IMG/VR virus record: IMGVR_UViG_2516653058_000003
Span: 8,875 to 72,874 of that record
DNA length: 64,000 nucleotides
Source of the DNA: a virus
Lineage: Duplodnaviria > Caudoviricetes
Strand: one strand, 5' to 3'
Under the pieces are notes generated by a model, which saw only the letters and a program-made list of their open reading frames with translations, was not told the DNA's origin and searched no databases. The translations under genes were made by a program, and so were the position numbers. Shown here in pieces: positions 1-64,000 of this stretch (within the stretch, counting starts at the first letter, position 1; every line of letters starts with the position of its first letter).

Positions 1-3000
1 CTTGGTTGTAAACCTGTTCCTTGGGGTCTGTGTACAGTTTTGCCCGTTCATCGACAGGCAGGTTCTTTAACCCGTCCAACTGGACAGCAGTTTGGCCGCT
101 TTTATCAAAAAGCTCTTCAAAGTGCGCCACTTTTGTGGCCAAATCCCTCTCTGACTCCTGTTGCTTAATAGCCAGCAATTCCGCCTGTATGGCTTTTTCG
201 CGGGCCAGGTTGCGGGTTTCCTTAGCCTTCTTTAGCTCCTCCTCCAGCATAGCTTCTTTGCTATTGTTAGCTAGGTCACCGATATACTGAGCCTGTCCCG
301 CTTTGCTAGTGGCGGAGCTAAACTCGGACTCCCTCGCCATTTTTTCTTTGGCGAGTTTGTCAGCTATTTCTTTGTCCTTACGTTCCTTCTCTGTTTGAGT
401 CTTTTTAGTTTCTAAATCAGTACGGGCTTCGTTGATCTGTTCGTCCAGAAATGTCAACAGCACATGGCGTTTTTCTTGTGCCGCTTTTTCTTCTTTGCTG
501 ACAGGGGTGACAAAGCCAGAGGAGTTGCTGGCAGGGCTGTGCGACATATCCCCTTCAAGCTTCCGTTTGGCGGCTTCCAAAGCAGAAATGTTGTTTTCAA
601 TAACTTGTTCGGTAGCCGTGGCGGCTGCAGCCGATGTGGCACGGATAGATAGTATTAGACGGTCAAACCCGGCGGAGTCCACACCTTCCAGGTTGGTCCA
701 GGCAGCCGCCATCGCATCAACTTTGTTGTTTAGCATGTCCGCCATTTGATTGGGGGCATCTTCAAAAACCAGTTGGTAAGCTTTAGCTAAAGCACTGGAT
801 ACCTTTTCAAAATTTTCAGGGGTTACAGCTTTGGTGGTCGTGATTAGCTGTTTTTCTTCCTCAGACAATTTGTTATAGGTGGCTAATATGGATTTTTGGA
901 CAGCACTCGGATCAGCAGAATTAATAGCCTCATTAATCTCCCGTAATTGTTGCTCCGTCTTGCTGGCAATAATGGCCTGGCTGGCGGCCACACTTTGTCC
1001 GGCTTCCGAAAGGGATTTCACTTTCTCATCGGAAACGTCGATCAGCTTACGCAACCTCTCCAGGACTTCCTTCTGGGCAGGGGATCCAGACTCTACCCCT
1101 TCTGTACCCAGTTTGGTGACCTCTTTTATGATCTCGTCAGAAAGAGTAGCGACGCCCAATTGTTTTGCAATTTTCTCCTTTGCTTCAGTAAAATCTTTGC
1201 GAGCCTCATCAACAATGGCGGCCTGTCCATCCTTGGTAGAGGAAGAGAACGACGCATACGCTGTCGTATGCTCGTCAATCTGTTTTTGTTGGTCAGCCAT
1301 TTGCTTAGTGGCTGCCTGAAGCCTGGCCTGTGGGTCTCCTTGGCCTTTGAATAACTGGTATGTGCCATAAAGCGTTGCGGCTGCGGCAGCAGCCACAGCT
1401 ATTGCCCTGATTATCGGGATTTGCTTTAGAAACAATAAAGGGGCTTCGGCGAACAACTGAATACCTGCATAAAGGTCTCTCCAGACTACCACCCCTTTCT
1501 TGGCCACATCCCCTGTTTTCCCGGCCAAGGAAGATAAGGCAGCAGCATACAAGGCAGCCTCTCCGGCCATGGCCAAATTATCCCCGGTGTCACCTTGGGT
1601 GTGGGATAATGTATCCGCACCGGAAGCAGCAGACCCTACGCCTAACGCCGCCGCACCTCTTTTGATAAATCCACCGGAGGTTTTAGCATAAGCCAACCCC
1701 CCGGCCACAGCGCCGAATATTAATGACCTCTGGGTAGACCCTGACGACTCGCCATTGGCTTGTATGACATTTTGCCGGGCAGCCTCCAGTAAAGACTTTA
1801 GCGTTTTAGTGATATCAACTATGGTAGGGAAAAAACCACTTATTAACTCGTGGTTAAGTGACACAGCGGAAGATTCAAGGCCGCTGAGGGCGTTACTGAC
1901 CGCCTCCATGTTAGTGGCAGCCCCACGGTCAATCGCGCCTGATTGGGAAATTTGGGCGATATTTTCGATGCGCTTGTCGAGTGAATCTAATAATGGCAGC
2001 AAGACGTTTTGTGCGCGTGTTTCAGTGACCCGGTTAAAGTCATTACGGGCCACCCCAGCAACACCAAGGCGTTTCAATTCCAGCAATACGGACTGGATAG
2101 GGTCATCGGATTTCGTAAAGCTTTGGTATTTTGCACGAATCTGGGCTTCCGATATAAGCCCTTCACCAATTTTGGCATACCGGTCTTTCAAGAAAGACAT
2201 CAACTTGGCATCCGGGGAGAACAACTCGACCATCATCTCCCGTAAACCGGTGGCGATGGTGGAGTCCTTTACACCTCTATTAGACAGCACAGCCGCAGAA
2301 GCCAGCAATTGGGTATCGGATACCCCGGTCAGCTTGGCGGTAGACGCACTCAAAGAGATGATGGTGCGCAGCCCTTCCGTAGTCAGTTTGGACACGTTGA
2401 CGGCTTGCGCCAGTCGATCCGCCAAGGCGGCCATTTGCATCGGTTCAGTTTTGTCAAACGCCTCGCTGAGGGATGTCAACACTTCCGAAGAGGTCTTAAG
2501 GTCTGCTGACGTGGTTGACGCCAATTTCGAGACCGTAGAAAGGATGCTGGGCAGGTTATTGATCTGAATACCCGCTTGTGCCAACACTTGTGCCGCCTGG
2601 GCAATCTCGGACGTAGAGAATTGGCTGGCCTCGGATACGCCTTTAATCGCCTCTTCGACTATAGCCATCTCGTTCTTGCTGGCTTGCGAGATGGCCTGGA
2701 TGGCGTGCAGGGCTTTATCTAATCCGGTGGTGTCTGAAAACAAGGATCCAACGCCGGACAATAGTTTATATCCCGCCCCATAGAGGACAGCATAACGTAG
2801 GAATTGCTGTGTGGCGATGGCTGCCTGATGGGTGAACCCGGCAAGCCCACGCATCTCACTATTAACAAATTTCAAGCCTTGCTGAAGCTCTGGTAGCCTG
2901 CCGCCAAGTTTTTTGTATTCGTCATTGAGCAGCTTGAAATCAGCGGAGGCGGGGTTTTTGCCTGCCATCTCTTGCAGCAAATCCTTACGGGCTGCTTTAA

Positions 3001-4045
3001 TATTCTTAATCTGTGCGGTCAGGCTATCAGAAACAGCCGCTTGTTCATGTGGTTGCAGGGATAGTAGTTGGGAAGGTGAAAACCCACCTACCCGATGTAC
3101 GGCTTGGTCGGATATACTACCTAAAAGGGCGGTTGCGGCCACCTCCCGCTGTTTCTGTTCATCCTTACGCTGTTCGGCGGCCATCCGCTTCCGGGCGGCA
3201 TAGTTCAGCTGGCGAAGCCGGTCCGCTTCCTTTTCTGCAGCCGTCGATACTTTAGCCTCGTCGGCGGCCATCCGCTTCCGGGCGGCATAGTTCAGCTGGC
3301 GAAGCCGGTCCGCTTCTTTCTCGGAATCAATAGCAGATTTTTGAGTGGATGCTTTCTCCCGCTTATCAATCTCAGATGGCTGCATGGCTTTAGTAGCTGC
3401 TGCCATTTGATTACTGAGTATTTGGGATACGCTACCAAACCCCGGTAGGGATAGCTTTTCAGGTTTGATGATCTGAAAAGTCCCGCCAGCACCTGTGACG
3501 ACTTTTACACCTTCCGAAGCCCTACGGTGTATATCTGAGATTTCTTTTTTATAATCATTGATATATTGAGTGTATGCCCTTAAGTTTTCCGCCCGCTTTG
3601 ACCCATTGCGTTCTTTAAGGATTTTATCTATTTCAAAAGGATCGGACAAAACCCTCTGCATATCCTGCTTGGTTTTTGGCGTAACTTTTATTGTCGGTAT
3701 CTTCTCCAAGGCATCATTGAAATCTTCAAACAGAGACTTCACAGCGGCTTGCCGTTTACGTAACGATTTGCTGGTTTGGTCTGATTTGCCAATATTATCG
3801 GCAAGTTGTTCGTCGATTTTCGCAATCTCAGACGTCAGCCGTTTCTTCAGTTTGTTGATGTCGGTCTTGTTGAGTTTTATATCCTTCAGTTCAACTGGCA
3901 AATCAAAGGCAGCGGTTGGCGCGTCCATTTTGTGAATCAAGGCACTGATGACTTGGTTCATAGATTTATGGAAGTCGGCCTCATTTTCGACTTTGCCGGC
4001 CTTCAAGACATAATCGACAATTGTTTCTAGTTTGATGTCTGCCAC
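1..4045 (-). CDS. Tail tape measure protein (C-terminus runs off the window edge)
   Basis: Manual minus-strand translation from GTG at 4045, with AAGGAG upstream, gives a long Ala/Leu/Lys-rich helical protein. It contains a TP901-type core (…HAIQAISQASKNEMAIVEEAIKGVSEASQFSTSEIAQAAQVLAQAG…) and follows the tail tube and chaperone genes. Confidence 0.88.
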   Translation of the reverse strand, partial: MADIKLETIVDYVLKAGKVENEADFHKSMNQVISALIHKMDAPTAAFDLPVELKDIKLNKTDINKLKKRLTSEIAKIDEQLADNIGKSDQTSKSLRKRQAAVKSLFEDFNDALEKIPTIKVTPKTKQDMQRVLSDPFEIDKILKERNGSKRAENLRAYTQYINDYKKEISDIHRRASEGVKVVTGAGGTFQIIKPEKLSLPGFGSVSQILSNQMAAATKAMQPSEIDKREKASTQKSAIDSEKEADRLRQLNYAARKRMAADEAKVSTAAEKEADRLRQLNYAARKRMAAEQRKDEQKQREVAATALLGSISDQAVHRVGGFSPSQLLSLQPHEQAAVSDSLTAQIKNIKAARKDLLQEMAGKNPASADFKLLNDEYKKLGGRLPELQQGLKFVNSEMRGLAGFTHQAAIATQQFLRYAVLYGAGYKLLSGVGSLFSDTTGLDKALHAIQAISQASKNEMAIVEEAIKGVSEASQFSTSEIAQAAQVLAQAGIQINNLPSILSTVSKLASTTSADLKTSSEVLTSLSEAFDKTEPMQMAALADRLAQAVNVSKLTTEGLRTIISLSASTAKLTGVSDTQLLASAAVLSNRGVKDSTIATGLREMMVELFSPDAKLMSFLKDRYAKIGEGLISEAQIRAKYQSFTKSDDPIQSVLLELKRLGVAGVARNDFNRVTETRAQNVLLPLLDSLDKRIENIAQISQSGAIDRGAATNMEAVSNALSGLESSAVSLNHELISGFFPTIVDITKTLKSLLEAARQNVIQANGESSGSTQRSLIFGAVAGGLAYAKTSGGFIKRGAAALGVGSAASGADTLSHTQGDTGDNLAMAGEAALYAAALSSLAGKTGDVAKKGVVVWRDLYAGIQLFAEAPLLFLKQIPIIRAIAVAAAAAATLYGTYQLFKGQGDPQARLQAATKQMADQQKQIDEHTTAYASFSSSTKDGQAAIVDEARKDFTEAKEKIAKQLGVATLSDEIIKEVTKLGTEGVESGSPAQKEVLERLRKLIDVSDEKVKSLSEAGQSVAASQAIIASKTEQQLREINEAINSADPSAVQKSILATYNKLSEEEKQLITTTKAVTPENFEKVSSALAKAYQLVFEDAPNQMADMLNNKVDAMAAAWTNLEGVDSAGFDRLILSIRATSAAAATATEQVIENNISALEAAKRKLEGDMSHSPASNSSGFVTPVSKEEKAAQEKRHVLLTFLDEQINEARTDLETKKTQTEKERKDKEIADKLAKEKMARESEFSSATSKAGQAQYIGDLANNSKEAMLEEELKKAKETRNLAREKAIQAELLAIKQQESERDLATKVAHFEELFDKSGQTAVQLDGLKNLPVDERAKLYTDPKEQVYNQ
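3174..3316. repeat. 56-bp exact direct repeat inside the tape measure gene
   Basis: 3174-3229 is identical to 3261-3316. The 87-bp period is in frame (EADRLRQLNYAARKRMAA twice). Confidence 0.9.
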
Positions 4046-4057
4046 GGTAAACTCCTT

Positions 4058-4588
4058 TTACCTAAATAACGCACTAATATCAGCCGCCGAGGCTCCGGTA
4101 AGGTCTAAATCTTCTGATCCGCCTTCATCCCCGTCATATTTGCCTCCAAAACCATACAACACCGCTTCATACAGAAAAGTATTTGACTCTTGCTGTAGCG
4201 ATAAATAATCTTCAATAACCTGCACCGCTATAGACGCATCGACAGTGGAATAAAGGTGGTCCGCTTTGGCTATATCCCACCCACATGCCATCACCAGCAC
4301 CCGGTCGGCTGGAAGTTTAGAAAGGAATTTGTTAAAGGAGGTACCTAACGACTTACCTTGGGGGTTTTTGTTGGTGGACTTTTCCTTGGGCTTATCCAAC
4401 TCCTTAACCCGCTCCAAAAAGTAATCCATATCCTCTTCGGTCGGCGGTTTACGGTCGCAACAATGTATCAGCGTGGCAACGATGGCCTCAGGTAGGGGCA
4501 CTGCTTTGCTTAAGGTTTCGAGGTGTTCTAGTGCCAATAAAGGCACCGGAAACCTATGGGTGAAGTGTATCTGGTGGAAAATAGACAT
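4058..4588 (-). CDS. Putative tail assembly chaperone
   Basis: Lies between tail tube and tape measure genes; likely start MSIFHQ at 4588; acidic C-terminus. Assigned by position only. Confidence 0.55.
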   Translation of the reverse strand: MSIFHQIHFTHRFPVPLLALEHLETLSKAVPLPEAIVATLIHCCDRKPPTEEDMDYFLERVKELDKPKEKSTNKNPQGKSLGTSFNKFLSKLPADRVLVMACGWDIAKADHLYSTVDASIAVQVIEDYLSLQQESNTFLYEAVLYGFGGKYDGDEGGSEDLDLTGASAADISALFR

Positions 4589-4635
4589 GCCGTGTCCTAG
4601 TGAATATCCTTTGTGTAAGTATATCACCAGACAAT

Positions 4636-4661
4636 AAAAAAGGCCTCCGAAGAGGCCTTTT
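4636..4661 (-). terminator. Intrinsic terminator after the tail tube gene
   Basis: Minus strand reads AAAAGGCCTC-TTCG-GAGGCCTTTTTT: a GC stem, a C(UUCG)G tetraloop and a U-tract. Confidence 0.9.
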
Positions 4662-4680
4662 CTTATGTGGGTGGGTGGGG

Positions 4681-5568
4681 TTATACGGATACGGCGTCAG
4701 GGATGTCCAACACTTCGAAGATTGGCCGCGAGGCGATACGGTCACGAACGTGATACAACGCGCTGGCTGCGTCAGTATAATCCAAATCATACGGACGCAA
4801 AGATTTAACCTGCATATCAAACTTGGACCAGTCACTAGCGCCCAAAGTAAGTGACAGAGAAGGCACAATGAAGTTTTTCCAGAAATTGAACACCACTGGA
4901 CGGCCTGTGGGGCGGTTAAGTTGGATCAACTGCATGGAGTAGTAAGAGGGCACATAGACATCATGGCCGCCGGAAGTGACTTTCGCCTTGTACCATTTTA
5001 CGGTGGAACCAGCCGCGAAGGCGACACTGCCGCTGGCCGGGCCGACGAACGGGGTGTCTGCAGAGACATCAATCACAGCATACACAGCAGGTGACACCGG
5101 CGCGGTGAATGTGTCAACTGAGCAGATACACATGCGGCTAGGGTCGTCCACTTGGTACATGACAATCATATCCCCGGCAGCCAAAGTGAAACCGGAAGGG
5201 CCGACGAGGTGGAGGCCTGTGTTATCCCCAATAGTTAGGGAAGTGTTGGCCACTGTGCCACCCACATCCGTGGATAGGGCGTCATAATCGGCGACGCCGT
5301 TTGACATCAATAAATTTAAGTTGCGGCGGCTGGACTCTTGAAGGGTCCCGGTAAAGCCGGTGACGGTGCTGGTTACGGCGGAGTCGAATAGGACAGGGGC
5401 GAAACCCGCCTTAAGGTCGGCAGTGTCTGATTGGATATCCAATTTGACGTTATCGACATAGCCGACTGAGTGGTCTGAAGTTAAGAGACCGGCCTGCGCC
5501 AAGGTACCAACCCTGACTTCACAAGTGCCGATGAACGCTTTCGCGGTTTTAGGTGAGCCTATGGCCAT
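4681..5568 (-). CDS. Major tail (tube) protein
   Basis: About 295 aa, beta-rich, with GGAGGG before MAIGSP. Has its own terminator and sits upstream of chaperone and tape measure genes. Confidence 0.7.
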   Translation of the reverse strand: MAIGSPKTAKAFIGTCEVRVGTLAQAGLLTSDHSVGYVDNVKLDIQSDTADLKAGFAPVLFDSAVTSTVTGFTGTLQESSRRNLNLLMSNGVADYDALSTDVGGTVANTSLTIGDNTGLHLVGPSGFTLAAGDMIVMYQVDDPSRMCICSVDTFTAPVSPAVYAVIDVSADTPFVGPASGSVAFAAGSTVKWYKAKVTSGGHDVYVPSYYSMQLIQLNRPTGRPVVFNFWKNFIVPSLSLTLGASDWSKFDMQVKSLRPYDLDYTDAASALYHVRDRIASRPIFEVLDIPDAVSV

Positions 5569-5628
5569 ATTCCCCTCCATGGGTATTGGTTGTTAATAAA
5601 TCCTTTTAACATTGATAGCTTAAGGCTA

Positions 5629-6462
5629 TTAGTCTAGCTTTTCAAGTGCTCTTTTAAATTGCCGACCCACTTCCACCGCATACGGGCGGACTAACGGGCG
5701 GAAATGTTCGGCGTAAACGATGCCATTGGCGCCAGTGTTGTCCGGCCTTCCGTTTGGGAAGGTTGATGTACGCTTCAGACCATGTAAAAACGCCACCCGG
5801 ATGAAGTCAAATTGCCCTAGTGACGGGTAGTTTATCGTAAAGGTGGTGACCAGGTCATACCCGTCATGTTTCCAGGTCATCTTGCCTTTTTGGTAGGATG
5901 CTGTGGACCTCAGACGGCGTTGCCAGGAAGCAGCCACGGAATTAAAGGCAAGACGGGCAGATTTGTTTTCGGTACGCTTTTTAAAAAATCTTGCTGACCT
6001 AGGTAACCTCATAAAATAACGCTTTGTCAGCTTTTTCCATGTCACCGGAAAACTAATCAATACGTTGCTGGAGCCTTTAGTCGATTTACTTAAAACGGAT
6101 ATCTTATGCACCACGGAAACTGAGACTGTGCCCCTGTTATAAGCCCCCCGTGCTTGGACTTTATGTTTCCTGGCAAACGCCTTACGGCCAGGTACCAAAG
6201 GGGGTTCTTGGTATTGGGCTGGAACCGTACTGTTATTCACCAATTCCACTGCGCCATTGACAGCTGCCGAAAAGAAACCTATCGCCGTATTCACCACCTC
6301 GGTTCGCTTCTCTTTGGCTAGTTTATCCAACCTAGATTCATCAATGCCATACGCTTTAATAGACTGCTTTACCTTTTGCGACAGGGATTGTTTAGCACTA
6401 GCAGATAGCAGGTTGTTCTGTTGGAACTGGCGCCGGCCTTGTGTGAACGTGACCTTTGCCAT
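5629..6462 (-). CDS. Virion morphogenesis (neck/tail completion) protein, basic
   Basis: ORF in the neck module; likely start MAKVTF at 6462; K/R-rich. Confidence 0.45.
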   Translation of the reverse strand: MAKVTFTQGRRQFQQNNLLSASAKQSLSQKVKQSIKAYGIDESRLDKLAKEKRTEVVNTAIGFFSAAVNGAVELVNNSTVPAQYQEPPLVPGRKAFARKHKVQARGAYNRGTVSVSVVHKISVLSKSTKGSSNVLISFPVTWKKLTKRYFMRLPRSARFFKKRTENKSARLAFNSVAASWQRRLRSTASYQKGKMTWKHDGYDLVTTFTINYPSLGQFDFIRVAFLHGLKRTSTFPNGRPDNTGANGIVYAEHFRPLVRPYAVEVGRQFKRALEKLD

Positions 6463-6463
6463 A

Positions 6464-6913
6464 TCAGACAAACCTCTGGCACAAGGCCACCAGCTGATAC
6501 ATGTTGAGGCCAGATATTTGGTCAAAACGGGACGGAGTGGGAATACGGGAAATTGGAATCAACTCCCCTAATTTTACATCCCCAGCCACGGCGCCGCTGT
6601 AATCATAAACGGGAATCCCTTTATGGATGTCCAACACTTCTGAAATTGTGCCTAGAATAGTTTTAGCAATATACTGGGCAGGGTCATCGGACGTACGGGC
6701 ACCCGCCTCAAACACCACAGCGTAATAAGGATCCCGTGGGTTTGGGGTTATCCCTGGGAAACTGACCACAATGGCCGGGGCTTTGGATTCCCCAATATCG
6801 GGGGTCAGGTATGCCCCGTCGAGGTCAAAGAATATCCAACCGCTGGCCATTGCCAAATCTGATAGCACCTTGTCAATCGTCGATTTAACCGCGACATCGA
6901 ATGTAGTTGTCAT
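6464..6913 (-). CDS. Putative tail terminator/completion protein
   Basis: 149 aa; size and position in the neck module. Confidence 0.45.
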   Translation of the reverse strand: MTTTFDVAVKSTIDKVLSDLAMASGWIFFDLDGAYLTPDIGESKAPAIVVSFPGITPNPRDPYYAVVFEAGARTSDDPAQYIAKTILGTISEVLDIHKGIPVYDYSGAVAGDVKLGELIPISRIPTPSRFDQISGLNMYQLVALCQRFV

Positions 6914-7635
6914 AGTGGGTTTATCGCTGTCCGTCTACAAATACCCCGGCAATAGGTCATACCGAAATATTGCCAGACTTCTTGAATGTCATAAATCAAA
7001 TCACTGGTGTTATCTTGGATATGCAACTCATAGGATGTGTCGATAGACACGCCTTTGGGCATGATAATGATTTCATCTACGAACTCGGTAGCCGGGACTT
7101 CTCCTGAACTATCCACGGCGGCAGGCTCTTTATCACAATAGGTGGTGGCTTTCACTTCGCGGGTGGGGTTTATTTTCACCCCGGAAGCAGCGAACCCAAA
7201 AGACAAGCCAATAATGGAGCAAGTGAAGTATGCCCGGCGAACCAGTGTCGATATGCTGTAAGGATTTTCGGAGCGGTCTGTATTTGAAGATCCGACCAGA
7301 TATATGTCATCATCGAATTTGATCACAGATACGGAGTCAGGGATTGGTTTGGCTGGGTCAGTCAATAGTGTGCGTAATTTCCCAGACACATCGGAACCGG
7401 AGAGGGTGCGGTCATTGGCAAGCAGTGCACCTTTGGTTATTTCTACCCAGCTGGTGCCAGTTATTGAACTTTCCCCAGATACGTGTCCAAATAGATCACT
7501 GGAACTGGTGAGGTCACCTACAACGGTGCTGTCACCAAGCATATCTCCCGCCGTTAGGTTAGAAACAAGTAAGCTACTGGCCAATGCGTTGACTGGAGTC
7601 CTCAGGAAACGGTTGGCGGCGTGTTTGATACCCAT
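6910..7635 (-). CDS. Putative head closure/neck protein
   Basis: 241 aa; overlaps its neighbour by 4 nt; position only. Confidence 0.4.
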   Translation of the reverse strand: MGIKHAANRFLRTPVNALASSLLVSNLTAGDMLGDSTVVGDLTSSSDLFGHVSGESSITGTSWVEITKGALLANDRTLSGSDVSGKLRTLLTDPAKPIPDSVSVIKFDDDIYLVGSSNTDRSENPYSISTLVRRAYFTCSIIGLSFGFAASGVKINPTREVKATTYCDKEPAAVDSSGEVPATEFVDEIIIMPKGVSIDTSYELHIQDNTSDLIYDIQEVWQYFGMTYCRGICRRTAINPL

Positions 7636-7636
7636 A

Positions 7637-8098
7637 TTACCCGGTCACCGGGTCGTATGAAGGCGCAACAGCAGACAATACCGCCATCGGGGTGGGAGCC
7701 GATTCTGTATCCAAAGCCGTCAACAACGCCTGCCGGTATACTCCGGCCTGTTTACGTGCGGCGTCCGCCAATTTCATCAGGTCCGTGGAGCTAAAACGCT
7801 CGAAAGCATTTTTACCGTCCGTCTCTCTGGATTTTACGATCAGGGCGGCATCCAGCACCCTAGCTGCCCCGTAATAACTACACCACAGCACCAAGCAATC
7901 AGAATTGTTACGAAGTTGGGCGGTTGTCGATTCTGTATCCTGCAGATAAATGTCTGCGTGGTTGGGTAACCATGTAAACAGTTCGACGGACAACACCCGG
8001 TTCAATTCAAGGTCGGCCAAGAAAGTATCGGAGACGTCTTCCGATGACAGACCTGCCACCCCTAGAATACGGGCTGCTGTGGTGTAAATGATATCCAT
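7637..8098 (-). CDS. Putative head-tail adaptor
   Basis: 153 aa helical protein in the adaptor position downstream of the capsid genes. Confidence 0.5.
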   Translation of the reverse strand: MDIIYTTAARILGVAGLSSEDVSDTFLADLELNRVLSVELFTWLPNHADIYLQDTESTTAQLRNNSDCLVLWCSYYGAARVLDAALIVKSRETDGKNAFERFSSTDLMKLADAARKQAGVYRQALLTALDTESAPTPMAVLSAVAPSYDPVTG

Positions 8099-8099
8099 G

Positions 8100-8636
8100 T
8101 TATTGAAGATGCACTGTCAGGGCATTGATGGCAAACACAGGGGCGGAGTCCCCGGAGTTTATTGTCTTATTTGCCGTCAAGGCAGCAAAGGCAAGGACAT
8201 TACCAGCACCTACCGTACATGAATCCAGAATGGCGAAGCTGGTGACTGTAGTGGGGCCGGAACTGGGGGCGGAGCCTATTGTAATGGCCACGTTGTTTTT
8301 CACGGTGCCTGTGGTTCCCGTACTTGCACCGGAGGTTTCACCACCAGTACCTGACCAGTTACTGGCTGACGGGTTTAGCTGCCCTCGTGCGTATCCGGTA
8401 TAAGACGCTTCGGAAATGGTTGCCCCAGTGCTTGCGGCGGTTGGGGTGGATGTGGTGAGTGCCACACATGCGACCGTAGGGGCTGTGAAGGTCTGCCCTC
8501 GGTATACATAATCCAACACCTTATTGTTAAAGTAATTGGACAAGCCAGCTGCCGGCGAGCTAATGGGGATGACAGCACAGGCAAGTAAGGCAACCGAGAA
8601 TAATACTCGGCAGATGAGTTTGATTTGAGTTTTCAT
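8100..8636 (-). CDS. Small beta-rich virion protein of the widespread 'SNY..NK.LD' family, with a signal-peptide-like N-terminus
   Basis: Motifs GLSNYFNNKVLDY, YTGYAR, NNVAITI and LTANKTINSGD-APVFAINALTV. Preceded by MKTQIKLICRVLFSVALLACAVIPISSPAA. Confidence 0.65.
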   Translation of the reverse strand: MKTQIKLICRVLFSVALLACAVIPISSPAAGLSNYFNNKVLDYVYRGQTFTAPTVACVALTTSTPTAASTGATISEASYTGYARGQLNPSASNWSGTGGETSGASTGTTGTVKNNVAITIGSAPSSGPTTVTSFAILDSCTVGAGNVLAFAALTANKTINSGDSAPVFAINALTVHLQ

Positions 8637-8649
8637 AACTATCCTTGTT

Positions 8650-8922
8650 TTAAGGTTCTAGGTGGGTTATCACACCTGCGTCGATATTGCATTGGATCCA
8701 TTCAGTGATCTCCGACACTTCGGTGATTTGGCCGGGGTTAAAGCGTTGCCCTGTACGTGGCTCAGACAGCGCATACGGGCCGTCCACACGGATGAATGTG
8801 GAACTCTTCAAGGCTTTTGGAGGTAAGTCAACCTGATCTTGGAGTGAGGGATCCAGGATATCTACAGATTGTTGTGTGTCTGTAGTGGGTGGCGCATCCG
8901 TATCTCTCTTCGCTAATGCCAT
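8650..8922 (-). CDS. Hypothetical protein downstream of the capsid gene
   Basis: 90-aa ORF with GAGGA upstream. Confidence 0.6.
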   Translation of the reverse strand: MALAKRDTDAPPTTDTQQSVDILDPSLQDQVDLPPKALKSSTFIRVDGPYALSEPRTGQRFNPGQITEVSEITEWIQCNIDAGVITHLEP

Positions 8923-8939
8923 AATAATGTCCTCAATCT

Positions 8940-8966
8940 AAAAAGAGGTGCCAATTAAGGCACCTT
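8940..8966 (-). terminator. Intrinsic terminator after the major capsid gene
   Basis: Stem AGGTGCC/GGCACCT followed by CTTTTT on the minus strand. Confidence 0.7.
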
Positions 8967-8993
8967 AAAGTGGATTCTTCCAGGAGATGGTTA

Positions 8994-10187
8994 CTAGGAA
9001 GTGGTTAAAGTCAGTTTTTTCCAGCCGTCGTCGTTTTGCATCAGGCGGGTGGACATTTCGGCAAAGTCGAAACGCATCGCCGTAGTACGGCGCATGACAT
9101 ATTGCTCGACCGCCGAATAGGCTCCACCGACATAGATCATCTTGTGGATGGCCTTACGGCTGTCGATACCAATCAAGGTGTTGGCCCCGACCAACGCCGT
9201 GTCAACGATGAAGAAGTTGACGGCATTAGGGATACCAGGGTTAGCAGCTGTTGGGATTGAGGTCAAACGGATGTCATTGCCTGCGTCGCCGACAATCACC
9301 GGACGGCCAGTGCGGTTTTCGATGGCCAGATAGGTATCAATGTCGCAAATGACCCAGTCAATGGTCAGTTTTGTCCAATCTTTACGGAGCCACTTGACCC
9401 AGGCTTTATTGGTCATAGTGCCTGCGGCAGCAATCGAGCTGTCATAAACAGTCACGGCCTCCCCAGTCAACGTGCCAATACCCATGTCGGTGTCGCCATT
9501 GATCATAGCGGACAGGTATTGGTTAATCAGGCCTATACGTTGGCCAATGATTTGTTGTTGCAAAGTCATTCCCACCATATCAATGGTGGTGACTTTGGAC
9601 GCTTCATCACTGATCTCGAAACCAATAGATTTCGTAGGGATACGGTATGACTTGTCGGAGATGGAGATGGACACCATCGCCGTGGGTGGTGCACCTTGGG
9701 CAATAGGTTGTGCCAAGGAATCACGGGGCGCAGTCAAGTTGATGATCGGCTGATCTACACGCGGGCTGTCCGCAGATGAGGTCAATGCAACCATACGGTT
9801 GTAGACCCCTTCGTAGGTTGCCCAATCTGACATCAGTTCGGACTCGATCCACTGCAGGATGACGGCAGGGAACAACAGGCGTCCTGCCACAGTCAGAGCC
9901 TGGCTGCCGTCAGGACGGACGATGCCCATCATAGGGGCGCCTTCCAATACATCCACCATACGTGAGGCAGGCAAACCACGGGCATCGTCACGGTGTAGTG
10001 CCAGGCCGGCAGAGGTCATGACTTGTTGGAAGGCTTGGCCGTATTTCTCGGCATCGGTGTCATATTGTTGGTTGATAAATTGCGGAAGGGTAAGGCCTTT
10101 ATCAAAAGCTTCCTTGTACATTTCCACACTCAGGGTGACGTCATGGGCTTGCCCGTTTCTGTCCCTAACAAATACTTTTTGTGTCAT
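8994..10187 (-). CDS. Major capsid protein
   Basis: 397 aa; follows protease and decoration genes and is followed by a terminator, the canonical head-module order. Confidence 0.8.
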   Translation of the reverse strand: MTQKVFVRDRNGQAHDVTLSVEMYKEAFDKGLTLPQFINQQYDTDAEKYGQAFQQVMTSAGLALHRDDARGLPASRMVDVLEGAPMMGIVRPDGSQALTVAGRLLFPAVILQWIESELMSDWATYEGVYNRMVALTSSADSPRVDQPIINLTAPRDSLAQPIAQGAPPTAMVSISISDKSYRIPTKSIGFEISDEASKVTTIDMVGMTLQQQIIGQRIGLINQYLSAMINGDTDMGIGTLTGEAVTVYDSSIAAAGTMTNKAWVKWLRKDWTKLTIDWVICDIDTYLAIENRTGRPVIVGDAGNDIRLTSIPTAANPGIPNAVNFFIVDTALVGANTLIGIDSRKAIHKMIYVGGAYSAVEQYVMRRTTAMRFDFAEMSTRLMQNDDGWKKLTLTTS

Positions 10188-10217
10188 GGTTCGATTTCCT
10201 TATCGAGAGTGTTTAAA

Positions 10218-10715
10218 TTAGTCGCGTTCCAAGATGACTAAACTGCCTGCGGCACCTGTGCCGCTAATGATGGCAATACACCGCCAAAACTTTTTGGCCG
10301 GGCTGCCAGTCTTCACCTGGGCATTTGGCCCGGTGGGGTTGGACGGGGCGGTTCCGGGAGGGCTTGCCCATTGCTGTGCGCTGCTGGCCGTGCCAAGCGC
10401 CAACTGGGTATCGGCGACGACATAATCACCGACAGCCATAGCTGTGGCCCCTTGGTTGGCGCCGACAAGGGCCTCCACGCGGCCTTCCGTGAGGATTCCT
10501 CCAAAGGCGTAGCCATTGTTTACGGTGTATGGTTCAATTGAATTAACAAACCCGTCAATATCGGCACCGGCAGTCGCCAATACATGTGATGCGGCACCCA
10601 ATTTCACGGCTTTGCCGACATCCTTCGCTGACAACCAAGTATCCGAACCGGAACCTAGTGCATCGGAGATAATGTTGGGATTGGGTACGGTGACCTTTCG
10701 TGTGAAAGCTGTCAT
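10218..10715 (-). CDS. Head decoration/cement protein
   Basis: 165 aa, Gly/Ala-rich and beta-like, between protease and capsid genes (lambda D-like position); GGAGG RBS. Confidence 0.6.
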   Translation of the reverse strand: MTAFTRKVTVPNPNIISDALGSGSDTWLSAKDVGKAVKLGAASHVLATAGADIDGFVNSIEPYTVNNGYAFGGILTEGRVEALVGANQGATAMAVGDYVVADTQLALGTASSAQQWASPPGTAPSNPTGPNAQVKTGSPAKKFWRCIAIISGTGAAGSLVILERD

Positions 10716-10747
10716 GTTAAGACCTCCATGTCTTATGTTGTTTGTGT

Positions 10748-11314
10748 TTAGTTACGTCGTTTATTGAAGCTGTTTTGTTGCAGACGGGCTTGGTCGAGAA
10801 CTGGGGGGCCAGACGATTCGTCAGTTTCCTCGGACTCTACCGCCGCCACTCCGCCCACTTTGAATTTGCTCATAAAAGTGGTGGTAGTTTTAGCGTGTTG
10901 GGCTAACAGGGTTTCGGCGGGCAGTTCGGACATGTCGATAGGTGTGCCGCCCATTGCGACTTGCATTTTTTGTAAGCTGAGGTGGATTATGTCTTTCATC
11001 GGCTGGTGGGTCGCCTCAAATTTGGCGACGGCATTAGAGGCTTCAGCCAGCTGCGAAGTCAGTTCCAGAATCTTGCTGTCTTTAGCGGCCAATTCAGCTT
11101 TTAAGAAGGTGACGACCTCTGATTCCCCAATAGTGCCGACAACCAAGGCAGACTCCGTATTTTCTGTTTGGGAGTCTTCCAGAGAAGATTCGGCGGCGGT
11201 TTCGGCAGCCAATGCGGCTGCCGCTTCAGTGCCTAGGACAACAGCAGGGTCCGCCCCTGCCAAAAGGGCGGCTTGCTGTTGTTCCGTCATAGCGGGTCTG
11301 GGTATTTTGCTCAT
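10748..11314 (-). CDS. Putative nested scaffolding protein (in-frame internal start)
   Basis: TAAGGAAACCACATAT-ATG lies in frame at codon 281 of the protease; same arrangement as lambda C/Nu3. Confidence 0.5.
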   Translation of the reverse strand: MSKIPRPAMTEQQQAALLAGADPAVVLGTEAAAALAAETAAESSLEDSQTENTESALVVGTIGESEVVTFLKAELAAKDSKILELTSQLAEASNAVAKFEATHQPMKDIIHLSLQKMQVAMGGTPIDMSELPAETLLAQHAKTTTTFMSKFKVGGVAAVESEETDESSGPPVLDQARLQQNSFNKRRN

Positions 11315-12154
11315 ATATGTGGTTTCCTTACCATTTGATTTTTTGTCTAATTGTGATTGCAGCGTAGCGATCAACCCATCCAGGGTTGTCACGTCGTCCA
11401 CCAACCCAGCGTCCTTAGCTTGTTGCCCTACCCACGTTTGCCCGTTAGCCCAATTTGTCCAGACAAAATCTGAAGATATACCGCGATACTGGGCAACCCG
11501 GTCTGAGAACACCCGGTGCAGCACATCAGAGTGCTCTTGGATTTGCGCCTTGGCTTCGTCGCTAAGCTTCTCATAAGGGGTTCCTAGGGCTTTCTTATCC
11601 CCTGAACGGATAACCGTTGGTTTGACGCCATTTTGGCGGAGGTTTTCCGAGTAGTCTTTGTGTATCGTAATGACGCCGATGCTTCCGACAGTGGCCACTT
11701 CCCCTGCATATAAGTTACGGCAGGAAGACATGGCCCAATAGCCTGCGGACGTGGCGTGGCCTCCGGTGTACCCATCAATAGGGAATCCCATTGAAGTCAG
11801 TTGCCGGATAAGGTTGCCAAGGTCGGAGAGGCCGTTAGGCGTGCCGCCTCCTGTGTCAAAGTTTATGACACAGGAGGCGGCATCAGTGTGGGCATACGCT
11901 TCGAAAAGTGCGCGGCGGATTTGATTATACGACGTGTCGCCAAAATACCAAGTGCGCCAGGAGTCATCATTGGTCAATACACCAGTGACGTCGATGACGG
12001 CAACATTGCCGAACAAGGTGAAATACTCAGGGGGGTCGGAGGAGAGGCTATCTGACGTGATGCTGCCTGACAATAAGGCGGCATTTAAGCCCTCTTGCCT
12101 GGCGACGTAGTCGTTGTACTGCTGTAGGCTTCCTAGCCAGTGCGTAGCTTCCAT
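10748..12154 (-). CDS. S49-family prohead protease with C-terminal scaffold region
   Basis: Motifs NFDTGGG, HATSAGYW (catalytic Ser), GSIGV and SGDKKALG (Lys). The C-terminal third is acidic and helical. Confidence 0.85.
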   Translation of the reverse strand: MEATHWLGSLQQYNDYVARQEGLNAALLSGSITSDSLSSDPPEYFTLFGNVAVIDVTGVLTNDDSWRTWYFGDTSYNQIRRALFEAYAHTDAASCVINFDTGGGTPNGLSDLGNLIRQLTSMGFPIDGYTGGHATSAGYWAMSSCRNLYAGEVATVGSIGVITIHKDYSENLRQNGVKPTVIRSGDKKALGTPYEKLSDEAKAQIQEHSDVLHRVFSDRVAQYRGISSDFVWTNWANGQTWVGQQAKDAGLVDDVTTLDGLIATLQSQLDKKSNGKETTYMSKIPRPAMTEQQQAALLAGADPAVVLGTEAAAALAAETAAESSLEDSQTENTESALVVGTIGESEVVTFLKAELAAKDSKILELTSQLAEASNAVAKFEATHQPMKDIIHLSLQKMQVAMGGTPIDMSELPAETLLAQHAKTTTTFMSKFKVGGVAAVESEETDESSGPPVLDQARLQQNSFNKRRN

Positions 12155-12191
12155 GTTTTTCTCTTCGGCATCCTGCCAATAAGGTTAATTA

Positions 12192-12220
12192 ATTATAACC
12201 ATCTGCGGTGACAATACAAA
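12192..12220 (-). promoter_or_regulatory. Candidate late promoter for the protease-capsid operon
   Basis: Minus strand TTGTAT-N16-TATAAT in the intergenic gap. Confidence 0.4.
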
Positions 12221-12490
12221 TTATTTTGGTAGTTTGTCTATCAGCAGGTTAAACAGGCCGTCTAACCTTTGTCCTACGTGGGAAAAGCCATTATCTATTT
12301 TTGTGTAGATTTCGGAGATGTCGCGGTTATGTTGTTCCTTATGTACCGTATCCCGCTCTAACACGGCAATACGGGTGTCATGGGATTCAAGCTTATTTAG
12401 TGCCATCTTAATTCCCGCCAGCACAATAGTCCCCAGCACTACCAACACGGTTCCCGCCCACCCCCATAGCGTATCGTCGTCCAATGTCAT
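12221..12490 (-). CDS. Holin-like membrane protein
   Basis: One N-terminal transmembrane segment (WGWAGTVLVVLGTIVLAGI) plus a coiled coil; GGAGGT RBS; adjacent to the endolysin. Confidence 0.55.
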   Translation of the reverse strand: MTLDDDTLWGWAGTVLVVLGTIVLAGIKMALNKLESHDTRIAVLERDTVHKEQHNRDISEIYTKIDNGFSHVGQRLDGLFNLLIDKLPK

Positions 12491-12494
12491 AGGG

Positions 12495-13124
12495 TTACCT
12501 CCGTGAGTTTTCATAGTCCGCCGCGTATTTTTTTACATTGGCAACATAGTGTTCGTTGGCGTCGGTAGGGGTGCCGGCATTGTAGGCAGATATAACCCCG
12601 TCAATGCCGTGCGAAGCAGAAAATTGCCTATGGAGGTTAACAAAATGCCTAACACCATAGATGATTCCAGGAACCCCACATAAATCTTGGAATTCTCCCC
12701 GAAAACCATATTCGCGGGCAACCGCTCCCATAACCTGCATAGGTCCCCAGGAAGTCTTCTGTCCTTCAAACTCCTCCGAATCTGTTGTAACTCCTGGAAC
12801 TCCAGTAAAACCCCTCGGCAATTTAGCGGTTACAGGTTCCAGTGCCTCCTCAAACTCCGCAGAAGGTGGTATGTGTTCCAGGGGTTCGAAAGATTCTGCC
12901 ATGGCAACTGCCGTGGTTTTCTTGGTTTTGGTTGGCTTAGGCTCGGCCTCTTTGAAAGGTTGGTTTTTAGCCACATCCCATAACCACTGGTAATCCTTTT
13001 CAAACCGGGTGGCATCCATTCTGCCTGAACTTTCCTGCATAGCGATGCCAACCAGGTACCTGGTCCTAAACCCGGCCAACCTGGCCTGGTTTATAATGGC
13101 CGTCTCAATATTTTTTGCGATCAT
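12495..13124 (-). CDS. Endolysin, lytic transglycosylase (SLT/lysozyme-like fold)
   Basis: Motifs GIAMQESSG (catalytic Glu), SWGPMQVMG and SAYNAG. Confidence 0.85.
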   Translation of the reverse strand: MIAKNIETAIINQARLAGFRTRYLVGIAMQESSGRMDATRFEKDYQWLWDVAKNQPFKEAEPKPTKTKKTTAVAMAESFEPLEHIPPSAEFEEALEPVTAKLPRGFTGVPGVTTDSEEFEGQKTSWGPMQVMGAVAREYGFRGEFQDLCGVPGIIYGVRHFVNLHRQFSASHGIDGVISAYNAGTPTDANEHYVANVKKYAADYENSRR

Positions 13125-13150
13125 AAGTCACTCCATTGACTTGGTGGGTG

Positions 13151-14668
13151 TTATTGCGAAGCCCCGCCGGATTTTTGGGGGGCGTCTCCGGTTAGTGCGC
13201 GTCTGGTGGGGTCGCCGCCATTGGCGACCGCTTTTGGATCCATAGCCTGTTTTCCCTTTTCATAGAACATGGTGCCAGACAAAGGCGGGGCACCAGGGGC
13301 ACGAAGGCCTGTGTTTAGGTCTTGGGCCGCTTCCTGATCGGTCTTAAACCCTAACGACAACAGTTCAAGGATCCGTGCTTGTTTCATCTGTTTGAAAGCT
13401 TCCAGCTCATCCTCAGGACGTAGGTTGACCGGATCGTATTTCGCCTCTACATATCCTTCGAACCCATATAACCTCAAAGCCAGTGTCAATGCCCTAGCCC
13501 ATACGGCCTCAACAGGTTTGCGTATCCCTTCCACATGTTTCAAGAACAGTAGCGACTCGGAACTGGAGATGCTTTGTGATCCGCCGGTAGTGCGCTTTCC
13601 TAGGATAGATAATGGGGTATGTAAGGCTGTGGAAGATTGGCCATCCACTATGTCCATCAAGGGGCCGTAATCTCCAGACGCACCTATCTGCGAATTTAGG
13701 TAGTCCACTTCTGCCGTGTCCCAGAGCACCAAACCAGATTCAGGGTTAAGCCCTGCTATCTGGGTTTCCAAGGCACTACGCACAGAGTCCATCCACTCCT
13801 TCTGCTTATTGAAATCCCCCCGCGCCTCCGTCGGCATGGCCTTCATCACCATTTCGGTGTTAAGGGTCACCACCAGGCGGCTATGCCCGGAGCGGCGCAC
13901 CGCCCGGCGGATGTCCTCAAGCACTTCGGCGTTAAAAACTGCCGCATTCAGGGCGGATTCCAGTGGGGGTTTAGGATATGTGACCGTGACGTCGTGGTCA
14001 AGACGAGCAGAGAAGAATGTGGGGATGTCCAGTATCACCGTGGCGCCTTGCAGTTGCTGCCACGGGATGATTTTGTGGTTGGTGCCGTTGCCGGTATCAA
14101 CCGGGCTAATCCGCCAGCGCAATTTGGACGGGGACACAGGCTGCAGACGGAAAGGCAGCCGCACTTTATCCAATACCAATTCCATCGCACACGCCCCGGT
14201 CAGCAGGATCTCATTCAGCATGGTCTCAGAGACACTGGATAACGGCTGCCGGTCGTCATAGCCGTAGCTGTAGTCGTTTAGATGGGTAAGGTTGGTGAGG
14301 ATGCTAAGCAGGAGTTTTGACCCGTCGTCCGAGAGCTGCTGCCCCATATCGAACACTTTGAACCGCAGTTCCGTATTGGCCAGCCGGACGTAGGACACGA
14401 CAGCCATGGATACATCAGGGGAAATTTTGACCAGGGCGCGTATGGCCTCATACGCGTTGGCCGACGCACGGATGGATTGGATGCTGGTGTTGAAGTAGAA
14501 CGGGGCGGCGTCCGGCAACGGGATATCCACACCCCTGTTGGTGGACAAATCCACTGTCTGGATACCGGCAACCAACTTCCGGGGCAACACAAGCGGCGCC
14601 GTGGCTGGGGATGCCTGGGCAGACCCTTGGGGTTTAGTTTTGGGACTTCTCTTGTTGTTGGCAGCCAT
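13151..14668 (-). CDS. Portal protein
   Basis: 505 aa; located between terminase and protease; mostly helical. Confidence 0.75.
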   Translation of the reverse strand: MAANNKRSPKTKPQGSAQASPATAPLVLPRKLVAGIQTVDLSTNRGVDIPLPDAAPFYFNTSIQSIRASANAYEAIRALVKISPDVSMAVVSYVRLANTELRFKVFDMGQQLSDDGSKLLLSILTNLTHLNDYSYGYDDRQPLSSVSETMLNEILLTGACAMELVLDKVRLPFRLQPVSPSKLRWRISPVDTGNGTNHKIIPWQQLQGATVILDIPTFFSARLDHDVTVTYPKPPLESALNAAVFNAEVLEDIRRAVRRSGHSRLVVTLNTEMVMKAMPTEARGDFNKQKEWMDSVRSALETQIAGLNPESGLVLWDTAEVDYLNSQIGASGDYGPLMDIVDGQSSTALHTPLSILGKRTTGGSQSISSSESLLFLKHVEGIRKPVEAVWARALTLALRLYGFEGYVEAKYDPVNLRPEDELEAFKQMKQARILELLSLGFKTDQEAAQDLNTGLRAPGAPPLSGTMFYEKGKQAMDPKAVANGGDPTRRALTGDAPQKSGGASQ

Positions 14669-14700
14669 TTGACATCCGTGTCATAGGGTTTGGTGAGTTG

Positions 14701-14709
14701 ATTATATCA
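14701..14709 (-). promoter_or_regulatory. Candidate extended -10 promoter for portal/lysis genes
   Basis: Minus strand TGATATAAT (TGn-TATAAT) about 33 nt upstream of the portal ATG. Confidence 0.45.
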
Positions 14710-14731
14710 ACATTTTCCTGGCGTTAAAGCC

Positions 14732-14944
14732 TTATATGTAACTCAAGGCCGACTTGCCCTTAACGATCACCTTCGCCGTCCGCTTGTCGCCGTGGGAAAG
14801 GTTCCATGATTCCAACTCCTCGACTGTGGCTTTCAACGTTTTCCGGTAGAGGTTCAGCATCGCCACAACCTCCTCAACCGCCATCGGCTCCCCGTTGTTC
14901 AGGATAACCGCCCCGTCCTCCATCACCCCTTCTGTAAATTTCAT
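14732..14944 (-). CDS. Hypothetical protein
   Basis: 70 aa, coupled to the upstream ORF by a 4-nt overlap. Confidence 0.6.
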   Translation of the reverse strand: MKFTEGVMEDGAVILNNGEPMAVEEVVAMLNLYRKTLKATVEELESWNLSHGDKRTAKVIVKGKSALSYI

Positions 14945-15171
14945 AGCTTACCGGAAGTCTTTTCCGGCTCCCCGATTAAAACCTTGCCTCCAATTAGCAC
15001 ACTGGTGGTGATACCTGTCCCCGGTATCTGGGACAAACCTAACATGACCAGAATCCAAACCAAAAGCGCGTTAGCCAACACATTGAACAAAGCAAGCACG
15101 GCACCCGCCAAAACCTTAAACACCTTGCCAGCCCCCACATATTCCACCACTGTTTCAGTTGTTGCCGGCAT
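14941..15171 (-). CDS. Small membrane protein
   Basis: 76 aa with a long hydrophobic stretch. Confidence 0.55.
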   Translation of the reverse strand: MPATTETVVEYVGAGKVFKVLAGAVLALFNVLANALLVWILVMLGLSQIPGTGITTSVLIGGKVLIGEPEKTSGKL

Positions 15172-15183
15172 TTTAATTGCCTC

Positions 15184-16929
15184 TTATTGAGAAACTGTGC
15201 CGACCCGTATCTGATGTATCGTCGGCACCGGCACCCATCCGACATACTCCTCCCCTAAAATATCATCCGCCATCGACAGGTAATTACCTGCGTGGAAATA
15301 ATGGTCTTCCCCTGATTTTACCCAATTGGATTCTTCCTCTTTCTTACTACCCACTTCCAATAACCTATCAATCCGTTTCATCCCTTGGAAATGCTTCCTG
15401 ACCGCCTCCATCTCGTCCATCGCCGGCCACTGTATGTCCCCATGGTTCACCTTTTTGGCAAACAGGTTAAGGGTTTTGGTGCGGTTCGATTTAACCACCC
15501 ACTCCTTCTCGTCCACGATATAAAGAGGCAGCCTGTTATCGGTCAGCGTATAGAAATTGGGCAGCACCCAACCTTCCGGCCTGGCGCTTTGTATCGCCAT
15601 GATGGAGGGGGTGTAAGGCATCCCGTCCGACACCAGCTTGATCACCCCATATTGGCGCAGGCGTAAAGTGACCTTCACTTTCAGGTCATCGTCCTCGTTC
15701 CCTTCCAACCGTATCTGTTCAGCCCACAACACGTCCAGCTTACCGGTGCTGTAGTTCCGTTTGCCGATCAGCAGCCAGCTAACCTTGCCCACGTCCAACC
15801 CCGCCACGCAGCCGGTAATTCCTAAAGCCTGGGCCAAGTCCGGCGGCACCGGCCTTACCGAAATGTTTTCCTTAACTTTCTCGTCAAGGATGGAGTTAGA
15901 CGAGTCGGAATGCGCCAGCCCCAGCACAAAGTTTTTGAAGTGGTTAAGGTTGTTTTTGTAGGAGATCAGCTTATGGATGATACTCAGCGGCGTGTGGTAC
16001 TCAGGGAAATCCAACGGGCTTAAGTGGAACCCTTCCTGCATGGTGACGGAAGGGAACTCCGCCACCCATTCCCGGTAGTCGGGGCCGAGGTTTTCTTTTG
16101 TGATCGGTTTGTAACAATATTCACACAGCAACTGCGCCCCTGCCAAAAGCCCTTTTGACTCCAGCAACGTCGCATCCAGATATGACATCTCATCCATCGG
16201 CCTGTCCCATCCGGGCACGACAACGTGTTTGTAGAACTGCGGCCAAAAATGGGACGCGCAGTGTTTGCACTTCACCAGGCGCTTGAACTGGTTAGATTGG
16301 GAATACAGGTAATCTACCCCAATACCCACCGCCGTCGGCGTGCTCAGTTTCCGTTTGATCCCCCGTGTCCCGGTCTCTTCATCGACAAACCGGCTATGGG
16401 TCAGCCGCGACTCCGCCGTCGCCACGTTTTCGCTGTTACAAAAATCCAGTTCGTCTATGACCAGCAAGTCAGTCGGGACCGAGATGATAGCCCTGCCGTG
16501 CGTGCCTCCGGTGACCAGCTGGGAACTGCCAATCTGCTTGAACGAAGACGAATCCGACCCCGCCACCAGAATGGATTTCAGGTAGGGGGACGTTCGGATG
16601 ACCGGGTCAACACGGGATTTGGTGAAACGTTGCGACTCCCCGACCGTAGGCAGAAGGTACATGGCCACCACGTCCTGCTCCACTGACAGAAACCCTAGCA
16701 CCAGCCTCGCCGTCAGCTCGGTCAGGCCGATCTGTGACGGCTTGATCGTGACCGAATTGTTGTGCCTGCTGTCCAGGATGGCCCGGTGCGCCTCGTGGCC
16801 TTTAAGGGAGTATGGGCGGCCTGATAGCCTGGTGTTCTTCTCCAGCCAAAAAGACAAACGCCCAAGGGAAGACTGGCGGTCTAGCGCGTCCTCCACTTGG
16901 GCGATAAATTCCTCATATAACTGGTGCAT
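15184..16929 (-). CDS. terL: Terminase large subunit (GpA-like)
   Basis: KPSQIGLTE (Walker A-like), LLVIDELD (Walker B), STPT, CKHC zinc motif, GLDVG (nuclease Asp) and C-terminal DHYFHA. Confidence 0.9.
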   Translation of the reverse strand: MHQLYEEFIAQVEDALDRQSSLGRLSFWLEKNTRLSGRPYSLKGHEAHRAILDSRHNNSVTIKPSQIGLTELTARLVLGFLSVEQDVVAMYLLPTVGESQRFTKSRVDPVIRTSPYLKSILVAGSDSSSFKQIGSSQLVTGGTHGRAIISVPTDLLVIDELDFCNSENVATAESRLTHSRFVDEETGTRGIKRKLSTPTAVGIGVDYLYSQSNQFKRLVKCKHCASHFWPQFYKHVVVPGWDRPMDEMSYLDATLLESKGLLAGAQLLCEYCYKPITKENLGPDYREWVAEFPSVTMQEGFHLSPLDFPEYHTPLSIIHKLISYKNNLNHFKNFVLGLAHSDSSNSILDEKVKENISVRPVPPDLAQALGITGCVAGLDVGKVSWLLIGKRNYSTGKLDVLWAEQIRLEGNEDDDLKVKVTLRLRQYGVIKLVSDGMPYTPSIMAIQSARPEGWVLPNFYTLTDNRLPLYIVDEKEWVVKSNRTKTLNLFAKKVNHGDIQWPAMDEMEAVRKHFQGMKRIDRLLEVGSKKEEESNWVKSGEDHYFHAGNYLSMADDILGEEYVGWVPVPTIHQIRVGTVSQ

Positions 16930-17363
16930 TATTTGAACCGCTCCTTCAGGAGCGACAGAAACCGGGCTTGTATTGCCGGGTCAACCTCTTTGAGGGTCTC
17001 GACCAGGACTTGTTGGAGGGTTCTTACCCTGTCCTGGTTGTAAATTTTCTCAAGGGTCGTCTGGAGGGTCTTGATCAGAGACGTAGAGGCCGTCAAGGCT
17101 TCTTTCGCCTCGCGGATGTCGGGTATTTGGGCGCCGTTGTCAGGTATGGCCTGGCTTCTCAAAGCTTTGGCGGCCTTGATCTGGCTCATGATCTCCTCGT
17201 GGAGGTCAAAATCGGAGCCGTTGCCTATTTGGCTGTCGCTTGGTGCTGAGAAATTGTCCTGCAGGTATTGCCTGACTTCTTTTGGCAGGTAAGAGCGGCG
17301 TTTTATCAGAAATTCCGCCAATTCCATTGGCGGGACCCCTACCGCGGTGTCTTCGAAGGCCAT
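16929..17363 (-). CDS. Putative terminase small subunit
   Basis: 144-aa helical ORF directly upstream of and overlapping terL. Confidence 0.55.
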   Translation of the reverse strand: MAFEDTAVGVPPMELAEFLIKRRSYLPKEVRQYLQDNFSAPSDSQIGNGSDFDLHEEIMSQIKAAKALRSQAIPDNGAQIPDIREAKEALTASTSLIKTLQTTLEKIYNQDRVRTLQQVLVETLKEVDPAIQARFLSLLKERFK

Positions 17364-17509
17364 ATCCGTGCCTATTGGGTGATTGTTACGTCCATGTGCC
17401 CCGCGATCCGTGCAGGTTGTTGGCCATCTGGGCCGGTCCGTTAGCGGCTAATGTAGCGGGAGAAGGGGTGTGGGGATAGGTGTTAGGCGGGTAAACGACA
17501 AAATGTCAG

Positions 17510-18220
17510 TTATTTGCGGGAAATGGCTTGCCTGATGTCTTCCACGGCCTCGTTCATAATGTCCTGCATAAGGTATGTGTATCCACGGGCGTCATAACCG
17601 TCTTTGTAATAAAGTCCTTGCGTGATGTCGGTGTCCTTTTTGTATTCCTTATGCCAGACAACGGCGTTAGTGTGCAGGTTTGTGAGTTTCAAACCAATAT
17701 CCAATACGTTTTTCGACGTGCCTACTGGCAGCCCCACCAACCATAACAGCGGCCCTTGCACGGACAGTCCATAAGTCCATAGCTTTCCCTCGTAGTCGGT
17801 GGATAAAACCTCACCTTCCAGCAGATAGTCCGCCTTGTCCTTATCGCCTCCGAACGTGAAGAACACATCCTGGAACACGCCGGCCTCTTTCAGGCTGTAA
17901 ACGGAGGCCTTGGCGAGGTCTTCGCTGACATTGAACTCGAATTCGGAGATGGTGTTGAACATCCTGGCGGCCTCAGGGCGCTGGTATGTGCCATAGCCAT
18001 AAGGCATCAACGGTATCAGATAAAGCCAATATGTGCCGGATTGGTTCTCATCCCCGCGTTTCTCTTTGAAGGGGGTCACCGCCACCTTGCTTTGCGGGAG
18101 GAACGTGTCGCCGATATGCCTTACGTCCTTAACGTCTGCGGGGTAGACAAATTTTGCCGTGGTTCCGCAGCCTTGTAGGGCAACCAGGAGGGTTATGGCA
18201 AGCAGTGGTTTTATTAGCAT
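17510..18220 (-). CDS. Lipoprotein
   Basis: Signal peptide with lipobox LQG-C (MLIKPLLAITLLVALQGC) followed by an alpha/beta globular domain. Confidence 0.75.
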   Translation of the reverse strand: MLIKPLLAITLLVALQGCGTTAKFVYPADVKDVRHIGDTFLPQSKVAVTPFKEKRGDENQSGTYWLYLIPLMPYGYGTYQRPEAARMFNTISEFEFNVSEDLAKASVYSLKEAGVFQDVFFTFGGDKDKADYLLEGEVLSTDYEGKLWTYGLSVQGPLLWLVGLPVGTSKNVLDIGLKLTNLHTNAVVWHKEYKKDTDITQGLYYKDGYDARGYTYLMQDIMNEAVEDIRQAISRK

Positions 18221-18245
18221 GTGGTGGTTCCTCTATGGTGTGTGT

Positions 18246-18530
18246 TTAATCATCCATGCGCCAGTCCGGCGTAGATATGTGATCTTCCCAATGTCCAGGC
18301 TCTAAATCGTCCCGCTCCCATTGGTAATCCCGTCCCCTCTGGTAATACCCAACATTGGCGACATTCCGTCTAACGTCAAATTCTTCATCTTCCATCTGTA
18401 AACTTGCCATATGGCTTTTGGTTGGGTTTGCTTCTTCTTCAATCCGGGTGGTCAGATAATCCAAAACCTCAACTACGTGACCATCTGTAAATTTGGTATT
18501 TGGAGCCACTACAGCAAACCAAGAATACAC
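18246..18530 (-). CDS. Hypothetical acidic protein
   Basis: 94-aa ORF in the same orientation as the late arm. Confidence 0.5.
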   Translation of the reverse strand: MYSWFAVVAPNTKFTDGHVVEVLDYLTTRIEEEANPTKSHMASLQMEDEEFDVRRNVANVGYYQRGRDYQWERDDLEPGHWEDHISTPDWRMDD

Positions 18531-18672
18531 AACTTCCTGTACACATGGGTGAGGTATGCCGTCAGCTGTTGTGAGTCCACGAAGATTGTTAGCCTTAACT
18601 ACTTTGTATAGGGTCTATGCTAACGCTTTAAGCTCCTTGCGTATCTTACTGAAACTCATAGTAGCCTCTGGG

Positions 18673-19035
18673 TTATTTGGCTTTTACTTCAGAATAGCGA
18701 AGATGTTTAGGGTTGAGCAGATGAGAAGGGAACAGTTGTGGTTGTTCTTTGAACCGGCGTTGGAGTTCCTGGAGCGAGGTCAGGTTACGTTTACGGGCTG
18801 TTTTGTATATGGCTTGGTGTGATACACCTAAATAATGGCACCACTCGTCCAAGGTAAGGTCAATGCCGTTTATTGGGAAGTTTAATGTCAATTTAGGGGA
18901 AAACGCCAATGCCGACTCCACCGACCCGGTGCGCTGCACTCTCGTCCTAAACGTGGATGGGTTAACCCCGGTGGCTATTGCCAAAGATTTTTGCGTTTCC
19001 ATTTCGGTTCCGAACCAGTTATTGAAGTTTCTCAA
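18673..19035 (-). CDS. Putative HTH-like DNA-binding protein
   Basis: Basic; INGIDLTLDEWCHYLGVS resembles the small DNA-binding modules attached to phage HNH/AP2 proteins. Confidence 0.45.
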   Translation of the reverse strand: MRNFNNWFGTEMETQKSLAIATGVNPSTFRTRVQRTGSVESALAFSPKLTLNFPINGIDLTLDEWCHYLGVSHQAIYKTARKRNLTSLQELQRRFKEQPQLFPSHLLNPKHLRYSEVKAK

Positions 19036-19178
19036 ATACTGTCAAAATTTGTCTCAGATGTCAACCCCTGGCTGGAAAATCGTAAAAAATTGTCCGAGGG
19101 ACCTACTGCACCTCCCCAAACCCCCGGTGTAATCGGGATGGCCGGGGTTGGCGGCATGGCAACCCTCCTCACACCCCA

Positions 19179-19229
19179 TGTGACAATTTTTGTCACAATG
19201 TGACAATTTTGTATAACACTTTTGTCACA
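19179..19229. repeat. Four TGTGACAA octamers in alternating orientation
   Basis: TGTGACAA at 19179 and 19199; TTGTCACA at 19190 and 19222; located in the divergent intergenic region. Confidence 0.85.
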
Positions 19230-19645
19230 TCAGGGTAAGCCGCTGAGGGTGGCGTTAGAGCTAAGTCATTGATTTATAAGGTAAATCACAATGTGGCACG
19301 GCATGTGCTTTATTATTTGCCGTAAGGGTTGCATGTTGCGACACATCGCCCTACCCGCTCTTATCAGATAGGCTTAGGCACTGTGACCTAAGCAGGTGAT
19401 TGCCTCATTATAGTACCGCCATAAGTTACGGTTTAACCGTGCCTATGCCATGCCATAACGAAGTAAATCAGCTACACACTAGCAAAGTGTAGCCATACCA
19501 GCAATGTAGGACACTTGCCCATAGAGTCTTATAAACCGTTGCGTGATTATCTTACACAATAGGGTAATGACGCAACAGGTACAAAACCCAAAACAGGCAA
19601 ATATTTGCCTTAACCATACCGCCCACAATGGGCAAAGGTGCAACC

Positions 19646-20470
19646 ATGAAAACTACTGACATACAAAACACTGCTAAAGCCGTTGATACTAGAATCAAAG
19701 GATACCGTACCCAACTAGGTACAATCACAAAAAAGAAAGCCGCTATTATTGCCGAAATGCCCGCATTGTTGGCCGACATTATTGCACTGGCAAACAGCAA
19801 CGATGAAAAGTATCAAGGAAAATTTGACCGTGCCGCTGCTATGGCCGACGCGTTAAAATCTGAAAAAGGCCTTTTAAAAGAATGGGTGTCTGTTTGTGAG
19901 GGTAGAATTCCCCATAAGTTTACATCAAATAAACTAGGACAGATTGTCCTAGGCAAGCGTGACGCGGCACTACTATTAACAGCTCAGGAACTTAAGGCGC
20001 GTGATAGCAAAAAAGAACAGGACAAGGCAAGCAATGCGGCTTCCAGCGAGAAAAAACGCGAAACCTTGCAAGATAAGGCAAACCAAGCCGACCAATACAA
20101 GGCACTGGCGGAAACAGAACGCCAAAACAAAGAAAAGGCGTTAAAAGATAAACGCCTTGCTGAAAGCAAGCTTGCCAAAGCTGGTGACACCTTAGCCAAA
20201 GCTGAACAATTGGAAGCTGAATTGAAACAGCTTGACACCTTGAAGGTGCAAGCCGATAAACAATCATTCAAGATTGAAGAGCAAGAAAAGGAGCTTGCAC
20301 GCCTGCACGCTATGGAAGCTGAGTTTATAGCCACCAAGCAAGAAAACGCCACACTGACCACTAAAAACCGTGAATTATTAGGTTTGGTAACAGAGCTGCA
20401 AAACGAGAATGCAGAACTAAAAACCTTGCTGGCATTAGAAAGCGACATAAAAAGAGCGGCAAACAGCTAA
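19646..20470 (+). CDS. Coiled-coil hypothetical protein (first gene of the plus arm)
   Basis: About 274 aa, A/K/E/L-rich heptads; AAAGG before MKTTDI. Confidence 0.75.
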   Translation: MKTTDIQNTAKAVDTRIKGYRTQLGTITKKKAAIIAEMPALLADIIALANSNDEKYQGKFDRAAAMADALKSEKGLLKEWVSVCEGRIPHKFTSNKLGQIVLGKRDAALLLTAQELKARDSKKEQDKASNAASSEKKRETLQDKANQADQYKALAETERQNKEKALKDKRLAESKLAKAGDTLAKAEQLEAELKQLDTLKVQADKQSFKIEEQEKELARLHAMEAEFIATKQENATLTTKNRELLGLVTELQNENAELKTLLALESDIKRAANS

Positions 20471-20524
20471 ACCGCCACATAACATGCCGCGCCATTGGAT
20501 ATGGCGCGGGCAACCTCAGCCCAC

Positions 20525-20605
20525 CCCGTGCCATCTTCGGATAGCACGGGTTTTTGTGCTTCCCTAAAAGCCGCCGTGCGCACACCCTGCCTAGGCGGCT
20601 TTTTT
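20525..20605 (+). terminator. Two tandem intrinsic terminators
   Basis: CCCGTGC…GCACGGG-TTTTT (20525-20555) and AAAAGCCGCC…GGCGGCTTTTTT (20566-20605). Confidence 0.7.
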
Positions 20606-21030
20606 GTGCCCGCACATAACGCCAACGCCAACGCCCTCCCGTGCTGCGGCTGGCGTTTGTATGGCCTGCCGCACAGACAAAACAGATCCCCTCACGTTAG
20701 CGCGTGAGGAAATTTTCCAACCAAGGAATTATTTATGTCAGAAGCGATTATTGAATATCTGGAAACACTGGCCGATGAAATGCCTGACCCGGCCTTGTCC
20801 GACGTGCCCGCCATGCAGGATTTGCTGGAAGAGCTTTACGGTTAGGCGCGTGAAAGAATCTTCCAACCTGGCGTTTTTACGCCCGAAATTTAGCAGGTGA
20901 TTTTATGGAACTGTATGAAATTGTCCACCTTGCGGTGGCGGTGCTGTTTTGGCTGGCGTTTTTGACGGTCAGGGGGTGGGGAAAATAACTGGAAAGAACC
21001 CCGCCTTCCCTTACGTCATAGGTAGCAACA

Positions 21031-21046
21031 TGTCCCAGCACGGGCA
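21031..21046 (+). promoter_or_regulatory. CAGCAC-loop hairpin element
   Basis: TGTCC-CAGCAC-GGGCA; ACCGGAGAC at 21085. Confidence 0.55.
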
Positions 21047-21303
21047 GAGGTCGCGTCCGTAAGGGCGGAGGCCCTGCACTTTCAACCGGAGACACCGATT
21101 TTTAGATGCGGGCAAATAGTAACGGAGGTTTTTATGTAAGTCAACAAAATGTTGTAAACGACCAAATGTAACATTCAAAAACCCCGCCATGTATGGCGGG
21201 GGCGCCGTGTCAATACCGCAAGGAAGGTGTTTCAAAAGCACCTGCCAGCACGCCGCCTGCCTCAGTGGGGGTTTGCGGGAATAGATTGGGGACGGCATAC
21301 CCT

Positions 21304-21325
21304 GGGCGCACCTGCGCCCTTTTTT
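21304..21325 (+). terminator. Intrinsic terminator
   Basis: GGGCGCA-CC-TGCGCCC-TTTTTT. Confidence 0.55.
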
Positions 21326-21345
21326 ATGAGACAAAGGAAAAAACT

Positions 21346-21930
21346 ATGTTAACTATCAGAAATGTAGGCATCACGGAGGCGGACGGCCTTTATTGCCTGA
21401 ACGATTTGCACAAGGCCGGCGGGGGCGAGGAACGCCACAAACCTGCCAACTGGCTGCGCACCCAACAGGCCATCGAACTGGTGGCCGTTTTGGAGGCGGA
21501 GGCCGGAAACGCTAAGTCATTGATTTCAGCCGTTTCTCATATTCGAGCAACGGAACAAAATCAAATACTTACAGTTATTCAAGGTGGGGTCAGTTCCCAA
21601 CAAGGCACCTTCGTCTGCAGGGAGCTGGTCTATGCTTACGCGACGTGGGTGTCGCCGGTGTTTTTCCTCCACGTATTAAGGGCTTACGACGCTTTGATAC
21701 AGGCGGGGACGGTAGTCCCTGATGAATGTGGCGATAACGTGGCCGCGCTGCAGCGGGCGCTGGTGTCAATGACGGAGCGGACCGACAGGCATGATATGGA
21801 ATACCGGCGGATATTGGCGCTGTCACAGGGAAATTATAACTTTGCCCACAGCAAACTCATTGTCGTCGAAGAATTACGCAAACAAATCAACCTGTTGCAT
21901 GAAACCATACGGCAGATGGGCAGAAAGTAG
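21346..21930 (+). CDS. KilA-N domain protein (antirepressor-like)
   Basis: DGLYCLNDLHKAGGGEERHKPANWLR…GTFVCRELVYAYATWVSP; AAAGGA RBS before MLTIRN. Confidence 0.85.
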   Translation: MLTIRNVGITEADGLYCLNDLHKAGGGEERHKPANWLRTQQAIELVAVLEAEAGNAKSLISAVSHIRATEQNQILTVIQGGVSSQQGTFVCRELVYAYATWVSPVFFLHVLRAYDALIQAGTVVPDECGDNVAALQRALVSMTERTDRHDMEYRRILALSQGNYNFAHSKLIVVEELRKQINLLHETIRQMGRK

Positions 21931-21946
21931 CCTGTCACTGTGCCTT

Positions 21947-21978
21947 AGCCCCGGCGCCAATAGGCCACGGGGCTTTTT
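21947..21978 (+). terminator. Intrinsic terminator after the KilA-N gene
   Basis: AGCCCCG…CGGGGCT-TTTT. Confidence 0.65.
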
Positions 21979-22146
21979 ATGCCTGCCATATAGGCAGTAG
22001 CGGAGGTAACCTTATGAAAAGAATGGCGATCCCTAACGATGAGCTGAAAGTGCTGAGGGCTGAAAACCGCCTGAAGGCAGCCCTGTATTTCTTCAGCATC
22101 GTTTTCATCGCGTCGGTGATGGCGCTGGCGTTTGTCGGGGGCTGAC

Positions 22147-22404
22147 ATGGGGGCTTATGAAGAGATAGAGGCGCTGGTGGAGGCGTGCGACGACGTGGCC
22201 GCAGGGCAGGCGGGGCCAAGGGCGCTGGGGTTCCAGTACGGGTGGCTTAGGGGTGAGTTCAAGCACGTCCTGCGTGACCTGGGGCTGACAGAAGGGCAAG
22301 TGGCTAAAGTGGCTGAAATGGCCGAAAAACGGCGTTTAAAGGCGGTTATGCTGGCGACTGGTGAGGAGCGGGCGTTCGGGTGGGACAACAGGGCCAAGCG
22401 GTAG
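22147..22404 (+). CDS. Hypothetical protein
   Basis: 85 aa from MGAYEE; GC-rich codon usage like its neighbours. Confidence 0.55.
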   Translation: MGAYEEIEALVEACDDVAAGQAGPRALGFQYGWLRGEFKHVLRDLGLTEGQVAKVAEMAEKRRLKAVMLATGEERAFGWDNRAKR

Positions 22405-22410
22405 TGTTTG

Positions 22411-22468
22411 TTTCCGCAGGTTGGTAGCAGCGTACACCCAGCACGGGTAGGGGCTGCCTCTGCGGAAA
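22411..22468 (+). promoter_or_regulatory. Long CAGCAC-loop hairpin element
   Basis: Outer stem TTTCCGCAG/CTGCGGAAA, middle GCAGC/GCTGC, loop CAGCAC at 22439. Followed by a variant ACCAGAGAC with no ORF. Confidence 0.65.
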
Positions 22469-23116
22469 CTCCCAGCTTTGCAGTGTTCGGGCACCAGAGA
22501 CGGGACCCCGACACTGTTGTCAAGCAGTGAAAAGTATAAACTACTTTCTGTAGAAATCAACAAAATGTAACTTACAGAAGATAAAGATCAACTATAAATA
22601 CTAATATAACTATTATTTAGTATATTTTTATTGTTTATTAGTGTTTTTTGTCATTTTGCTTTGTTAGTGGCCCTATGTATTTTTTTCATAGGGGTCGGGG
22701 TTGCGATTTTGTTGTTACCTCAACTATATAACCCTCACCCTGAAAAACTGAGATATAGGGACTCTAACAAAGGAAATCGACAAAAACACTAATAATGCCA
22801 GCGGATTATCAACCGACAGCGCCATAAAAAACCAAAACCCACCCAAAACCCCACCTTTAACATTTATTGTAAACCAAACAAACAACAATAAATCTGCCAA
22901 AAACGCCCACGAAAACACCACCCGCAAGGCATAAAAAAGCCCCGTAAAGTACCCTTTCCGAGGCCAAATTCAGTAAACTGCATGCGCAGTTTACCAATTT
23001 TTGGGTATTATGTCAAGAAAAAGATGCAATTTTACACCTTGAAAAACACACTTTTTCTGCTTATTATTAGTGTTAAAATAGTAAAACACTAATGAAAACC
23101 CCAAAAAACAGGTGTT

Positions 23117-23276
23117 TCATTAGTGCTAAAGTAGTAGTCACTATTATGAAAACCCCGGAAAGCGACATCTCTTCGTTTTATACACTTGCAAAACGCAAGC
23201 TACAAAATGTCAAAAACGAAGAGATGTAGCTTTCTGTATAGGTTTCTAGTAGTGACCACTATTTTAGCACTAATGA
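23117..23276. repeat. Imperfect inverted repeat with ~63-bp arms in an AT-rich non-coding region
   Basis: TCATTAGTGCTAAA…ACATCTCTTCGTTTT (23117-23179) pairs with AAAACGAAGAGATGT…TTTAGCACTAATGA (23213-23276). Confidence 0.9.
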
Positions 23277-23384
23277 CGGACATATTATTAGTGCTATATT
23301 ATTGTTCATTTATAAGTGTTTCACTGTTATAGCTCTAATAATGTATAATCACAGTTTTATAGAGTCTTAAAAAGGTATTGAAAT

Positions 23385-24986
23385 ATGTCAAAAACTTTTA
23401 AAGGAAGAGCACCTTCCATCCTGCTGACGGCAAACGGACATACCCGTAACATTATGGAGTGGGCCGCCATTGTCTCCCCGGAAGACCCCCAACGGGCTGA
23501 ATTTGTGATCCGTGACCGGTACCAAAAAAGACGACGCCGGAACAGCCCGGTCACGGATGCCCAGGTCATTTATGGCCTGAGCTACCAAAGCACGGAAGAG
23601 ATGCCGATGGAGATGGGTCTGCCGCGCTTGTGCAGGATGTGGGTGCTGGAGGCGATGGACTTGGTGATGCCGCAGGTCGAGGAACACCTGTCCATGCGGA
23701 TGGCGGCATACCTGTCACAAAAGCACGGGACCCCGCCGCCTGGGGAATTCATCACGACCGATAAGTCTCTGCCTGCCAAGCGCCCAAAACCCAAACTAAA
23801 CCCAGTCCCAGGCGTAAACCCGTCCACGCCCGCCCTGAAGGTTGTCATGGATTGGCTAAAGGCGAACAACCTCGACGACCCTTTAATCGGGGACAACTAC
23901 CGGTCCGCCCAGCTGCTGATGATGTGCCAGGCCGACGAGCCGACGCCGGAGCTGTTGGCGTGGCATTTCGCCCTGCTGGATGAGACAGGCCTGTCCGCCC
24001 CCGTACCGGAAATCAAAAAGGAATTGCCTTACAAAACTGCAACCAAACACCAGGAGGAGTGGTGGGAACCTTACATCAAAACCCGCTACATCATTGACGC
24101 GTTCAAGGACGGCAGGGAGCCAGACCCGTTCACGCCAACGGACAACGCCGACACCCTCACCGAAGAGGAGGAAATGGAACTTGAAGCCCCTGCCTACACC
24201 CAAGAGTTCTGCCGGTCGTCGAAGGCACATGTCAATGAGGTGGTAGACCGCCGCTTCCTGAAGTCCCAGAACGAATACCTGTGCCTGATGCATAACAAAC
24301 AGGCCATAGACCGTCTTGACGGGCCGTCAGGCACCCAGGACGGGTTTGTCAAGTTCCTGAACTTTGCGTTTTTCGACATAGGGTTCCGGTGCGTGTTGCA
24401 GATCAGCGATTTCAGGACGTTGAACCGGGCGCAGCACGTCTATTTTCTGTCCGCCCTGTGCCGTAAGTTCAAGGCGTCGTTTGTGGGCAGGAACACCGAC
24501 CTCTGCGACAGCCTGTTGGAAAAGCTGTCCGAGTGGGGGCTTAACCCCCTGCCGCTGTCGCAGCTGCATAGGCACCCGTTGCTGTGCCACTTGCATTCAC
24601 GGGGCAACGAACAAGTGGCCGCTTCGCTTAAGCCATTGCTGGATTATGCGGACAGGCAGGGGCTGGATTACAACACCTACCAATATTGGGCGACTTTGGA
24701 TCACTACGAACACGAAACCCTGATCGACTTGGACCCTCTGTTCATCCCTGCAGAAATCAGGGAATCCGACAAGTACCAGGGGATATTGGACTCCTTGGTT
24801 GCCGCCACGAACTATGGCCGGAACATGGCCATGTGGCCGGAAGGGGTGGTGGCACCGAGGCCGGACATGGTGCCGTGCGACCTGTACGACGACCCCATAA
24901 AAGGCTACGATTACACCGTTTTCGACGGGGCGCCGTTGCTGGTTGACGGGTCCCATACGTTTGTTGTCTTGGAGGGGGTGGGGTGA
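23385..24986 (+). CDS. Large hypothetical protein (533 aa)
   Basis: Long ORF with coherent codon usage; TATAAT at 23344 upstream; N-terminal LTANGHTRNIMEWA motif; no family recognised. Confidence 0.8.
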   Translation: MSKTFKGRAPSILLTANGHTRNIMEWAAIVSPEDPQRAEFVIRDRYQKRRRRNSPVTDAQVIYGLSYQSTEEMPMEMGLPRLCRMWVLEAMDLVMPQVEEHLSMRMAAYLSQKHGTPPPGEFITTDKSLPAKRPKPKLNPVPGVNPSTPALKVVMDWLKANNLDDPLIGDNYRSAQLLMMCQADEPTPELLAWHFALLDETGLSAPVPEIKKELPYKTATKHQEEWWEPYIKTRYIIDAFKDGREPDPFTPTDNADTLTEEEEMELEAPAYTQEFCRSSKAHVNEVVDRRFLKSQNEYLCLMHNKQAIDRLDGPSGTQDGFVKFLNFAFFDIGFRCVLQISDFRTLNRAQHVYFLSALCRKFKASFVGRNTDLCDSLLEKLSEWGLNPLPLSQLHRHPLLCHLHSRGNEQVAASLKPLLDYADRQGLDYNTYQYWATLDHYEHETLIDLDPLFIPAEIRESDKYQGILDSLVAATNYGRNMAMWPEGVVAPRPDMVPCDLYDDPIKGYDYTVFDGAPLLVDGSHTFVVLEGVG

Positions 24987-24991
24987 AGCGC

Positions 24992-25138
24992 TATATTTAG
25001 AAATGGCCGCGTCGTCTAGTGGTTAGGGCATGGGTACTTGGAAACGTCGGTTCGAATCCGACTTAATCGTCTAGCGGCCTAGGACACCAGACCGCCGAAA
25101 CGCAGGTTCGAACCCTGTCGCGGCCATTTTTAAATATA
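24992..25138 (+). ncRNA. tRNA-mimic RNA with two D/T elbows, one extended acceptor stem and no anticodon arm
   Basis: Acceptor GGCCGCG/CGCGGCC; D-arms at 25014-25029 and 25069-25085; T-arms GTCGG-TTCGAAT-CCGAC and GCAGG-TTCGAAC-CCTGT; 20-bp closing helix. Confidence 0.75.
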
Positions 25139-25203
25139 ACCGGAGATGTAGGCCTGTTGCGGATGGATTCTGGGTGCATTCGATTTTTTACCAAGATCCA
25201 ACC

Positions 25204-25395
25204 TCAATGCCTTTTAAGCAGGCCCTTGCCCCCCTCCAACACCACCAGCAAATTTCTCCTCCCTTCTGCAATTTCCGAGGATTTATCCAAATCCTCGAAA
25301 TATTTTTTATCCCCGGACACCCACGCCTCCACCGCTTTCGCTAGCGCGGCCTCCACGTTAGTGGGCACAACAGTTGGTTTTTTGATGTGTACCAT
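25204..25395 (-). CDS. Small hypothetical protein
   Basis: 63 aa from MVHIKK, downstream of an AT-rich gap; the only plausible minus-strand ORF in this arm. Confidence 0.45.
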   Translation of the reverse strand: MVHIKKPTVVPTNVEAALAKAVEAWVSGDKKYFEDLDKSSEIAEGRRNLLVVLEGGKGLLKRH

Positions 25396-25629
25396 AATAA
25401 ATACTACATTTTGTAATAAATAACAAAAAGTATATAACGACGATGGTGTATTTTCAATATAAGTCAAATGGGTAATATTTACCCCGCCACGGTTTTCGTA
25501 GTTGTTGCGTGGTGGTTCACATATTTTGGTTTGGGCTTGTGGTTGTTGGGTTCCAATTGCCGCAGGCCCGAACAAACCCAGAACCTTCCCGTTGCGAGAG
25601 GTTTCTGGCTTTGTTCCCAGCAAAGCAGG

Positions 25630-25647
25630 CCAAGGCAGCACACTTGG
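25630..25647 (+). promoter_or_regulatory. CAGCAC-loop hairpin element
   Basis: CCAAG-G-CAGCAC-A-CTTGG upstream of ATG 25673. Confidence 0.55.
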
Positions 25648-25672
25648 AAATTTTAAAATAAGGATAGTGGCC

Positions 25673-25966
25673 ATGGATAGGATCAGTGCGGCGGCAGAAT
25701 TGGTGCGTAAGATCACCGAAGCGCAGCAGGCGGAGAAACAGCTTGAGGACCCGAACATCTGGGCGGACCGGGCAAGCCTTACCTGTGCATTGGTGGTCAT
25801 CCTCAACCTGTTCGTCCTGGCCGCCAAACTAATCTGCTCATGGTTCGATATCCAGCTGGACGTGCCGCCCGACTTGGTAAGCAACACCACCGAAATCGTC
25901 ACCTTTTTCGGTGTCCTCGTCGGCAACCGCATCCACATCGCTTCAAACAGGGACGCAGGCAAGTAG
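25673..25966 (+). CDS. Small two-TM membrane protein (holin-like topology)
   Basis: 97 aa from MDRISA; two hydrophobic segments and a charged C-terminus. Confidence 0.6.
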   Translation: MDRISAAAELVRKITEAQQAEKQLEDPNIWADRASLTCALVVILNLFVLAAKLICSWFDIQLDVPPDLVSNTTEIVTFFGVLVGNRIHIASNRDAGK

Positions 25967-26019
25967 TCCCTTATTCCCCGCCACGGATGGCTCCCTTTGT
26001 TTAAAGACCGGAGACACCC

Positions 26020-26679
26020 ATGCGACAAATCCCCATCAACGAGGGAAACCTCGTCAAGACAATCATCTGCGCTTGCGTACAGATGTTGGACTTTGGCCCG
26101 ATAACGACAGACCGTAAAGACCTTGAAGCGGCCTTATATTCCTGCGAGGAACTGAAGGCGTTCACGGAACCGTTTATCCGAAAAAACCTGGACCAGGCTA
26201 TTGGGATCAATCGCCAGCAACCTTCCGCACTTATAAACCGCTCCCTGCTGTTGGCCGCCACGGTCTCAAGGTCCCTTTATGCCGAAGTCGCATATAAGGT
26301 CCTGGTCGGCATATTGGCCAAGTTGGGGGTGGATTTTGACAAGCATGGCAGTTTTATCCGGGAAGTGGGAAAGGCGTTGGGCGGGTGGGATTCGGCGGTG
26401 GCGGCGATTATCGCAATAGCCGTCTTAGATGTTGCTGTAACAAAGGACTGGGACCGGCGGAAAGTCAAGGTGCTAACTGAAGAAGCAGAAACCCAATATC
26501 TGAAATTCAATAAAAACGGACGCGGATGCAGCTGCCACTTGAACCCACCCTGTTCGTCCTGCACCCATGTAGGTAATCCCACCAATCTCTTAGAAACCGA
26601 AAAAGATTGGGAGCTAGTGACGGTTGACGAAGCGGATGGCCGCACGACTTACGCCGAGTTGGAGGCAGCCGCCAGCTAA
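26020..26679 (+). CDS. Hypothetical protein with a CSCHLNPPCSSC motif
   Basis: ACCGGAGAC RBS; Cys/His cluster suggests metal binding. Confidence 0.75.
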   Translation: MRQIPINEGNLVKTIICACVQMLDFGPITTDRKDLEAALYSCEELKAFTEPFIRKNLDQAIGINRQQPSALINRSLLLAATVSRSLYAEVAYKVLVGILAKLGVDFDKHGSFIREVGKALGGWDSAVAAIIAIAVLDVAVTKDWDRRKVKVLTEEAETQYLKFNKNGRGCSCHLNPPCSSCTHVGNPTNLLETEKDWELVTVDEADGRTTYAELEAAAS

Positions 26680-26686
26680 TCAGCCT

Positions 26687-26714
26687 ACAAACCCTTCCGG
26701 CACGAGGGGTTTGT
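26687..26714 (+). promoter_or_regulatory. Hairpin element, variant loop CGGCAC
   Basis: ACAAACCCTTC-CGGCAC-GAGGGGTTTGT; ACCGGAGAC at 26747. Confidence 0.75.
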
Positions 26715-26761
26715 GGGGTGGATTAGCCACCATTTCAATTTAACAAACCGGAGACAAACTT

Positions 26762-27190
26762 ATGAAACGAACCCACAACATCCTCTGTATTTTAATCACC
26801 GCCGTAACCCTGTTTCTCGCGGCCTGCGGCAACCCCAGCCCCAGCGTCGATTTCGCCACGCTTGAGTCCGCCCGTATGCAGGCCAACGACAACTCCACCT
26901 ACAATGCCGCCTCTTTCCGCGCCACGCATCCCGAATACGCCGAATACTCGGTTTCCGCCCGTGGTGATTCCGCGCAGAAAGACAACTGCCCGCAAGGTGA
27001 CGGCTGGGCCAGTATTGACCTGACATTGGTTGCAGGGAATACAAAATCGGTGACAGCCTTGAAATGCTCCACTGTTTCGGAAGCCATCGGTTGCATGGCG
27101 GACGTGGACTTCAAGCAGCGAAGCTATGCGTCCCAGGATGGGAAGTGCGACACATCACTGCCGTTCCCGTTGCCAAAAATCAAAAAGTAA
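26762..27190 (+). CDS. Cys-rich lipoprotein
   Basis: Signal peptide with lipobox LAA-C; further Cys residues in the mature part. Confidence 0.75.
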   Translation: MKRTHNILCILITAVTLFLAACGNPSPSVDFATLESARMQANDNSTYNAASFRATHPEYAEYSVSARGDSAQKDNCPQGDGWASIDLTLVAGNTKSVTALKCSTVSEAIGCMADVDFKQRSYASQDGKCDTSLPFPLPKIKK

Positions 27191-27285
27191 GGCCTTGCCG
27201 GTCTCCTGACCAGCCTATAACCCATTCATTTGTTCGAGTGGGTTATGGGGTGGGAAACACCGATAACTTAACATAGGAGATATTT

Positions 27286-27426
27286 ATGTAATTAACCGAA
27301 TCAGAACAACAAGCCATCAACTCTTTTCTAGGGGGAAACTGGGCAGATTTTAAAAGATGTGCTGCCGCGTTCCTAGACGAGGACGAGATTGAAGAACTGG
27401 GACAAAAACTGGCTGATGGCCTGTAG
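27286..27426 (+). pseudogene. Small ORF with a stop at codon 2
   Basis: AGGAGA RBS, then ATG-TAA, then 44 open codons (LTESEQQAINSFLGGNW…GL). Confidence 0.55.
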
Positions 27427-27462
27427 CGTTACTTTTAATCGCTAACCGGAGACAGAAAACTA

Positions 27463-27879
27463 ATGTTCAAAAACTTACTCAAAAATGGCAAGAAATTACA
27501 AAACCGACAGCTCTTTGAGGCCGTCGTTGCAGGGGTGTTGCTGGTTGCCGCCGCAGGCGGTGACATCGGCAAGGCCGAGCGCGAAAAGATCGGCAAATTG
27601 TTGAAAAACAACCCGTCCCTCGACGTGTTCAAAAGCGAAATCACATCGGTGCAGACTGCTTATGAAAAGCAGTTGGATGCAGACTTTGACTTAGGTAAGT
27701 CCCGTTTGGTCAAAGAAATCCGCCAGGTTTCCGATACTCCAGACCACTGCACTGAAGTGTTCCTGAATGTGTTGTCCGTAGCAAAGGCCGATGGCGAGGT
27801 TGATGCCAAAGAGCTGGCCGTGATCAAAGAACTGGCCGACATCCTTGGCCAATCCTTAGAAGAATACGGTTTGGCCTGA
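27463..27879 (+). CDS. terB: TerB-family (tellurite resistance-like) protein
   Basis: AVVAGVLLVAAAGGDIGKAEREKI…VAKADGEVDAKELAVIKELADILG. Confidence 0.85.
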   Translation: MFKNLLKNGKKLQNRQLFEAVVAGVLLVAAAGGDIGKAEREKIGKLLKNNPSLDVFKSEITSVQTAYEKQLDADFDLGKSRLVKEIRQVSDTPDHCTEVFLNVLSVAKADGEVDAKELAVIKELADILGQSLEEYGLA

Positions 27880-28027
27880 TATGTGGGTCATTGCATCGGC
27901 TGAGTTCCTGCTGGCGTGTGTAGGGATTTATTTCATCGCGACACGCCTTAACCGGATACGGGACTTTATTGCCTTGAAATTCAAATGACTTTAACGTCCA
28001 GGGATGGACACAACCTAGGGGATAAGT

Positions 28028-28225
28028 ATGACCATCGTTAAAATCGCCTTACTGGCTGTGGCCGTCTATGTGACATGGCTAGCAGCCACGCACGGCTACC
28101 CAGCTTCTGGGAATATCAAAACCACCCAAGAGACTTGCCAAGGGGGTGTCACCTATTTGGAAACACGACGGGGCGGCATCACTGCCGCCTATAACACAGA
28201 CGGCAGCATAAGAACCTGCCAATAA
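28028..28225 (+). CDS. Small exported/membrane protein
   Basis: Hydrophobic N-terminus; C…C pair (TCQGGVTYL…IRTCQ). Confidence 0.6.
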   Translation: MTIVKIALLAVAVYVTWLAATHGYPASGNIKTTQETCQGGVTYLETRRGGITAAYNTDGSIRTCQ

Positions 28226-28238
28226 CCAGACAGCCATC

Positions 28239-28252
28239 GCAGCAGCACCTGC
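28239..28252 (+). promoter_or_regulatory. CAGCAC-loop hairpin element
   Basis: GCAG-CAGCAC-CTGC; ACCGGAGAC at 28265. Confidence 0.65.
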
Positions 28253-28277
28253 TTTGGACTGTTAACCGGAGACAGTT

Positions 28278-28598
28278 ATGGGGAAATTATCGGAACTCGT
28301 AAAGCTGTACAGTTCTTGGAAGGCCACCGGCTCTACCGATTCCAAGAAGCAAATAATAGAGCTGTTGCTCCCAGCGACGACAGGCACGGATTTAAAAAAT
28401 ATCCGCCTTCTGTCTGCCAACCAGCTGCATGTGGTGTTGTCAGTCCAGTACCACAACCGTAACTGGCCAGTTAAACTCCGCGCCACGTTTCACGGCGTGG
28501 AAGTTTTGGTGGCCGGTCAAGACCACAAAGGGGCGAAGAAGTACATCGCCGAAACATTCGCACGACAGTATATTGGTGGTAGCCATGCAGGAATTTGA
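28278..28598 (+). CDS. Hypothetical protein
   Basis: ACCGGAGAC RBS; 106 aa. Confidence 0.7.
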   Translation: MGKLSELVKLYSSWKATGSTDSKKQIIELLLPATTGTDLKNIRLLSANQLHVVLSVQYHNRNWPVKLRATFHGVEVLVAGQDHKGAKKYIAETFARQYIGGSHAGI

Positions 28599-28941
28599 TG
28601 AAGATAGACGGGCACCTAATCCAACTTTTGGTATGAGCGGAGTGGTGGAACAGGATTATAAGAACCCTATGCAGATTCGTCTGTCTTTAAAAGACCTGGC
28701 AGAGATAAGTGTAATTAACGCAGAGATGTTGCAACTGCGACGGTGCTTGGAAGAAGTTTCAAGTCCTGGTGTTAAAAAGGCCACCATATCATTAATTGTT
28801 TACTACGAAAACTCACCATCCAGTAAAGCGTTAGGGGTCCCTGTTTCTGGACACAACATTGTTGCGCTCTTGCACCAACAAATTAACATCCGCAAAGCTG
28901 CGCTGGCCAAGTACGGTATAGATGTGGGAGACCTAACATGA
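28585..28941 (+). CDS. Hypothetical protein
   Basis: 118 aa from MQEFDE, overlapping the upstream stop. Confidence 0.6.
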   Translation: MQEFDEDRRAPNPTFGMSGVVEQDYKNPMQIRLSLKDLAEISVINAEMLQLRRCLEEVSSPGVKKATISLIVYYENSPSSKALGVPVSGHNIVALLHQQINIRKAALAKYGIDVGDLT

Positions 28942-29169
28942 CAAAAATTGTAGTAGTTGTGGAAGGGGGTGTAGTCCAGGGGGGTGTTGTCAGATAGCGA
29001 CAACGTCACCGTATTTGTACAGGACTATGACACCGAAGATTGTAATGACAGGGATGGGTTTCTTATAGACCACCCTGGCGGCAGTTTCATATTCGGAACT
29101 CGAAAAGTAGAGGTAAACCCTGACCGAGTGAATTATCTTCACCACGCTTTATTAAGCGAATTAATGTAA
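28938..29169 (+). pseudogene. Frameshifted small phage protein (MTKIVVVVEGGVVQ|GVLSD…)
   Basis: One extra G in the G6 run at 28979-28984 splits an otherwise continuous ORF. Confidence 0.65.
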
Positions 29170-29174
29170 TCAAA

Positions 29175-29192
29175 ACCCCTCAGCACAGGGGT
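29175..29192 (+). promoter_or_regulatory. CAGCAC-loop hairpin element
   Basis: ACCCCT-CAGCAC-AGGGGT; ACCGGAGAC at 29207. Confidence 0.8.
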
Positions 29193-29221
29193 AGCACACA
29201 ACCAAAACCGGAGACAAAACC

Positions 29222-30061
29222 ATGAAAAGATACGCACGCTCAATGAAGGTGACCAGCTCACTCCAATCAATACACCCCATCACCGACGACCCGATCATGA
29301 AATACGCCCCCAGTATCTTGGCGGCTGATAAGCATGAGTCCCGTTCTAAGGGGTACACCTATGTGCCTACCATCCAGGTCATAGACAGGTTACGTAAAGA
29401 AGGCTTCCAGCCGTTCTATGTGGCGCAGTCCGGGACACGGGATGAAACCCGTACCGATTTTACCCGCCACATCGTCCGCTTACGCCATGCCGACCATATC
29501 GGCAAGACAGACGTCAATGAGGTTGTCCTCTTAAACTCCCATGACGGTACAAGCTCCTACCAAATGATGGCCGGCGTCCTGAATTTCGTCTGCGCCAACG
29601 GCCTGTTTATCGGGGATCTTGTGTCCAATATCCGGGTGCCACACCGTGGCAATATTGTGGAAGGCGTCATTGAAGGTTCCTACACCATTTTGCAGGAGTT
29701 CGAGAAGGTTGACCAAAGCAAGGATGAGATGAAGTCAATAACCTTGTCGGATTACGAGCGCCGGGCATTTGCCAACAGCGCCATGGCCCTCCGCTATGAC
29801 CAAGGGGACGAACCGTTCGAACCCAGTCTCCTGCTATCAACCCGCCGGATGGCGCAACGCGAACCATCCCTGTGGAACACCTTTAACGTGGTGCAGGAAA
29901 GCCTGATCCGTGGCGGGGTGCCAGCCAAAACCAAGGCCGGTAAGCGCACGACCACCCGTGCCATGAACAACATCCCGGAAGCCACAAAGCTGAACCAGGC
30001 CTTGTGGATGTTGGCGGAAAGCATGACTGGCCTGAAACACAAGCAACTGGAGGCGGCATGA
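29222..30061 (+). CDS. DUF932-family protein
   Basis: HESRS..YTYVPT, LLNSHDGTSSYQMMAG, FVCANG, HRGNI, LWNTFNVVQE and LNQALW motifs. Confidence 0.85.
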   Translation: MKRYARSMKVTSSLQSIHPITDDPIMKYAPSILAADKHESRSKGYTYVPTIQVIDRLRKEGFQPFYVAQSGTRDETRTDFTRHIVRLRHADHIGKTDVNEVVLLNSHDGTSSYQMMAGVLNFVCANGLFIGDLVSNIRVPHRGNIVEGVIEGSYTILQEFEKVDQSKDEMKSITLSDYERRAFANSAMALRYDQGDEPFEPSLLLSTRRMAQREPSLWNTFNVVQESLIRGGVPAKTKAGKRTTTRAMNNIPEATKLNQALWMLAESMTGLKHKQLEAA

Positions 30062-30252
30062 CCGTGGAAGTCCTCTACTACCCTTGCATAGAAGATAGGG
30101 TAACAGGCAGGATCATCAAGAAAGTTTCCAGTCGTCCTATGACAAAGGACGAGGCCGAAAACATCTTGAAGACCCAACATTGGGACAAGTGGGTGCGGTG
30201 TGAGGCCATACCGCAGCCGGTGACTATGATCGACAAGATTAGGAGCATGTGA
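30058..30252 (+). CDS. Hypothetical protein
   Basis: GGAGG RBS; coupled start at 30058. Confidence 0.55.
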   Translation: MTVEVLYYPCIEDRVTGRIIKKVSSRPMTKDEAENILKTQHWDKWVRCEAIPQPVTMIDKIRSM

Positions 30253-30499
30253 TGGATATTTTACTGTTTTTGATGGGCGTGACCGCCACCGTGTTTACCG
30301 CCGCCAAAGTGGGTTTCATTGGCTGGGCTTGTTACAAATTTTTTACTAAAGGGGGCAGCAATGGCTGATGAGATCCATGCATTAAAAGAATTATTAGGAG
30401 ACATACATCCCGGAGAGTGGGAAGTTCGATCAGGCCGCCAAAGTGGGGAGCCGATAATCTGCGTTGTTTCGTCAGGGGTTGTAGTAGTGCCATCTACTG

Positions 30500-30700
30500 T
30501 TGCAAGAAAATTACGATGACGAATACATAGCCGAAGCCCAGGGCATCATCAACAAGCTACGGGATGTGGAATCGCAATTTGAATTCACGGTGACGATTTC
30601 AGGTACCGGTACCACACCTGAGGAAGCGTATTTGGCGGCTGTGGAGGCATTATCGGAAGACCCCGGAGAGCCGCAACTGGCTGTGGCCATCTGGGATTAA
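30500..30700 (+). CDS. Small acidic hypothetical protein
   Basis: 66-aa ORF. Confidence 0.45.
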   Translation: MQENYDDEYIAEAQGIINKLRDVESQFEFTVTISGTGTTPEEAYLAAVEALSEDPGEPQLAVAIWD

Positions 30701-30758
30701 TAAACAGCAGAACGACTTTTACATGTTGTTCACACATATATATAAGGTGGAGGTAAAA

Positions 30759-31740
30759 ATGCCAAAAATTGAAAAGCTAACCCCCAGAACAAATGGAGGC
30801 CATGCCTAAATGGGCTGACAAATGGGTACAAATCGGACTTTCAACAGAAAAATCAGACCTAGACGAAGCTATTTTATACGCCCATAAGGCATATGAGTTG
30901 GCAGGGCAACCAAAACCAAAATTATCAATAAAAGTCGATAGCCCTTTGGCTGCACACTACGCGGGGGTTATTGGATATTTAATTATAAGTAACTTCCCTG
31001 ACTCTGTCCAGGACTCTGTCCTGGACTCTGTCCGGGCCTCTGTCCGGGCCTCTGTCCTGGACTCTGTCCCGGCCTCTGTCGGGAGTGATAGCTTACAAAA
31101 GTTATTACAGGACAGTTTTAATAATTACTACCTGTCTAATATCTATTCAGGATTTCCGGCGTTTGCAACGTTTTTCAGGGATATTTGCGGGATTGAGATA
31201 GACAGATTGGATATCCTGGAAAAACTTAGCACTATTCCAGGGTGGACATGGTGGCATTCGGATGTATTCGTTGTGTCACAAAAACCATGCTTATTAAAAC
31301 TTGATAATGAAGGAAGATTGCACTCAGAAAACACTCCAGCGATACAATACCGTGACGGATGGTCATTGTATTATTGGCATGGAGTGACCGTTCCTGAAAA
31401 TTGGATTATGGACAAAGGGAGTATTGATCCAGTGACTGCCTTGACATGGGAGAATGTGGAACAACGCCGGTGCGCCGCTGAAATAATAGGTTGGGATAAA
31501 GTGTTATCACAATTGAACCCAACAGTTATTGATACGGATAGTGATCCCATGATTGGGCAATTGTTGGAGGTGGATTTGCCTGACTCAGGGGCCGAAAAAT
31601 TCTTGAAGGTGCTTTGCGGCACAGGGAGACATTTTTGTTTACCTGTTCCGCCAGAGATGAAAACCGCCATGCAAGCGTCCGCCTGGACATACGGTCTGGA
31701 TGACCAAATCAACAACTATATAGTAGAGGTTAGAACATGA
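30759..31740 (+). pseudogene. DUF6745-type protein, frameshifted near the start
   Basis: GGAGGT RBS and ATG 30759 (MPKIEKLT); C5 run at 30781-30785 shifts away from PEQMEAMPKWADKW. Body has GRLHSENTPAIQYRDGWSLYYWHGV. ORF 30793-31740 could still be made from an internal ATG. Confidence 0.7.
31000..31083 (+). repeat. Seven tandem 12-bp units G(A/C)CTCTGTC(C/G)NG
   Basis: Encodes (D/A)SVx seven times inside the DUF6745-type ORF. Confidence 0.95.
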
Positions 31741-32068
31741 AAACATTTACACAAATGGCAGCCCAAGGCGATTTATTAATTCGTCGAATTTAAAAATTAC
31801 CGGAAGGTTTAACGAAAATTGAACCAAAAGATGGGAAACTGGCCACAATCATGTTATTGCAGATAATCCAAACGTCACCTTATTCACCACAGGCGACCTA
31901 ATGATTAGTTACTTAAAAGTGGTTGAATCGTGCGATTAAGTTGAAACCATACTCGAACACCTACGGACATTTGACACCCACGAAGCCATCCAGATCCCTG
32001 CTGGAGTCTACGAGATCCGCCGCCAACGCGAATACACGCCACAAGGTTGGCGGCGCGTCGAAGATTAA
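31737..32068 (+). pseudogene. Decayed QGD…HSETGH…REY partner protein
   Basis: TAA at 31791 and 31937 and a frame change at GAAACT (31835-31840). Pieces read MKTFTQMAAQGDLLIRRI, TGHNHVI and THEAIQIPAGVYEIRRQREYTPQGWRRVED. Confidence 0.8.
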
Positions 32069-32081
32069 TACCTCTTAACAA

Positions 32082-32111
32082 CCCCAACTTCAACAGCACT
32101 TGAGGTTGGGG
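32082..32111 (+). promoter_or_regulatory. CAGCAC-loop hairpin element
   Basis: CCCCAACTTCAA-CAGCAC-TTGAGGTTGGGG; ACCGGAGAC at 32117. Confidence 0.85.
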
Positions 32112-32130
32112 CACTCACCGGAGACCTACA

Positions 32131-32421
32131 ATGATTACCATAGATGAAACCTGTGCACGCCGCCGGGCGTGGCACGCCGCCGCTAGTATCCCTGTCATTG
32201 ATATGAGTCCACTACACTCGGAAGAGCTGAAGGACTGTTTCATTAACGACATCTGCAACTGTGTCGAAACCGACACCTTTTTTTCCGATTGGTTAGAAGA
32301 GAACTACCCGGACATCGAGTCATTTAACGGTTTCGATGACCTGACAGTTTTACAGGTGTCTGAACTGGTTAGAAGTTCAGCGGAAGAAATCATAACCACA
32401 GTGTTGGAGCTTCCATTATGA
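32131..32421 (+). CDS. Acidic hypothetical protein
   Basis: 96 aa; ACCGGAGAC RBS. Confidence 0.65.
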   Translation: MITIDETCARRRAWHAAASIPVIDMSPLHSEELKDCFINDICNCVETDTFFSDWLEENYPDIESFNGFDDLTVLQVSELVRSSAEEIITTVLELPL

Positions 32422-32506
32422 GCACTCCAACCCCTGCCCAAGCTATCCAAATAGCCAAAACCCGCCGGACGTGTACACCACAGACCCAACTGACATTCAA
32501 GAATAA

Positions 32507-34600
<2,094 letters not shown>

Positions 34601-34622
34601 TATAGAAATAATTTAACCAACA

Positions 34623-34653
34623 GCAACCACCTTTCAGCACAAAAGGTGGTTGC
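34623..34653 (+). promoter_or_regulatory. CAGCAC-loop hairpin element
   Basis: GCAACCACCTTT-CAGCAC-AAAAGGTGGTTGC; ACCGGAGAC at 34660. Confidence 0.85.
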
Positions 34654-34673
34654 CAACATACCGGAGACAACCA

Positions 34674-35342
34674 ATGACCGACGTACAAAGAAACAGCTAT
34701 GGAAGTATTCTTAACCCCCCTCAATTTGTCCAGACTTTGTTAATGGACGCTGAGAGAAAGGGCTGCTGGGAGACAGGTATAGCAGCAGACAAAAAGAATC
34801 GCGGATCCTCTATTAACATAGCAGTGTATGGGTTCAACGAACTTGAACAACTAGCTGTTGTACAGGTCCGAGAATGTCAGTTCCACCCTCGGCGGTTTAA
34901 TAGAGTACGGAAAGATTATTACCTTTTGGGTAGGATAGAAAGTGGGGAGGTGTTTGCACACGCTGTAGATAGCCCATGCCGTTCAAAATTAGCTATGTCC
35001 AACCCACAATACTGTGTCGATTATGTACTATCAAAAATATGGCAGTGTCATATCGACGACATCAAAGACATTATCCGACAAGGAGATGTTGCACTAATCC
35101 CTATCATCAGCATACCCGCCACGGCAACACCTGTAGAAGATGCAGTGGTGATACGAGAAACGCACAAAGTTACAGGGGATGTTTTTAAAGACACTTCTGG
35201 TGTGTTGTATTGTAGACGCGGAGCTAAGATAACACATACCAAAGGAGAACATGCTACGATAAAGGCACGGTCTGGATTTTATCGCATACAACCAGGATAC
35301 CGAGCTAGTGTTTGGGGTTTCTCTACACCTACCCCAGATTGA
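34674..35342 (+). CDS. Hypothetical protein with a C-terminal RQGDV…H…HEH-type domain
   Basis: Start MTDVQR; C-terminal IIRQGDVALIP…ETHKV…GEHATI…GFYRI resembles the decayed gene at 31737. Confidence 0.75.
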   Translation: MTDVQRNSYGSILNPPQFVQTLLMDAERKGCWETGIAADKKNRGSSINIAVYGFNELEQLAVVQVRECQFHPRRFNRVRKDYYLLGRIESGEVFAHAVDSPCRSKLAMSNPQYCVDYVLSKIWQCHIDDIKDIIRQGDVALIPIISIPATATPVEDAVVIRETHKVTGDVFKDTSGVLYCRRGAKITHTKGEHATIKARSGFYRIQPGYRASVWGFSTPTPD

Positions 35343-35355
35343 TAGAGGTATGGCC

Positions 35356-35730
35356 ATGTTTACCACATTAACCACAAACAAAGTGTTTGTGTATTGGAAC
35401 TTACACAAACAGCTCTGGTCCGTCCGTGACCAGACTACCCGCAAAGTCACCGCCCACTTGACCTTTTTCTGTTTAGCCAACTGCCAGTTCGTCGTCAACG
35501 AAAAAGGCCGCCAGCGCGTCATACGTACCGGACATAAGAATGTCCATGCCGGTGTTACTGGGTATTTTGTAGACTGCACCCCTGTAACAAACCGCCCCTG
35601 GGGGTGTGACCGTGTCACTTACAACCCACAAACCCACACTTCCTTTAAACGAGGAGGGGTGCCAATCCAAGAATCCAACTACACCCTATTCCTGCCTAAC
35701 AAGCAGGTATTGGCTGTTGACTGCCTTTAG
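35356..35730 (+). CDS. Conserved-looking phage hypothetical protein
   Basis: VFVYWNLHKQLWSV…GRQRV…KNVHAGV…YNP motifs. Confidence 0.7.
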   Translation: MFTTLTTNKVFVYWNLHKQLWSVRDQTTRKVTAHLTFFCLANCQFVVNEKGRQRVIRTGHKNVHAGVTGYFVDCTPVTNRPWGCDRVTYNPQTHTSFKRGGVPIQESNYTLFLPNKQVLAVDCL

Positions 35731-35874
35731 AAGGAGATTTTATGGGCGCACCACACCCTCAATGCCTTTGACGTGTACCCAAACCTGAACCATCCCAATC
35801 GGCACAAGTATGCGCAAGAACCTGTCACTTTACCGTCTAAGTCCGAAGTTTTAATCGAAGAACAGTAACCCCAT

Positions 35875-35906
35875 GGTCACCATTTTTCAGCACAAAAATG
35901 GTGGCC
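35875..35906 (+). promoter_or_regulatory. CAGCAC-loop hairpin element
   Basis: GGTCACCATTTTT-CAGCAC-AAAAATGGTGGCC; ACCGGAGAC at 35913. Confidence 0.85.
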
Positions 35907-35927
35907 AATCTAACCGGAGACATACCT

Positions 35928-37556
35928 ATGACAATATCCCAACTGATTACCGACGAAGTCGAGCAATTTTTCGCCCCTGTATCAACTGACGCAATCAATG
36001 CGCTAATTAGCAAGTACCAACGAGACCGAGTTCAACTTGAATCGGTTTCTAATATAGTTCTGGATGGTCTCAGCTCAGTATTCCACTACTTCACGAGTGG
36101 CAACCTCAAAGGAGAACGATATATCAGCGTAGCTCCATCCACATTGTTTAATCCTGTTGGCGCAGTGGCATCCCTTAATTCGGCTTATTGGTCACAAGCA
36201 TTAGCTTTGACTGATGTGTTGGATTTCATGCCACAAAAACGTAGGGAGGAGTGGAATACACAAATCCACGAAATGACCACGCCGGATTTTGTTGAAGATA
36301 CGGTGCGTGCCACCCTCATGGATTTAATTTTAATGCGGTCCCAGTTCTTTTCCGAGCGGGTTGACGGGGTGTTCCGGGCATTGTCGAAAAGTCACGTAAC
36401 CAACACCCCGGAAGGGTTCAACAAACGGATGATTATTGAAAACGTCATCAGCTCTTACGGCACGGTCGAGTATAACAAAGCCGGATACATTCACGATCTC
36501 CGTTGTATTGTGGCGAAGTTTATGGGTCTGGAAGACCCGTCCGGCCATATCACCGGTAGGCTGATTGACCGGATAAAGAACACCCCTGGCGAATGGGTAG
36601 AGCTTGATGGAGGTGCTTTGAGAATCAAAGTATTCAAGAAAGGCACAGCACATTTGGAAGTCCACCCTGACATGGCGTGGCGATTGAATGCGGTTCTGGC
36701 CAGCCTCTACCCCGCTGCTATCCCATCTAAATTCCGCACCAAGCCGGAATCCAGACCTAAAGAGTATCGCCTTATCCAGCAGCCAATATCGACTGACGTA
36801 CGGGAGATGTTATATGAAGGGACTTATTTCGATGAATCCAACTACCAACGTGTCGGCTCGGATCATCAGAAATACCTTAAAAGAATTCACTCATTTTGTT
36901 TTAAATACACATCCAAAGAACACCCAACCACACTGTCTGCAGCAAAAGCTGCTTTAGAAGCTATTGGTGGTGTTGTGCAAAGCAACGGCGAAATTTGGTT
37001 CGACTACAACGCCAGAGACATTATCCAAGAAATTATCATCCGTGGTTGTTTACCGGACGACAAGTCACATCAATTCTACCCTACCCCTAAGTGGTTGGCA
37101 GAACGTTTGGTGGATATGGCGGAGCTGGAACCGGATATGAAGTGTCTGGAGCCTGAAGCTGGCCTGGGGGCGATTGCTGACGTGATCGCCGAGCGTATCC
37201 CCAACGACAAAGTAGACTGTGTGGAAATATCGGAGCTGCGTTGCGAAGTGCTGAAGGCCAAAGGGTATATGACGTTGTGCAAAGACTTTTTGACCATGAA
37301 ATATGACCATAGATTGTTTAAACCTTGGCCGCGAATCATCATGAACCCTCCGTTCAGTGAAGGACGTGCTTTAGCACATGTTAAGCACGCCTCGACTTGG
37401 CTGACTGAGGATGGCATCCTGGTTGCCATTATGCCTGCAAGTTACATTGGCAAAGATATTCTGCCGGGATTCCATATCACATGGTCTGAACGCATCGACA
37501 ACGCCTTTGACGGAGCTGGCGTGTCAGTAGCCTTAATGAAAGCAGTAAAGAAGTAA
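35928..37556 (+). CDS. DUF4942-type DNA methyltransferase (amino-methyltransferase)
   Basis: C-terminal FYPTP, LEPEAGLGAIA (SAM-binding) and IIMNPPF (catalytic); N-terminal DUF4942-like region (KGTAHLEVHPDMAWRLN). Confidence 0.85.
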   Translation: MTISQLITDEVEQFFAPVSTDAINALISKYQRDRVQLESVSNIVLDGLSSVFHYFTSGNLKGERYISVAPSTLFNPVGAVASLNSAYWSQALALTDVLDFMPQKRREEWNTQIHEMTTPDFVEDTVRATLMDLILMRSQFFSERVDGVFRALSKSHVTNTPEGFNKRMIIENVISSYGTVEYNKAGYIHDLRCIVAKFMGLEDPSGHITGRLIDRIKNTPGEWVELDGGALRIKVFKKGTAHLEVHPDMAWRLNAVLASLYPAAIPSKFRTKPESRPKEYRLIQQPISTDVREMLYEGTYFDESNYQRVGSDHQKYLKRIHSFCFKYTSKEHPTTLSAAKAALEAIGGVVQSNGEIWFDYNARDIIQEIIIRGCLPDDKSHQFYPTPKWLAERLVDMAELEPDMKCLEPEAGLGAIADVIAERIPNDKVDCVEISELRCEVLKAKGYMTLCKDFLTMKYDHRLFKPWPRIIMNPPFSEGRALAHVKHASTWLTEDGILVAIMPASYIGKDILPGFHITWSERIDNAFDGAGVSVALMKAVKK

Positions 37557-37562
37557 ACCCAC

Positions 37563-37586
37563 ACCAACCCTCAGCACAGGGTTGGT
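37563..37586 (+). promoter_or_regulatory. CAGCAC-loop hairpin element
   Basis: ACCAACCCT-CAGCAC-AGGGTTGGT; ACCGGAGAC at 37596. Confidence 0.85.
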
Positions 37587-37612
37587 AACCACCCCACCGG
37601 AGACCCACAACA

Positions 37613-38308
37613 ATGTCGTATCTATTGTACGAAGGCCCATCCATGCTTGATGGAAAGCCCATCTTCATGGTTCTCACCGGGACGGAGCAACCGTCCCGCA
37701 ACTCCAAAACTGGCCCCATGTTACAGACGTGGATATTGAGGTCAGATGTTAACCCTTTAGATGCAATGCGCTTCAACGAAGACGTTTCTATCTGTGGCAA
37801 TTGCCCGTTACGAGGGAGTGAAGGCAAAGGGCGGTCATGTTACGTCACCGTCGCCCGCGCACCGTATCAAATATACAAATCCAAACCCAACCTGAAGAAA
37901 ATCAAAAAGCACATATTCAAAAACCGGGCGGTTCGCCTTGGAGCGTATGGTGACCCGGCGGCGATTCCTACTGAGGTGATTGCCGATATTCGCAAACGCG
38001 CCATCATGACCACTGGCTACACTCACCAGTGGCGGACTTGTGACCAAGACCTTAAGCAGTTTATGATGGCCTCCTGTGACAGTGAGCAGGATCGGGAAGA
38101 AGCTAAGGCTTTAGGGTGGGCGACTTTACGTGTTAAAAAAGCTGACGACTCAAAACTGCCCGGAGAAGTTACCTGCCCGGCTTCTGAGGAAGCCGGTAAG
38201 AAAATGACCTGCTATAACTGTGGCCTGTGCCGTGGCGGCGATACTTCGGATGTCGTTATCAATGTGCATGGGGTGGGATTTAGAAATTTCGGGAGGGTGT
38301 ATGGGTGA
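37613..38308 (+). CDS. Cys-rich conserved phage protein (possible Fe-S/Zn enzyme)
   Basis: NSKTG, CGNCP…CYV, VRLGAYGDP, GYTHQW, MASCD and CPA…TCYNCGLC motifs. Confidence 0.7.
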   Translation: MSYLLYEGPSMLDGKPIFMVLTGTEQPSRNSKTGPMLQTWILRSDVNPLDAMRFNEDVSICGNCPLRGSEGKGRSCYVTVARAPYQIYKSKPNLKKIKKHIFKNRAVRLGAYGDPAAIPTEVIADIRKRAIMTTGYTHQWRTCDQDLKQFMMASCDSEQDREEAKALGWATLRVKKADDSKLPGEVTCPASEEAGKKMTCYNCGLCRGGDTSDVVINVHGVGFRNFGRVYG

Positions 38309-38708
38309 AGATTCTGGAGAACAAGATGTGTTACTTTTGTTAACACAAACGTATGACCAAGAACGTATACGTGACTTGAACATATTGCCTAAACTTATGC
38401 CGGGCTTGGTGAGAGCTTCGGCAATTATAGGGGAACTACCGATAGGGTACATCCGCCGATACTTGAAGCTAATCGATGCACCTGTCGGTAACAAAAAAGT
38501 GATTATGGTAGAAGCCTGGGGCTGGTTATACAACAACCAGCACGAGTTGCCTTATACGGTGGCTCCAGTGGATATGGGTTTGGTTGCGGAATGGTTTCCA
38601 CAAACGTCCTTTGCAACGTGTAATGAATTATCTAAACTTGATGTGTCACAAGTGTTATTAAAACCTAGACCCACCAAACCTTGGTGGCGTAGAAACCAAA
38701 GGTGGTAA
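38301..38708 (+). CDS. Hypothetical protein
   Basis: GGAGG RBS; overlaps the upstream stop. Confidence 0.55.
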   Translation: MGEDSGEQDVLLLLTQTYDQERIRDLNILPKLMPGLVRASAIIGELPIGYIRRYLKLIDAPVGNKKVIMVEAWGWLYNNQHELPYTVAPVDMGLVAEWFPQTSFATCNELSKLDVSQVLLKPRPTKPWWRRNQRW

Positions 38709-38712
38709 ATAT

Positions 38713-39018
38713 ATGAAAGCAACCTTAACCGTCATCACAACAACAATGATAGAAGTAACCGTTGACGACAACATCTTTACTCCGGCAGAGTTGAATGAGT
38801 TTGAGCAGAATATGTTTGCCTTAGATTCCCACGCCACCCGCGAACATAGCCTACTGTCTTACATAGGAATTCAAATAGCTATTTCTGAAGGTACTATAGA
38901 AGATATTGAATGTGTGGGAAAAGCTACCCGTAAAGCTTTGGTGCGGGAATTTAACCCGGTAGTCCGTTTTGACATAATAGACACCGATCATGAAGTTGAA
39001 ATTAGCGAGGAGACTTGA
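38713..39018 (+). CDS. Acidic hypothetical protein
   Basis: 101-aa ORF in the operon. Confidence 0.6.
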   Translation: MKATLTVITTTMIEVTVDDNIFTPAELNEFEQNMFALDSHATREHSLLSYIGIQIAISEGTIEDIECVGKATRKALVREFNPVVRFDIIDTDHEVEISEET

Positions 39019-39329
39019 TGGCCAAAATCATACCCCTTTTTCCAAACCGACCGCCTGACGATAAAACCCAGCCGTCAGGGAATCCCAGAACCTACACCCT
39101 GGAGCAACTTTCAAAAGGCATCGGCATCGCGCTCCTGGTCACCAAAGACACCCTGGCCGCCCGGTTTTTGTTGGGTAAATTCAACCATGCTGTAAACTCC
39201 AGCCATTATGACATTGAGTTTACATATCAGGAGGTTATACAGTACGCGGATTATCTGGACCCGGACAAGTCTCGACGGTACAACGAGTTGGCCATACAAT
39301 TACTTCATGCGTACTATTCCACTCCCTGA
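39018..39329 (+). CDS. Hypothetical protein
   Basis: GAGGA RBS; coupled start. Confidence 0.6.
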   Translation: MAKIIPLFPNRPPDDKTQPSGNPRTYTLEQLSKGIGIALLVTKDTLAARFLLGKFNHAVNSSHYDIEFTYQEVIQYADYLDPDKSRRYNELAIQLLHAYYSTP

Positions 39330-39347
39330 GTTTTTAAAGTAATCTAT

Positions 39348-39378
39348 TGATCCCCGGTGCAGCACACACTGGGGATCA
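39348..39378 (+). promoter_or_regulatory. CAGCAC-loop hairpin element
   Basis: TGATCCCCGGTG-CAGCAC-A-CACTGGGGATCA; ACCGGAGAC at 39382. Confidence 0.85.
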
Positions 39379-39487
39379 CATACCGGAGACGAACATGACA
39401 CACCCATCAGCCCAGCTATGGGCAATAAGTCCTTATTGCCTTTCAAATCTCCAAACATGGACACCTAGAATTTTTAAGGGGTAGGCT

Positions 39488-42349
39488 GTGGCTGCCTACC
39501 GATATTATCGAACCGTCGCCGAAGGGCCGGCGAAATGGCACGTTTGCCTGGAATCCGAAGCAGAAGAAATCGCCAGGACATCCGCCATGCACATGGTGCC
39601 GTGGTGTGTGGACTCCCCCATTGAAGATGGTGTCACCGAAATCTCCAAGCTCCGCTACTTCGGGGATCTGGTCATTGATATTGACCATGGAAAATCGTCA
39701 GACACGGAAGCAGAATTGGTGCCGGCCATTGAAGCCTCCATAAAATCAGCTAATCAAATTATCGAGTGGTTTGCCGAACGCTGTGATCCGGCCCAGTTGA
39801 CTATCTGGGCATCAGGGAAAAAAGGATTCCATATCGTCATCCCGGCCAAGCTAATCCACTCCGGCAAGGCTATGATCCGTGGCCTGCCTTTAATTTATAA
39901 GGAAATGGTCAACCGGATCGAGATCGACACCGGGGCGACCGGCATAGACAAAAGCCTTTATGCCCAAGGCCGTGGACACACGGTCAGGATTCCCAATAAG
40001 AGGCGTCCTGAGGGCACCTACAAAGTCGAGGTGTCAGTCAGGGACATGGCATTGATGACCTATGACAGATACCAGCAGCTTGTTGCTGCCCCTCGACCTC
40101 TGCTGAAACACCCTGCCCTGGCAACTTCCATACCTTTGATGTCGATGTTCAACTTGGCAAAAGCCCAGGTTGAAAACTATAAAGAAGACACGACCGTCAC
40201 CGGATTAGCGGATGAAGACCTTGCTGAGTTCGGTACCGACCAACACCCTGAATGTATATCCCGCCTTGTCAACTGGGAAAAGGTCAATCCAGAGGTTAAC
40301 TACAACCGACTGGCCATGCAACTGGCCATCTATCTACGGGCTGCTTCCGTACCTGCGGATACACAGGGCCTAATGGTGAAAGACTTTGCCAGAAACGGGC
40401 ATTCTTCCTCTTATGACACCCCGGAAAAGAGGGAGCGTCACTTAACGATCCAAGTAGCCCCATCGACAAAGAACACGCCGTTTTCTTGCGGCGCCATGCG
40501 CTCCTCCGTGGATATGAAGGGTGCTTGCGGATCCTGCCCTATTTATCAGAAACGAGAAGCCGACTCGGCGACCTTGTCCAGGGTATTGGCTACGGATGCT
40601 GGCTACAGCATCACAAACCGGGACGGGGAACCCCGAAAACTGACCAACTTCATTCTGGATATCCAAAACTTCAATGTCCCGAAAGGGTTGCGGGGGCGTA
40701 GTTCAGAAGCTTGGACAAGTGGCGTCGCCTCCATCCACATGAACGGCAGGTGGAGCCAGGACGTGGAGTTTAGGCGTGACGCTTTCGAGAGCGCGAAGGA
40801 GTTTAAGTCCACATTCGGGGTTTTAAAACCGATGTGGATGGTGGTTAACGACAACGATGTGATGCAGATAAAAACTTACATCTGCAACTTGACTGAAGGT
40901 ATGAACGGTATGAAACCAACAAATTCGGTCGGCTTGCGCCGACATTCTTTTATCCCTGATGGTTCGGACACCCCTGAAACAGAGACAGTCTGGGTAGAGC
41001 CGGGCTGGTCAATATCTTCCTCAGGGCTTACTAGCACTCTCCGCCTAATCGGGGATGTGGAATGGATGGCAAAACATGAGCACCGGCAAAGCCCTCGCCG
41101 GTTCACCCCTGAGTATAATAAAACCATGCTGCACTTGTTAGGGTGCTCCGAACCGAAAGTAGTGGGGATGTTGTTGGGGTGGGTCATAGCCGCCCAAGTG
41201 CGTGAGTATATTTTTCAGAATGTAAAAGAGTTCCCGCTCCTCAACGTAGAAGGGGTGTCAGGGGCTGGTAAGACCAAAACCGTAGCATTGTTTGCTGCCC
41301 TCAGTTCAGCGGATTACCTCACCAACACCCCTCCGGTAGTTTCAGGGATGACGCCTGTACCAATGCGGATGGCAGGGACCAGTTCGACATCCGTAGTTAG
41401 GGTGTTAGATGAATGCACTAAACCTAAGTTACCTTTCCAGAAATGGATAGCAATCCGGGAGATCCTCAAAGCCAGCTCCCAACAGTCCACTGTCCAGACT
41501 GGTACGATCAAAGGTAAAACAGTGGCCGGGGAACATGGCGCCGGCATAATTCACGAAAAGGTCACGTCGCCAATGGCGTTCTTGTCCACTTGTGAAGTGG
41601 ACGAGCCGGAAATTTGGAACCGGTCAATCATCGTCAAACTGAACAAGAATCTACACCGCGTACGCGAATATGGCCGTAATTTCACCGCGTTGAACAACAA
41701 CCCCAACGAATGGCAAAACTTGTTTGCCATCGCCCGCATCATTATGCTGGATGCCCTCTATCTGGCTGAAGAACCCGTGATGGGGATGTTCACTGATGTA
41801 CATGAAAAAATGTCGGACATGCTTGATAGCCGTATCCGCAATATGTATACCTGGGTTTTTACAGGCTTGACGTATATGTCCGAGGTGGTGGACAGGTGTG
41901 GCGGCTCAGAAGAAGTGGCTAAGAAACTTGACTCAATCCATACGGAGACATGGGGTTGGTTCACCTCCAATATGGAAGGTATCCATACCCAGAAGAACCG
42001 CAATGAAATCGACATATTTTTCGAACGCCTGGGCCAGGCGGCGGCGAAATTGGATAGCCAAGATAGGCCATGCCTACGTAAAGGTCTCCACTATATACGC
42101 GACCAGGACGTTTTATACCTACAGATGGGCGCGTGTTTCACGGTGTATTTAGTCACATGCCGATGGCTTGGCCAGAACCCTGAATTCAACTCCGCTGAGG
42201 CGTTGGAGCAAGCCATGCAGCACGAGGAATATTTCCTTGGGAAGGAGCGGCGCGGGTCAGTGATGGGAGGACCTGTGCTGTCGTGGGTGAAGGTCAATGT
42301 GCCGAAGCTGGAAGGCCGGGACCATGATTGTGGGAGGTTTGAGGAATGA
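39488..42349 (+). CDS. Primase-helicase (AEP primase-like N-terminus, P-loop C-terminus)
   Basis: GDLVIDID, SGKKGFH and RIPN (AEP motifs); Cys cluster; GVSGAGKT Walker A; VLDE Walker B. Confidence 0.8.
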   Translation: MAAYRYYRTVAEGPAKWHVCLESEAEEIARTSAMHMVPWCVDSPIEDGVTEISKLRYFGDLVIDIDHGKSSDTEAELVPAIEASIKSANQIIEWFAERCDPAQLTIWASGKKGFHIVIPAKLIHSGKAMIRGLPLIYKEMVNRIEIDTGATGIDKSLYAQGRGHTVRIPNKRRPEGTYKVEVSVRDMALMTYDRYQQLVAAPRPLLKHPALATSIPLMSMFNLAKAQVENYKEDTTVTGLADEDLAEFGTDQHPECISRLVNWEKVNPEVNYNRLAMQLAIYLRAASVPADTQGLMVKDFARNGHSSSYDTPEKRERHLTIQVAPSTKNTPFSCGAMRSSVDMKGACGSCPIYQKREADSATLSRVLATDAGYSITNRDGEPRKLTNFILDIQNFNVPKGLRGRSSEAWTSGVASIHMNGRWSQDVEFRRDAFESAKEFKSTFGVLKPMWMVVNDNDVMQIKTYICNLTEGMNGMKPTNSVGLRRHSFIPDGSDTPETETVWVEPGWSISSSGLTSTLRLIGDVEWMAKHEHRQSPRRFTPEYNKTMLHLLGCSEPKVVGMLLGWVIAAQVREYIFQNVKEFPLLNVEGVSGAGKTKTVALFAALSSADYLTNTPPVVSGMTPVPMRMAGTSSTSVVRVLDECTKPKLPFQKWIAIREILKASSQQSTVQTGTIKGKTVAGEHGAGIIHEKVTSPMAFLSTCEVDEPEIWNRSIIVKLNKNLHRVREYGRNFTALNNNPNEWQNLFAIARIIMLDALYLAEEPVMGMFTDVHEKMSDMLDSRIRNMYTWVFTGLTYMSEVVDRCGGSEEVAKKLDSIHTETWGWFTSNMEGIHTQKNRNEIDIFFERLGQAAAKLDSQDRPCLRKGLHYIRDQDVLYLQMGACFTVYLVTCRWLGQNPEFNSAEALEQAMQHEEYFLGKERRGSVMGGPVLSWVKVNVPKLEGRDHDCGRFEE

Positions 42350-44028
42350 TCCAACACTCCTTGGCCGCTTTCTTCGAAGCCGCTTTGATCACGGACTACC
42401 CTGACTGGGCACACGCAGTTGCGGTGGCACCGTCCGGCAACCCCAACTACGCCCCACGCCGATACCAAGTCACAGGCTTAAACCACCTGGCCACCAATCT
42501 GCCAAGGGCGGCGAACTATGACGACTGCGGGACCGGTAAGACCTTACAGCTGCAGGCGTATATGCTGTGGCTGGTGGGTGCCGGTAACAAAGGCGTTGCC
42601 ATTATGCCACCTGCTTTGGTCGTGCAGTTTTTTAACTCGTTTGCCAGGGATTTTCCAGGGGTGCAGGACTTCGTCCGTTTCGGGATGGTAAATGGGGAGC
42701 GGCATACACGCCAGAAACAGATCTCTGCGTTCAACGCCGCAGGTTGGCCGGACGTTGTGGTCATGTCGTACGAGACCTTCTTAGGAAACGAATATGACCG
42801 GCAGGATGTGAGCCGCTTTAAAAAAGCGTACAAAGATGCGGGTTTGAAAATAAAACCTTCGGACTGGCGGCGATTCCAACAAGACCAAGCCGTAGCGGGA
42901 AACCCTTACCAATATTTTCAAGGGGGGGAAGTCACCGCGCTCAATTTAAAAGGCGCCGCACTAAAAGGCTTAGGCTATAGCTTCCTAGTATGTGATGAGG
43001 CTCATAAACTCAAGAACCCTGCTTCTAAGATCCACCAAGCGGTGTGTGACTATGTCCAACCGGACCTGGGGGACGGCAGTAACGGCCTTACCTTAGCCAC
43101 TGGCAGCCCCATCGAAACCAACGTCGAGGACGCATACGGGCTGATTAAGCTGATAGACCCTACCCGGTACGGCAGTGTCAGGGCATTTGAGTCTATGCAC
43201 TGCGTGTTGCTGCCAAACACCCAGTTTAGAAAAGTTATCGGATACCAAAACCTGGATCACTTATACCGGGTACTGTATTCGAAAGGACGGCGTGTCACTA
43301 AGCAGCAAGCGTTCCCCGATATGCCGACGCGGCTGGTAACCGAGGTGGCGGTGACATTAAGCCCACCCCACCGTGCCTTGTACAAGAAATTGGTAAGCGA
43401 AAGGGTGTTGGAGTTAGGGGACGGCTTGATAGACGCCACTCAACAACAAAGCCTATATAACTTTTCTCAGCGTATCTTGATCTGCCCAAACCAATTTACA
43501 GATAAACCAATCAAAGACAACACCATGTTGACAGCCATCGACGACTTATTAGATTCAATAGGGGAGCAGAAAATCATCGTGTTCGCCTGGTATCAGGAGT
43601 CCGTGGCGGCAATAGCCGGACACCTCAAACACCGTAACCCCGTCATTATCAACGGCACAGTGACCAACAACCAACGGGAGGCGGCCAAAATTGCGTTCAT
43701 TAAGGATCCAAAATGTAAGGCGCTAGTCGCCAACCCCAAAAGTGGAGGTGTTGGGTTGGACGGGTTCCAGCACGTCTGTTCCTACGCAATTTTTGCCGAT
43801 ATATGTCCGCATCCAGGGGCTTTTGACCAAGCAGTCTCCCGTCTCGACCGATCTGGGCAAACCGAAACCACTAACATTTATTTGCTAGTTCCGACAGGCA
43901 CAGTGGCAGTTAAGCTGCGCAATGATTTATGCCGTAAAGAAAGCAATGCCAACGAAGTTGTGCAAGACAAAAAAGCCTTGATCTCCGAGCTGTTGGGGGA
44001 ACAAGGGCTACAGGGTTCACTAGCGTAG
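42346..44028 (+). CDS. SF2 (SNF2-like) DNA helicase
   Basis: DDCGTGKT, CDEAH, ATGSP, GGVGLDG and QAVSRLDRSGQ motifs. Confidence 0.9.
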   Translation: MIQHSLAAFFEAALITDYPDWAHAVAVAPSGNPNYAPRRYQVTGLNHLATNLPRAANYDDCGTGKTLQLQAYMLWLVGAGNKGVAIMPPALVVQFFNSFARDFPGVQDFVRFGMVNGERHTRQKQISAFNAAGWPDVVVMSYETFLGNEYDRQDVSRFKKAYKDAGLKIKPSDWRRFQQDQAVAGNPYQYFQGGEVTALNLKGAALKGLGYSFLVCDEAHKLKNPASKIHQAVCDYVQPDLGDGSNGLTLATGSPIETNVEDAYGLIKLIDPTRYGSVRAFESMHCVLLPNTQFRKVIGYQNLDHLYRVLYSKGRRVTKQQAFPDMPTRLVTEVAVTLSPPHRALYKKLVSERVLELGDGLIDATQQQSLYNFSQRILICPNQFTDKPIKDNTMLTAIDDLLDSIGEQKIIVFAWYQESVAAIAGHLKHRNPVIINGTVTNNQREAAKIAFIKDPKCKALVANPKSGGVGLDGFQHVCSYAIFADICPHPGAFDQAVSRLDRSGQTETTNIYLLVPTGTVAVKLRNDLCRKESNANEVVQDKKALISELLGEQGLQGSLA

Positions 44029-44036
44029 GAGTTAAT

Positions 44037-44186
44037 ATGGGGATCATAACAGTTGCGAGAGTCAGAGGGGTTGTCCGTCAAACACTACCTGACGGCACAA
44101 CGTGCGAAATTGAAGACAAAACCGATTGGGCTAGGTTAGAAGCCATGACCGATGAAGAAATTGAAGCTGTAGTTTTTGATGAATAA
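44037..44186 (+). CDS. 49-aa protein resembling the N-terminus of BrnA-type antitoxins/regulators
   Basis: TAGGAG RBS; MGIITVARVRGVVRQTLPDGTTCEIEDKTDWARLEAMTDEEIEAVVFDE. Confidence 0.6.
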   Translation: MGIITVARVRGVVRQTLPDGTTCEIEDKTDWARLEAMTDEEIEAVVFDE

Positions 44187-44535
44187 CATTTCTGAAAAAG
44201 ACAACCCTCTAGGTATTGAAGTTGGAGATATTGTTAAGTGCTTTGAGCATTTAAAAACAGGTGTTCGGTATTCAGATGGGGTATGTAAAGCAGCCACTGC
44301 CCGATTGACAATTGGCAGAGTGGAGAAAGGCAGAGTTTACTGTGTAGATCATGTCAACGGCCCAACGTTGGTGATCTATGTGAGTATCTTGTCCGGGTAT
44401 TTATTCGAACACCCTTACTACCTTACATATAAACATTTCTGGCACATAGTGTCTCTGCGTGACCAATACACCACGGAGATATTTTATAAGCACAACGATC
44501 CACTGATAAAGGAGTTATATGGAACAGATAGGTAA
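44176..44535 (+). CDS. Hypothetical protein
   Basis: 119-aa ORF overlapping both neighbours. Confidence 0.55.
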   Translation: MMNNISEKDNPLGIEVGDIVKCFEHLKTGVRYSDGVCKAATARLTIGRVEKGRVYCVDHVNGPTLVIYVSILSGYLFEHPYYLTYKHFWHIVSLRDQYTTEIFYKHNDPLIKELYGTDR

Positions 44536-45142
44536 AAAGATTACCGGCTACCAAGTAAAAACCACAGCAGCTGAACCTCTGCCAACTGTGCAGCAGATGC
44601 ACGAGGATCTGAAACGGCCTGATGTGTTGCTGGGCAGCACCTACAAAGTGAAAACGCCGCAATCGGATCATGCGTTGTACATCACCATCAACGACATGGT
44701 TTTGAACCAAGGCACCGCCCAAGAGGAGCTCCACCCTTACGAGATATTCCTGAACTCTAAGAATATGGAAAATTTTCAATGGGTTTTGGCCTTGACGCGG
44801 GGTATTTCGGCGGTGTTTCGTAAAGGAGGTGATGTGTGCTTCCTTGTGGAGGAGTTGCGTGCCATCTTTGACCCAAAAGGAGGGTACTTTAAAAAAGGCG
44901 GGGTATTTATGCCGTCACTGGTGGCGGAGATTGGGTTAGTGATTGAAACCCACTTAAAGTCTATTGGCAGACTTAAGCCGGAGCCAATGGATACGGCACG
45001 GATGCAGTTTATTGGGACGAAATTAAATCAAACTGGGTTTCTACCGGCGGCGATACTGTGTAACAAATGTATGGCGAAAGCTGTAACAGTCATGGACGGG
45101 TGCCAAACCTGCTTAAATTGCGGGGATAGCAAGTGTGGGTAG
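44519..45142 (+). CDS. nrdJb: NrdJb/TSCPD-domain protein (class II ribonucleotide reductase small component)
   Basis: TYKVKTP.SDHALYITIND…PYEIFLNSKNM…SAVFRKGGD…FDPKGGYF…PSLVAEIG; C-terminal CNKC…GCQTCLNCGDSKCG. Confidence 0.85.
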   Translation: MEQIGKKITGYQVKTTAAEPLPTVQQMHEDLKRPDVLLGSTYKVKTPQSDHALYITINDMVLNQGTAQEELHPYEIFLNSKNMENFQWVLALTRGISAVFRKGGDVCFLVEELRAIFDPKGGYFKKGGVFMPSLVAEIGLVIETHLKSIGRLKPEPMDTARMQFIGTKLNQTGFLPAAILCNKCMAKAVTVMDGCQTCLNCGDSKCG

Positions 45143-45267
45143 ATTCCCAAAACAATAACCGGAGACAACAAATCCAGGCTAGTAACAATTGAACCCAGCA
45201 CACCACACCCGCAAAGGACGGGTTATTTAATCCTTTACCGTAATTTTTTAACAACTGGAGACACAAA

Positions 45268-46092
45268 ATGGCTTTATTAAAACCTGTAGTACCTGTTACA
45301 ACCTTACCTGAAACTGAAACCGTGCCTGTCGCATCAGTTCAGGAAACTACAACACACACCCCTACCGTGGACCCTGTGGTGCTCGAAACATTTGCGCCGT
45401 TGGAATCATCAGCCCCAGCCCAACAGTTGGCCGAAGTCCCTGCAACTAACACAGCCGTGGCCACAACTTCCCCACCGGCAGAACCTGTGTCGGGAGGGCA
45501 TCTTACGATGAGGGATTTCTCTGAGGCCGGTTTCAACGGCCTTATCGTTGACTCCCGTACATTTCCGATCATCAACCTGAAGAATGACGGCCACTTCAAG
45601 GACATGGATGATTTTGATTATGGTACGGAAATGCGCGGGCGGCTTCTCTCCTCCGCAGAGAAGATCGTGATGACTGCGAAATACCCAGACCCGTATAAAC
45701 CAGGAACAAACCTGGAAGACGTGGTGTTTTGCATTGACGAAACTCGCCTTGCGTCTGGCCGGCTGGTTTCCGATTGGAAAGAAGAAATGGTTAAACGCGG
45801 TGGTTCTTCCCAATTTGGAACAACGTTCGAAGAGCGCCGTTACACAGACGTGTTAGTGGTGGTTGACCAGCCGGGAGTCGAGTACGACGGTGAAATGCGT
45901 ATCTGGTCTATTGCGCCGACATCCCGTGGCCGCCTGACAGGGGTTCTAAACATCATGGCAGCAAAAGCCGGATGGAAAACAGCCCAGGAACTGAAGGAAC
46001 ATATGTCGGAAAAAGTGGTGGTGGCAAGCGTTGGGGCAGCGGTGCCACATGATAAAGGGTCGTTCTATCCTTGGAACTTCAAGGCGCTATAA
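45268..46092 (+). CDS. Hypothetical replication protein (possible ssDNA-binding protein)
   Basis: P/T-rich N-terminus plus a beta-rich domain, directly upstream of the polymerase; function inferred from position only. Confidence 0.4.
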   Translation: MALLKPVVPVTTLPETETVPVASVQETTTHTPTVDPVVLETFAPLESSAPAQQLAEVPATNTAVATTSPPAEPVSGGHLTMRDFSEAGFNGLIVDSRTFPIINLKNDGHFKDMDDFDYGTEMRGRLLSSAEKIVMTAKYPDPYKPGTNLEDVVFCIDETRLASGRLVSDWKEEMVKRGGSSQFGTTFEERRYTDVLVVVDQPGVEYDGEMRIWSIAPTSRGRLTGVLNIMAAKAGWKTAQELKEHMSEKVVVASVGAAVPHDKGSFYPWNFKAL

Positions 46093-46109
46093 CCCACTGA
46101 TACCCCTAC

Positions 46110-46135
46110 CCCCTACACCCAGCACGGTGTAGGGG
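46110..46135 (+). promoter_or_regulatory. CAGCAC-loop hairpin element
   Basis: CCCCTACACC-CAGCAC-GGTGTAGGGG then AGTTTT; ACCGGAGAT at 46148. Confidence 0.85.
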
Positions 46136-46161
46136 AGTTTTACATTAACCGGAGATAATTA

Positions 46162-49100
46162 ATGAACATCAAGACCCTGTTCGATTTACGGGGTATGGTT
46201 ATCCATGCCTTAAATGCCAGCACCGACCGTGAACCCATCACACTCCCCAGCGGTGAAAAGGCCAACAGCGTTGGCCACTGCCTCAATAATTTTATTGAGA
46301 TGTACCTGCTGCCAACCATACAAGAAACCCGCCTGAACGATATTATTGCTGTCAGAGACGGCGGCAATGAATACCGTAAAGCACTGTATCCTGAATACAA
46401 AGCCAACCGGGCAGGTAAAGACCCGGAGCTGTCAATCCACCATAGCAATTGCGTCAATGCCGTTATTGACCTTTTAAAAGGCCTGGGCATACCGGTTGCC
46501 GAAATCCCTGGAGTTGAGGCGGATGACATCCTGGCCTATCTGGTAGAGAAATTACCAGGTCCTAAGATGATTTACACAGTAGACCAGGACCTACTGCAAC
46601 TGTCCTCCCCCGACTGCCTGGTTTTTTTGAAAACCCAAATCAACACCGACGGGTACGCCCTTTATAACTGCAGCGGATCCAGCAAGCAACTGTTGATGAC
46701 GGTTCATCCACGGCATGTGGCCTTGCTGAAATCCATTGTTGGGGATTCGTCGGATAATTATGGCGGCGTAAAAGGCGTGGGGCCTGTGGCCTTTGCCAAA
46801 CTAGCAGAAGTCTACGGATTGGATGGGTTAGATGAATTGTGTTCAATTATTAGTAAGGATGGTTATGCCACCTTACAAGAAGTCATCAACCAAACAGGGG
46901 ACAAAACCTTGGTGGCCTTGTTTGAGCGCCGTGACGAGTGGAAACTAGGCTGGAATCTGGCCAACCTGGCCCCGCAGCTGGTCGGCGAGCGTAAAACCAC
47001 CAAGTTCAATAACATCATTTGGACGAAGCGCCTGCCCAGTCCAGAGCGTGTCAACCGCATCTTGGCTGAACATGGTTGCGGGTATCTCTACCCAAAACTA
47101 AAACCGGTACTCCCAACGAAAACACTGATTACAGCGGACAACATGCCGCCATTGTCTCGTTTTGAAAGTGCGTTCAAACAATCCGAAGTCATCGCCGTTG
47201 ACTGGGAGACCACGGATTACCTACAGCACCAACCTTTTCGTGATGCAACCAAAGGCCGTGAATTTGTTGACATGCTATCTGCCAAATTGACAGGGTCGGG
47301 TTTTACCTTCGGGCGAAATTACGAACACACAATATATGTGTCGTATGACCATGCAGACACTAATAATTTGCCACGGGAAACGCTGCTGGATTTACTGGGG
47401 GTGATACCGGACGAATCAGTTATAGCTATTCAAAACTGCCTACCTGGGGATGTGGAGGTTCTAACTAGAGATGGTTGGGCGTGTATAAAGGACACGAATT
47501 GCAGCCAAGAAATTATGCAATGGGATAGTACAACAGGAGAGTTGTCTTTTGCCCATCCGACACAGAAAGTAGAGGCGGACGCTGACACTCTTTTGAAGTG
47601 GGACACGTTGTACCACTCTTGTACCTACACACCAGAGCATCGAATGTACTTCCAATCAAATCACTGCTTCCCTAAGTGGAAGGCGGAACCTTGTAAGCAA
47701 GTATCTGAGTATCATCCGAATACTGTATACATCCCTCTAGCAGGCATATACAACCACCCTTCTGTTCAATTGACGGAGGCCGAGGCTCGGCTATTGGAAG
47801 CGATACGGGCCGATGGGCATTTCCCTGTGAACAGATCTAAGCAGATTAAGTTTCACTTCATAAAACAACGAAAGATAGACCGGCTCCTAGAATTGTGTAG
47901 GGAGGCAGGGATCGAGACTGTTGTAGTTAAAGAAACAGATGGGTCGGTGCGTGTAACACTACAATCAAGCTCTTTGGTAGGTAAGTTTAGAAGCTTACTG
48001 GGGGTAGAACGACGTTACACAAAAACTCTGGTACTGTCTTTGGATATAAAGGCCAGAGAATATATCCTTGATGAGGTTAAGTTTTGGGACGGAGGCTCTG
48101 TATATAAGAAAGGTGCTCACTTTTATTCAATAGATGTGGAGACTGTGGACGCGATCCAATTAATGGCTCATATATCTGGGTGGCGGTGTTCTGGTTCATG
48201 GGGGGGGAATAAAAAGGGGTATGGGCTACTAAACGGTAAAAACATCTTTAGAGGGACACTGTACCCAAGATCACGAGCCAAATTAATGCAGACCCCTGTT
48301 GAGGTGCCACATAACGGAAAAGTATTTTGTTTTTCTGTACCTTCTGGGGCGTTTATGGTGCGTTCGAAAGGCAAGATACATATTACCGGAAACTGTATGT
48401 TCGAAAATACAGTGCTCCGCTGCAATTTTAATGGTGCCTTTCTGACGAATTGCCACGACACCAAGGTGATGGCTAGCTACGTCGATGAAAACCAACCGGC
48501 AGGCTTAAAAGACCGGGCATTACTACACCTCAACTACAGACAAACCCATTACGGTGATGTGATCGCCAAAGGCAAAACGATGTCCGACTACTCCGCCGAG
48601 CATGTGTTCCAATACGGCGCAGACGACCCGCTAGTCACTGCCCACTTATATGATTTCTACAAAATGATCATGCAGATCGAAGGCACGTTTGACTTCTGTG
48701 TGGCCAATGAAATGGAACCTATTGAGATGATCTCGGAAGGGTTCATCGCCGGGGTGTCGGTGGATTGGGATGAATTGGAACGGCAAGGCATTGAAGACCG
48801 CAAAACTTTGGATGAGTCCATCGTTAAGATCAGGGAGCTGATCGTAGCAAACCAAACTGAAGAGACCATCGAATCCGGTGTTGACCGTATCTACTCGGAA
48901 GATGTTGAAGAAGTGGTGGCGCGGGTCAATACCGACTTCAAGGCGGGCAAATTTAACGGCCTGGCCGACCCGGCAGAGCTGGTTCGTGACCGTGAGATTT
49001 CCGCCAAATCTATTGCCCTGCGGAAGAAGTTGGAAGGGTTGGTAACCTATCAGCCGTATGTCGAAACGTCCGTTGATGCCGCCATTGATATGACCCCGTC

Positions 49101-50892
49101 CGACATCAACCCCCTGCTGGAAGGTCTGGGAATACCAAAACTGGAAGCTGGGACCGACGCGTTGCAAGGTTATAAGCTAGCCGATTTTTTGAAAAAACAG
49201 CAACTGGTTTCTGACTGGGCAAAGCCTTACATGTCCAACTCTCCCGAAGCGGCCACATTCTTACGGTTGTTGGTGCCTGCTGTAGCTTACAACGACACCG
49301 CCAAAACCAAACTCGCTAAAGGTGAAGGGCGTGCCCACCAGGTCTATAAAGAATGGCAGGAATATGCAAAAACCTTGAGGGGAGAGAAGGTGAAAGTGTC
49401 CTCAACCGGGTTCGAAATGAACCTTAACTCCCCCCTGCAAATGAAAGCGCTGCTGTACGGCATGTTTGACTTGCCTGCCCGTTTACGTGGTTTCGAAATC
49501 AGCGACACCCGCAAGGCGTTGGGTCTGGTAACCCCCACCATCCAAGCCAATGAAGATGCCATAGTCACGGCATTGGCGGAAGACTGTGCAGACCATTCCT
49601 GGAAAAAAGAAGCCTTGGAAGCGTTAATGGCGGCGAAAAAATGCCAAACCCGTATCAGCATGTTTTACGACGTTTATCCAAAATGGCAACATCCCGTTGA
49701 CGGGCTAATCCACCCTCAGGTTAACAGTTGTGGGACAGAAACCAGACGCCCTACGGGTTCGTCCCCCAACCCACTACAATGGCCTAAGCGAGGGGACGGG
49801 GTTAAGTTTCGTAACTGCATCCTACCTAACGAAAAGTTGGGTCACGACCTGATTGTGTCAATAGACTGGAGCCAGCAGGAGCTTCGTATTGCGGCGGCCT
49901 TGTCGATGGATGAAGCCATGCTGGATTGTTATATTGGGAAGGATGTCGAACATGTAATATCTGGCGACGTGGAGGCGTTGCTGGGCGAAGCCCTATTGTC
50001 TAGGTTCCTTAAAACAAGCACGAAAGACATCCACACCCAAACCGCATCAGGTCTGTTGAAGTGGGCATACGATGATGTGGTGGCCGCGTTATCTGGAGAT
50101 GATAAAACCCTAGCTAAGACTGCTAAGGATGCGCGTGTTACGTCGAAACCCATCAATTTCGGGGGCACCTATGGTATTGGTAGCGGCAAGCTTGCCAGGC
50201 AGTTAATTTGCCCTATCACAGAGGCCAAACAATATTTGGCAGATAAAAAAGCGCTGTATCATGGGTTTGAGCGTTGGCGTGAAAACGTCATCAACCTCGT
50301 CTGCCAGCAAGGGTTTGTCACCACTGCCTTCGGCAACCGCCGCCATGTGTTCGACCAGATTACCACCCAAGACGAAGGGCTATGGGCATCTGTCTGCCGC
50401 CAAGTGGTGAACTACCTTATCCAAGGAGTTTGTGCCGATAACTTGAAGCGCACGATGACCGCTATCCGGCAGCAAGGCATAACACAACGCACTGGTGCGG
50501 TGCTTATAGCTCCGATCTACGATGAGTTGGTGTTCTCAGTACACAGCAGCAATGCGGTTGACTTAATCATGAATGTCCACAGCATCATGACCAGGGATAT
50601 ACCAGGAATGGCGGTGCCGATGTTGGCTGAGCCTTCCTTGGGGATCAACTTTGGGGTGCAGGTAGAAATCGGGGCGTTCCCGACACCTGAAAAAATCGAA
50701 TCGGCAATGTCTAAGGCTTTTGCTGTGCCACGGCAGTTGTGGGTTCATTATGGGTCGGATTCCTATATCGAAACCCATGACTTACGGGATCTCAAACACT
50801 TAGCGGAAGTGCCTGAAGACTTGTATGACGTGACGGATATACCGGAGCATGAAGAACGGTTTAAACAGCAAATATTACAAGTAGCCGCTTAA
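46162..50892 (+). CDS. polA: Family A DNA polymerase (5'-3' exonuclease + 3'-5' exonuclease + polymerase) with an intein
   Basis: FEN motifs YPEYKANR, EADD and GDSSDNYGGVKGVG; ExoI DWET; ExoIII YGADD; motif A DWSQQELR; motif B KPINFGGTYG; motif C YDE. Confidence 0.95.
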   Translation: MNIKTLFDLRGMVIHALNASTDREPITLPSGEKANSVGHCLNNFIEMYLLPTIQETRLNDIIAVRDGGNEYRKALYPEYKANRAGKDPELSIHHSNCVNAVIDLLKGLGIPVAEIPGVEADDILAYLVEKLPGPKMIYTVDQDLLQLSSPDCLVFLKTQINTDGYALYNCSGSSKQLLMTVHPRHVALLKSIVGDSSDNYGGVKGVGPVAFAKLAEVYGLDGLDELCSIISKDGYATLQEVINQTGDKTLVALFERRDEWKLGWNLANLAPQLVGERKTTKFNNIIWTKRLPSPERVNRILAEHGCGYLYPKLKPVLPTKTLITADNMPPLSRFESAFKQSEVIAVDWETTDYLQHQPFRDATKGREFVDMLSAKLTGSGFTFGRNYEHTIYVSYDHADTNNLPRETLLDLLGVIPDESVIAIQNCLPGDVEVLTRDGWACIKDTNCSQEIMQWDSTTGELSFAHPTQKVEADADTLLKWDTLYHSCTYTPEHRMYFQSNHCFPKWKAEPCKQVSEYHPNTVYIPLAGIYNHPSVQLTEAEARLLEAIRADGHFPVNRSKQIKFHFIKQRKIDRLLELCREAGIETVVVKETDGSVRVTLQSSSLVGKFRSLLGVERRYTKTLVLSLDIKAREYILDEVKFWDGGSVYKKGAHFYSIDVETVDAIQLMAHISGWRCSGSWGGNKKGYGLLNGKNIFRGTLYPRSRAKLMQTPVEVPHNGKVFCFSVPSGAFMVRSKGKIHITGNCMFENTVLRCNFNGAFLTNCHDTKVMASYVDENQPAGLKDRALLHLNYRQTHYGDVIAKGKTMSDYSAEHVFQYGADDPLVTAHLYDFYKMIMQIEGTFDFCVANEMEPIEMISEGFIAGVSVDWDELERQGIEDRKTLDESIVKIRELIVANQTEETIESGVDRIYSEDVEEVVARVNTDFKAGKFNGLADPAELVRDREISAKSIALRKKLEGLVTYQPYVETSVDAAIDMTPSDINPLLEGLGIPKLEAGTDALQGYKLADFLKKQQLVSDWAKPYMSNSPEAATFLRLLVPAVAYNDTAKTKLAKGEGRAHQVYKEWQEYAKTLRGEKVKVSSTGFEMNLNSPLQMKALLYGMFDLPARLRGFEISDTRKALGLVTPTIQANEDAIVTALAEDCADHSWKKEALEALMAAKKCQTRISMFYDVYPKWQHPVDGLIHPQVNSCGTETRRPTGSSPNPLQWPKRGDGVKFRNCILPNEKLGHDLIVSIDWSQQELRIAAALSMDEAMLDCYIGKDVEHVISGDVEALLGEALLSRFLKTSTKDIHTQTASGLLKWAYDDVVAALSGDDKTLAKTAKDARVTSKPINFGGTYGIGSGKLARQLICPITEAKQYLADKKALYHGFERWRENVINLVCQQGFVTTAFGNRRHVFDQITTQDEGLWASVCRQVVNYLIQGVCADNLKRTMTAIRQQGITQRTGAVLIAPIYDELVFSVHSSNAVDLIMNVHSIMTRDIPGMAVPMLAEPSLGINFGVQVEIGAFPTPEKIESAMSKAFAVPRQLWVHYGSDSYIETHDLRDLKHLAEVPEDLYDVTDIPEHEERFKQQILQVAA
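47437..48393 (+). mobile_element. Intein with LAGLIDADG-type homing endonuclease (319 aa)
   Basis: Starts CLPGDVEVLT; block B TPEH; LLEAIRADG; ends VFCFSVPSGAFMVR…HITGN followed by Cys. Confidence 0.92.
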
Positions 50893-50923
50893 GGGGGTAT
50901 TTATATCAGCACAACGTAAACCA

Positions 50924-51148
50924 TTGGACACATCCAAAAAGGACCGGCGTACCGAAGCAAAAGCCCTTAACACCCAAATCCTGGTGTCGCGGGGCGTTAC
51001 GTTCGAATCCCTTAAAGACGGGTATCATTTAATTATCCGTATGGGCAGTAGGCGCATCCATTACTGGCCGTCAACCGATAAATGGATGGAAAACCGCAAG
51101 CCCGTGAGGTATGGGATAAAATCGTTGTTGTCGTGCCTAAACGCATAA
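50924..51148 (+). CDS. Small basic hypothetical protein
   Basis: 74 aa; IHYWPSTDKW motif. Confidence 0.55.
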   Translation: MDTSKKDRRTEAKALNTQILVSRGVTFESLKDGYHLIIRMGSRRIHYWPSTDKWMENRKPVRYGIKSLLSCLNA

Positions 51149-51165
51149 ATGACATAAATTCCTTA

Positions 51166-51194
51166 TCGACAATCCGCGCAACTTACCTTATATT
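51166..51194 (+). promoter_or_regulatory. Sigma70-like promoter
   Basis: TCGACA-N17-TATATT, 13 nt upstream of a CAGCAC hairpin. Confidence 0.6.
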
Positions 51195-51207
51195 GTAGCC
51201 TCACTTA

Positions 51208-51240
51208 TCCGGCATGGTTGACAGCACCTTCCATGCCGGA
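51208..51240 (+). promoter_or_regulatory. CAGCAC-loop hairpin element
   Basis: TCCGGCATGG…CAGCAC…CCATGCCGGA; ACCGGAGAC at 51247. Confidence 0.8.
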
Positions 51241-51258
51241 CACCAAACCGGAGACATT

Positions 51259-52023
51259 ATGGATACCTCGATCCCCTACACTCTAGTAGTGTTTGATACG
51301 GAGACGACTGGCGTTGACCCAACGGTTGACGAAGTTTGCCAGTTCGCCTGTATCGCCATCAAAAGCACCCACCCCGAAAATATCGTCGAATTTGAAAGCC
51401 TTTGCGACCCTGGCCGGCACATCCCTGAGGAGGCCATAGCGAAGCATGGCATACCTAACGAAGCCGTAGTTGGAAAGCCTAAAACCCGAAATCTATTAAA
51501 TGAAGTTATGGCGGAACTTTTCGAGTTTGCTGCCGGAACCCAGCTGATCCTTGGCGGCCATAATACAAAATTCGACTGGAATTTCTTGCAGAAGCATGTG
51601 TTCATCCCTGATGACACGCTATCTCTTTGCACACTCCGTATGGCTAGGGTGTTGGCACCTAATTCCGATAACCACCAACTCGAACACCTCTACAGAAACC
51701 ACTACTCCCTGCAATCCCCACGAACAAAAACCGCGCACGATGCGCTATGTGACGTGTGGATGAGTTATGAGCTGCTGAATCACTGGCTGTCCCAGCGCCC
51801 TGACCTGTCAATACTTGAAATCGCTGACGAACTCAAGCTCCCTATGAAGCTTGAGACGATGCCGTTCGGCAAAAATAAAGGCCGCCCGTTCTCTGAGATC
51901 CCGTATAAAGCCCTGCGTTGGTATGTGGATCAAGGCAGTGCTATGGATCAGGATGTTAGATTTACGGCAGGAGTTTGGTGTAAGCTATGGGAAACCCCAG
52001 CAGAAATGATGGCAAGAGGTTAG
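51259..52023 (+). CDS. DnaQ/ExoX-like 3'-5' exonuclease
   Basis: FDTETTG, GHNTKFD and HDALCD (DEDDh); C-terminal MPFGKNKG module. Confidence 0.9.
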   Translation: MDTSIPYTLVVFDTETTGVDPTVDEVCQFACIAIKSTHPENIVEFESLCDPGRHIPEEAIAKHGIPNEAVVGKPKTRNLLNEVMAELFEFAAGTQLILGGHNTKFDWNFLQKHVFIPDDTLSLCTLRMARVLAPNSDNHQLEHLYRNHYSLQSPRTKTAHDALCDVWMSYELLNHWLSQRPDLSILEIADELKLPMKLETMPFGKNKGRPFSEIPYKALRWYVDQGSAMDQDVRFTAGVWCKLWETPAEMMARG

Positions 52024-52460
52024 AGCAAACCATACAGGCAGCCCTACAGCAACACCACCTGCATAATAGGTCTAATTTCGTCCGCCTATATGACCAGACA
52101 TCGACAGGAGGTAGAGGGTTCGCGTTGCCTGGGGACTTCTATTGGTTTGTGCCTGGTAATGCAATTTTGATTGAATGCAAATCAACTGCAATCTGTAAGC
52201 CGCTACTATCGCTGGTACGGTCGTCTAAACACAGTAAAGACCAGATACCACGGCACAGATTGCACCATTTGTCAGGACATCCCAGCGTCTATCTTTATGG
52301 GGACTTACTAAACGATGAAATAACCGCATACGACGGGGAGTCCGTGGTGGCTGCGGTTAATGAAAAGAAAAAGGACTTGGTAATAATTTCAAAAGCAGAT
52401 ATGTCGTCTACAGGTGGGCTGTTAGACAACATTATCCAACATATCAGGAGCTGTAAATGA
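51987..52460 (+). CDS. PD-(D/E)xK nuclease, RecU-like Holliday junction resolvase candidate
   Basis: GKRLE…PGDF…LIECKS. Confidence 0.65.
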   Translation: MGNPSRNDGKRLEQTIQAALQQHHLHNRSNFVRLYDQTSTGGRGFALPGDFYWFVPGNAILIECKSTAICKPLLSLVRSSKHSKDQIPRHRLHHLSGHPSVYLYGDLLNDEITAYDGESVVAAVNEKKKDLVIISKADMSSTGGLLDNIIQHIRSCK

Positions 52461-53104
52461 GTGATTTAACTAAGAAGCTTAGCCAATACATGAAACCGGG
52501 GACTTACAAAAAAGGGGAAAACATAACCATAAACCTGGCCCAATTCGACGGGCTAATTATTGTCGATAAAGGCATCTGCCTTGTGGAGACTAGCCGGGAA
52601 TCTGCAAAGGCACGCGGCAAATATGACGTGTCCGTAGGGGTGTTGAAACCAGAAGGGTCGATGATCGGACTGGAATTCTTCTTTGTTCCGCAGACCCTAA
52701 GATATCCCGCCTCAGTGAGGTCTGTCACCGATTCCGACGTACGGACAATGACCAGGAAAAAATTCGCCAGCCTGCTGGATACAGAACTTGCAAGTATCAA
52801 GACTTTCATCTTCGAGGAGATTGCCAGGCAACTGGCGGATTATTTTAACTCCCTGCAATTGCAGTTGGAGCGGCAGGCCAAGGCGGCGCCAGAGGATAGG
52901 GTATTGGATGTGTTTGAGCACGTCAGGCCTATCGTAGGAACCCCCCACCCAGCAGGTACCGAAATAAAGATACCAACGTATGTCCTGCAGCGGCTGGCGG
53001 GGGATTCCCCCCGGTCGTTTCAGGAAGGGGCCAAACGCCTCATGCAGGAAGGGAAGTTGTTAAAGTCAGGGAGGGCTTCATGGGTGTTACCAACCCATAA
53101 CTAA
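52457..53104 (+). CDS. Hypothetical protein
   Basis: 215 aa, coupled to the resolvase ORF. Confidence 0.7.
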   Translation: MSDLTKKLSQYMKPGTYKKGENITINLAQFDGLIIVDKGICLVETSRESAKARGKYDVSVGVLKPEGSMIGLEFFFVPQTLRYPASVRSVTDSDVRTMTRKKFASLLDTELASIKTFIFEEIARQLADYFNSLQLQLERQAKAAPEDRVLDVFEHVRPIVGTPHPAGTEIKIPTYVLQRLAGDSPRSFQEGAKRLMQEGKLLKSGRASWVLPTHN

Positions 53105-53108
53105 CCAC

Positions 53109-53132
53109 AGGCTGCCGCAGCACCGGCAGCCT
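53109..53132 (+). promoter_or_regulatory. CAGCAC-loop hairpin element
   Basis: AGGCTGCCG-CAGCAC-CGGCAGCCT then TTT; ACCGGAGAC at 53143. Confidence 0.85.
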
Positions 53133-53155
53133 TTTAACAAAAACCGGAGACAACC

Positions 53156-54247
53156 ATGTCCTTATTATTTTGGACAGACCCGCACTTGGGTCTGAACCGC
53201 ACTTCCCACACCACCCCTGTCTCCCGTGTAAAATTACGGGACGCTTTATATACCCAAGCAAATAATATCCTGAACCGATCCCATATAGAGGGCCACTCGG
53301 CTATCTGCTTGGGAGACCTGTTTGACACCACCGACAATGAAGAAGCCGTCATCGCCCAAGGGGCTTCGATAGCTGGCCGCTGTGCTTTGGTTTTATCAGG
53401 CAATCATGATCTCGCTAACCGCGACGGCAAAATGTCCTCGCTGGAATTGATAGGGCATTTGTCGCCGGATAGCTCGGTTGCATTGGCGGACAGCACATCT
53501 GACTATTTTGTTGTTGAATTTCCTGAGGCGAATGTCATTGTCGTGCCACATAAACGCACCCAAACCTTGTTTGACTTGACTTTGCAAGAAATAGGCCTGC
53601 ACGTACGCCGGATACCAACTAAGGTTAACATTCTAGTGTTGCACTGCAACTACGAATCCCCTTTCGCCACTGACGACTCATCTCTGAATTTGACGCGGGA
53701 TATAGCAGGGCTGTTGCTAGGGGATGACCATGACACCAAACAAACCGTAGATTACATCTTGATTGGCCATGAACACATCCCTAGGGCTGATTTCGGCGGC
53801 AAGTTGCAGATTCTAGGAAATACCCATCCGACATCCTTTTCGGATATTTCCGATAAATTTATATGGGAATTCGATGGCACAAAGCTATCACCTGTAAAGA
53901 TTTGGAGCAAAGACTCTCACTTGGTTAAAGATTGGGAATGGTTGTTAAACGAAACTTCAACCGCCCCTACTACCCTAGACATGGAGTTGGTTTTTGCAGG
54001 TATGCAATTCATCGAGATCAACGGCACCGCCCCCGCCCGCAAACTGCCAGAGATAGCCAAAGCCGTGCAGAAATTGTGGAGCCAAGCTCCTGATGCCTTG
54101 ATGATCCGCAACAACGTCAAGTCCGAAGCCGTGCAAGTCGAAGCCAAAGAAATGAACCGGGCATTGGATATCCCCTCCCGTATTACTGAGGAATTACAAG
54201 GATCTCCTTTCGCCAACACCTGGGCCAACTACCTAAGCCGTATTTAA
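53156..54247 (+). CDS. sbcD: SbcD/Mre11-like nuclease
   Basis: Metallophosphoesterase motifs DPH, GDLFD, GNHD and GHEH; adjacent to an SbcC-like gene. Confidence 0.9.
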   Translation: MSLLFWTDPHLGLNRTSHTTPVSRVKLRDALYTQANNILNRSHIEGHSAICLGDLFDTTDNEEAVIAQGASIAGRCALVLSGNHDLANRDGKMSSLELIGHLSPDSSVALADSTSDYFVVEFPEANVIVVPHKRTQTLFDLTLQEIGLHVRRIPTKVNILVLHCNYESPFATDDSSLNLTRDIAGLLLGDDHDTKQTVDYILIGHEHIPRADFGGKLQILGNTHPTSFSDISDKFIWEFDGTKLSPVKIWSKDSHLVKDWEWLLNETSTAPTTLDMELVFAGMQFIEINGTAPARKLPEIAKAVQKLWSQAPDALMIRNNVKSEAVQVEAKEMNRALDIPSRITEELQGSPFANTWANYLSRI

Positions 54248-54260
54248 GGACACTACCATT

Positions 54261-56423
54261 ATGTTAAAACAACTCACATTAAACAACTTCAAAAAACATA
54301 AAGCACTGGCCTTATCGTTCCCCGGTGGTCTAACCTCTATCACTGGCAACAATGCGGCAGGCAAGTCCACAGTTTTAAAAGGCATTTTATTCGCCTTATT
54401 CGGATCTGCTGCCATCGGGGCAAAGGATCACATTTGGTCTTGGGGTTCCAAGGACAAGCGCAGCGTAGCGCTTCAAATGACCCTGCCTGTTTACGGCGAC
54501 GTGATTATCAGCCGCACCCCTTCAGGGGCCACTGTCACTGCCGTTGACGATGGCCGTAACCTGGCCAGCGGCAACGCTGCCGGAACCCAGTTTATTGAGG
54601 CGTCTTTGGGGATGTTGGCGAAAGATTTGAAAACTATTACATATTCTCCCCAAGGAGAAACACAAAATATCCTGACGATGGGGCCAACAGCATTACAGCA
54701 GAAAGTGGAAGGTTTGAGCCGTGTCGATATATTGGACAGGGTGTTAAGCCACCTCAGTACGGATCTGACGAAAATTGAAGGCCGGTTGGAAGGTATTCCA
54801 GCTGATTTTGACATTACCGGGTTGGAGACGCGACTCCAGATATTGTCTGATAAAAAAAGAAAAACTGAACAGGACATCGCGGTTTCTGTAGGCATTAAAG
54901 ACAACCTTACCGACCAGCGAACCCTTGTCGAGAGAGATACTAAAACCTTACAAGAGCACCAGCACCAGCACCAGCTGCTAAGCGCCGAACTTTTTCGTGA
55001 AGAACAAAACGTGGCTAATCTATGGCAACAGGTGACCGTAGCTATGGGTAACCTTAACTCACTCGAAGGTGCAGGCAACCCGGTGGATATCGAAGAGCTG
55101 AAGTTTGAATATTCAGCCAGTAAAGCCTCGTATGACGAGGCGGCCCGATATATGCATAAGCTAAATGCGGAGGCGTCCGAGCGGCAACAATGCCGTAATG
55201 ACATTGAGAGGTATACCAAACTTCTTGAAGAACACACAGCGGCTGAGGAGGAATTGAATACACTACAACCAGTAATTGCGGAAAAAGGCTCAAAACATGC
55301 CACATTAGCCAGTGAAAAATCCACAGTGGAATCGGATTTACGTCGCGTCGAGGAGATGCTGCATAACGCCAAATGCCCGGTCTGTAAGAGAAACTTTGAC
55401 GGGGTTAATTTTGACGAAATATCTCTGGAAGCCCAAAAGTTGTCCGTAAGGTGGCAAACCCTAAATACAGAAGCATCTGCCCTATGGGTGGAGTATACGG
55501 CGTTGGGCAACCAGGAAAAAAACTTAAAAAAGAGCCTCAACCCCGGCGCCGCCGCTTACCTTGATGCCCGCCGCACCCGGCTTGCTGAGATACCGGAAGT
55601 TTCGGAATCAGCAATGGCTGAGGCTTTGACCCACGTTGAAAAATTGGCAATGGCTACTAACGCCTTAGTAGCCGACATAAACTCAACCACGGCCACCCTT
55701 GCCAGAATCTCAGAAATTGAAAAGCAGGTGAAGGGGCTGGAAGCCCAGCTACACGCAGCCACCTTGAAAGTGGCCACGGTGTCGGATAAGTTAAATGCCG
55801 TCCCAGACACGTCAGCCATCCCCTCATTACAAGAGTACATCACAGAGCTGGATATGAGGCTGTCCAAATGTGAACAGCAAATCCAGGACTACCGTTTGGA
55901 AATCTCCCGCTGTGATTCAGAAATCGGACATACGAAGACCGAACTGTTCAAGCTGAAACAATTGGAAGCCGAAAGACAAGAACTGGACAAAGAGCAGTCC
56001 CATCTGCAGTCTTTCCAAAAATACCTAAAAGGCAACCGCAGCAAGTGGGCAGGGGATATCTGGGAGGGGTTGCTGCAATATGCGTCAGCCCTAGTATCCA
56101 ACACGACTAGCGGCGAGCTGGGCAACCTGGCCCGGTCTTCTAAAGGCGAATTCACGGTTGAGGAGTTGGGCAGGGTTGTGCCGGTGGAGGAGTCGTCAGG
56201 GTTTCAGAAATCGCTGATCGGTACCGCCCTTCGAGTGGCCTTGTCGAAAGTGTTTTACGGAGACAACTTATTTTTGCTGTTAGATGAAGCGACGGCAGAT
56301 GCCAACGACGAGAACGCCGCCGCCGTGGCAGGTATGTTGGCTTCCTTGAATATGCAAGTCGTAATGGTCAGCCACCGCAGTGGGGATTCTGTGAATGCTG
56401 GGAACTTGGTGGAGTTGAAATAA
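54261..56423 (+). CDS. sbcC: SbcC/Rad50-like SMC ATPase
   Basis: GNNAAGKST, long coiled coil with CPVC hook, SSGFQ signature, LLDEA and H-loop. Confidence 0.92.
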   Translation: MLKQLTLNNFKKHKALALSFPGGLTSITGNNAAGKSTVLKGILFALFGSAAIGAKDHIWSWGSKDKRSVALQMTLPVYGDVIISRTPSGATVTAVDDGRNLASGNAAGTQFIEASLGMLAKDLKTITYSPQGETQNILTMGPTALQQKVEGLSRVDILDRVLSHLSTDLTKIEGRLEGIPADFDITGLETRLQILSDKKRKTEQDIAVSVGIKDNLTDQRTLVERDTKTLQEHQHQHQLLSAELFREEQNVANLWQQVTVAMGNLNSLEGAGNPVDIEELKFEYSASKASYDEAARYMHKLNAEASERQQCRNDIERYTKLLEEHTAAEEELNTLQPVIAEKGSKHATLASEKSTVESDLRRVEEMLHNAKCPVCKRNFDGVNFDEISLEAQKLSVRWQTLNTEASALWVEYTALGNQEKNLKKSLNPGAAAYLDARRTRLAEIPEVSESAMAEALTHVEKLAMATNALVADINSTTATLARISEIEKQVKGLEAQLHAATLKVATVSDKLNAVPDTSAIPSLQEYITELDMRLSKCEQQIQDYRLEISRCDSEIGHTKTELFKLKQLEAERQELDKEQSHLQSFQKYLKGNRSKWAGDIWEGLLQYASALVSNTTSGELGNLARSSKGEFTVEELGRVVPVEESSGFQKSLIGTALRVALSKVFYGDNLFLLLDEATADANDENAAAVAGMLASLNMQVVMVSHRSGDSVNAGNLVELK

Positions 56424-57028
56424 TGGCAACACTTTATGAAACATTAGGCGTTAATAAAGATGCCACCCCTGTCCAAATCAAAGCAGCTTACCGCAGCAAA
56501 GCCAAACAACACCACCCAGACAAAGGCGGTGATGAAGCCCTATTCAAACAAGTCAAAGCCGCTTACGAAGTGCTGAGTAACCAAGCCCGCCGCAAGCAGT
56601 ATGACGAAACCGGGCAAGTCGATGACACGGAACTTCAAGATGAAGCCCGCCTCAGGCAAGAGCTGATCCAACTTATCCTGGGAATCCTTGACCAAGTGCT
56701 TGATGTTGACGGTACCGATGTCGTTAAGATGGCGAGACGAGATCTTAACACGGTTATCCGGCGTAACCGAGAAGCAATACGGACCGCGAACAATAAGGTA
56801 AGCAAGTATCAGCGGGCATTGTGCCGGATGCGTTGCGACTCCGGCGAAAACCTTCTGGCTATTGGAATACAAAACCATATTGATATCGGGTTGGTGTATA
56901 TCAAAGGTATTGAAAAAACCATCGAAGGTATAGAAAAACAACTCATGATGCTGGATTCATATATATATGACACGGAATCACATGGGTATGGGCATTATGT
57001 AACACTAACTCTGACACTGGGGGTATAA
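56423..57028 (+). CDS. J-domain (DnaJ-like) protein
   Basis: LYETLGV…IKAAYR…HHPDKGGD…AYEVLS…RKQYD. Confidence 0.9.
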   Translation: MATLYETLGVNKDATPVQIKAAYRSKAKQHHPDKGGDEALFKQVKAAYEVLSNQARRKQYDETGQVDDTELQDEARLRQELIQLILGILDQVLDVDGTDVVKMARRDLNTVIRRNREAIRTANNKVSKYQRALCRMRCDSGENLLAIGIQNHIDIGLVYIKGIEKTIEGIEKQLMMLDSYIYDTESHGYGHYVTLTLTLGV

Positions 57029-57031
57029 GCG

Positions 57032-57214
57032 ATGGCTTCTGCAGAAGATAAGAAACTGGAAGAGTTGTTGGATGACGCCGAAAGGCAAGCATCCAGCAAT
57101 TGGGAAATGGAGTTCGTGGCGGGGATTAAAGTCCGCTACAAGCAGTACGGTGACAGGACGGTCCTGTCGGAAAAGCAATTGAGTCGCCTGCGCAGCATCG
57201 CTGGTGATGATTGA
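57032..57214 (+). CDS. Small hypothetical protein
   Basis: 60 aa (WEMEFV…LSEKQ…L motif). Confidence 0.6.
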   Translation: MASAEDKKLEELLDDAERQASSNWEMEFVAGIKVRYKQYGDRTVLSEKQLSRLRSIAGDD

Positions 57215-57237
57215 AATAAATTAACCGGAGACAAAAT

Positions 57238-58080
57238 ATGGATTTAACTACATTAACCACTTGCGACCAGCCTGTGGAGTTACGCGAAATACCAAACTCA
57301 GACCTATCCTACATGTTGGAACGCTGGGCAGTTGAGCATCACGACGTTCGGCTTGTTCAGGTTCCTATTGTCAGTGAGGCTATTAACCGTCTTCGCCAGT
57401 CGGCTGGCATGTCCAATGCCGACTACCTCACCCTGGCCGCCGTCACCGCCAAACCAACCCCTGACGGCATCCGTATCCCGCACAACCTGGTCAACAAGAT
57501 TGAAAACTTGCTGATGGACTTCCGGGACACGGCTCTGCAACTGGAAGCATTGAAGAAAACCATTTTCTATGGTGATGAGCCAGCCGACAGCGCGATGTGC
57601 AGACACCTGTCCGACGAGCAAGCCCAAACCTTGCACGCTGTTTTAGGTATGGTCGGAGAAACCGCCGAAATGGTGGACTGCTTTAGTAACAACATGGACG
57701 GCGCGAACCGCGAATCCCTTGTGAAAGAATTAGGCGACCACCGCTGGTACGAGGCCATCCTGTTACGGCTGGTCGGCATTACCCAGGAAGAAATCCACGA
57801 AAAGAACATCGCCAAGCTGAAGGCGCGGTACGGGGATAAGTTCAATGCGGTGGCGGCCCTGGCCCGTGTGGATGTCAACCCTCACATTGGGTCTGACTTC
57901 GACACCATGTCGGCTGAGGATGACATCCTTGGAGAAGTGACGGAAGGTGCGTTGGCGAAGGTGGCTGGACACTGCACCAAGGAAGGTTGCTTTGTCCATG
58001 ATGGCGAATCTTGTGCGGATGGGGAGATGCAGCCGGAAGATTGTGCGAACTTTGTCACCGAAGACCCGTTAGGGAGATGA
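57238..58080 (+). CDS. MazG-like NTP pyrophosphohydrolase domain protein
   Basis: LHAVLGMVGETAEMVD…KELGDHRWY…NIAKLKARY. Confidence 0.75.
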   Translation: MDLTTLTTCDQPVELREIPNSDLSYMLERWAVEHHDVRLVQVPIVSEAINRLRQSAGMSNADYLTLAAVTAKPTPDGIRIPHNLVNKIENLLMDFRDTALQLEALKKTIFYGDEPADSAMCRHLSDEQAQTLHAVLGMVGETAEMVDCFSNNMDGANRESLVKELGDHRWYEAILLRLVGITQEEIHEKNIAKLKARYGDKFNAVAALARVDVNPHIGSDFDTMSAEDDILGEVTEGALAKVAGHCTKEGCFVHDGESCADGEMQPEDCANFVTEDPLGR

Positions 58081-58394
58081 ACATGGAAATTGAAAATATT
58101 TTGTTCCTGATCTTATTTTCGGGAGTCGCCTTTGCTGCCGCCATTATCGCGTTCGTGGTGATTCGGGACCGGAAGACTGAGAAGGTATATGAAGAAGTGC
58201 GGGCTAAACGGATGCGGGAGTACGGACTGCGGTCGCTACAAAGTAGCTCCCCCAACCAACACAACAGCGTCACCACGTCTGCCCCATCGTGGGTGGGCTC
58301 CTCCGACAGCTCCTACACTTCTGACTACTCTAGCTGCGACTCAAGTTCCAGTTCAAGCAGCTGTGATTCGAGCCCCTCCTGCTCATGTGATTAA
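58077..58394 (+). CDS. Single-TM protein with a Ser/Cys-rich tail
   Basis: Hydrophobic N-terminus; C-terminus SSSSSSCDSSPSCSCD. Confidence 0.65.
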   Translation: MNMEIENILFLILFSGVAFAAAIIAFVVIRDRKTEKVYEEVRAKRMREYGLRSLQSSSPNQHNSVTTSAPSWVGSSDSSYTSDYSSCDSSSSSSSCDSSPSCSCD

Positions 58395-58404
58395 CTAACC
58401 TAAA

Positions 58405-58428
58405 CCGGAAGCCCAGCACGGCTTCCGG
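58405..58428 (+). promoter_or_regulatory. CAGCAC-loop hairpin element
   Basis: CCGGAAGCC-CAGCAC-GGCTTCCGG; ACCGGAGAC at 58437. Confidence 0.85.
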
Positions 58429-58448
58429 CCTTTATTACCGGAGACAAT

Positions 58449-59756
58449 ATGAAAACTGAATTTAAGCTCCCAGCTGATAACCGTATTACTGTAACCATTG
58501 AAAGGACAGATAAGGATTTGGTAGGTAAATTTGTCCGATTCGAACATGCAGGCTTTTGCCGGGTTTGTGGATCCCACGAAAATCCCCACGCCGTTGTCAG
58601 GGAAATTATCCCAGACCGCAGCGACTCTATCGAAGCGGCCAGTGGGCACAGCAAAGCTATTGTTAGCTGGTTATCTGCTGAGCCATATCCTTCAGTTATG
58701 GAAGCACTCCACCAATCTGTGATGCTTGGGACAGCTGAAGCCATGAGAGCTGCCAATAACCACACCCTGCCATCATATGAAGAAGGTATAGCGGCTAGTG
58801 TATATTCCCCAAAATTTACGGGAAAATCCCTACCGAAAGCGAAAGGTTCGGTGATTGATGCGGTATTGATATCTATAGCAGCACTCCCGAAAAATCTCAA
58901 TGGCCGAATGGTGTCTAAGACAAAGTCGAAAGGCTTATTTATTAATGGCCTTGATGAGTACAGCCTCTGTTCCAACCCAAACTTGGCGGACGCGTATATA
59001 GTCGGAACTCATGCAAGTAAGGTCAGCCGTGCCGGAGTACATGGGCGGAGAGTGACGCTGAGGTTGGTTAAAGGCTCAACAACCGCCGAATTTACGGGGC
59101 CGGTTGTTTACGGGAACCTAACCTCAGAACCTCCTAACACAGATGAGTTGTTGGGGCAGTATGTAGAAGCTTGTTCAGATAGGGGTTTGTTTTCTCTAAC
59201 TCTTAATGAAAACATTGCAGTGGGGAGAGTTGTAAAAGTAGTACCAAGTCCTCAGCCTTCTAACACCATTGTGGGAGTGGTGTTCAGAGATCAGGGAACT
59301 TACGAACATATCACCAGCTGTTGGGCTAAGTGGAGTGAACTAAACCAGATCATTCAAGAAACAGAAACAGAAACACCTACCCAAGCTCTGCGCCACAACG
59401 CAGGGAAAGCCCCTCTCAGCTTTATATTCTCTGCACCTCACGCCCTGGAAGGGGTATCCCGTGTCCTGGAGTTCGGCGCCAACAAATATGCGCGTGACAA
59501 CTGGAAAAAAGGGTTCCCTTACACGGAATTGGTGGACAGCTTGTGCCGCCACTTGAAGGACTTCATGAATGGCGATGACAACGACGCGGACAGCGGTCTG
59601 CCCCACGTGGACCACATCCTTTGTAATGCGCTGTTCCTGTCCGAACTGACTCGGACACGGTCTGAATTCGACGACCGTGGCATCCCTAAACCCACACTAC
59701 CGGAAATAGATTTACGGGATAACGTCCTTAACTATGGTAAAGGAGGCGCAGAATGA
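58449..59756 (+). CDS. dATP/dGTP diphosphohydrolase (DUF5664-type) fused to a long unknown N-terminus
   Basis: C-terminal GKAPLSFI…VLEFGANKYARDNWKKG…DSLCRHL…DSGLPHVDHILCNALFL. Confidence 0.8.
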   Translation: MKTEFKLPADNRITVTIERTDKDLVGKFVRFEHAGFCRVCGSHENPHAVVREIIPDRSDSIEAASGHSKAIVSWLSAEPYPSVMEALHQSVMLGTAEAMRAANNHTLPSYEEGIAASVYSPKFTGKSLPKAKGSVIDAVLISIAALPKNLNGRMVSKTKSKGLFINGLDEYSLCSNPNLADAYIVGTHASKVSRAGVHGRRVTLRLVKGSTTAEFTGPVVYGNLTSEPPNTDELLGQYVEACSDRGLFSLTLNENIAVGRVVKVVPSPQPSNTIVGVVFRDQGTYEHITSCWAKWSELNQIIQETETETPTQALRHNAGKAPLSFIFSAPHALEGVSRVLEFGANKYARDNWKKGFPYTELVDSLCRHLKDFMNGDDNDADSGLPHVDHILCNALFLSELTRTRSEFDDRGIPKPTLPEIDLRDNVLNYGKGGAE

Positions 59757-60262
59757 AGCAACTAACTGGTGTAAGGTTAGCGGAATTCGTAAGCAAATTT
59801 GTCAGTGATCCGCTCACTCCTGGATACTCAGAGTTGGATATCCGAGTCGGCCTGACAATATATATATATAGGGAGCAGGAGCCCCACCGTACCCAGCGCA
59901 TACACCGCTTAGGGGAAGAACCGTGGGAAAACCTATACGATAAAGCTACCATTGGCCCACAAGGATTCTTTCTTAAAGCCGGAGAGTTTATAGTAGTAAA
60001 TTCTCTTGAAGATTTCTGCATCCCTCAAAACATCAAAGGTGTCCTTAACTTGCGGTCATTCGCCGCAAAATCGGGCTTAGGGCAGACCGCTTCCTTAATT
60101 ATGAAGCCGGGGTGGAATTACGGTACTGATAATGATGTGCAACCATTCCGTCTGGAAATCAACAACTCGCTCTCCCACCACGACCTCCATATCTGTACAG
60201 GAGATGTGATCGGGCAAGTGGAGTTTTACGACATTTCGGAGGTGTGTGATGACGGAAAATAA
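59753..60262 (+). CDS. dcd: dCTP deaminase/dUTPase-family protein
   Basis: SELDIRVG, LKAGEF, LRSFAAKSGL, PGW…LEINN and IGQVEF motifs. Confidence 0.75.
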   Translation: MKQLTGVRLAEFVSKFVSDPLTPGYSELDIRVGLTIYIYREQEPHRTQRIHRLGEEPWENLYDKATIGPQGFFLKAGEFIVVNSLEDFCIPQNIKGVLNLRSFAAKSGLGQTASLIMKPGWNYGTDNDVQPFRLEINNSLSHHDLHICTGDVIGQVEFYDISEVCDDGK

Positions 60263-60884
60263 AGGAAGCTACTGGAACTGCCGGGTTATTGAACACAAAG
60301 GGGAGTATCCTTGGTTTGGTATCCATGAAGTTTACTACGATGCTGGTGGGGGTGTTACCGGAATTACTGAAAATCCCGTACAGCTAGTACAGGGTTCGGT
60401 GGACGACCTACAAGATGAGATACATAAACTTAAAATGGCGTTTGAAAAGCCAGTGTTGGATTATGCAGCTTGTGCAGATGTAAGTAAAACCTGTGACAAC
60501 CTGTCCAGGGACGAACGGCAAAAAGTCGTACTGGGTTGGGCTATAGACACTTTTGGGGAATTAACGGCCACCTCTCTTACAGAGAGGGCAGCGAGGTTCA
60601 CTGAAGAGGCGTTGGAGTTGGCGCAGGCAGTGGGGCTGAGCCAGAACCATGTGATAAACATCCTCAACTACGTTTATGGCCGGCCTATTGGCGACACCGC
60701 CCAAGAGATTGGCGGGGTGGCGGTGTCTTTAATGGCATTGGGGGAGCGGCTTCGTTTGTCGATAGATGAGTGTGAGCGTCATGAATTAAACCGTATCCTG
60801 GCAAAAGACCCTAAGTTTTTCCGGGAAAAACAAAACTCGAAAGCAGGTGCCGGGGTGGCTTTGGAGGTGTCCAATGGCAAATAA
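60246..60884 (+). CDS. Two-domain protein with a C-terminal MazG-like domain
   Basis: N-terminal WNCRV…GIHEVYYD module; C-terminal ERAARFTEEALELAQA…QEIGGV. Confidence 0.7.
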   Translation: MMTENKGSYWNCRVIEHKGEYPWFGIHEVYYDAGGGVTGITENPVQLVQGSVDDLQDEIHKLKMAFEKPVLDYAACADVSKTCDNLSRDERQKVVLGWAIDTFGELTATSLTERAARFTEEALELAQAVGLSQNHVINILNYVYGRPIGDTAQEIGGVAVSLMALGERLRLSIDECERHELNRILAKDPKFFREKQNSKAGAGVALEVSNGK

Positions 60885-61068
60885 ACGCGTCCTTTCCGAA
60901 AAAGCCGCCGCCAACCTGGAATACAGCAAAGACAAACGCAAGCGCCGCCGCGAGCACCGGTGCCGGGCCAGGTCCATCCTGAGAGGTGAAGTTCCTTTCC
61001 GGTTGTGGGATGGCCAGACCCTGTACGACAAAGCCCGCTGGCATATGATGCAAGCCAAATACCTTTAA
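60874..61068 (+). CDS. Small basic protein
   Basis: GGAGG RBS before MANKRV; 64 aa. Confidence 0.5.
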   Translation: MANKRVLSEKAAANLEYSKDKRKRRREHRCRARSILRGEVPFRLWDGQTLYDKARWHMMQAKYL

Positions 61069-61081
61069 TTGGAGAATTGAG

Positions 61082-61270
61082 ATGGAAGAATTAAGACAAA
61101 CAATCGAGATTAGCTTACTGCGACGTATCGAGCAGGCCACAACAGGGGCGGAGTGCGCCACAGCTGTGATGAATTACAAACACTTCAGAGAAGCTTTAGC
61201 GATAGTACCGACTCCGTCGGTGATACCTTCCATATTTCAAAACACTTTAAACACCTTGCAAGACCCTTAA
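61082..61270 (+). CDS. Small hypothetical protein
   Basis: GGAG RBS; 62 aa. Confidence 0.5.
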   Translation: MEELRQTIEISLLRRIEQATTGAECATAVMNYKHFREALAIVPTPSVIPSIFQNTLNTLQDP

Positions 61271-61280
61271 GAGTGTAACC

Positions 61281-61308
61281 ACCCTCCAACCCAGCACGGT
61301 TGGAGGGT
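61281..61308 (+). promoter_or_regulatory. CAGCAC-loop hairpin element
   Basis: ACCCTCCAACC-CAGCAC-GGTTGGAGGGT then TTATTTT; ACCGGAGAC at 61323. Confidence 0.85.
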
Positions 61309-61335
61309 TTATTTTGATAAAGACCGGAGACATTA

Positions 61336-61596
61336 ATGAATGAACGTATAGAACTAAACGAAGAAGCTGTAACCACCATCACTGTAGCTTCCGCTATCTG
61401 CTCAGTAATCCTAGGTATAGCAGGAATGTTCTGCTACAGCAGTGTAAATTCCACAAATGGCCAACAGGCTTTGATTGCTAAAGCCATCCAAGCCGGAAAA
61501 TCTCCGCTGGAAGCCAAGTGCGCCTCGATGTCCTCACCAGGGGAAGATAAAGCGTGCTTGCTGGTAGCAGCAGCTGGGGTAGGGGCACAGCAATGA
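61336..61596 (+). CDS. Small membrane protein
   Basis: One TM segment plus a Cys pair. Confidence 0.65.
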   Translation: MNERIELNEEAVTTITVASAICSVILGIAGMFCYSSVNSTNGQQALIAKAIQAGKSPLEAKCASMSSPGEDKACLLVAAAGVGAQQ

Positions 61597-61934
61597 AACG
61601 GATCATTATAACCACTTTGTTATTATTGCCTGTAGTATCTGACGCGAGTTGCCGCAGTGCCACGCAAAAGCACCACTTCGATGTCCAGCAAGGTTACCCC
61701 TATGGCCGCAAAGGCTACGTGGTTGACCATATCTGCCCTTTGGAGCAAGGCGGGGTCGATGCGCCAATCAACATGCAATACCAAACTATTGCCGAAGGGA
61801 AGGCGAAAGACCATGGTCGTGGGGCAGTTGGGGAGTTGACCCCTGAAGGCAGGAAACTGTACTGCAATGCCACGAACTCCACCCCAACCCGTCAGGTATT
61901 CAATTGTAAAGGCCACAACGGAGGCGACCAATGA
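61593..61934 (+). CDS. HNH-type nuclease with a signal peptide
   Basis: [18 protein letters not shown] leader; [20 protein letters not shown] motif. Confidence 0.75.
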
Positions 61935-62710
61935 AACAATATTTAGATCTATTGCAAGAGTTGCTAGATAGCGGCAACCAAAAAGGCGACCGTACTGGCA
62001 CTGGAACGCTTTCTAAGTTCGGTCATCAGATGCGGTTTGATTTGTCGAAGGGTTTTCCCTTAGTGACGACGAAGCGGATCCACATGAAGTCGGTGATTCA
62101 CGAGTTGCTGTGGTTCCTTAAAGGCGACACCAATATCAAGTACTTGAATGACAACGGTGTCCGAATTTGGGATGAGTGGGCTGACGAAAATGGGGATTTG
62201 GGACCAATCTACAGTGAACAGTGGCGTAACTGGGACGGATGTATTGACCAAATTGCCGACACGATTGCCGAAATCAAACGCAACAAAGACTCCCGTCGCC
62301 TTGTTGTCACTGCATGGAATCCATCGGATGCCCATAAGGTAAAGCTACATTGGTGTCATTGCCTATTCCAATTTTACGTCCACAACGGCAAGTTATCCTG
62401 CCAACTCTACCAACGTTCGGCGGACACGTTTTTAGGGGTTCCGTTTAATATTGCCAGCTACGCTCTCCTTACCCACATGATTGCCCAACAATGTGACCTA
62501 GACGTTGGGGAGTTTATTTGGACTGGAGGAGATACCCATCTGTATTTGAACCACATCGAACAGGCTAAACTGCAGCTAACCCGTGACCCTCAGCCATTAC
62601 CAAAACTGGTCTTGAACAAGGCCGACTCAATAGACGACTACAAGCCTGAGGACTTCGTCATTTCCGGGTACATCCCTTATGACGCCATTAAGGCGGAGGT
62701 GGCGGTATGA
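61931..62710 (+). CDS. thyA: Thymidylate synthase
   Basis: [25 protein letters not shown] (catalytic Cys), YQRSAD and GVPFNIASY. Confidence 0.97.
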
Positions 62711-63159
62711 TGGTTTATCAAGGTGAAAATTCAAAGCACTGCGTGGCGGCGTGTATTGCCACAATCCTTTGCTGTACCCTTGAAGAAATATTATCCACAG
62801 CGGCAGGTTTGGGAATCAACCCGGATATAGGGATGTCAGGGGTGGATGAATTAAGGGTGTTGGCGCAGTTAGGTTGGGAAAATAATATCGTTCAGGTTTC
62901 CAGCCTTACCAACCAACTCATCCTTGGCCGAACATATCTGTTAACTGTGCCGTCTCTAAACACCAGAGGTGGCATACACCGTATCGTTGCCAAAGCCAAA
63001 GCGGATCAAACATTTGAAATACATGACCCGTGCCCATCTGGATTACGGTATGGTATAGACCATCCCCTAACAGGCTGGACAGAGGTCACCGAATTTGTTG
63101 GGGCAAATGTGTGGCCTGATGAGGCAACTGATCATAAGATGGGGGATGGTAATTTATGA
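62707..63159 (+). CDS. Papain-like (C39-type) peptidase candidate
   Basis: Q…CVAACIA, H-x-IV and IHDP motifs. Confidence 0.55.
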
Positions 63160-63749
63160 GAGTGCCCATAAACCCAAACAAATTCGCCCGCATTGGTCAG
63201 GCACTGTGCCCACAGCTACCTATCCCCAAACCGGTAGCGGTGTCAATGATCGTGGCCATCGGCCAAAACCATGTCATCGGTGTAGACGGGAAACTGCCTT
63301 GGCACATCCCGGAAGACCTGAGACGATTCCGGTATATTACGGACGGGGCTGTCGTTGTGATGGGGAGAGCCACTTGGGAATCTCTCCCATCAAAGCCATT
63401 AAAAAATCGGCTAAACATTGTGCTGTCCAAAGAGTGTCTTGAACCGTTCACGGCAAAGATATTGCAGCCGTTGTCTATACAGTGTATGGACATTCATAGT
63501 GTGTTTATGTATGCCGAAACTTTCGCTCCAGGTAAAGAAATATTTATTATCGGGGGAGCACAAATATATGACGCTTGGTGGCCGTATGTGACCAAGGTGT
63601 ACTTAACTGAAGTAAGTAAGGAGATACCTAGAGGGGGTGCCACTACAAAATACAGGATGCCTAGGGATTTCAAGACATGTTTTATGGTGGTAGCGCGGGA
63701 CTGGTGGGGTGATTGCGCCTTTTCCGTTTGGGAAAGGGCTAACAGATAA
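63156..63749 (+). CDS. folA: Dihydrofolate reductase
   Basis: IGVDGKLPWHIPEDLRRF, VVMGRATWES, PLKNRLNIVLS and IFIIGGAQIY. Confidence 0.95.
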   Translation: MRVPINPNKFARIGQALCPQLPIPKPVAVSMIVAIGQNHVIGVDGKLPWHIPEDLRRFRYITDGAVVVMGRATWESLPSKPLKNRLNIVLSKECLEPFTAKILQPLSIQCMDIHSVFMYAETFAPGKEIFIIGGAQIYDAWWPYVTKVYLTEVSKEIPRGGATTKYRMPRDFKTCFMVVARDWWGDCAFSVWERANR

Positions 63750-63759
63750 TTCACATATC

Positions 63760-63781
63760 CCCGCCGGCAGCACCTGGCGGG
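63760..63781 (+). promoter_or_regulatory. CAGCAC-loop hairpin element
   Basis: CCCGCCGG-CAGCAC-CTGGCGGG; ACCGGAGAC at 63787. Confidence 0.85.
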
Positions 63782-63799
63782 TATTTACCGGAGACAGAG

Positions 63800-64000
63800 A
63801 TGGACGATATTGAAGACGTAGCGGCGCAGTTCTTTGACCAGCCGCTGATTGACGAAGAAATTTGGTTGGGGATGTTCAACTCCGTATCCACACACCCTGG
63901 ATGCCAGTGCGTAGGCGTGGCGACGGCGTGGGCGGATCAAGGGTTGCTGGCGTTTAAGGACAGGTTCCGTAAGCCGTCAGATAACCTTGGCCTGCATTGA
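63800..64000 (+). CDS. Small hypothetical protein
   Basis: ACCGGAGAC RBS; 66 aa ending at the window edge. Confidence 0.55.
   Translation: MDDIEDVAAQFFDQPLIDEEIWLGMFNSVSTHPGCQCVGVATAWADQGLLAFKDRFRKPSDNLGLH

Follow-up and report, generated by a model that had tools for sequence, protein, structure and literature searches.

Which molecule carries the signal of a hairpin whose loop is fixed and whose stem is free, and which step of phage gene expression does it control? This question is raised by an integrated siphovirus prophage of about 77 kb in a gammaproteobacterium with a genome of 4.69 Mb. The window, i.e., the 64,000-nucleotide stretch that was analyzed and to which all coordinates refer, contains the 43-kb replication arm of this prophage (21000-64000). 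The structural arm is 30 kb.

A hairpin family with a fixed loop

The initial annotation listed about 18 intergenic hairpins with the loop CAGCAC. All 18 loops are present, one of them as CGGCAC (26698). Folding gives 15 clean or strong hairpins and three weaker or irregular ones (21036, 22439 and 25636), and gives no hairpin at 45196 or 50907, which had been counted as weak copies. The family members and the elements that follow them are:

21031..21046, + strand, weak hairpin, 5-bp stem, CAGCAC 21036; ACCGGAGAC 44 nt downstream (21085)
22417..22462, + strand, weak, irregular member, CAGCAC 22439, 2 bp closing the loop, then bulges; no 9-mer after it
25630..25647, + strand, weak hairpin, 5-bp stem, 8-nt loop gCAGCACa; at the end of a doubtful 62-aa ORF
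26684..26717, + strand, 14-bp hairpin, variant loop CGGCAC 26698; ACCGGAGAC 26747, ATG 26762
28229..28263, + strand, bulged hairpin, CAGCAC 28243; ACCGGAGAC 28265, ATG 28278
29175..29192, + strand, 6-bp hairpin, CAGCAC 29181; ACCGGAGAC 29207, ATG 29222 (DUF932 gene)
32082..32111, + strand, 12-bp hairpin, CAGCAC 32094; ACCGGAGAC 32117, ATG 32131
32500..32535, + strand, hairpin (core 32508-32529), CAGCAC 32516, then U-tract; ACCGGAGAA 32539, ATG 32552 (NAD-dependent DNA ligase)
34623..34653, + strand, 12-bp hairpin, loop CAGCACA 34635; ACCGGAGAC 34660, ATG 34674
35874..35907, + strand, 14-bp hairpin, CAGCAC 35888; ACCGGAGAC 35913, ATG 35928 (DUF4942 methyltransferase)
37563..37586, + strand, 9-bp hairpin, CAGCAC 37572; ACCGGAGAC 37596, ATG 37613
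39348..39378, + strand, 12-bp hairpin, loop CAGCACA 39360; ACCGGAGAC 39382, ATG 39395 (29-aa leader ORF before primase)
46108..46138, + strand, 10-bp hairpin, CAGCAC 46120, then U-tract; ACCGGAGAT 46148, ATG 46162 (1576-aa DNA polymerase A)
51208..51240, + strand, hairpin with internal loop, CAGCAC 51222; ACCGGAGAC 51247, ATG 51259 (RNase T-like exonuclease)
53109..53132, + strand, 9-bp hairpin, CAGCAC 53118, then UUUU; ACCGGAGAC 53143, ATG 53156 (SbcD-like)
58405..58428, + strand, 9-bp hairpin, CAGCAC 58414, then U-rich tail; ACCGGAGAC 58437, ATG 58449 (dATP/dGTP diphosphohydrolase-domain protein)
61281..61308, + strand, 11-bp hairpin, CAGCAC 61292, then U-tract; ACCGGAGAC 61323, ATG 61336
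63760..63781, + strand, 8-bp hairpin, CAGCAC 63768; ACCGGAGAC 63787, ATG 63800

The family is real and far beyond chance. On the + strand of positions 21000-64000, 11 CAGCAC loops are closed by a stem of 5 bp or more; 300 dinucleotide shuffles gave 0.09 on average and never more than 2. Among the 163 hexaloop hairpins whose stem reaches 6 bp, CAGCAC is the loop of 10, and the next commonest loop occurs in two. If only stems of 6 bp or more are counted, the + strand of the whole genome holds 17 CAGCAC hairpins, 10 of which are inside the arm, and the 14 CAGCAC hairpins found elsewhere in the genome are at chance level (about 11 expected). A search of the prophage minus strand for such hairpins (stem of at least 6 bp) found none, and the structural arm, as had been noted, has no CAGCAC hairpin on either strand.

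Stem and loop are conserved in different ways, and here the earlier description was accurate. The 5' arms are 30% identical in pairwise comparison, while the loop is invariant in 17 of the 18 hairpins. Pairing holds at 7.5 of 8 positions between cognate arms, compared with 3.4 of 8 between non-cognate ones, and the four Watson-Crick pair types are all found at every stem position. These data support selection of the stem for pairing alone and of the loop for its sequence. The 5' arms are rich in C (60 C versus 17 G) and the 3' arms rich in G. Seven isolated non-Watson-Crick positions in the stems could be wobble pairs, and on the + strand each of them is G.U rather than A.C; thus one strand, the sense strand, is read, most likely as RNA. 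G.T is the least bad mismatch in single-stranded DNA too, which tempers this argument; RNA is the favored rather than the proven form. Since the family is strand specific and intergenic, is limited to the replication arm and does not occur in the host, the loop must be read on a single strand, in agreement with the loop-reading factor that had been proposed.

The hairpin is part of a ribosome-binding module

The hairpins stand in a module with a constant order: upstream stop codon (mostly UAA), hairpin, extended Shine-Dalgarno box ACCGGAGAC, and ATG. The gap from stop codon to hairpin is 1-20 nt and that from box to start codon 3-8 nt. Loop and box are about 16-20 nt apart regardless of stem length (standard deviation 2.9 nt; stem length versus linker r = -0.68, permutation p = 0.006), and the hairpin ends before the box in all cases. 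Given this constraint, some 26-38 nt separate the loop from the AUG, and the loop sits close to the 5' edge of the 30S footprint. On its + strand, the 4.69-Mb genome has 25 copies of the box. The replication arm contains 18 of these, with GGAG at the correct Shine-Dalgarno spacing for the downstream ATGs, between flanks that cannot form pairs with the 16S tail of the host. Twelve matches to the combined motif are present in the prophage-bearing genome, and none of 400 genomes from the same order has more than two. Distant relatives (23-32% identity) show no fixed-loop hairpin family and give no comparative support; closer relatives exist (primase identity 37-58%). Five or six boxes of the ACCGGAGAC type have no hairpin. 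Boxes of this kind and a degenerate module include:

26007..26015, + strand, ACCGGAGAC without CAGCAC hairpin, 4 nt before ATG 26020
27445..27453, + strand, ACCGGAGAC without CAGCAC hairpin, before ATG 27463 (TerB-like)
57224..57232, + strand, ACCGGAGAC without hairpin, before ATG 57238; gap to the upstream gene only 23 nt
45158..45267, + strand, degenerate module: ACCGGAGAC 45158 without start codon, unpaired CAGCAC 45196; in its 3' part an ordinary terminator-like hairpin (45207-45223) and one-mismatch box ACTGGAGAC, followed by ATG 45268

The genes within a block of the replication arm overlap or abut and have ordinary GGAGG sites, which indicates that they are translationally coupled. Each block of coupled genes opens with the module, which is used by genes that follow a gap. 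Therefore, the module marks every site in the arm that needs a fresh ribosome start. The primase (GTG 39488) is reached through the module-headed 29-aa leader ORF, which ends 3 nt before the GTG. The structural arm and the immunity region have ordinary terminators and ordinary Shine-Dalgarno sites, and the intergenic hairpins of the structural arm have UUCG and UUAAUU loops. The initial annotation contained neither the tie of the hairpin to the box nor its place at block heads. It had the hairpins heading transcription units; what they head are blocks of coupled genes. The fixed distance and the position at the heads of coupled blocks point to translation initiation over transcription. We tentatively suggest that the module works as an RNA operator: it would be read at the loop and would coordinate the initiation of translation de novo.

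In no fold does the hairpin sequester the Shine-Dalgarno box, and there is thus no sign of a simple occlusion switch. The boxes that work alone, with no hairpin, and the four to six hairpins that resemble genuine terminators also count against the operator. The box is kept single-stranded and the linkers are G-poor. These features would suit open initiation sites under a purely structural insulator, in which the hairpin, with no trans-acting factor, shields the ribosome-binding site or aids coupling across the gap, and the loop is uniform by common descent or gene conversion. However, the stems have diverged to random-level identity around an invariant loop, and gene conversion would need longer stretches than six and nine bases. 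Common descent with no selection acting on the loop is thus very unlikely, and we give the insulator hardly any credence.

The hairpins could instead be punctuation in early messages, marking cuts or the stops of 3' exonucleases, with the loop as the site for an endoribonuclease or a protective protein and only an indirect effect on translation. Hairpins that directly follow stop codons, keep to one strand and have covarying stems fit this equally well, and most of the hairpins are without a U-tract, like stabilizer hairpins. Still, it explains neither the constant linear distance across different stem lengths nor the coupling to a special box, and the only phage RNase recognized is the RNase T-like exonuclease domain. 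We consider this explanation unlikely.

Possible transcription and single-stranded DNA signals

The hairpins had been compared with three transcription signals of other phages, and none of these precedents carries over. RNA polymerase was said to be lacking in the window, and we find none encoded in the whole prophage: there is no PF00940 match, the tape measure protein has no RNA polymerase motif or PDB match, and there is no other giant orphan protein. Promoters of the N4 virion RNA polymerase also combine a specific-loop hairpin with a conserved sequence a measured distance downstream. Their hairpins have 5-7-bp stems and 3-nt loops, whereas those of the prophage have stems of 4-15 bp and a 6-nt loop, and no phage polymerase to serve. 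The PeSL cassettes of T4-type phages are likewise repeated between small early genes and join a stem-loop to an expression signal. As Arbiol and colleagues reportedly described in 2010, PeSL carries a host sigma-70 early promoter and its stems are conserved enough to provide recombination homology. In contrast, the prophage hairpins have unrelated stems and no associated sigma-70 promoter. The lambdoid nut site, with boxA and the boxB hairpin that N protein reads, shares a hairpin with loop-borne specificity beside a conserved linear element, on nascent RNA from early operons of a temperate phage. However, we found no boxA and recognized no N-family protein; there are 15-18 copies, one per block head, rather than one per early operon, and the linear partner is a Shine-Dalgarno box instead of boxA.

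Conditional termination deserves separate attention. Here, a loop-binding antiterminator or pro-terminator, boxB-like but acting locally, would split the arm into transcription units. U-rich tracts had been seen after only some hairpins, and four (32508, 46110, 58405 and 61281) indeed pass a terminator scan, where they are the four best terminator-like matches on the + strand. Two more have short U-runs, and an arginine-rich stretch of the 64-aa protein P0024 presumably resembles N-type peptides. GC-rich stem-loops at gene ends are also typical of intrinsic (Rho-independent) terminators, which have no loop-sequence requirement. Yet 12 of the 18 hairpins have no U-tract, so that the idea fits at most four to six of them and not the rest. 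The ordinary terminators of the same phage bear other loops, boxA is missing, the sites number more than 15 instead of one or two near promoters, and the fixed distance to the box is left unexplained. Conditional termination is therefore a doubtful explanation, and distinctly unlikely for the family.

A signal in single-stranded DNA would be a + strand hairpin, extruded or on the lagging-strand template, from which a polymerase (the 953-aa primase-helicase of the phage or an unrecognized RNA polymerase) starts at a measured distance within ACCGGAGAC. Hairpin-read starts are used elsewhere by RSF1010 RepB' at ssi sites, by G4-type origins and by the N4 virion polymerase. An AT-rich repeat region at about 22.5-23.4 kb is a candidate origin. 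The constrained distance, with the hairpin always before the box, is what a start-site ruler would give, and all copies would be on the lagging template of a fork leaving these repeats. Against this, two copies are left of the candidate origin, the prophage has no RNA polymerase, the box is a correctly spaced Shine-Dalgarno sequence, and the structural arm, which needs priming too, has no copies on either strand. We regard such a signal as very unlikely.

A proposed loop reader and its possible role

The closest analogue is the SAS/ESAS pair of cluster K mycobacteriophages. SAS is an asymmetric, extended ribosome-binding box, GGGATAGGAGCCC, a few nucleotides before start codons (2011, PMC3203893; Adephagia study 2024, PMC11373665). 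ESAS has conserved 17-bp arms around a variable spacer and is now interpreted as a SigA promoter plus an operator (PMC3203893; PMC11373665). Both systems place an extended box, in a single orientation and with flanks unable to pair with 16S rRNA, before the start codons of 11-19 genes. Both are restricted to the non-structural arm of a temperate siphovirus whose host is essentially without copies, and in both an inverted-repeat element precedes about half or more of the boxes. The boxes differ (ACCGGAGAC versus GGGATAGGAGCCC), as do the host phyla. In ESAS the arms are conserved and the spacer varies; in the prophage the loop is constant and the arms vary freely, with no host-type promoter. 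Thus, what is recognized upstream of the box in the prophage is a folded strand rather than duplex DNA.

The reader ORFs proposed in the initial annotation (18673, 19646, 21346 and 23385) have no known RNA-binding fold. ORF 18673 is an Xre-like repressor, ORF 21346 is a KilA-N DNA-binding protein, and ORFs 19646 and 23385 have no recognizable domain. A search among the proteins of the arm found no recognized RNA-binding domain, and no complementary RNA loop was found. Two arginine-rich orphan proteins are speculative candidates, as leads only:

60874..61068, + strand, P0024, 64-aa basic orphan protein with arginine-rich stretch KDKRKRRREHRCRAR
23385..24986, + strand, 533-aa orphan protein, arginine-rich near residue 42-53

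For the RNA operator, we infer both a trans-acting factor and translation initiation as the controlled step. The hairpins would be cis-acting RNA elements in the spacers between the gene blocks of early/replication messages, and a sequence-specific factor would bind the exposed CAGCAC loop. The lack of such hairpins in the host makes a phage-encoded factor probable. The factor could hold or release the hairpin beside the ribosome landing site and so switch the translation of all block heads together, and through coupling the switch would reach the whole replication and nucleotide-metabolism regulon. Another possible role of the factor is to protect the message at the hairpin or to mark it there. 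If this is true, one factor controls the replication gene blocks of the phage together.

A fixed-loop hairpin family in the replication arm

The plus-strand replication arm of this virus (window ~21000-64000) carries a family of hairpins with a CAGCAC loop, at 15-18 sites over 43 kb. All the loop positions listed in the initial annotation are correct. Fifteen of these hairpins fold cleanly with arms of 4-15 nt, and three (21036, 22439 and 25636) are weaker. At 45196 and 50907, two further sites that had been taken for weak copies, the hexamer is unpaired and forms no hairpin. The arm has 11 CAGCAC hairpins with a stem of at least 5 bp, versus 0.09 (maximum 2) in 300 dinucleotide shuffles. CAGCAC makes up 10 of the 163 hexaloop hairpins in the arm, where the next commonest loop occurs only twice. 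When stems of at least 6 bp are counted across the whole genome, 10 of the 17 plus-strand CAGCAC hairpins lie within these 43 kb, and the minus strand of the prophage has none. Outside the arm, 14 are found on both strands against a chance expectation of ~11. The motif was first described as a feature of the arm, and the comparison with shuffles and the host genome agrees, with far enrichment in the arm and chance level elsewhere.

The stem is selected for pairing and the loop for sequence. Of 8 positions, 7.5 are paired between cognate arms versus 3.4 between non-cognate arms, and all four Watson-Crick pair types are seen at every stem position. The 5' arms share 30% identity, which is the random level, and there is no conservation of the closing pair; the loop does not vary. 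The isolated non-Watson-Crick positions in the stems include seven G.U and no A.C on the plus strand, A.C being what a wobble pair of the opposite strand would give there. In addition, C predominates in the 5' arms (60 C, 17 G) and G in the 3' arms. Because a site in duplex DNA would need neither a palindrome nor strand asymmetry, the functional form is the folded sense strand. The simplest reading is that RNA is the molecule read, with single-stranded plus-strand DNA as the alternative. A priming or start signal on single-stranded DNA would fit the latter, and we consider it improbable.

Two other structures were seen. A 15-bp, G.U-rich "hairpin" with a CGGAGACC loop in the ligase gene (33667) was rejected, as it looks like chance in a conserved coding motif. 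A strong 14-bp hairpin with the loop AUUUGUUC (27214-27249, plus strand) lies in a 272-nt gap 5' of a TerB-like gene. Taken as a whole, this gap has a more stable fold than its shuffles (z = -3.2), and either a small ORF or a structured RNA may be present in it.

The ACCGGAGAC box and the heads of coupled blocks

The hairpin family of the initial annotation stands, though the hairpin is only half of a hairpin-plus-ACCGGAGAC module, and this second half had been missed. The box occurs 25 times on the plus strand of the 4.69-Mb genome, 18 of them in the arm, and heads none of the structural genes. Its variants end in A or T, with one ACTGGAGAC. The box lies 3-8 nt upstream of the start codon. 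Its GGAG falls at Shine-Dalgarno spacing, and its conserved ACC and AC flanks are unable to base-pair with the tail of the 16S rRNA.

Genes that follow a gap have the box, and usually the hairpin too once the gap is at least ~50 nt, whereas a gene overlapping or abutting the one before it has an ordinary GGAGG site. Thus, the module marks the head of each block of translationally coupled genes. That hairpins so placed are insulators working without any factor seems to us very improbable.

The upstream stop codon, mostly TAA, is 11-34 nt 5' of the loop. The box follows the loop at 16-20 nt in 11 of 14 modules (SD 2.9). Longer stems go with shorter linkers (r = -0.68), and a permutation test of the loop-to-box variance gives p = 0.006 for so small a value. 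Since the variance is tight and stem and linker compensate, there is a constraint on where the loop lies, in linear distance, from the initiation site. The end of the loop is 26-38 nt upstream of the AUG, which we take to be close to the 5' border of the 30S initiation footprint, reportedly defined by Huttenhofer and Noller in 1994.

The same spacing can be considered on DNA. Loop and ACCGGAGAC together could form a single-stranded DNA start signal, in which CAGCAC would be read, on the extruded or lagging-strand plus strand, by the 953-aa primase-helicase or by a polymerase not yet recognisable by sequence. Synthesis would then begin the measured 16-20 nt off, within the ACCGGAGAC box. We hold this specific form to be quite improbable. 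If true, one module would serve as priming or transcription start and as ribosome-binding site at every block head.

The primase gene fits the pattern of module-headed blocks, through the following element:

39395-39484, plus strand: leader ORF, 29 aa, headed by a full module (loop 39360)

The primase start, GTG 39488, corresponds to the N-terminus of its 58% homologue and has no box. Since the module-headed leader ORF ends 3 nt before this GTG, the primase seems to be translated by leader-peptide coupling.

A tRNA-like element lies at 25005-25126 (plus strand). It matches the Rfam tRNA model at 36.5 bits, but has 122 nt on a 71-position model, and ARAGORN does not call a tRNA there. It ends ...GGTTCGAACCC...GCGGCCA, directly followed by a ACCGGAGAT box (25139).

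Prophage setting and candidate loop readers

The window corresponds to bases 931684-995683 of a single-contig 4.69-Mb genome with a gammaproteobacterial 16S rRNA, whose 3' tail is the usual ...GGAUCACCUCCUUA. Because an integrase stands at one side and host genes lie at both bounds, the element is an integrated prophage of ~77 kb. Its main features, and the host genes at its right side, are as follows (negative positions lie left of the window).

-11848 to -10832: tyrosine integrase, adjoining the host dus and ferrochelatase genes
1-18530, minus strand: structural genes
18673-19035, minus strand: Xre-like repressor, a 120-aa HTH protein, in the immunity/early region
~19170-19240: TGTGACA/TGTCACA operator-like repeats in a divergent control region, beside the Xre-like HTH protein
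20480-20600 and 21300-21325: ordinary terminators of the immunity/early region
22530-23385: AT-rich stretch of ~850 bp, without a convincing ORF and with several promoter-like matches
46162-50892, plus strand: DNA polymerase A, 1576 aa
52457-53104, plus strand: 215-aa protein with a weak cyclic-nucleotide-binding match (Crp-like?)
56423-57028, plus strand: DnaJ-domain protein, 201 aa
57238-63749, plus strand: nucleotide-metabolism block with MazG-like and dCTP-deaminase-like proteins, ThyA, DHFR and a 435-aa protein with PF18909
From 65045 on: host two-component genes

From ~19.6 kb on, all genes are on the plus strand. The immunity and early region also has a KilA-N protein, and the operator-like boxes with the Xre-like protein are probably an immunity switch. 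The arm encodes NAD ligase, a DUF4942 methyltransferase, the 953-aa primase, an SNF2 helicase, the 1576-aa PolA, an RNase T-like exonuclease, SbcCD and the DnaJ-domain protein. Its nucleotide genes include MazG-like and dATP/dGTP diphosphohydrolase domains, the latter (PF18909) at the C-terminus of the 435-aa protein, as well as the dCTP-deaminase-like protein, ThyA and DHFR. This block may be a sign of a nucleotide pool that is modified or biased; a PurZ-type gene was not recognised. DNA polymerase A has a 5'-3' exonuclease domain (residues 26-232) and a polymerase domain (1061-1497) with ~800 unassigned residues between them, a long form common to its homologues in Lana, PMBT3 and SHOU24. 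The AT-rich stretch, which includes an inverted repeat with a 12-bp stem (23265-23296), is a candidate replication origin. Immediately right of the integrase gene, a ~30-nt sequence (CAAGTCTCCTGTTA.TGTGCTGTCTCCAGA) is present in two direct copies 60 nt apart, at window positions -10288 and -10228 (genome 921396 and 921456). Both copies could be arm-type sites of the integrase.

Among described phages, the nearest are Pseudomonas phages Lana, PMBT3 and UAntarctica and Vibrio phage SHOU24, with a protein identity of only 24-32%. A protein search found primase homologues at 58%, 42% and 37-39% identity, and the related loci in metagenome, viral and genome collections have only 22-35% identity. 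Neither the relatives at 22-35% identity nor phage Lana contain any fixed-loop hairpin family or any CAGCAC hairpins, and megablast against phage records gave no match. The CAGCAC-gap-ACCGGAGAC pattern has only single chance matches among those listed in IMG/VR, and at most 2 per genome in 400 genomes of the same order versus 12 here.

The four ORFs that had been suggested as loop readers encode the Xre-like repressor, the KilA-N protein and two proteins that are orphans. No useful reader match came from searching candidate ORFs in Pfam, PHROG, PDB and Atlas, and no antiterminator was matched in Pfam or PHROG among ~55 ORFs scanned. Arginine-rich stretches are present in the 533-aa orphan (23385-24986) and in a 64-aa protein (60874-61068); these stretches are the only hints of a reader, and on sequence grounds both proteins are candidate loop readers, as leads only.

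Known signals and a possible RNA operator

The module belongs to no named family. A lambdoid nut site is one promoter-proximal site per early operon, and with 15-18 sites over 43 kb the copies are too many. Moreover, boxA (CGCTCTTTA, at most 1 mismatch) has 8 matches versus 10.5 expected, none of them beside a hairpin in the sense-strand nut arrangement; the only ones near a module, 26002 and 61318, overlap the ACCGGAGAC box on the minus strand. Local antitermination at the hairpins is, in our judgement, unlikely.

The initial annotation had noted the absence of an RNA polymerase from the window, and none was recognised when the tape measure and the bounded prophage were examined, so an N4-type hairpin promoter is rejected. 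A polymerase fused to the tape measure exists in Thermus phage P23-45 (PMC10770324). Such a fusion was not found here: the tape measure (2131 aa) matches TMP families only, and has neither a DxDGD-type catalytic motif nor a PDB match. A profile search with PF00940 found nothing in the genome, its controls giving no match either. Sigma-70-like promoters are at or below shuffle level, and only the one at 51166-51194 is near a module. A PeSL cassette joins a host-type early promoter to a stem-loop, and this type is rejected since host-type promoters are not associated with the modules. For a sigma-54-like reading of C(A/G)GCAC, inspection by eye found no GC element at the right distance.

A plain terminator family fits the copies only in part. 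A U-tract follows 4 copies by terminator scan and ~6 by eye, twelve copies have none, and the ordinary phage terminators of the immunity region and structural arm carry other loops. Among the rival explanations, processing or stabilisation at these hairpins ranks first; we judge it possible but not likely. At gathering score, Rfam matched only the tRNA-like element and gave no family for the hairpins. Kissing with a phage antisense or small RNA would require a complementary GUGCUG loop, which was not found: none of the 22 GTGCTG sites on the plus strand of the prophage is in a non-coding hairpin loop. Their flanking stems are mostly 0-3 bp, with a few longer (up to 7 bp) inside genes, and folds place neither 20641 nor 27359 (the latter probably in a small ORF) in a loop. 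The host has CRISPR arrays of 54 and ~87 repeats at ~23364 and ~3724979 of the genome (C1). The repeats are type I-E-like with the hairpin CCCCAC-GGTC-GTGGGG, and mimicry of them is rejected because their loop is GGTC.

The closest analogue of the module is the SAS/ESAS pair of cluster K mycobacteriophages, whose function is still unexplained; ESAS has conserved 17-bp inverted-repeat arms, a variable spacer and SigA-like -35/-10 hexamers, and is now read as a SigA promoter plus operator (PMC3203893; PMC11373665; PMC12699233). Both systems have an extended ribosome-binding box with flanks that do not pair with rRNA, in 11-19 copies of a single orientation. In both, the box is confined to the non-structural arm and missing from the host, and about half of the boxes have an inverted-repeat element 5' of them. 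The SAS box is 3-9 bp before start codons, compared with 3-8 nt before the ATG for ACCGGAGAC. The likeness is one of analogy only, as ACCGGAGAC is unrelated in sequence to the SAS box GGGATAGGAGCCC. The decisive difference is that the arms of the present family vary freely around a fixed loop, which, unlike ESAS, points to a folded strand.

We tentatively suggest that the hairpin module is an RNA operator that governs de novo initiation of translation. Its CAGCAC loop, at the upstream edge of the site where ribosomes land, would be bound by a loop-specific factor. The factor is probably phage-encoded, because the host is without such hairpins. Together with the special Shine-Dalgarno box it would set the initiation rate at each block head, and translational coupling would spread this effect through every block. 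The upstream ribosome, terminating at a stop codon close enough to reach the 5' arm, may unfold the hairpin, and in this way one block would be linked to the next.

Short arm-confined signals that nobody can read recur in phage genomes. SAS/ESAS is the best-known case, unexplained fifteen years after its description, and this prophage is an unusually clean example in a Gram-negative host. Its about 15 independent copies amount to mutagenesis already done by evolution, with a free stem, a fixed loop and partner box, and constrained spacing, and this natural variation renders the question directly testable. A loop-reading factor, if real, would be a compact global switch for the phage replication genes, and would provide a portable pair of RNA operator and regulator.

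What the first reader, a model, noticed from the sequence alone, without database searches (positions are those of the whole stretch)
24992..25138. Double-elbow, anticodon-less tRNA mimic RNA
Seen in sequence, the order is: acceptor 5' strand GGCCGCG (25005-11), TC, D-arm 1, A, 11 nt (TGGGTACTTGG), AAAC, T-arm 1, a TTAA linker, TC, D-arm 2, A, 11 nt (CCAGACCGCCG), AAAC, T-arm 2, acceptor 3' strand CGCGGCC and A. Both units carry tRNA-Glu/Gly-like D and T loops, and both replace the 17-nt anticodon arm with exactly 11 nt. The two 11-mers can pair with each other: 3 bp, a 4x4 internal loop, then 4 bp. That fold would give one tRNA core (D1+T2+acceptor) whose anticodon loop is replaced by a second, circularly permuted core (T1+D2). 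The acceptor helix extends a further 13 bp (24992-25004 with 25126-25138) and no CCA is encoded. Established: bacterial Y RNAs and tmRNA mimic the tRNA elbow without an anticodon, and anticodon nucleases (PrrC, RloC, PARIS AriB, VapC) are anti-phage effectors. Inference: this is a selected ncRNA, possibly a decoy for tRNA-targeting defences, RNase P or tRNA-modifying enzymes, or an elbow-binding scaffold. I do not recognise this architecture.
Basis: partly seen in the sequence, partly recalled or inferred. Interest (0 to 1): 0.92.

Follow-up and report, generated by a model that had tools for sequence, protein, structure and literature searches.

The report
Two-headed anticodon-less prophage tRNA mimic
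A large prophage encodes a 122-147-base RNA built as one glutamate-type tRNA body with a second, back-to-front tRNA body where the anticodon loop should be. Four other phage or metagenome sequences keep this fold through compensating mutations. The RNA cannot read codons, and its job, most likely imitating tRNA to bind tRNA-recognising proteins, is untested.

Summary
Rfam's tRNA model matches 25005-25126 above its gathering score, but only by skipping a 61-nt insert at the anticodon position. ARAGORN finds no tRNA.

I found four more loci with the same nested design:
- L113, a close relative that shares the same AT-rich flanks.
- L143, which lies inside a tRNA array.
- L144.
- L162, in a 353-kb phage.

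Across the five sequences every helix covaries, including the two short helices formed between the two "11-mers". In L144 the 15-48 tertiary pair switches from G-C to A-U in exactly the partnership that the nested fold predicts. This is therefore a selected RNA, not a relic of two tRNA genes.

Both bodies keep the tRNA-Glu core: the U13-G22..A46 triple and a 4-nt variable loop. D-arm 2 is identical to the host tRNA-Glu D-arm. The inner body has the layout of the YrlA tRNA-like domain. However, no Ro60 gene and no YrlA model match were found.

Function is unknown. My best guess is a trans-acting tRNA mimic released from the 3' end of the upstream transcript. Neither Rfam nor the searched papers describe the fold. 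Earlier unchecked notes of this scan report the same design on other phage DNA.

The parts
24992..25004 (+). 5' strand of the 13-bp AT-rich stalk that extends the acceptor helix
   Evidence: It pairs with 25126-25138, giving a 20-nt inverted repeat at 95% complementarity. The same 13 nt, with one change that turns the G-U into A-U, flank the L113 copy, and similarity to L113 stops exactly here. The stalk is not present in L143, L144 or L162.
25005..25011 (+). Acceptor stem, 5' strand (outer body)
   Evidence: Rfam tRNA model positions 1-7. All 35 of 35 pairs are standard across the 5 homologues, against 58% when strands are paired with another sequence's partner.
25012..25029 (+). U8-C9 junction and D-arm 1 (4-bp stem, 8-nt loop with A14, G15, G18, G19, A21); it belongs to the outer body
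   Evidence: Sequence, the Rfam alignment and the parse of the 5 homologues.
25030..25041 (+). A26 and the first 11-mer: outer cross-helix strand (25031-33), internal-loop strand (25034-37) and inner cross-helix strand (25038-41)
   Evidence: It pairs with 25087-25097. Across the 5 sequences the outer helix has 17/18 standard pairs and the inner helix 18/19, against about 50% with swapped partners. The loop 5' strand is G-(A/U)-A-C in W, L113 and L143 (GAUC in L144, GAAGG in L162).
25042..25062 (+). 4-nt variable loop 1 (AAAC) and T-arm 1; they belong to the inner, permuted body
   Evidence: T-stem pairs are standard in 25/25 cases with covariation. In L144 this variable loop ends in U, opposite A15 of D-arm 2; this Levitt-pair switch assigns it to the inner body.
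25063..25066 (+). UUAA linker in the position of the inner acceptor stem
   Evidence: Identical in L113. L143, L144 and L162 have a 6-8-bp hairpin here instead. That hairpin is the layout of the YrlA acceptor hairpin (structure line).
25067..25086 (+). U8-C9-like junction, D-arm 2 and an A26-like base (inner body)
   Evidence: A 22-nt stretch starting at the UC junction (25067) is 100% identical to the D-arm region of both host tRNA-Glu(UUC) genes.
25087..25097 (+). Second 11-mer: inner cross-helix strand (25087-90), internal-loop strand (25091-94) and outer cross-helix strand (25095-97)
   Evidence: Partner of 25031-25041. The loop 3' strand is (A/U)-C-C-G in W, L113 and L143.
25098..25118 (+). 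4-nt variable loop 2 and T-arm 2 (outer body)
   Evidence: Rfam tRNA model positions 44-65. T-stem pairs are standard in 25/25 cases with compensatory changes.
25119..25126 (+). Acceptor stem 3' strand and the discriminator A (25126); no CCA follows
25126..25138 (+). 3' strand of the AT-rich stalk
25276..25307 (+). Terminator-like hairpin with a T-run; likely end of the transcript that carries the RNA
   Evidence: The L113 copy has a terminator 35 nt after its stalk.
23385..24986 (+). Upstream 533-aa orphan ORF, whose stop codon lies 5 nt before the stalk; the probable source of the transcript
   Evidence: No Pfam or PHROG family matches. No promoter-like site lies between the ORF and the RNA. 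The only distant homologue has no such RNA after it.

Best explanation
This is a real, selected, non-decoding RNA gene of a large prophage.

Shown:
- The RNA folds as a glutamate-type tRNA body made of the acceptor stem, D-arm 1 and T-arm 2.
- Its 3-bp anticodon-stem stump runs through a conserved 4x4 internal loop into a 4-bp helix.
- That helix closes a second, circularly permuted glutamate-type tRNA body: T-arm 1, a UUAA linker in place of an acceptor stem, and D-arm 2.
- There are therefore two complete tRNA elbows at the two ends of one shared stem, and no anticodon loop.

Inferred:
- The RNA is transcribed as the tail of the upstream gene's message.
- It is cut out through the 20-bp terminal stalk, which suits RNase III, and/or by RNase P at G25005.
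- It then acts in trans by mimicry. It offers two tRNA-Glu-type cores (elbow plus 'augmented D helix') to proteins that recognise tRNA by its body and not its anticodon.
- It would work either as a non-productive competitor or as a bridge holding two such proteins. GluRS is the obvious candidate, because it reads exactly these core features.
For: Structure:
- Rfam tRNA matches above its gathering score, with the inner 61 nt as an insert.
- Four further loci have the same nested design.
- Own-partner pairing compared with swapped-partner pairing: acceptor 35/35 vs 0.58; T1 25/25 vs 0.71; T2 25/25 vs 0.81; outer cross helix 17/18 vs 0.48; inner cross helix 18/19 vs 0.51.
- L144 switches the 15-48 tertiary pair from G-C to A-U between D-arm 2 and the variable loop that precedes T-arm 1. 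Only the nested fold predicts that partnership.
- The unconstrained minimum-energy fold of the L162 copy is exactly this nested structure.
- In W, L113 and L162 neither 11-13-mer can form a hairpin of its own (inspection).

Mimicry of tRNA-Glu:
- Both bodies keep U8, A14, G18-G19, the T-loop, the U13-G22..A46 triple and a 4-nt variable loop lacking residue 47.
- Together with U11-A24, these are listed as major GluRS identity elements in PMC9976931.
- D-arm 2 is 22/22 identical to the host tRNA-Glu.
- The acceptor sequences and the discriminator are not conserved, so the bodies, not the ends, are under selection.

Trans action:
- Genomic context differs in every locus: after an orphan ORF here, between baseplate genes in L113, in a tRNA array in L143, and between small ORFs of a 353-kb phage in L162.

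Transcription:
- No promoter-like site lies upstream, and a terminator lies downstream, both here and in L113.
Against: - No expression data exist.
- No binding partner is known.
- GluRS also needs the anticodon, so its affinity for an anticodon-less mimic may be low.
- D-arm 1 has U11-G24 instead of U11-A24.
- The Glu-type look of at least one D-arm per hit was imposed by my search patterns. The second arm was not imposed in L143 or L144.
- Only five sequences support the family, and two of them are 92% identical.
- The slippery G/C-rich outer helix has one mismatch in L113 and could shift register.
- The minimum-energy fold of the window copy does not give the nested fold. The two near-palindromic T-loops pair with each other instead, which is a usual failing of energy folding on tRNAs.
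Confidence: 0.5

Rival explanations
1. A cis-acting 3'-end element of the upstream message. The tRNA-like fold plus the stalk would serve as a processing, stability or termination signal, for example an RNase P or RNase III punctuation site or a 3'-exonuclease block. The released RNA would have no role of its own.
For: - It starts 5 nt after the stop codon of the 533-aa ORF, with no promoter-like site in between.
- The L113 copy sits inside a tail-gene operon just before a terminator.
- The GC-rich acceptor helix is followed directly by a T-run.
Against: - A single tRNA-like fold would do this job, yet two complete elbows with all tertiary bases are conserved.
- The upstream genes are unrelated in each locus.
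- The only homologue of the 533-aa ORF lacks the element.
- L143 sits among ordinary tRNA genes.
Confidence: 0.15
2. A tRNA-like substrate that is matured, given a CCA end and possibly aminoacylated. It would then be used outside normal decoding, as an amino-acid donor or as a target or primer of an enzyme that acts on 3' ends.
For: - The outer body keeps a 7-bp acceptor stem stacked on a T-arm, the RNase P/CCA-enzyme substrate shape.
- M. smegmatis YrlA is cut by RNase P and receives CCA (PMC4201824).
- The L144 copy encodes ACCA after its acceptor stem.
Against: - Four of the five copies, this one included, encode no CCA.
- Acceptor sequences and the discriminator vary freely (A, A, G, C, A).
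- There is no G3-U70.
- GluRS needs U34-A37.
- In the precursor, the stalk pairs the discriminator.
Confidence: 0.08
3. A decaying relic of two tandem tRNA-Glu genes, or of host tRNA-Glu DNA picked up by the phage, with no function.
For: - The host has two tandem tRNA-Glu genes.
- D-arm 2 is identical to theirs.
- Phages do carry abutting tRNA-Glu pairs, as in L160.
Against: - The same rearranged design recurs in five loci, with different sequences in every helix and compensatory changes.
- All tertiary bases are intact in both bodies.
- No homologous locus has two intact tRNAs.
- The strands are swapped (the 5' acceptor strand of unit 1 pairs with the 3' strand of unit 2), which simple deletion of two anticodon arms does not produce.
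Confidence: 0.04
4. A DNA-level element: a small mobile cassette or recombination site whose 20-bp terminal inverted repeat is what matters.
For: - Similarity between the window and L113 ends exactly at the outer ends of the AT-rich repeats, while the neighbouring genes are unrelated.
- This indicates that the unit has moved as a cassette.
Against: - No target-site duplication is seen.
- Several conserved pairs are G-U, which are mismatches on the other strand or in DNA.
- L143, L144 and L162 lack the repeat.
- The motif occurs nowhere else in the window beyond chance.
Confidence: 0.04
5. A Y RNA of the YrlA kind that tethers a Ro60 (Rsr) protein.
For: The inner body has the YrlA order (closing stem, 4 nt, T-arm, [acceptor hairpin], 2 nt, D-arm).
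Against: - There is no YrlA model match, even at E = 10.
- No TROVE-domain gene is found in the 99.97%-complete host genome, nor in five phage records that carry related modules.
- No Ro-binding helix motif was seen.
Confidence: 0.03

Closest known systems
YrlA (Y RNA-like A, Rfam RF02553; Chen et al. 2014, PMC4201824; structure preprint 10.1101/312249)
   Same: It is a tRNA mimic with real D- and T-arms, no anticodon loop and no free CCA end. Its order, T-arm before D-arm and closed by an 'anticodon-stem' helix, is the order of the inner body here. In L143, L144 and L162 the acceptor hairpin is present too.
   Different: - Here the permuted body is not on a Ro60-binding stem. It is grafted into the anticodon position of a second, normally ordered tRNA body.
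- The window copy has only UUAA where YrlA has its acceptor hairpin.
- No RF02553 match was found.
- No Ro60 gene was found.
Canonical tRNA-Glu (Rfam RF00005; host genes at genome positions 376973-377170)
   Same: The outer body matches the tRNA model above its gathering score. D-arm 2 is identical to the host tRNA-Glu. Both bodies keep the U13-G22..A46 triple and the 4-nt variable loop.
   Different: - There is no anticodon arm, so it cannot decode.
- ARAGORN rejects it.
- No CCA is encoded, although every genuine host tRNA found encodes one.
- The acceptor stem is not Glu-like.
Phage T5 RNA2 (T5s06 in NC_005859, annotated 'tRNA-like stable RNA with unknown functions'), and the T4 species 1 and 2 RNAs (rnaC, rnaD)
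   Same: These are small stable RNAs of unknown function encoded among phage tRNA genes. On my reading of its sequence and fold, T5 RNA2 has an 8-bp acceptor stem, a D-like arm, a long central stem and two T-arms.
   Different: - I see no second D-arm in T5 RNA2.
- My model R1 scores T5 RNA2 at 23.8 bits, no better than ordinary tRNAs.
- R1 does not match T4 rnaC or rnaD at all.
- Homology is not shown.
tmRNA tRNA-like domain, and mascRNA / viral TLS
   Same: These are tRNA-shaped RNAs that cannot decode yet engage tRNA-binding proteins. mascRNA binds GlnRS, according to PMC9976931.
   Different: - Each has a single elbow.
- tmRNA has the alanine G3-U70 pair and a tag reading frame.
- None of them carries a second, permuted tRNA body.

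Membership tests
tRNA (RF00005) | Covariance-model match above the gathering score | tested here: met
   36.5 bits against a gathering score of 29, model positions 1-71, with 61 nt treated as an insertion.
tRNA (RF00005) | Anticodon arm: a 5-bp stem with a 7-nt loop bearing U33 and an anticodon | tested here: not met
   The position holds a 3-bp stump leading into a second tRNA-like body. ARAGORN finds no tRNA in the window.
tRNA (RF00005) | Tertiary-core bases (U8, A14, R15-Y48, G18-G19, T54-A58, C56) | tested here: met
   They are present twice, once in each body, in all five homologues. The 15-48 pair covaries in L144.
YrlA / bacterial Y RNA (RF02553) | Permuted tRNA-like domain: closing stem, T-arm, acceptor hairpin, D-arm | tested here: inconclusive
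   The order is the same. The acceptor hairpin is replaced by UUAA here and in L113, but is present in L143, L144 and L162.
YrlA / bacterial Y RNA (RF02553) | Match to the Rfam covariance model | tested here: not met
   No RF02553 match in 24900-25250, even at E = 10.
YrlA / bacterial Y RNA (RF02553) | A Ro60/Rsr (TROVE) gene nearby or in the genome | tested here: not met
   PF05731 was not found in the host genome, which is 99.97% complete. It was also not found in five phage records with related modules. The positive controls matched.
YrlA / bacterial Y RNA (RF02553) | A Ro60-binding helix formed by the 5' and 3' ends, with the conserved GNCGAA-type motif | tested here: not met
   The terminal helix here is an acceptor stem plus an AT-rich stalk. 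I saw no such motif by eye. This is a weak test.
tmRNA | Alanine-type acceptor (G3-U70) and a tag peptide frame | tested here: not met
   ARAGORN reports no tmRNA in the window. Pair 3-70 is C-G.
Two-headed (double-elbow) phage tRNA mimics noted earlier by this scan (unpublished, unchecked notes) | A normally ordered tRNA body with a permuted T-arm/D-arm body in place of the anticodon loop, joined through one shared stem and kept by covariation | tested here: met
   for the five Glu-type loci. I did not compare them with the sequences behind the earlier notes.
Phage T5 RNA2-type stable tRNA-like RNAs | Sequence or structure homology to T5 RNA2 | tested here: inconclusive
   R1 scores T5 RNA2 at 23.8 bits, in the range of ordinary tRNAs. 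The shared features are two T-arms and a central stem, seen by inspection only.

The most novel reading that the evidence does not exclude
This would be a new class of phage RNA: a pseudo-two-fold 'tRNA dimer in one chain'. It would use two tRNA-Glu-type cores to capture or bridge two copies of a host factor that reads the tRNA body, for example GluRS or another enzyme specific for the tRNA-Glu core, or a tRNA-directed defence protein. By doing so it would reprogram host translation, stress signalling or immunity. It sits in a prophage of a fully assembled bacterial genome, which should make it directly testable if the strain is available.
Probability: 0.25. Interest if true: 0.85.

Novelty: new variant of a known kind. 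Interest (0 to 1): 0.72.

Why it matters
tRNA mimics are a recurring way for viruses and cells to hijack tRNA-binding machinery, and all well-described ones present a single tRNA shape. An RNA that builds the complete tRNA corner twice on one shared stem, and keeps that design in unrelated phages, implies a partner that benefits from two tRNA bodies at a fixed distance. Such a partner could be a dimeric enzyme, two enzymes brought together, or one high-avidity trap.

This copy mimics the host's own tRNA-Glu and is the only tRNA-like gene found in the 64-kb window. It belongs to a prophage in a closed bacterial genome, so knock-out, expression and pull-down experiments should be feasible. The finding also shows that tRNA finders and Rfam either miss such genes or label them plain 'tRNA'. 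Genome annotation therefore misreads them.

Tried and rejected
- Expression: no RNA holder listed. The only sequencing runs holding the stretch are DNA, probably the source sample.
- BLAST of the element against cultured phages and against plasmids gave no match. BLAST against 60 relatives hit only tRNA-Glu D-arms.
- BLAST of the L162 and L143 copies against cultured phages found no two-headed relative.
- Model R1 over 150 genomes of the host's order matched only genuine tandem tRNA-Glu genes.
- Pattern scan of genome contigs gave 7 hits, all false. Most were ordinary tRNAs or T-arm-like sequences followed by a chance D-arm motif, and one was an assembly artefact with an N in tandem tRNA-Glu genes.
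- A loose pattern in viral contigs gave 108 hits, about the number I estimated by hand from chance alone. Only 6 passed a structural filter.
- Ro60 link: rejected.
- Link to the 533-aa upstream ORF: rejected. It is an orphan, and its one distant homologue has no such RNA.
- Link of permuted modules to a particular downstream gene: rejected. The neighbours are unrelated and include an alginate lyase.
- Own promoter: none found by a simple sigma-70 scan, here or in L113.
- AT-rich flank as a recurring phage motif: not supported.
- Energy folding of the window copy does not recover the nested fold, so it is uninformative.
- The model-made alignment A5 scrambles the inner hairpins. I therefore parsed the helices by hand in a script and did not use the count of structure pairs.
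- T4 rnaC and rnaD are not of this design.
- Literature searches found no description of the fold.

Full report
**1. Observation**

The order is:
- a 7-nt acceptor strand (25005-11);
- UC;
- a glutamate-type D-arm;
- A;
- 11 nt;
- AAAC;
- a T-arm;
- TTAA;
- a second UC, D-arm, A, 11 nt, AAAC and T-arm;
- the complementary acceptor strand;
- A.

The acceptor helix is prolonged by 13 AT-rich pairs. This gives a 20-nt terminal inverted repeat with a single G-T.

ARAGORN finds no tRNA or tmRNA in the 64-kb window. Rfam's tRNA model does match 25005-25126, at 36.5 bits against a gathering score of 29. It does so by pairing the first three bases of the first 11-mer with the last three of the second, and by treating the 61 nt between them as an insertion at the anticodon. 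No other Rfam family matches, even at E = 10.

**2. Setting**

The window is part of a single-contig 4.69-Mb bacterial genome.

It is phage DNA:
- Terminase, portal, protease and capsid genes lie on the minus strand at 4-18 kb.
- A long plus-strand block follows, with KilA-N, DUF932, TerB, NAD-dependent DNA ligase, an SNF2 helicase, a 1576-aa family-A polymerase, SbcCD-like proteins, an RNase T-like exonuclease and nucleotide-metabolism enzymes.

None of the tRNA genes that ARAGORN predicts in the genome lies in the window.

The RNA starts 5 nt after the stop codon of a 533-aa orphan ORF. A simple scan finds no promoter-like site in front of it, and a terminator-like hairpin lies at 25276-25297.

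D-arm 2 with its junctions is 22/22 identical to the two host tRNA-Glu(UUC) genes.

**3. Relatives**

BLAST found nothing in cultured phages, plasmids or 60 related genomes beyond tRNA-Glu D-arms. I therefore scanned collections with short patterns that normal tRNAs cannot satisfy. One pattern required a T-loop followed too closely by a D-arm. The other required a Glu-type D-arm followed too closely by a T-loop. I filtered the hits by structure and with a covariance model built from the window and its closest relative.

Five loci have the two-headed design:
- The window.
- L113 (also held as L145). Its core is 92% identical to the window's and has the same UUAA linker and the same 13-nt flanks. 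It lies between two Mu-like baseplate/DNA-circulation genes and 35 nt before a terminator.
- L143:803-951, inside a dense tRNA array.
- L144:121-259, which ends in ACCA.
- L162:6047-6185, in a 353-kb phage contig.

In L143, L144 and L162 the UUAA linker is replaced by a 6-8-bp hairpin.

**4. The fold is under selection**

I cut the five sequences into their segments in a script that checks the pieces against the stored DNA. I then compared each 5' strand with its own 3' partner and with the partners of the other four sequences.

| Helix | Standard pairs with own partner | With another sequence's partner |
|---|---|---|
| Acceptor | 35/35 | 58% |
| T-arm 1 | 25/25 | 71% |
| T-arm 2 | 25/25 | 81% |
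| Outer cross helix between the two "11-mers" | 17/18 | 48% |
| Inner cross helix | 18/19 | 51% |

The cross helices have entirely different sequences in different loci. The outer helix, for example, is 3 bp in the window and four quite different base pairs in L143, L144 and L162.

A tertiary contact gives an independent test. In tRNA, base 15 of the D-loop pairs with base 48, the last base of the variable loop. In L144, D-arm 2 has A15 where every other D-arm has G15. The variable loop that precedes T-arm 1, and only that one, ends in U instead of C. This is the partnership the nested model predicts (D-arm 2 with T-arm 1). A simple tandem of two tRNA-like units would predict the opposite.

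The "tandem cloverleaf" alternative also pairs worse in the three hairpin-bearing copies. It is impossible in the window and L113, where unit 1 has no 3' acceptor strand.

For L162, unconstrained energy folding returns exactly the nested structure. For the window it does not, because the two near-palindromic T-loops pair with each other in silico. I regard that result as uninformative.

The internal loop between the two cross helices is itself conserved in W, L113 and L143: G-(A/U)-A-C opposite (A/U)-C-C-G. It is similar in L144 and L162. This suggests a specific shape or contact there.

**5. What is conserved and what is not**

Conserved in both bodies and all five loci:
- U8, A14, G18-G19 and the T-loop;
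- a 4-bp D-stem with U13-G22;
- a 4-nt variable loop with A46 and no residue 47.

The review PMC9976931 lists the U13-G22..A46 triple, the absence of residue 47 and U11-A24 as major identity elements of E. coli tRNA-Glu for GluRS, besides the anticodon. In the window, D-arm 2 has U11-A24 and D-arm 1 has U11-G24.

My patterns forced one Glu-type D-arm per hit. They did not force the second arm in L143 or L144.

By contrast, the acceptor sequences and the discriminator (A, A, G, C, A) vary freely, and only L144 encodes CCA. Selection therefore acts on the two tRNA bodies and their spacing, not on the ends.

**6. How it probably works**

Shown: a conserved RNA fold with two tRNA elbows and no anticodon. 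The RNA cannot decode.

Inferred, step 1: it is transcribed with the upstream gene. No promoter is detected, and a terminator lies downstream both here and in L113.

Inferred, step 2: the 20-bp stalk forms in that transcript and is a suitable RNase III substrate. The outer body (acceptor stem stacked on a T-arm, with an elbow) is the shape RNase P needs. [quoted passage not shown] The stalk is conserved only in the window and L113, and similarity between these two loci ends exactly at its outer edges. The cassette appears to move together with its processing stalk.

Inferred, step 3: the released RNA acts in trans as a mimic of the tRNA-Glu body. It binds one or two copies of a protein that reads the tRNA core. 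The varied genomic contexts argue for trans action. The identity of D-arm 2 with the host tRNA-Glu argues for a host-specific target. GluRS is the simplest candidate, but it is no more than that. I give the whole chain 0.5, and the specific GluRS idea much less.

**7. Comparison with known RNAs**

The inner body has the order of the YrlA tRNA-like domain, as shown by the structure line of RF02553 and by PMC4201824. The RNA fails the YrlA membership tests:
- no model match;
- no TROVE/Ro60 gene in the host or in five phage records with related modules;
- no Ro-binding helix.

Other comparisons:
- T4 rnaC and rnaD are not of this design.
- T5 RNA2, annotated in its GenBank record as a tRNA-like stable RNA of unknown function, has two T-arms and a central stem on my reading. 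It has no clear second D-arm, and my model gives it only a tRNA-level score.
- Papers searched by words gave no description of a two-elbow tRNA-like RNA.

Earlier notes of this scan report the same architecture in other phages, in valine- and alanine-type versions. Those notes are unchecked AI notes. I used them only as leads, namely the T4 and T5 RNAs, which I tested. This locus adds a glutamate-type version in a prophage of a closed bacterial genome.

**8. Verdict**

- The structural interpretation is supported.
- The functional interpretation is open.
- This is not a tRNA, not a Y RNA and not a relic.
- It is a new architectural variant within the tRNA-mimic kind.
- Interest is 0.72.

Noticed in passing
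L158:~1950-2100(-) and L161:~180-370(-): Two tandem permuted tRNA-like modules, each with its own closing stem, lie just before an alginate-lyase gene in jumbo-phage contigs. The closing strand CUCUC could pair either with an upstream GAGAG or with the GAGAG that serves as the gene's ribosome-binding site, so a structural switch is possible.
   Followed up: partly
L159:~2480-2790(-): A chain of three or four permuted tRNA-like modules in series lies next to tRNA genes in a 210-kb phage contig. Each module has a T-arm, a hairpin with a GNRA or UUCG loop, a D-arm and a short closing stem.
   Followed up: partly
L023:6188-6221(-) and L026:4548-4581(-): Single permuted modules (closing stem, AGAG, T-arm, 8-nt linker, UC, Glu-type D-arm) without an acceptor hairpin lie directly upstream of a ribosome-binding site and start codon of small ORFs with no known family.
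   Followed up: partly
L133, L152, L154, L149, L151, L153, L164, L165 (coordinates): Single-elbow Glu-type tRNA look-alikes in which a 10-13-nt mini-hairpin or palindrome replaces the 17-nt anticodon arm. The copies I read encode no CCA (L165 ends in ACCA; acceptor unclear). Some of the replaced segments are self-complementary and could pair two molecules.
   Followed up: no
L143:1317-1435(+) and the whole of L143: A further odd tRNA-like gene has one D-arm and two T-arms but no recognisable second D-arm. The 1.7-kb tRNA array also contains a GC-rich repeat of about 95 nt, present at least three times.
   Followed up: no
L024:482-555(+): A sub-threshold YrlA match (38 bits against a gathering score of 69) and a group I intron-like match at 11239-11426, both in a viral contig.
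   Followed up: no
window 58449-63749 (+): A cluster of nucleotide-metabolism genes: a protein with the dATP/dGTP diphosphohydrolase N-terminal domain, a dCTP-deaminase-like protein, thymidylate synthase and dihydrofolate reductase. The phage might alter its DNA bases or nucleotide pools.
   Followed up: no
window 46162-50892 (+): A 1576-aa family-A DNA polymerase. About 830 residues between the 5'-3' exonuclease domain (residues 26-232) and the polymerase domain (residues 1061-1497) match no family.
   Followed up: no
window 24963-24978 and 25230-25245: A 16-nt inverted repeat (88% complementary) brackets the whole RNA gene at a distance. One arm lies in the end of the 533-aa ORF and the other lies 90 nt past the stalk. 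It may form a second, outer long-range stem in the transcript.
   Followed up: no
window 25204-26028 (-) versus 25502-25966 (+) and 26020-26679 (+): Overlapping ORFs on opposite strands lie downstream of the RNA, and none has a known family. The plus-strand terminator-like hairpin at 25276-25297 lies inside the minus-strand ORF, so that ORF may be spurious or shorter.
   Followed up: no
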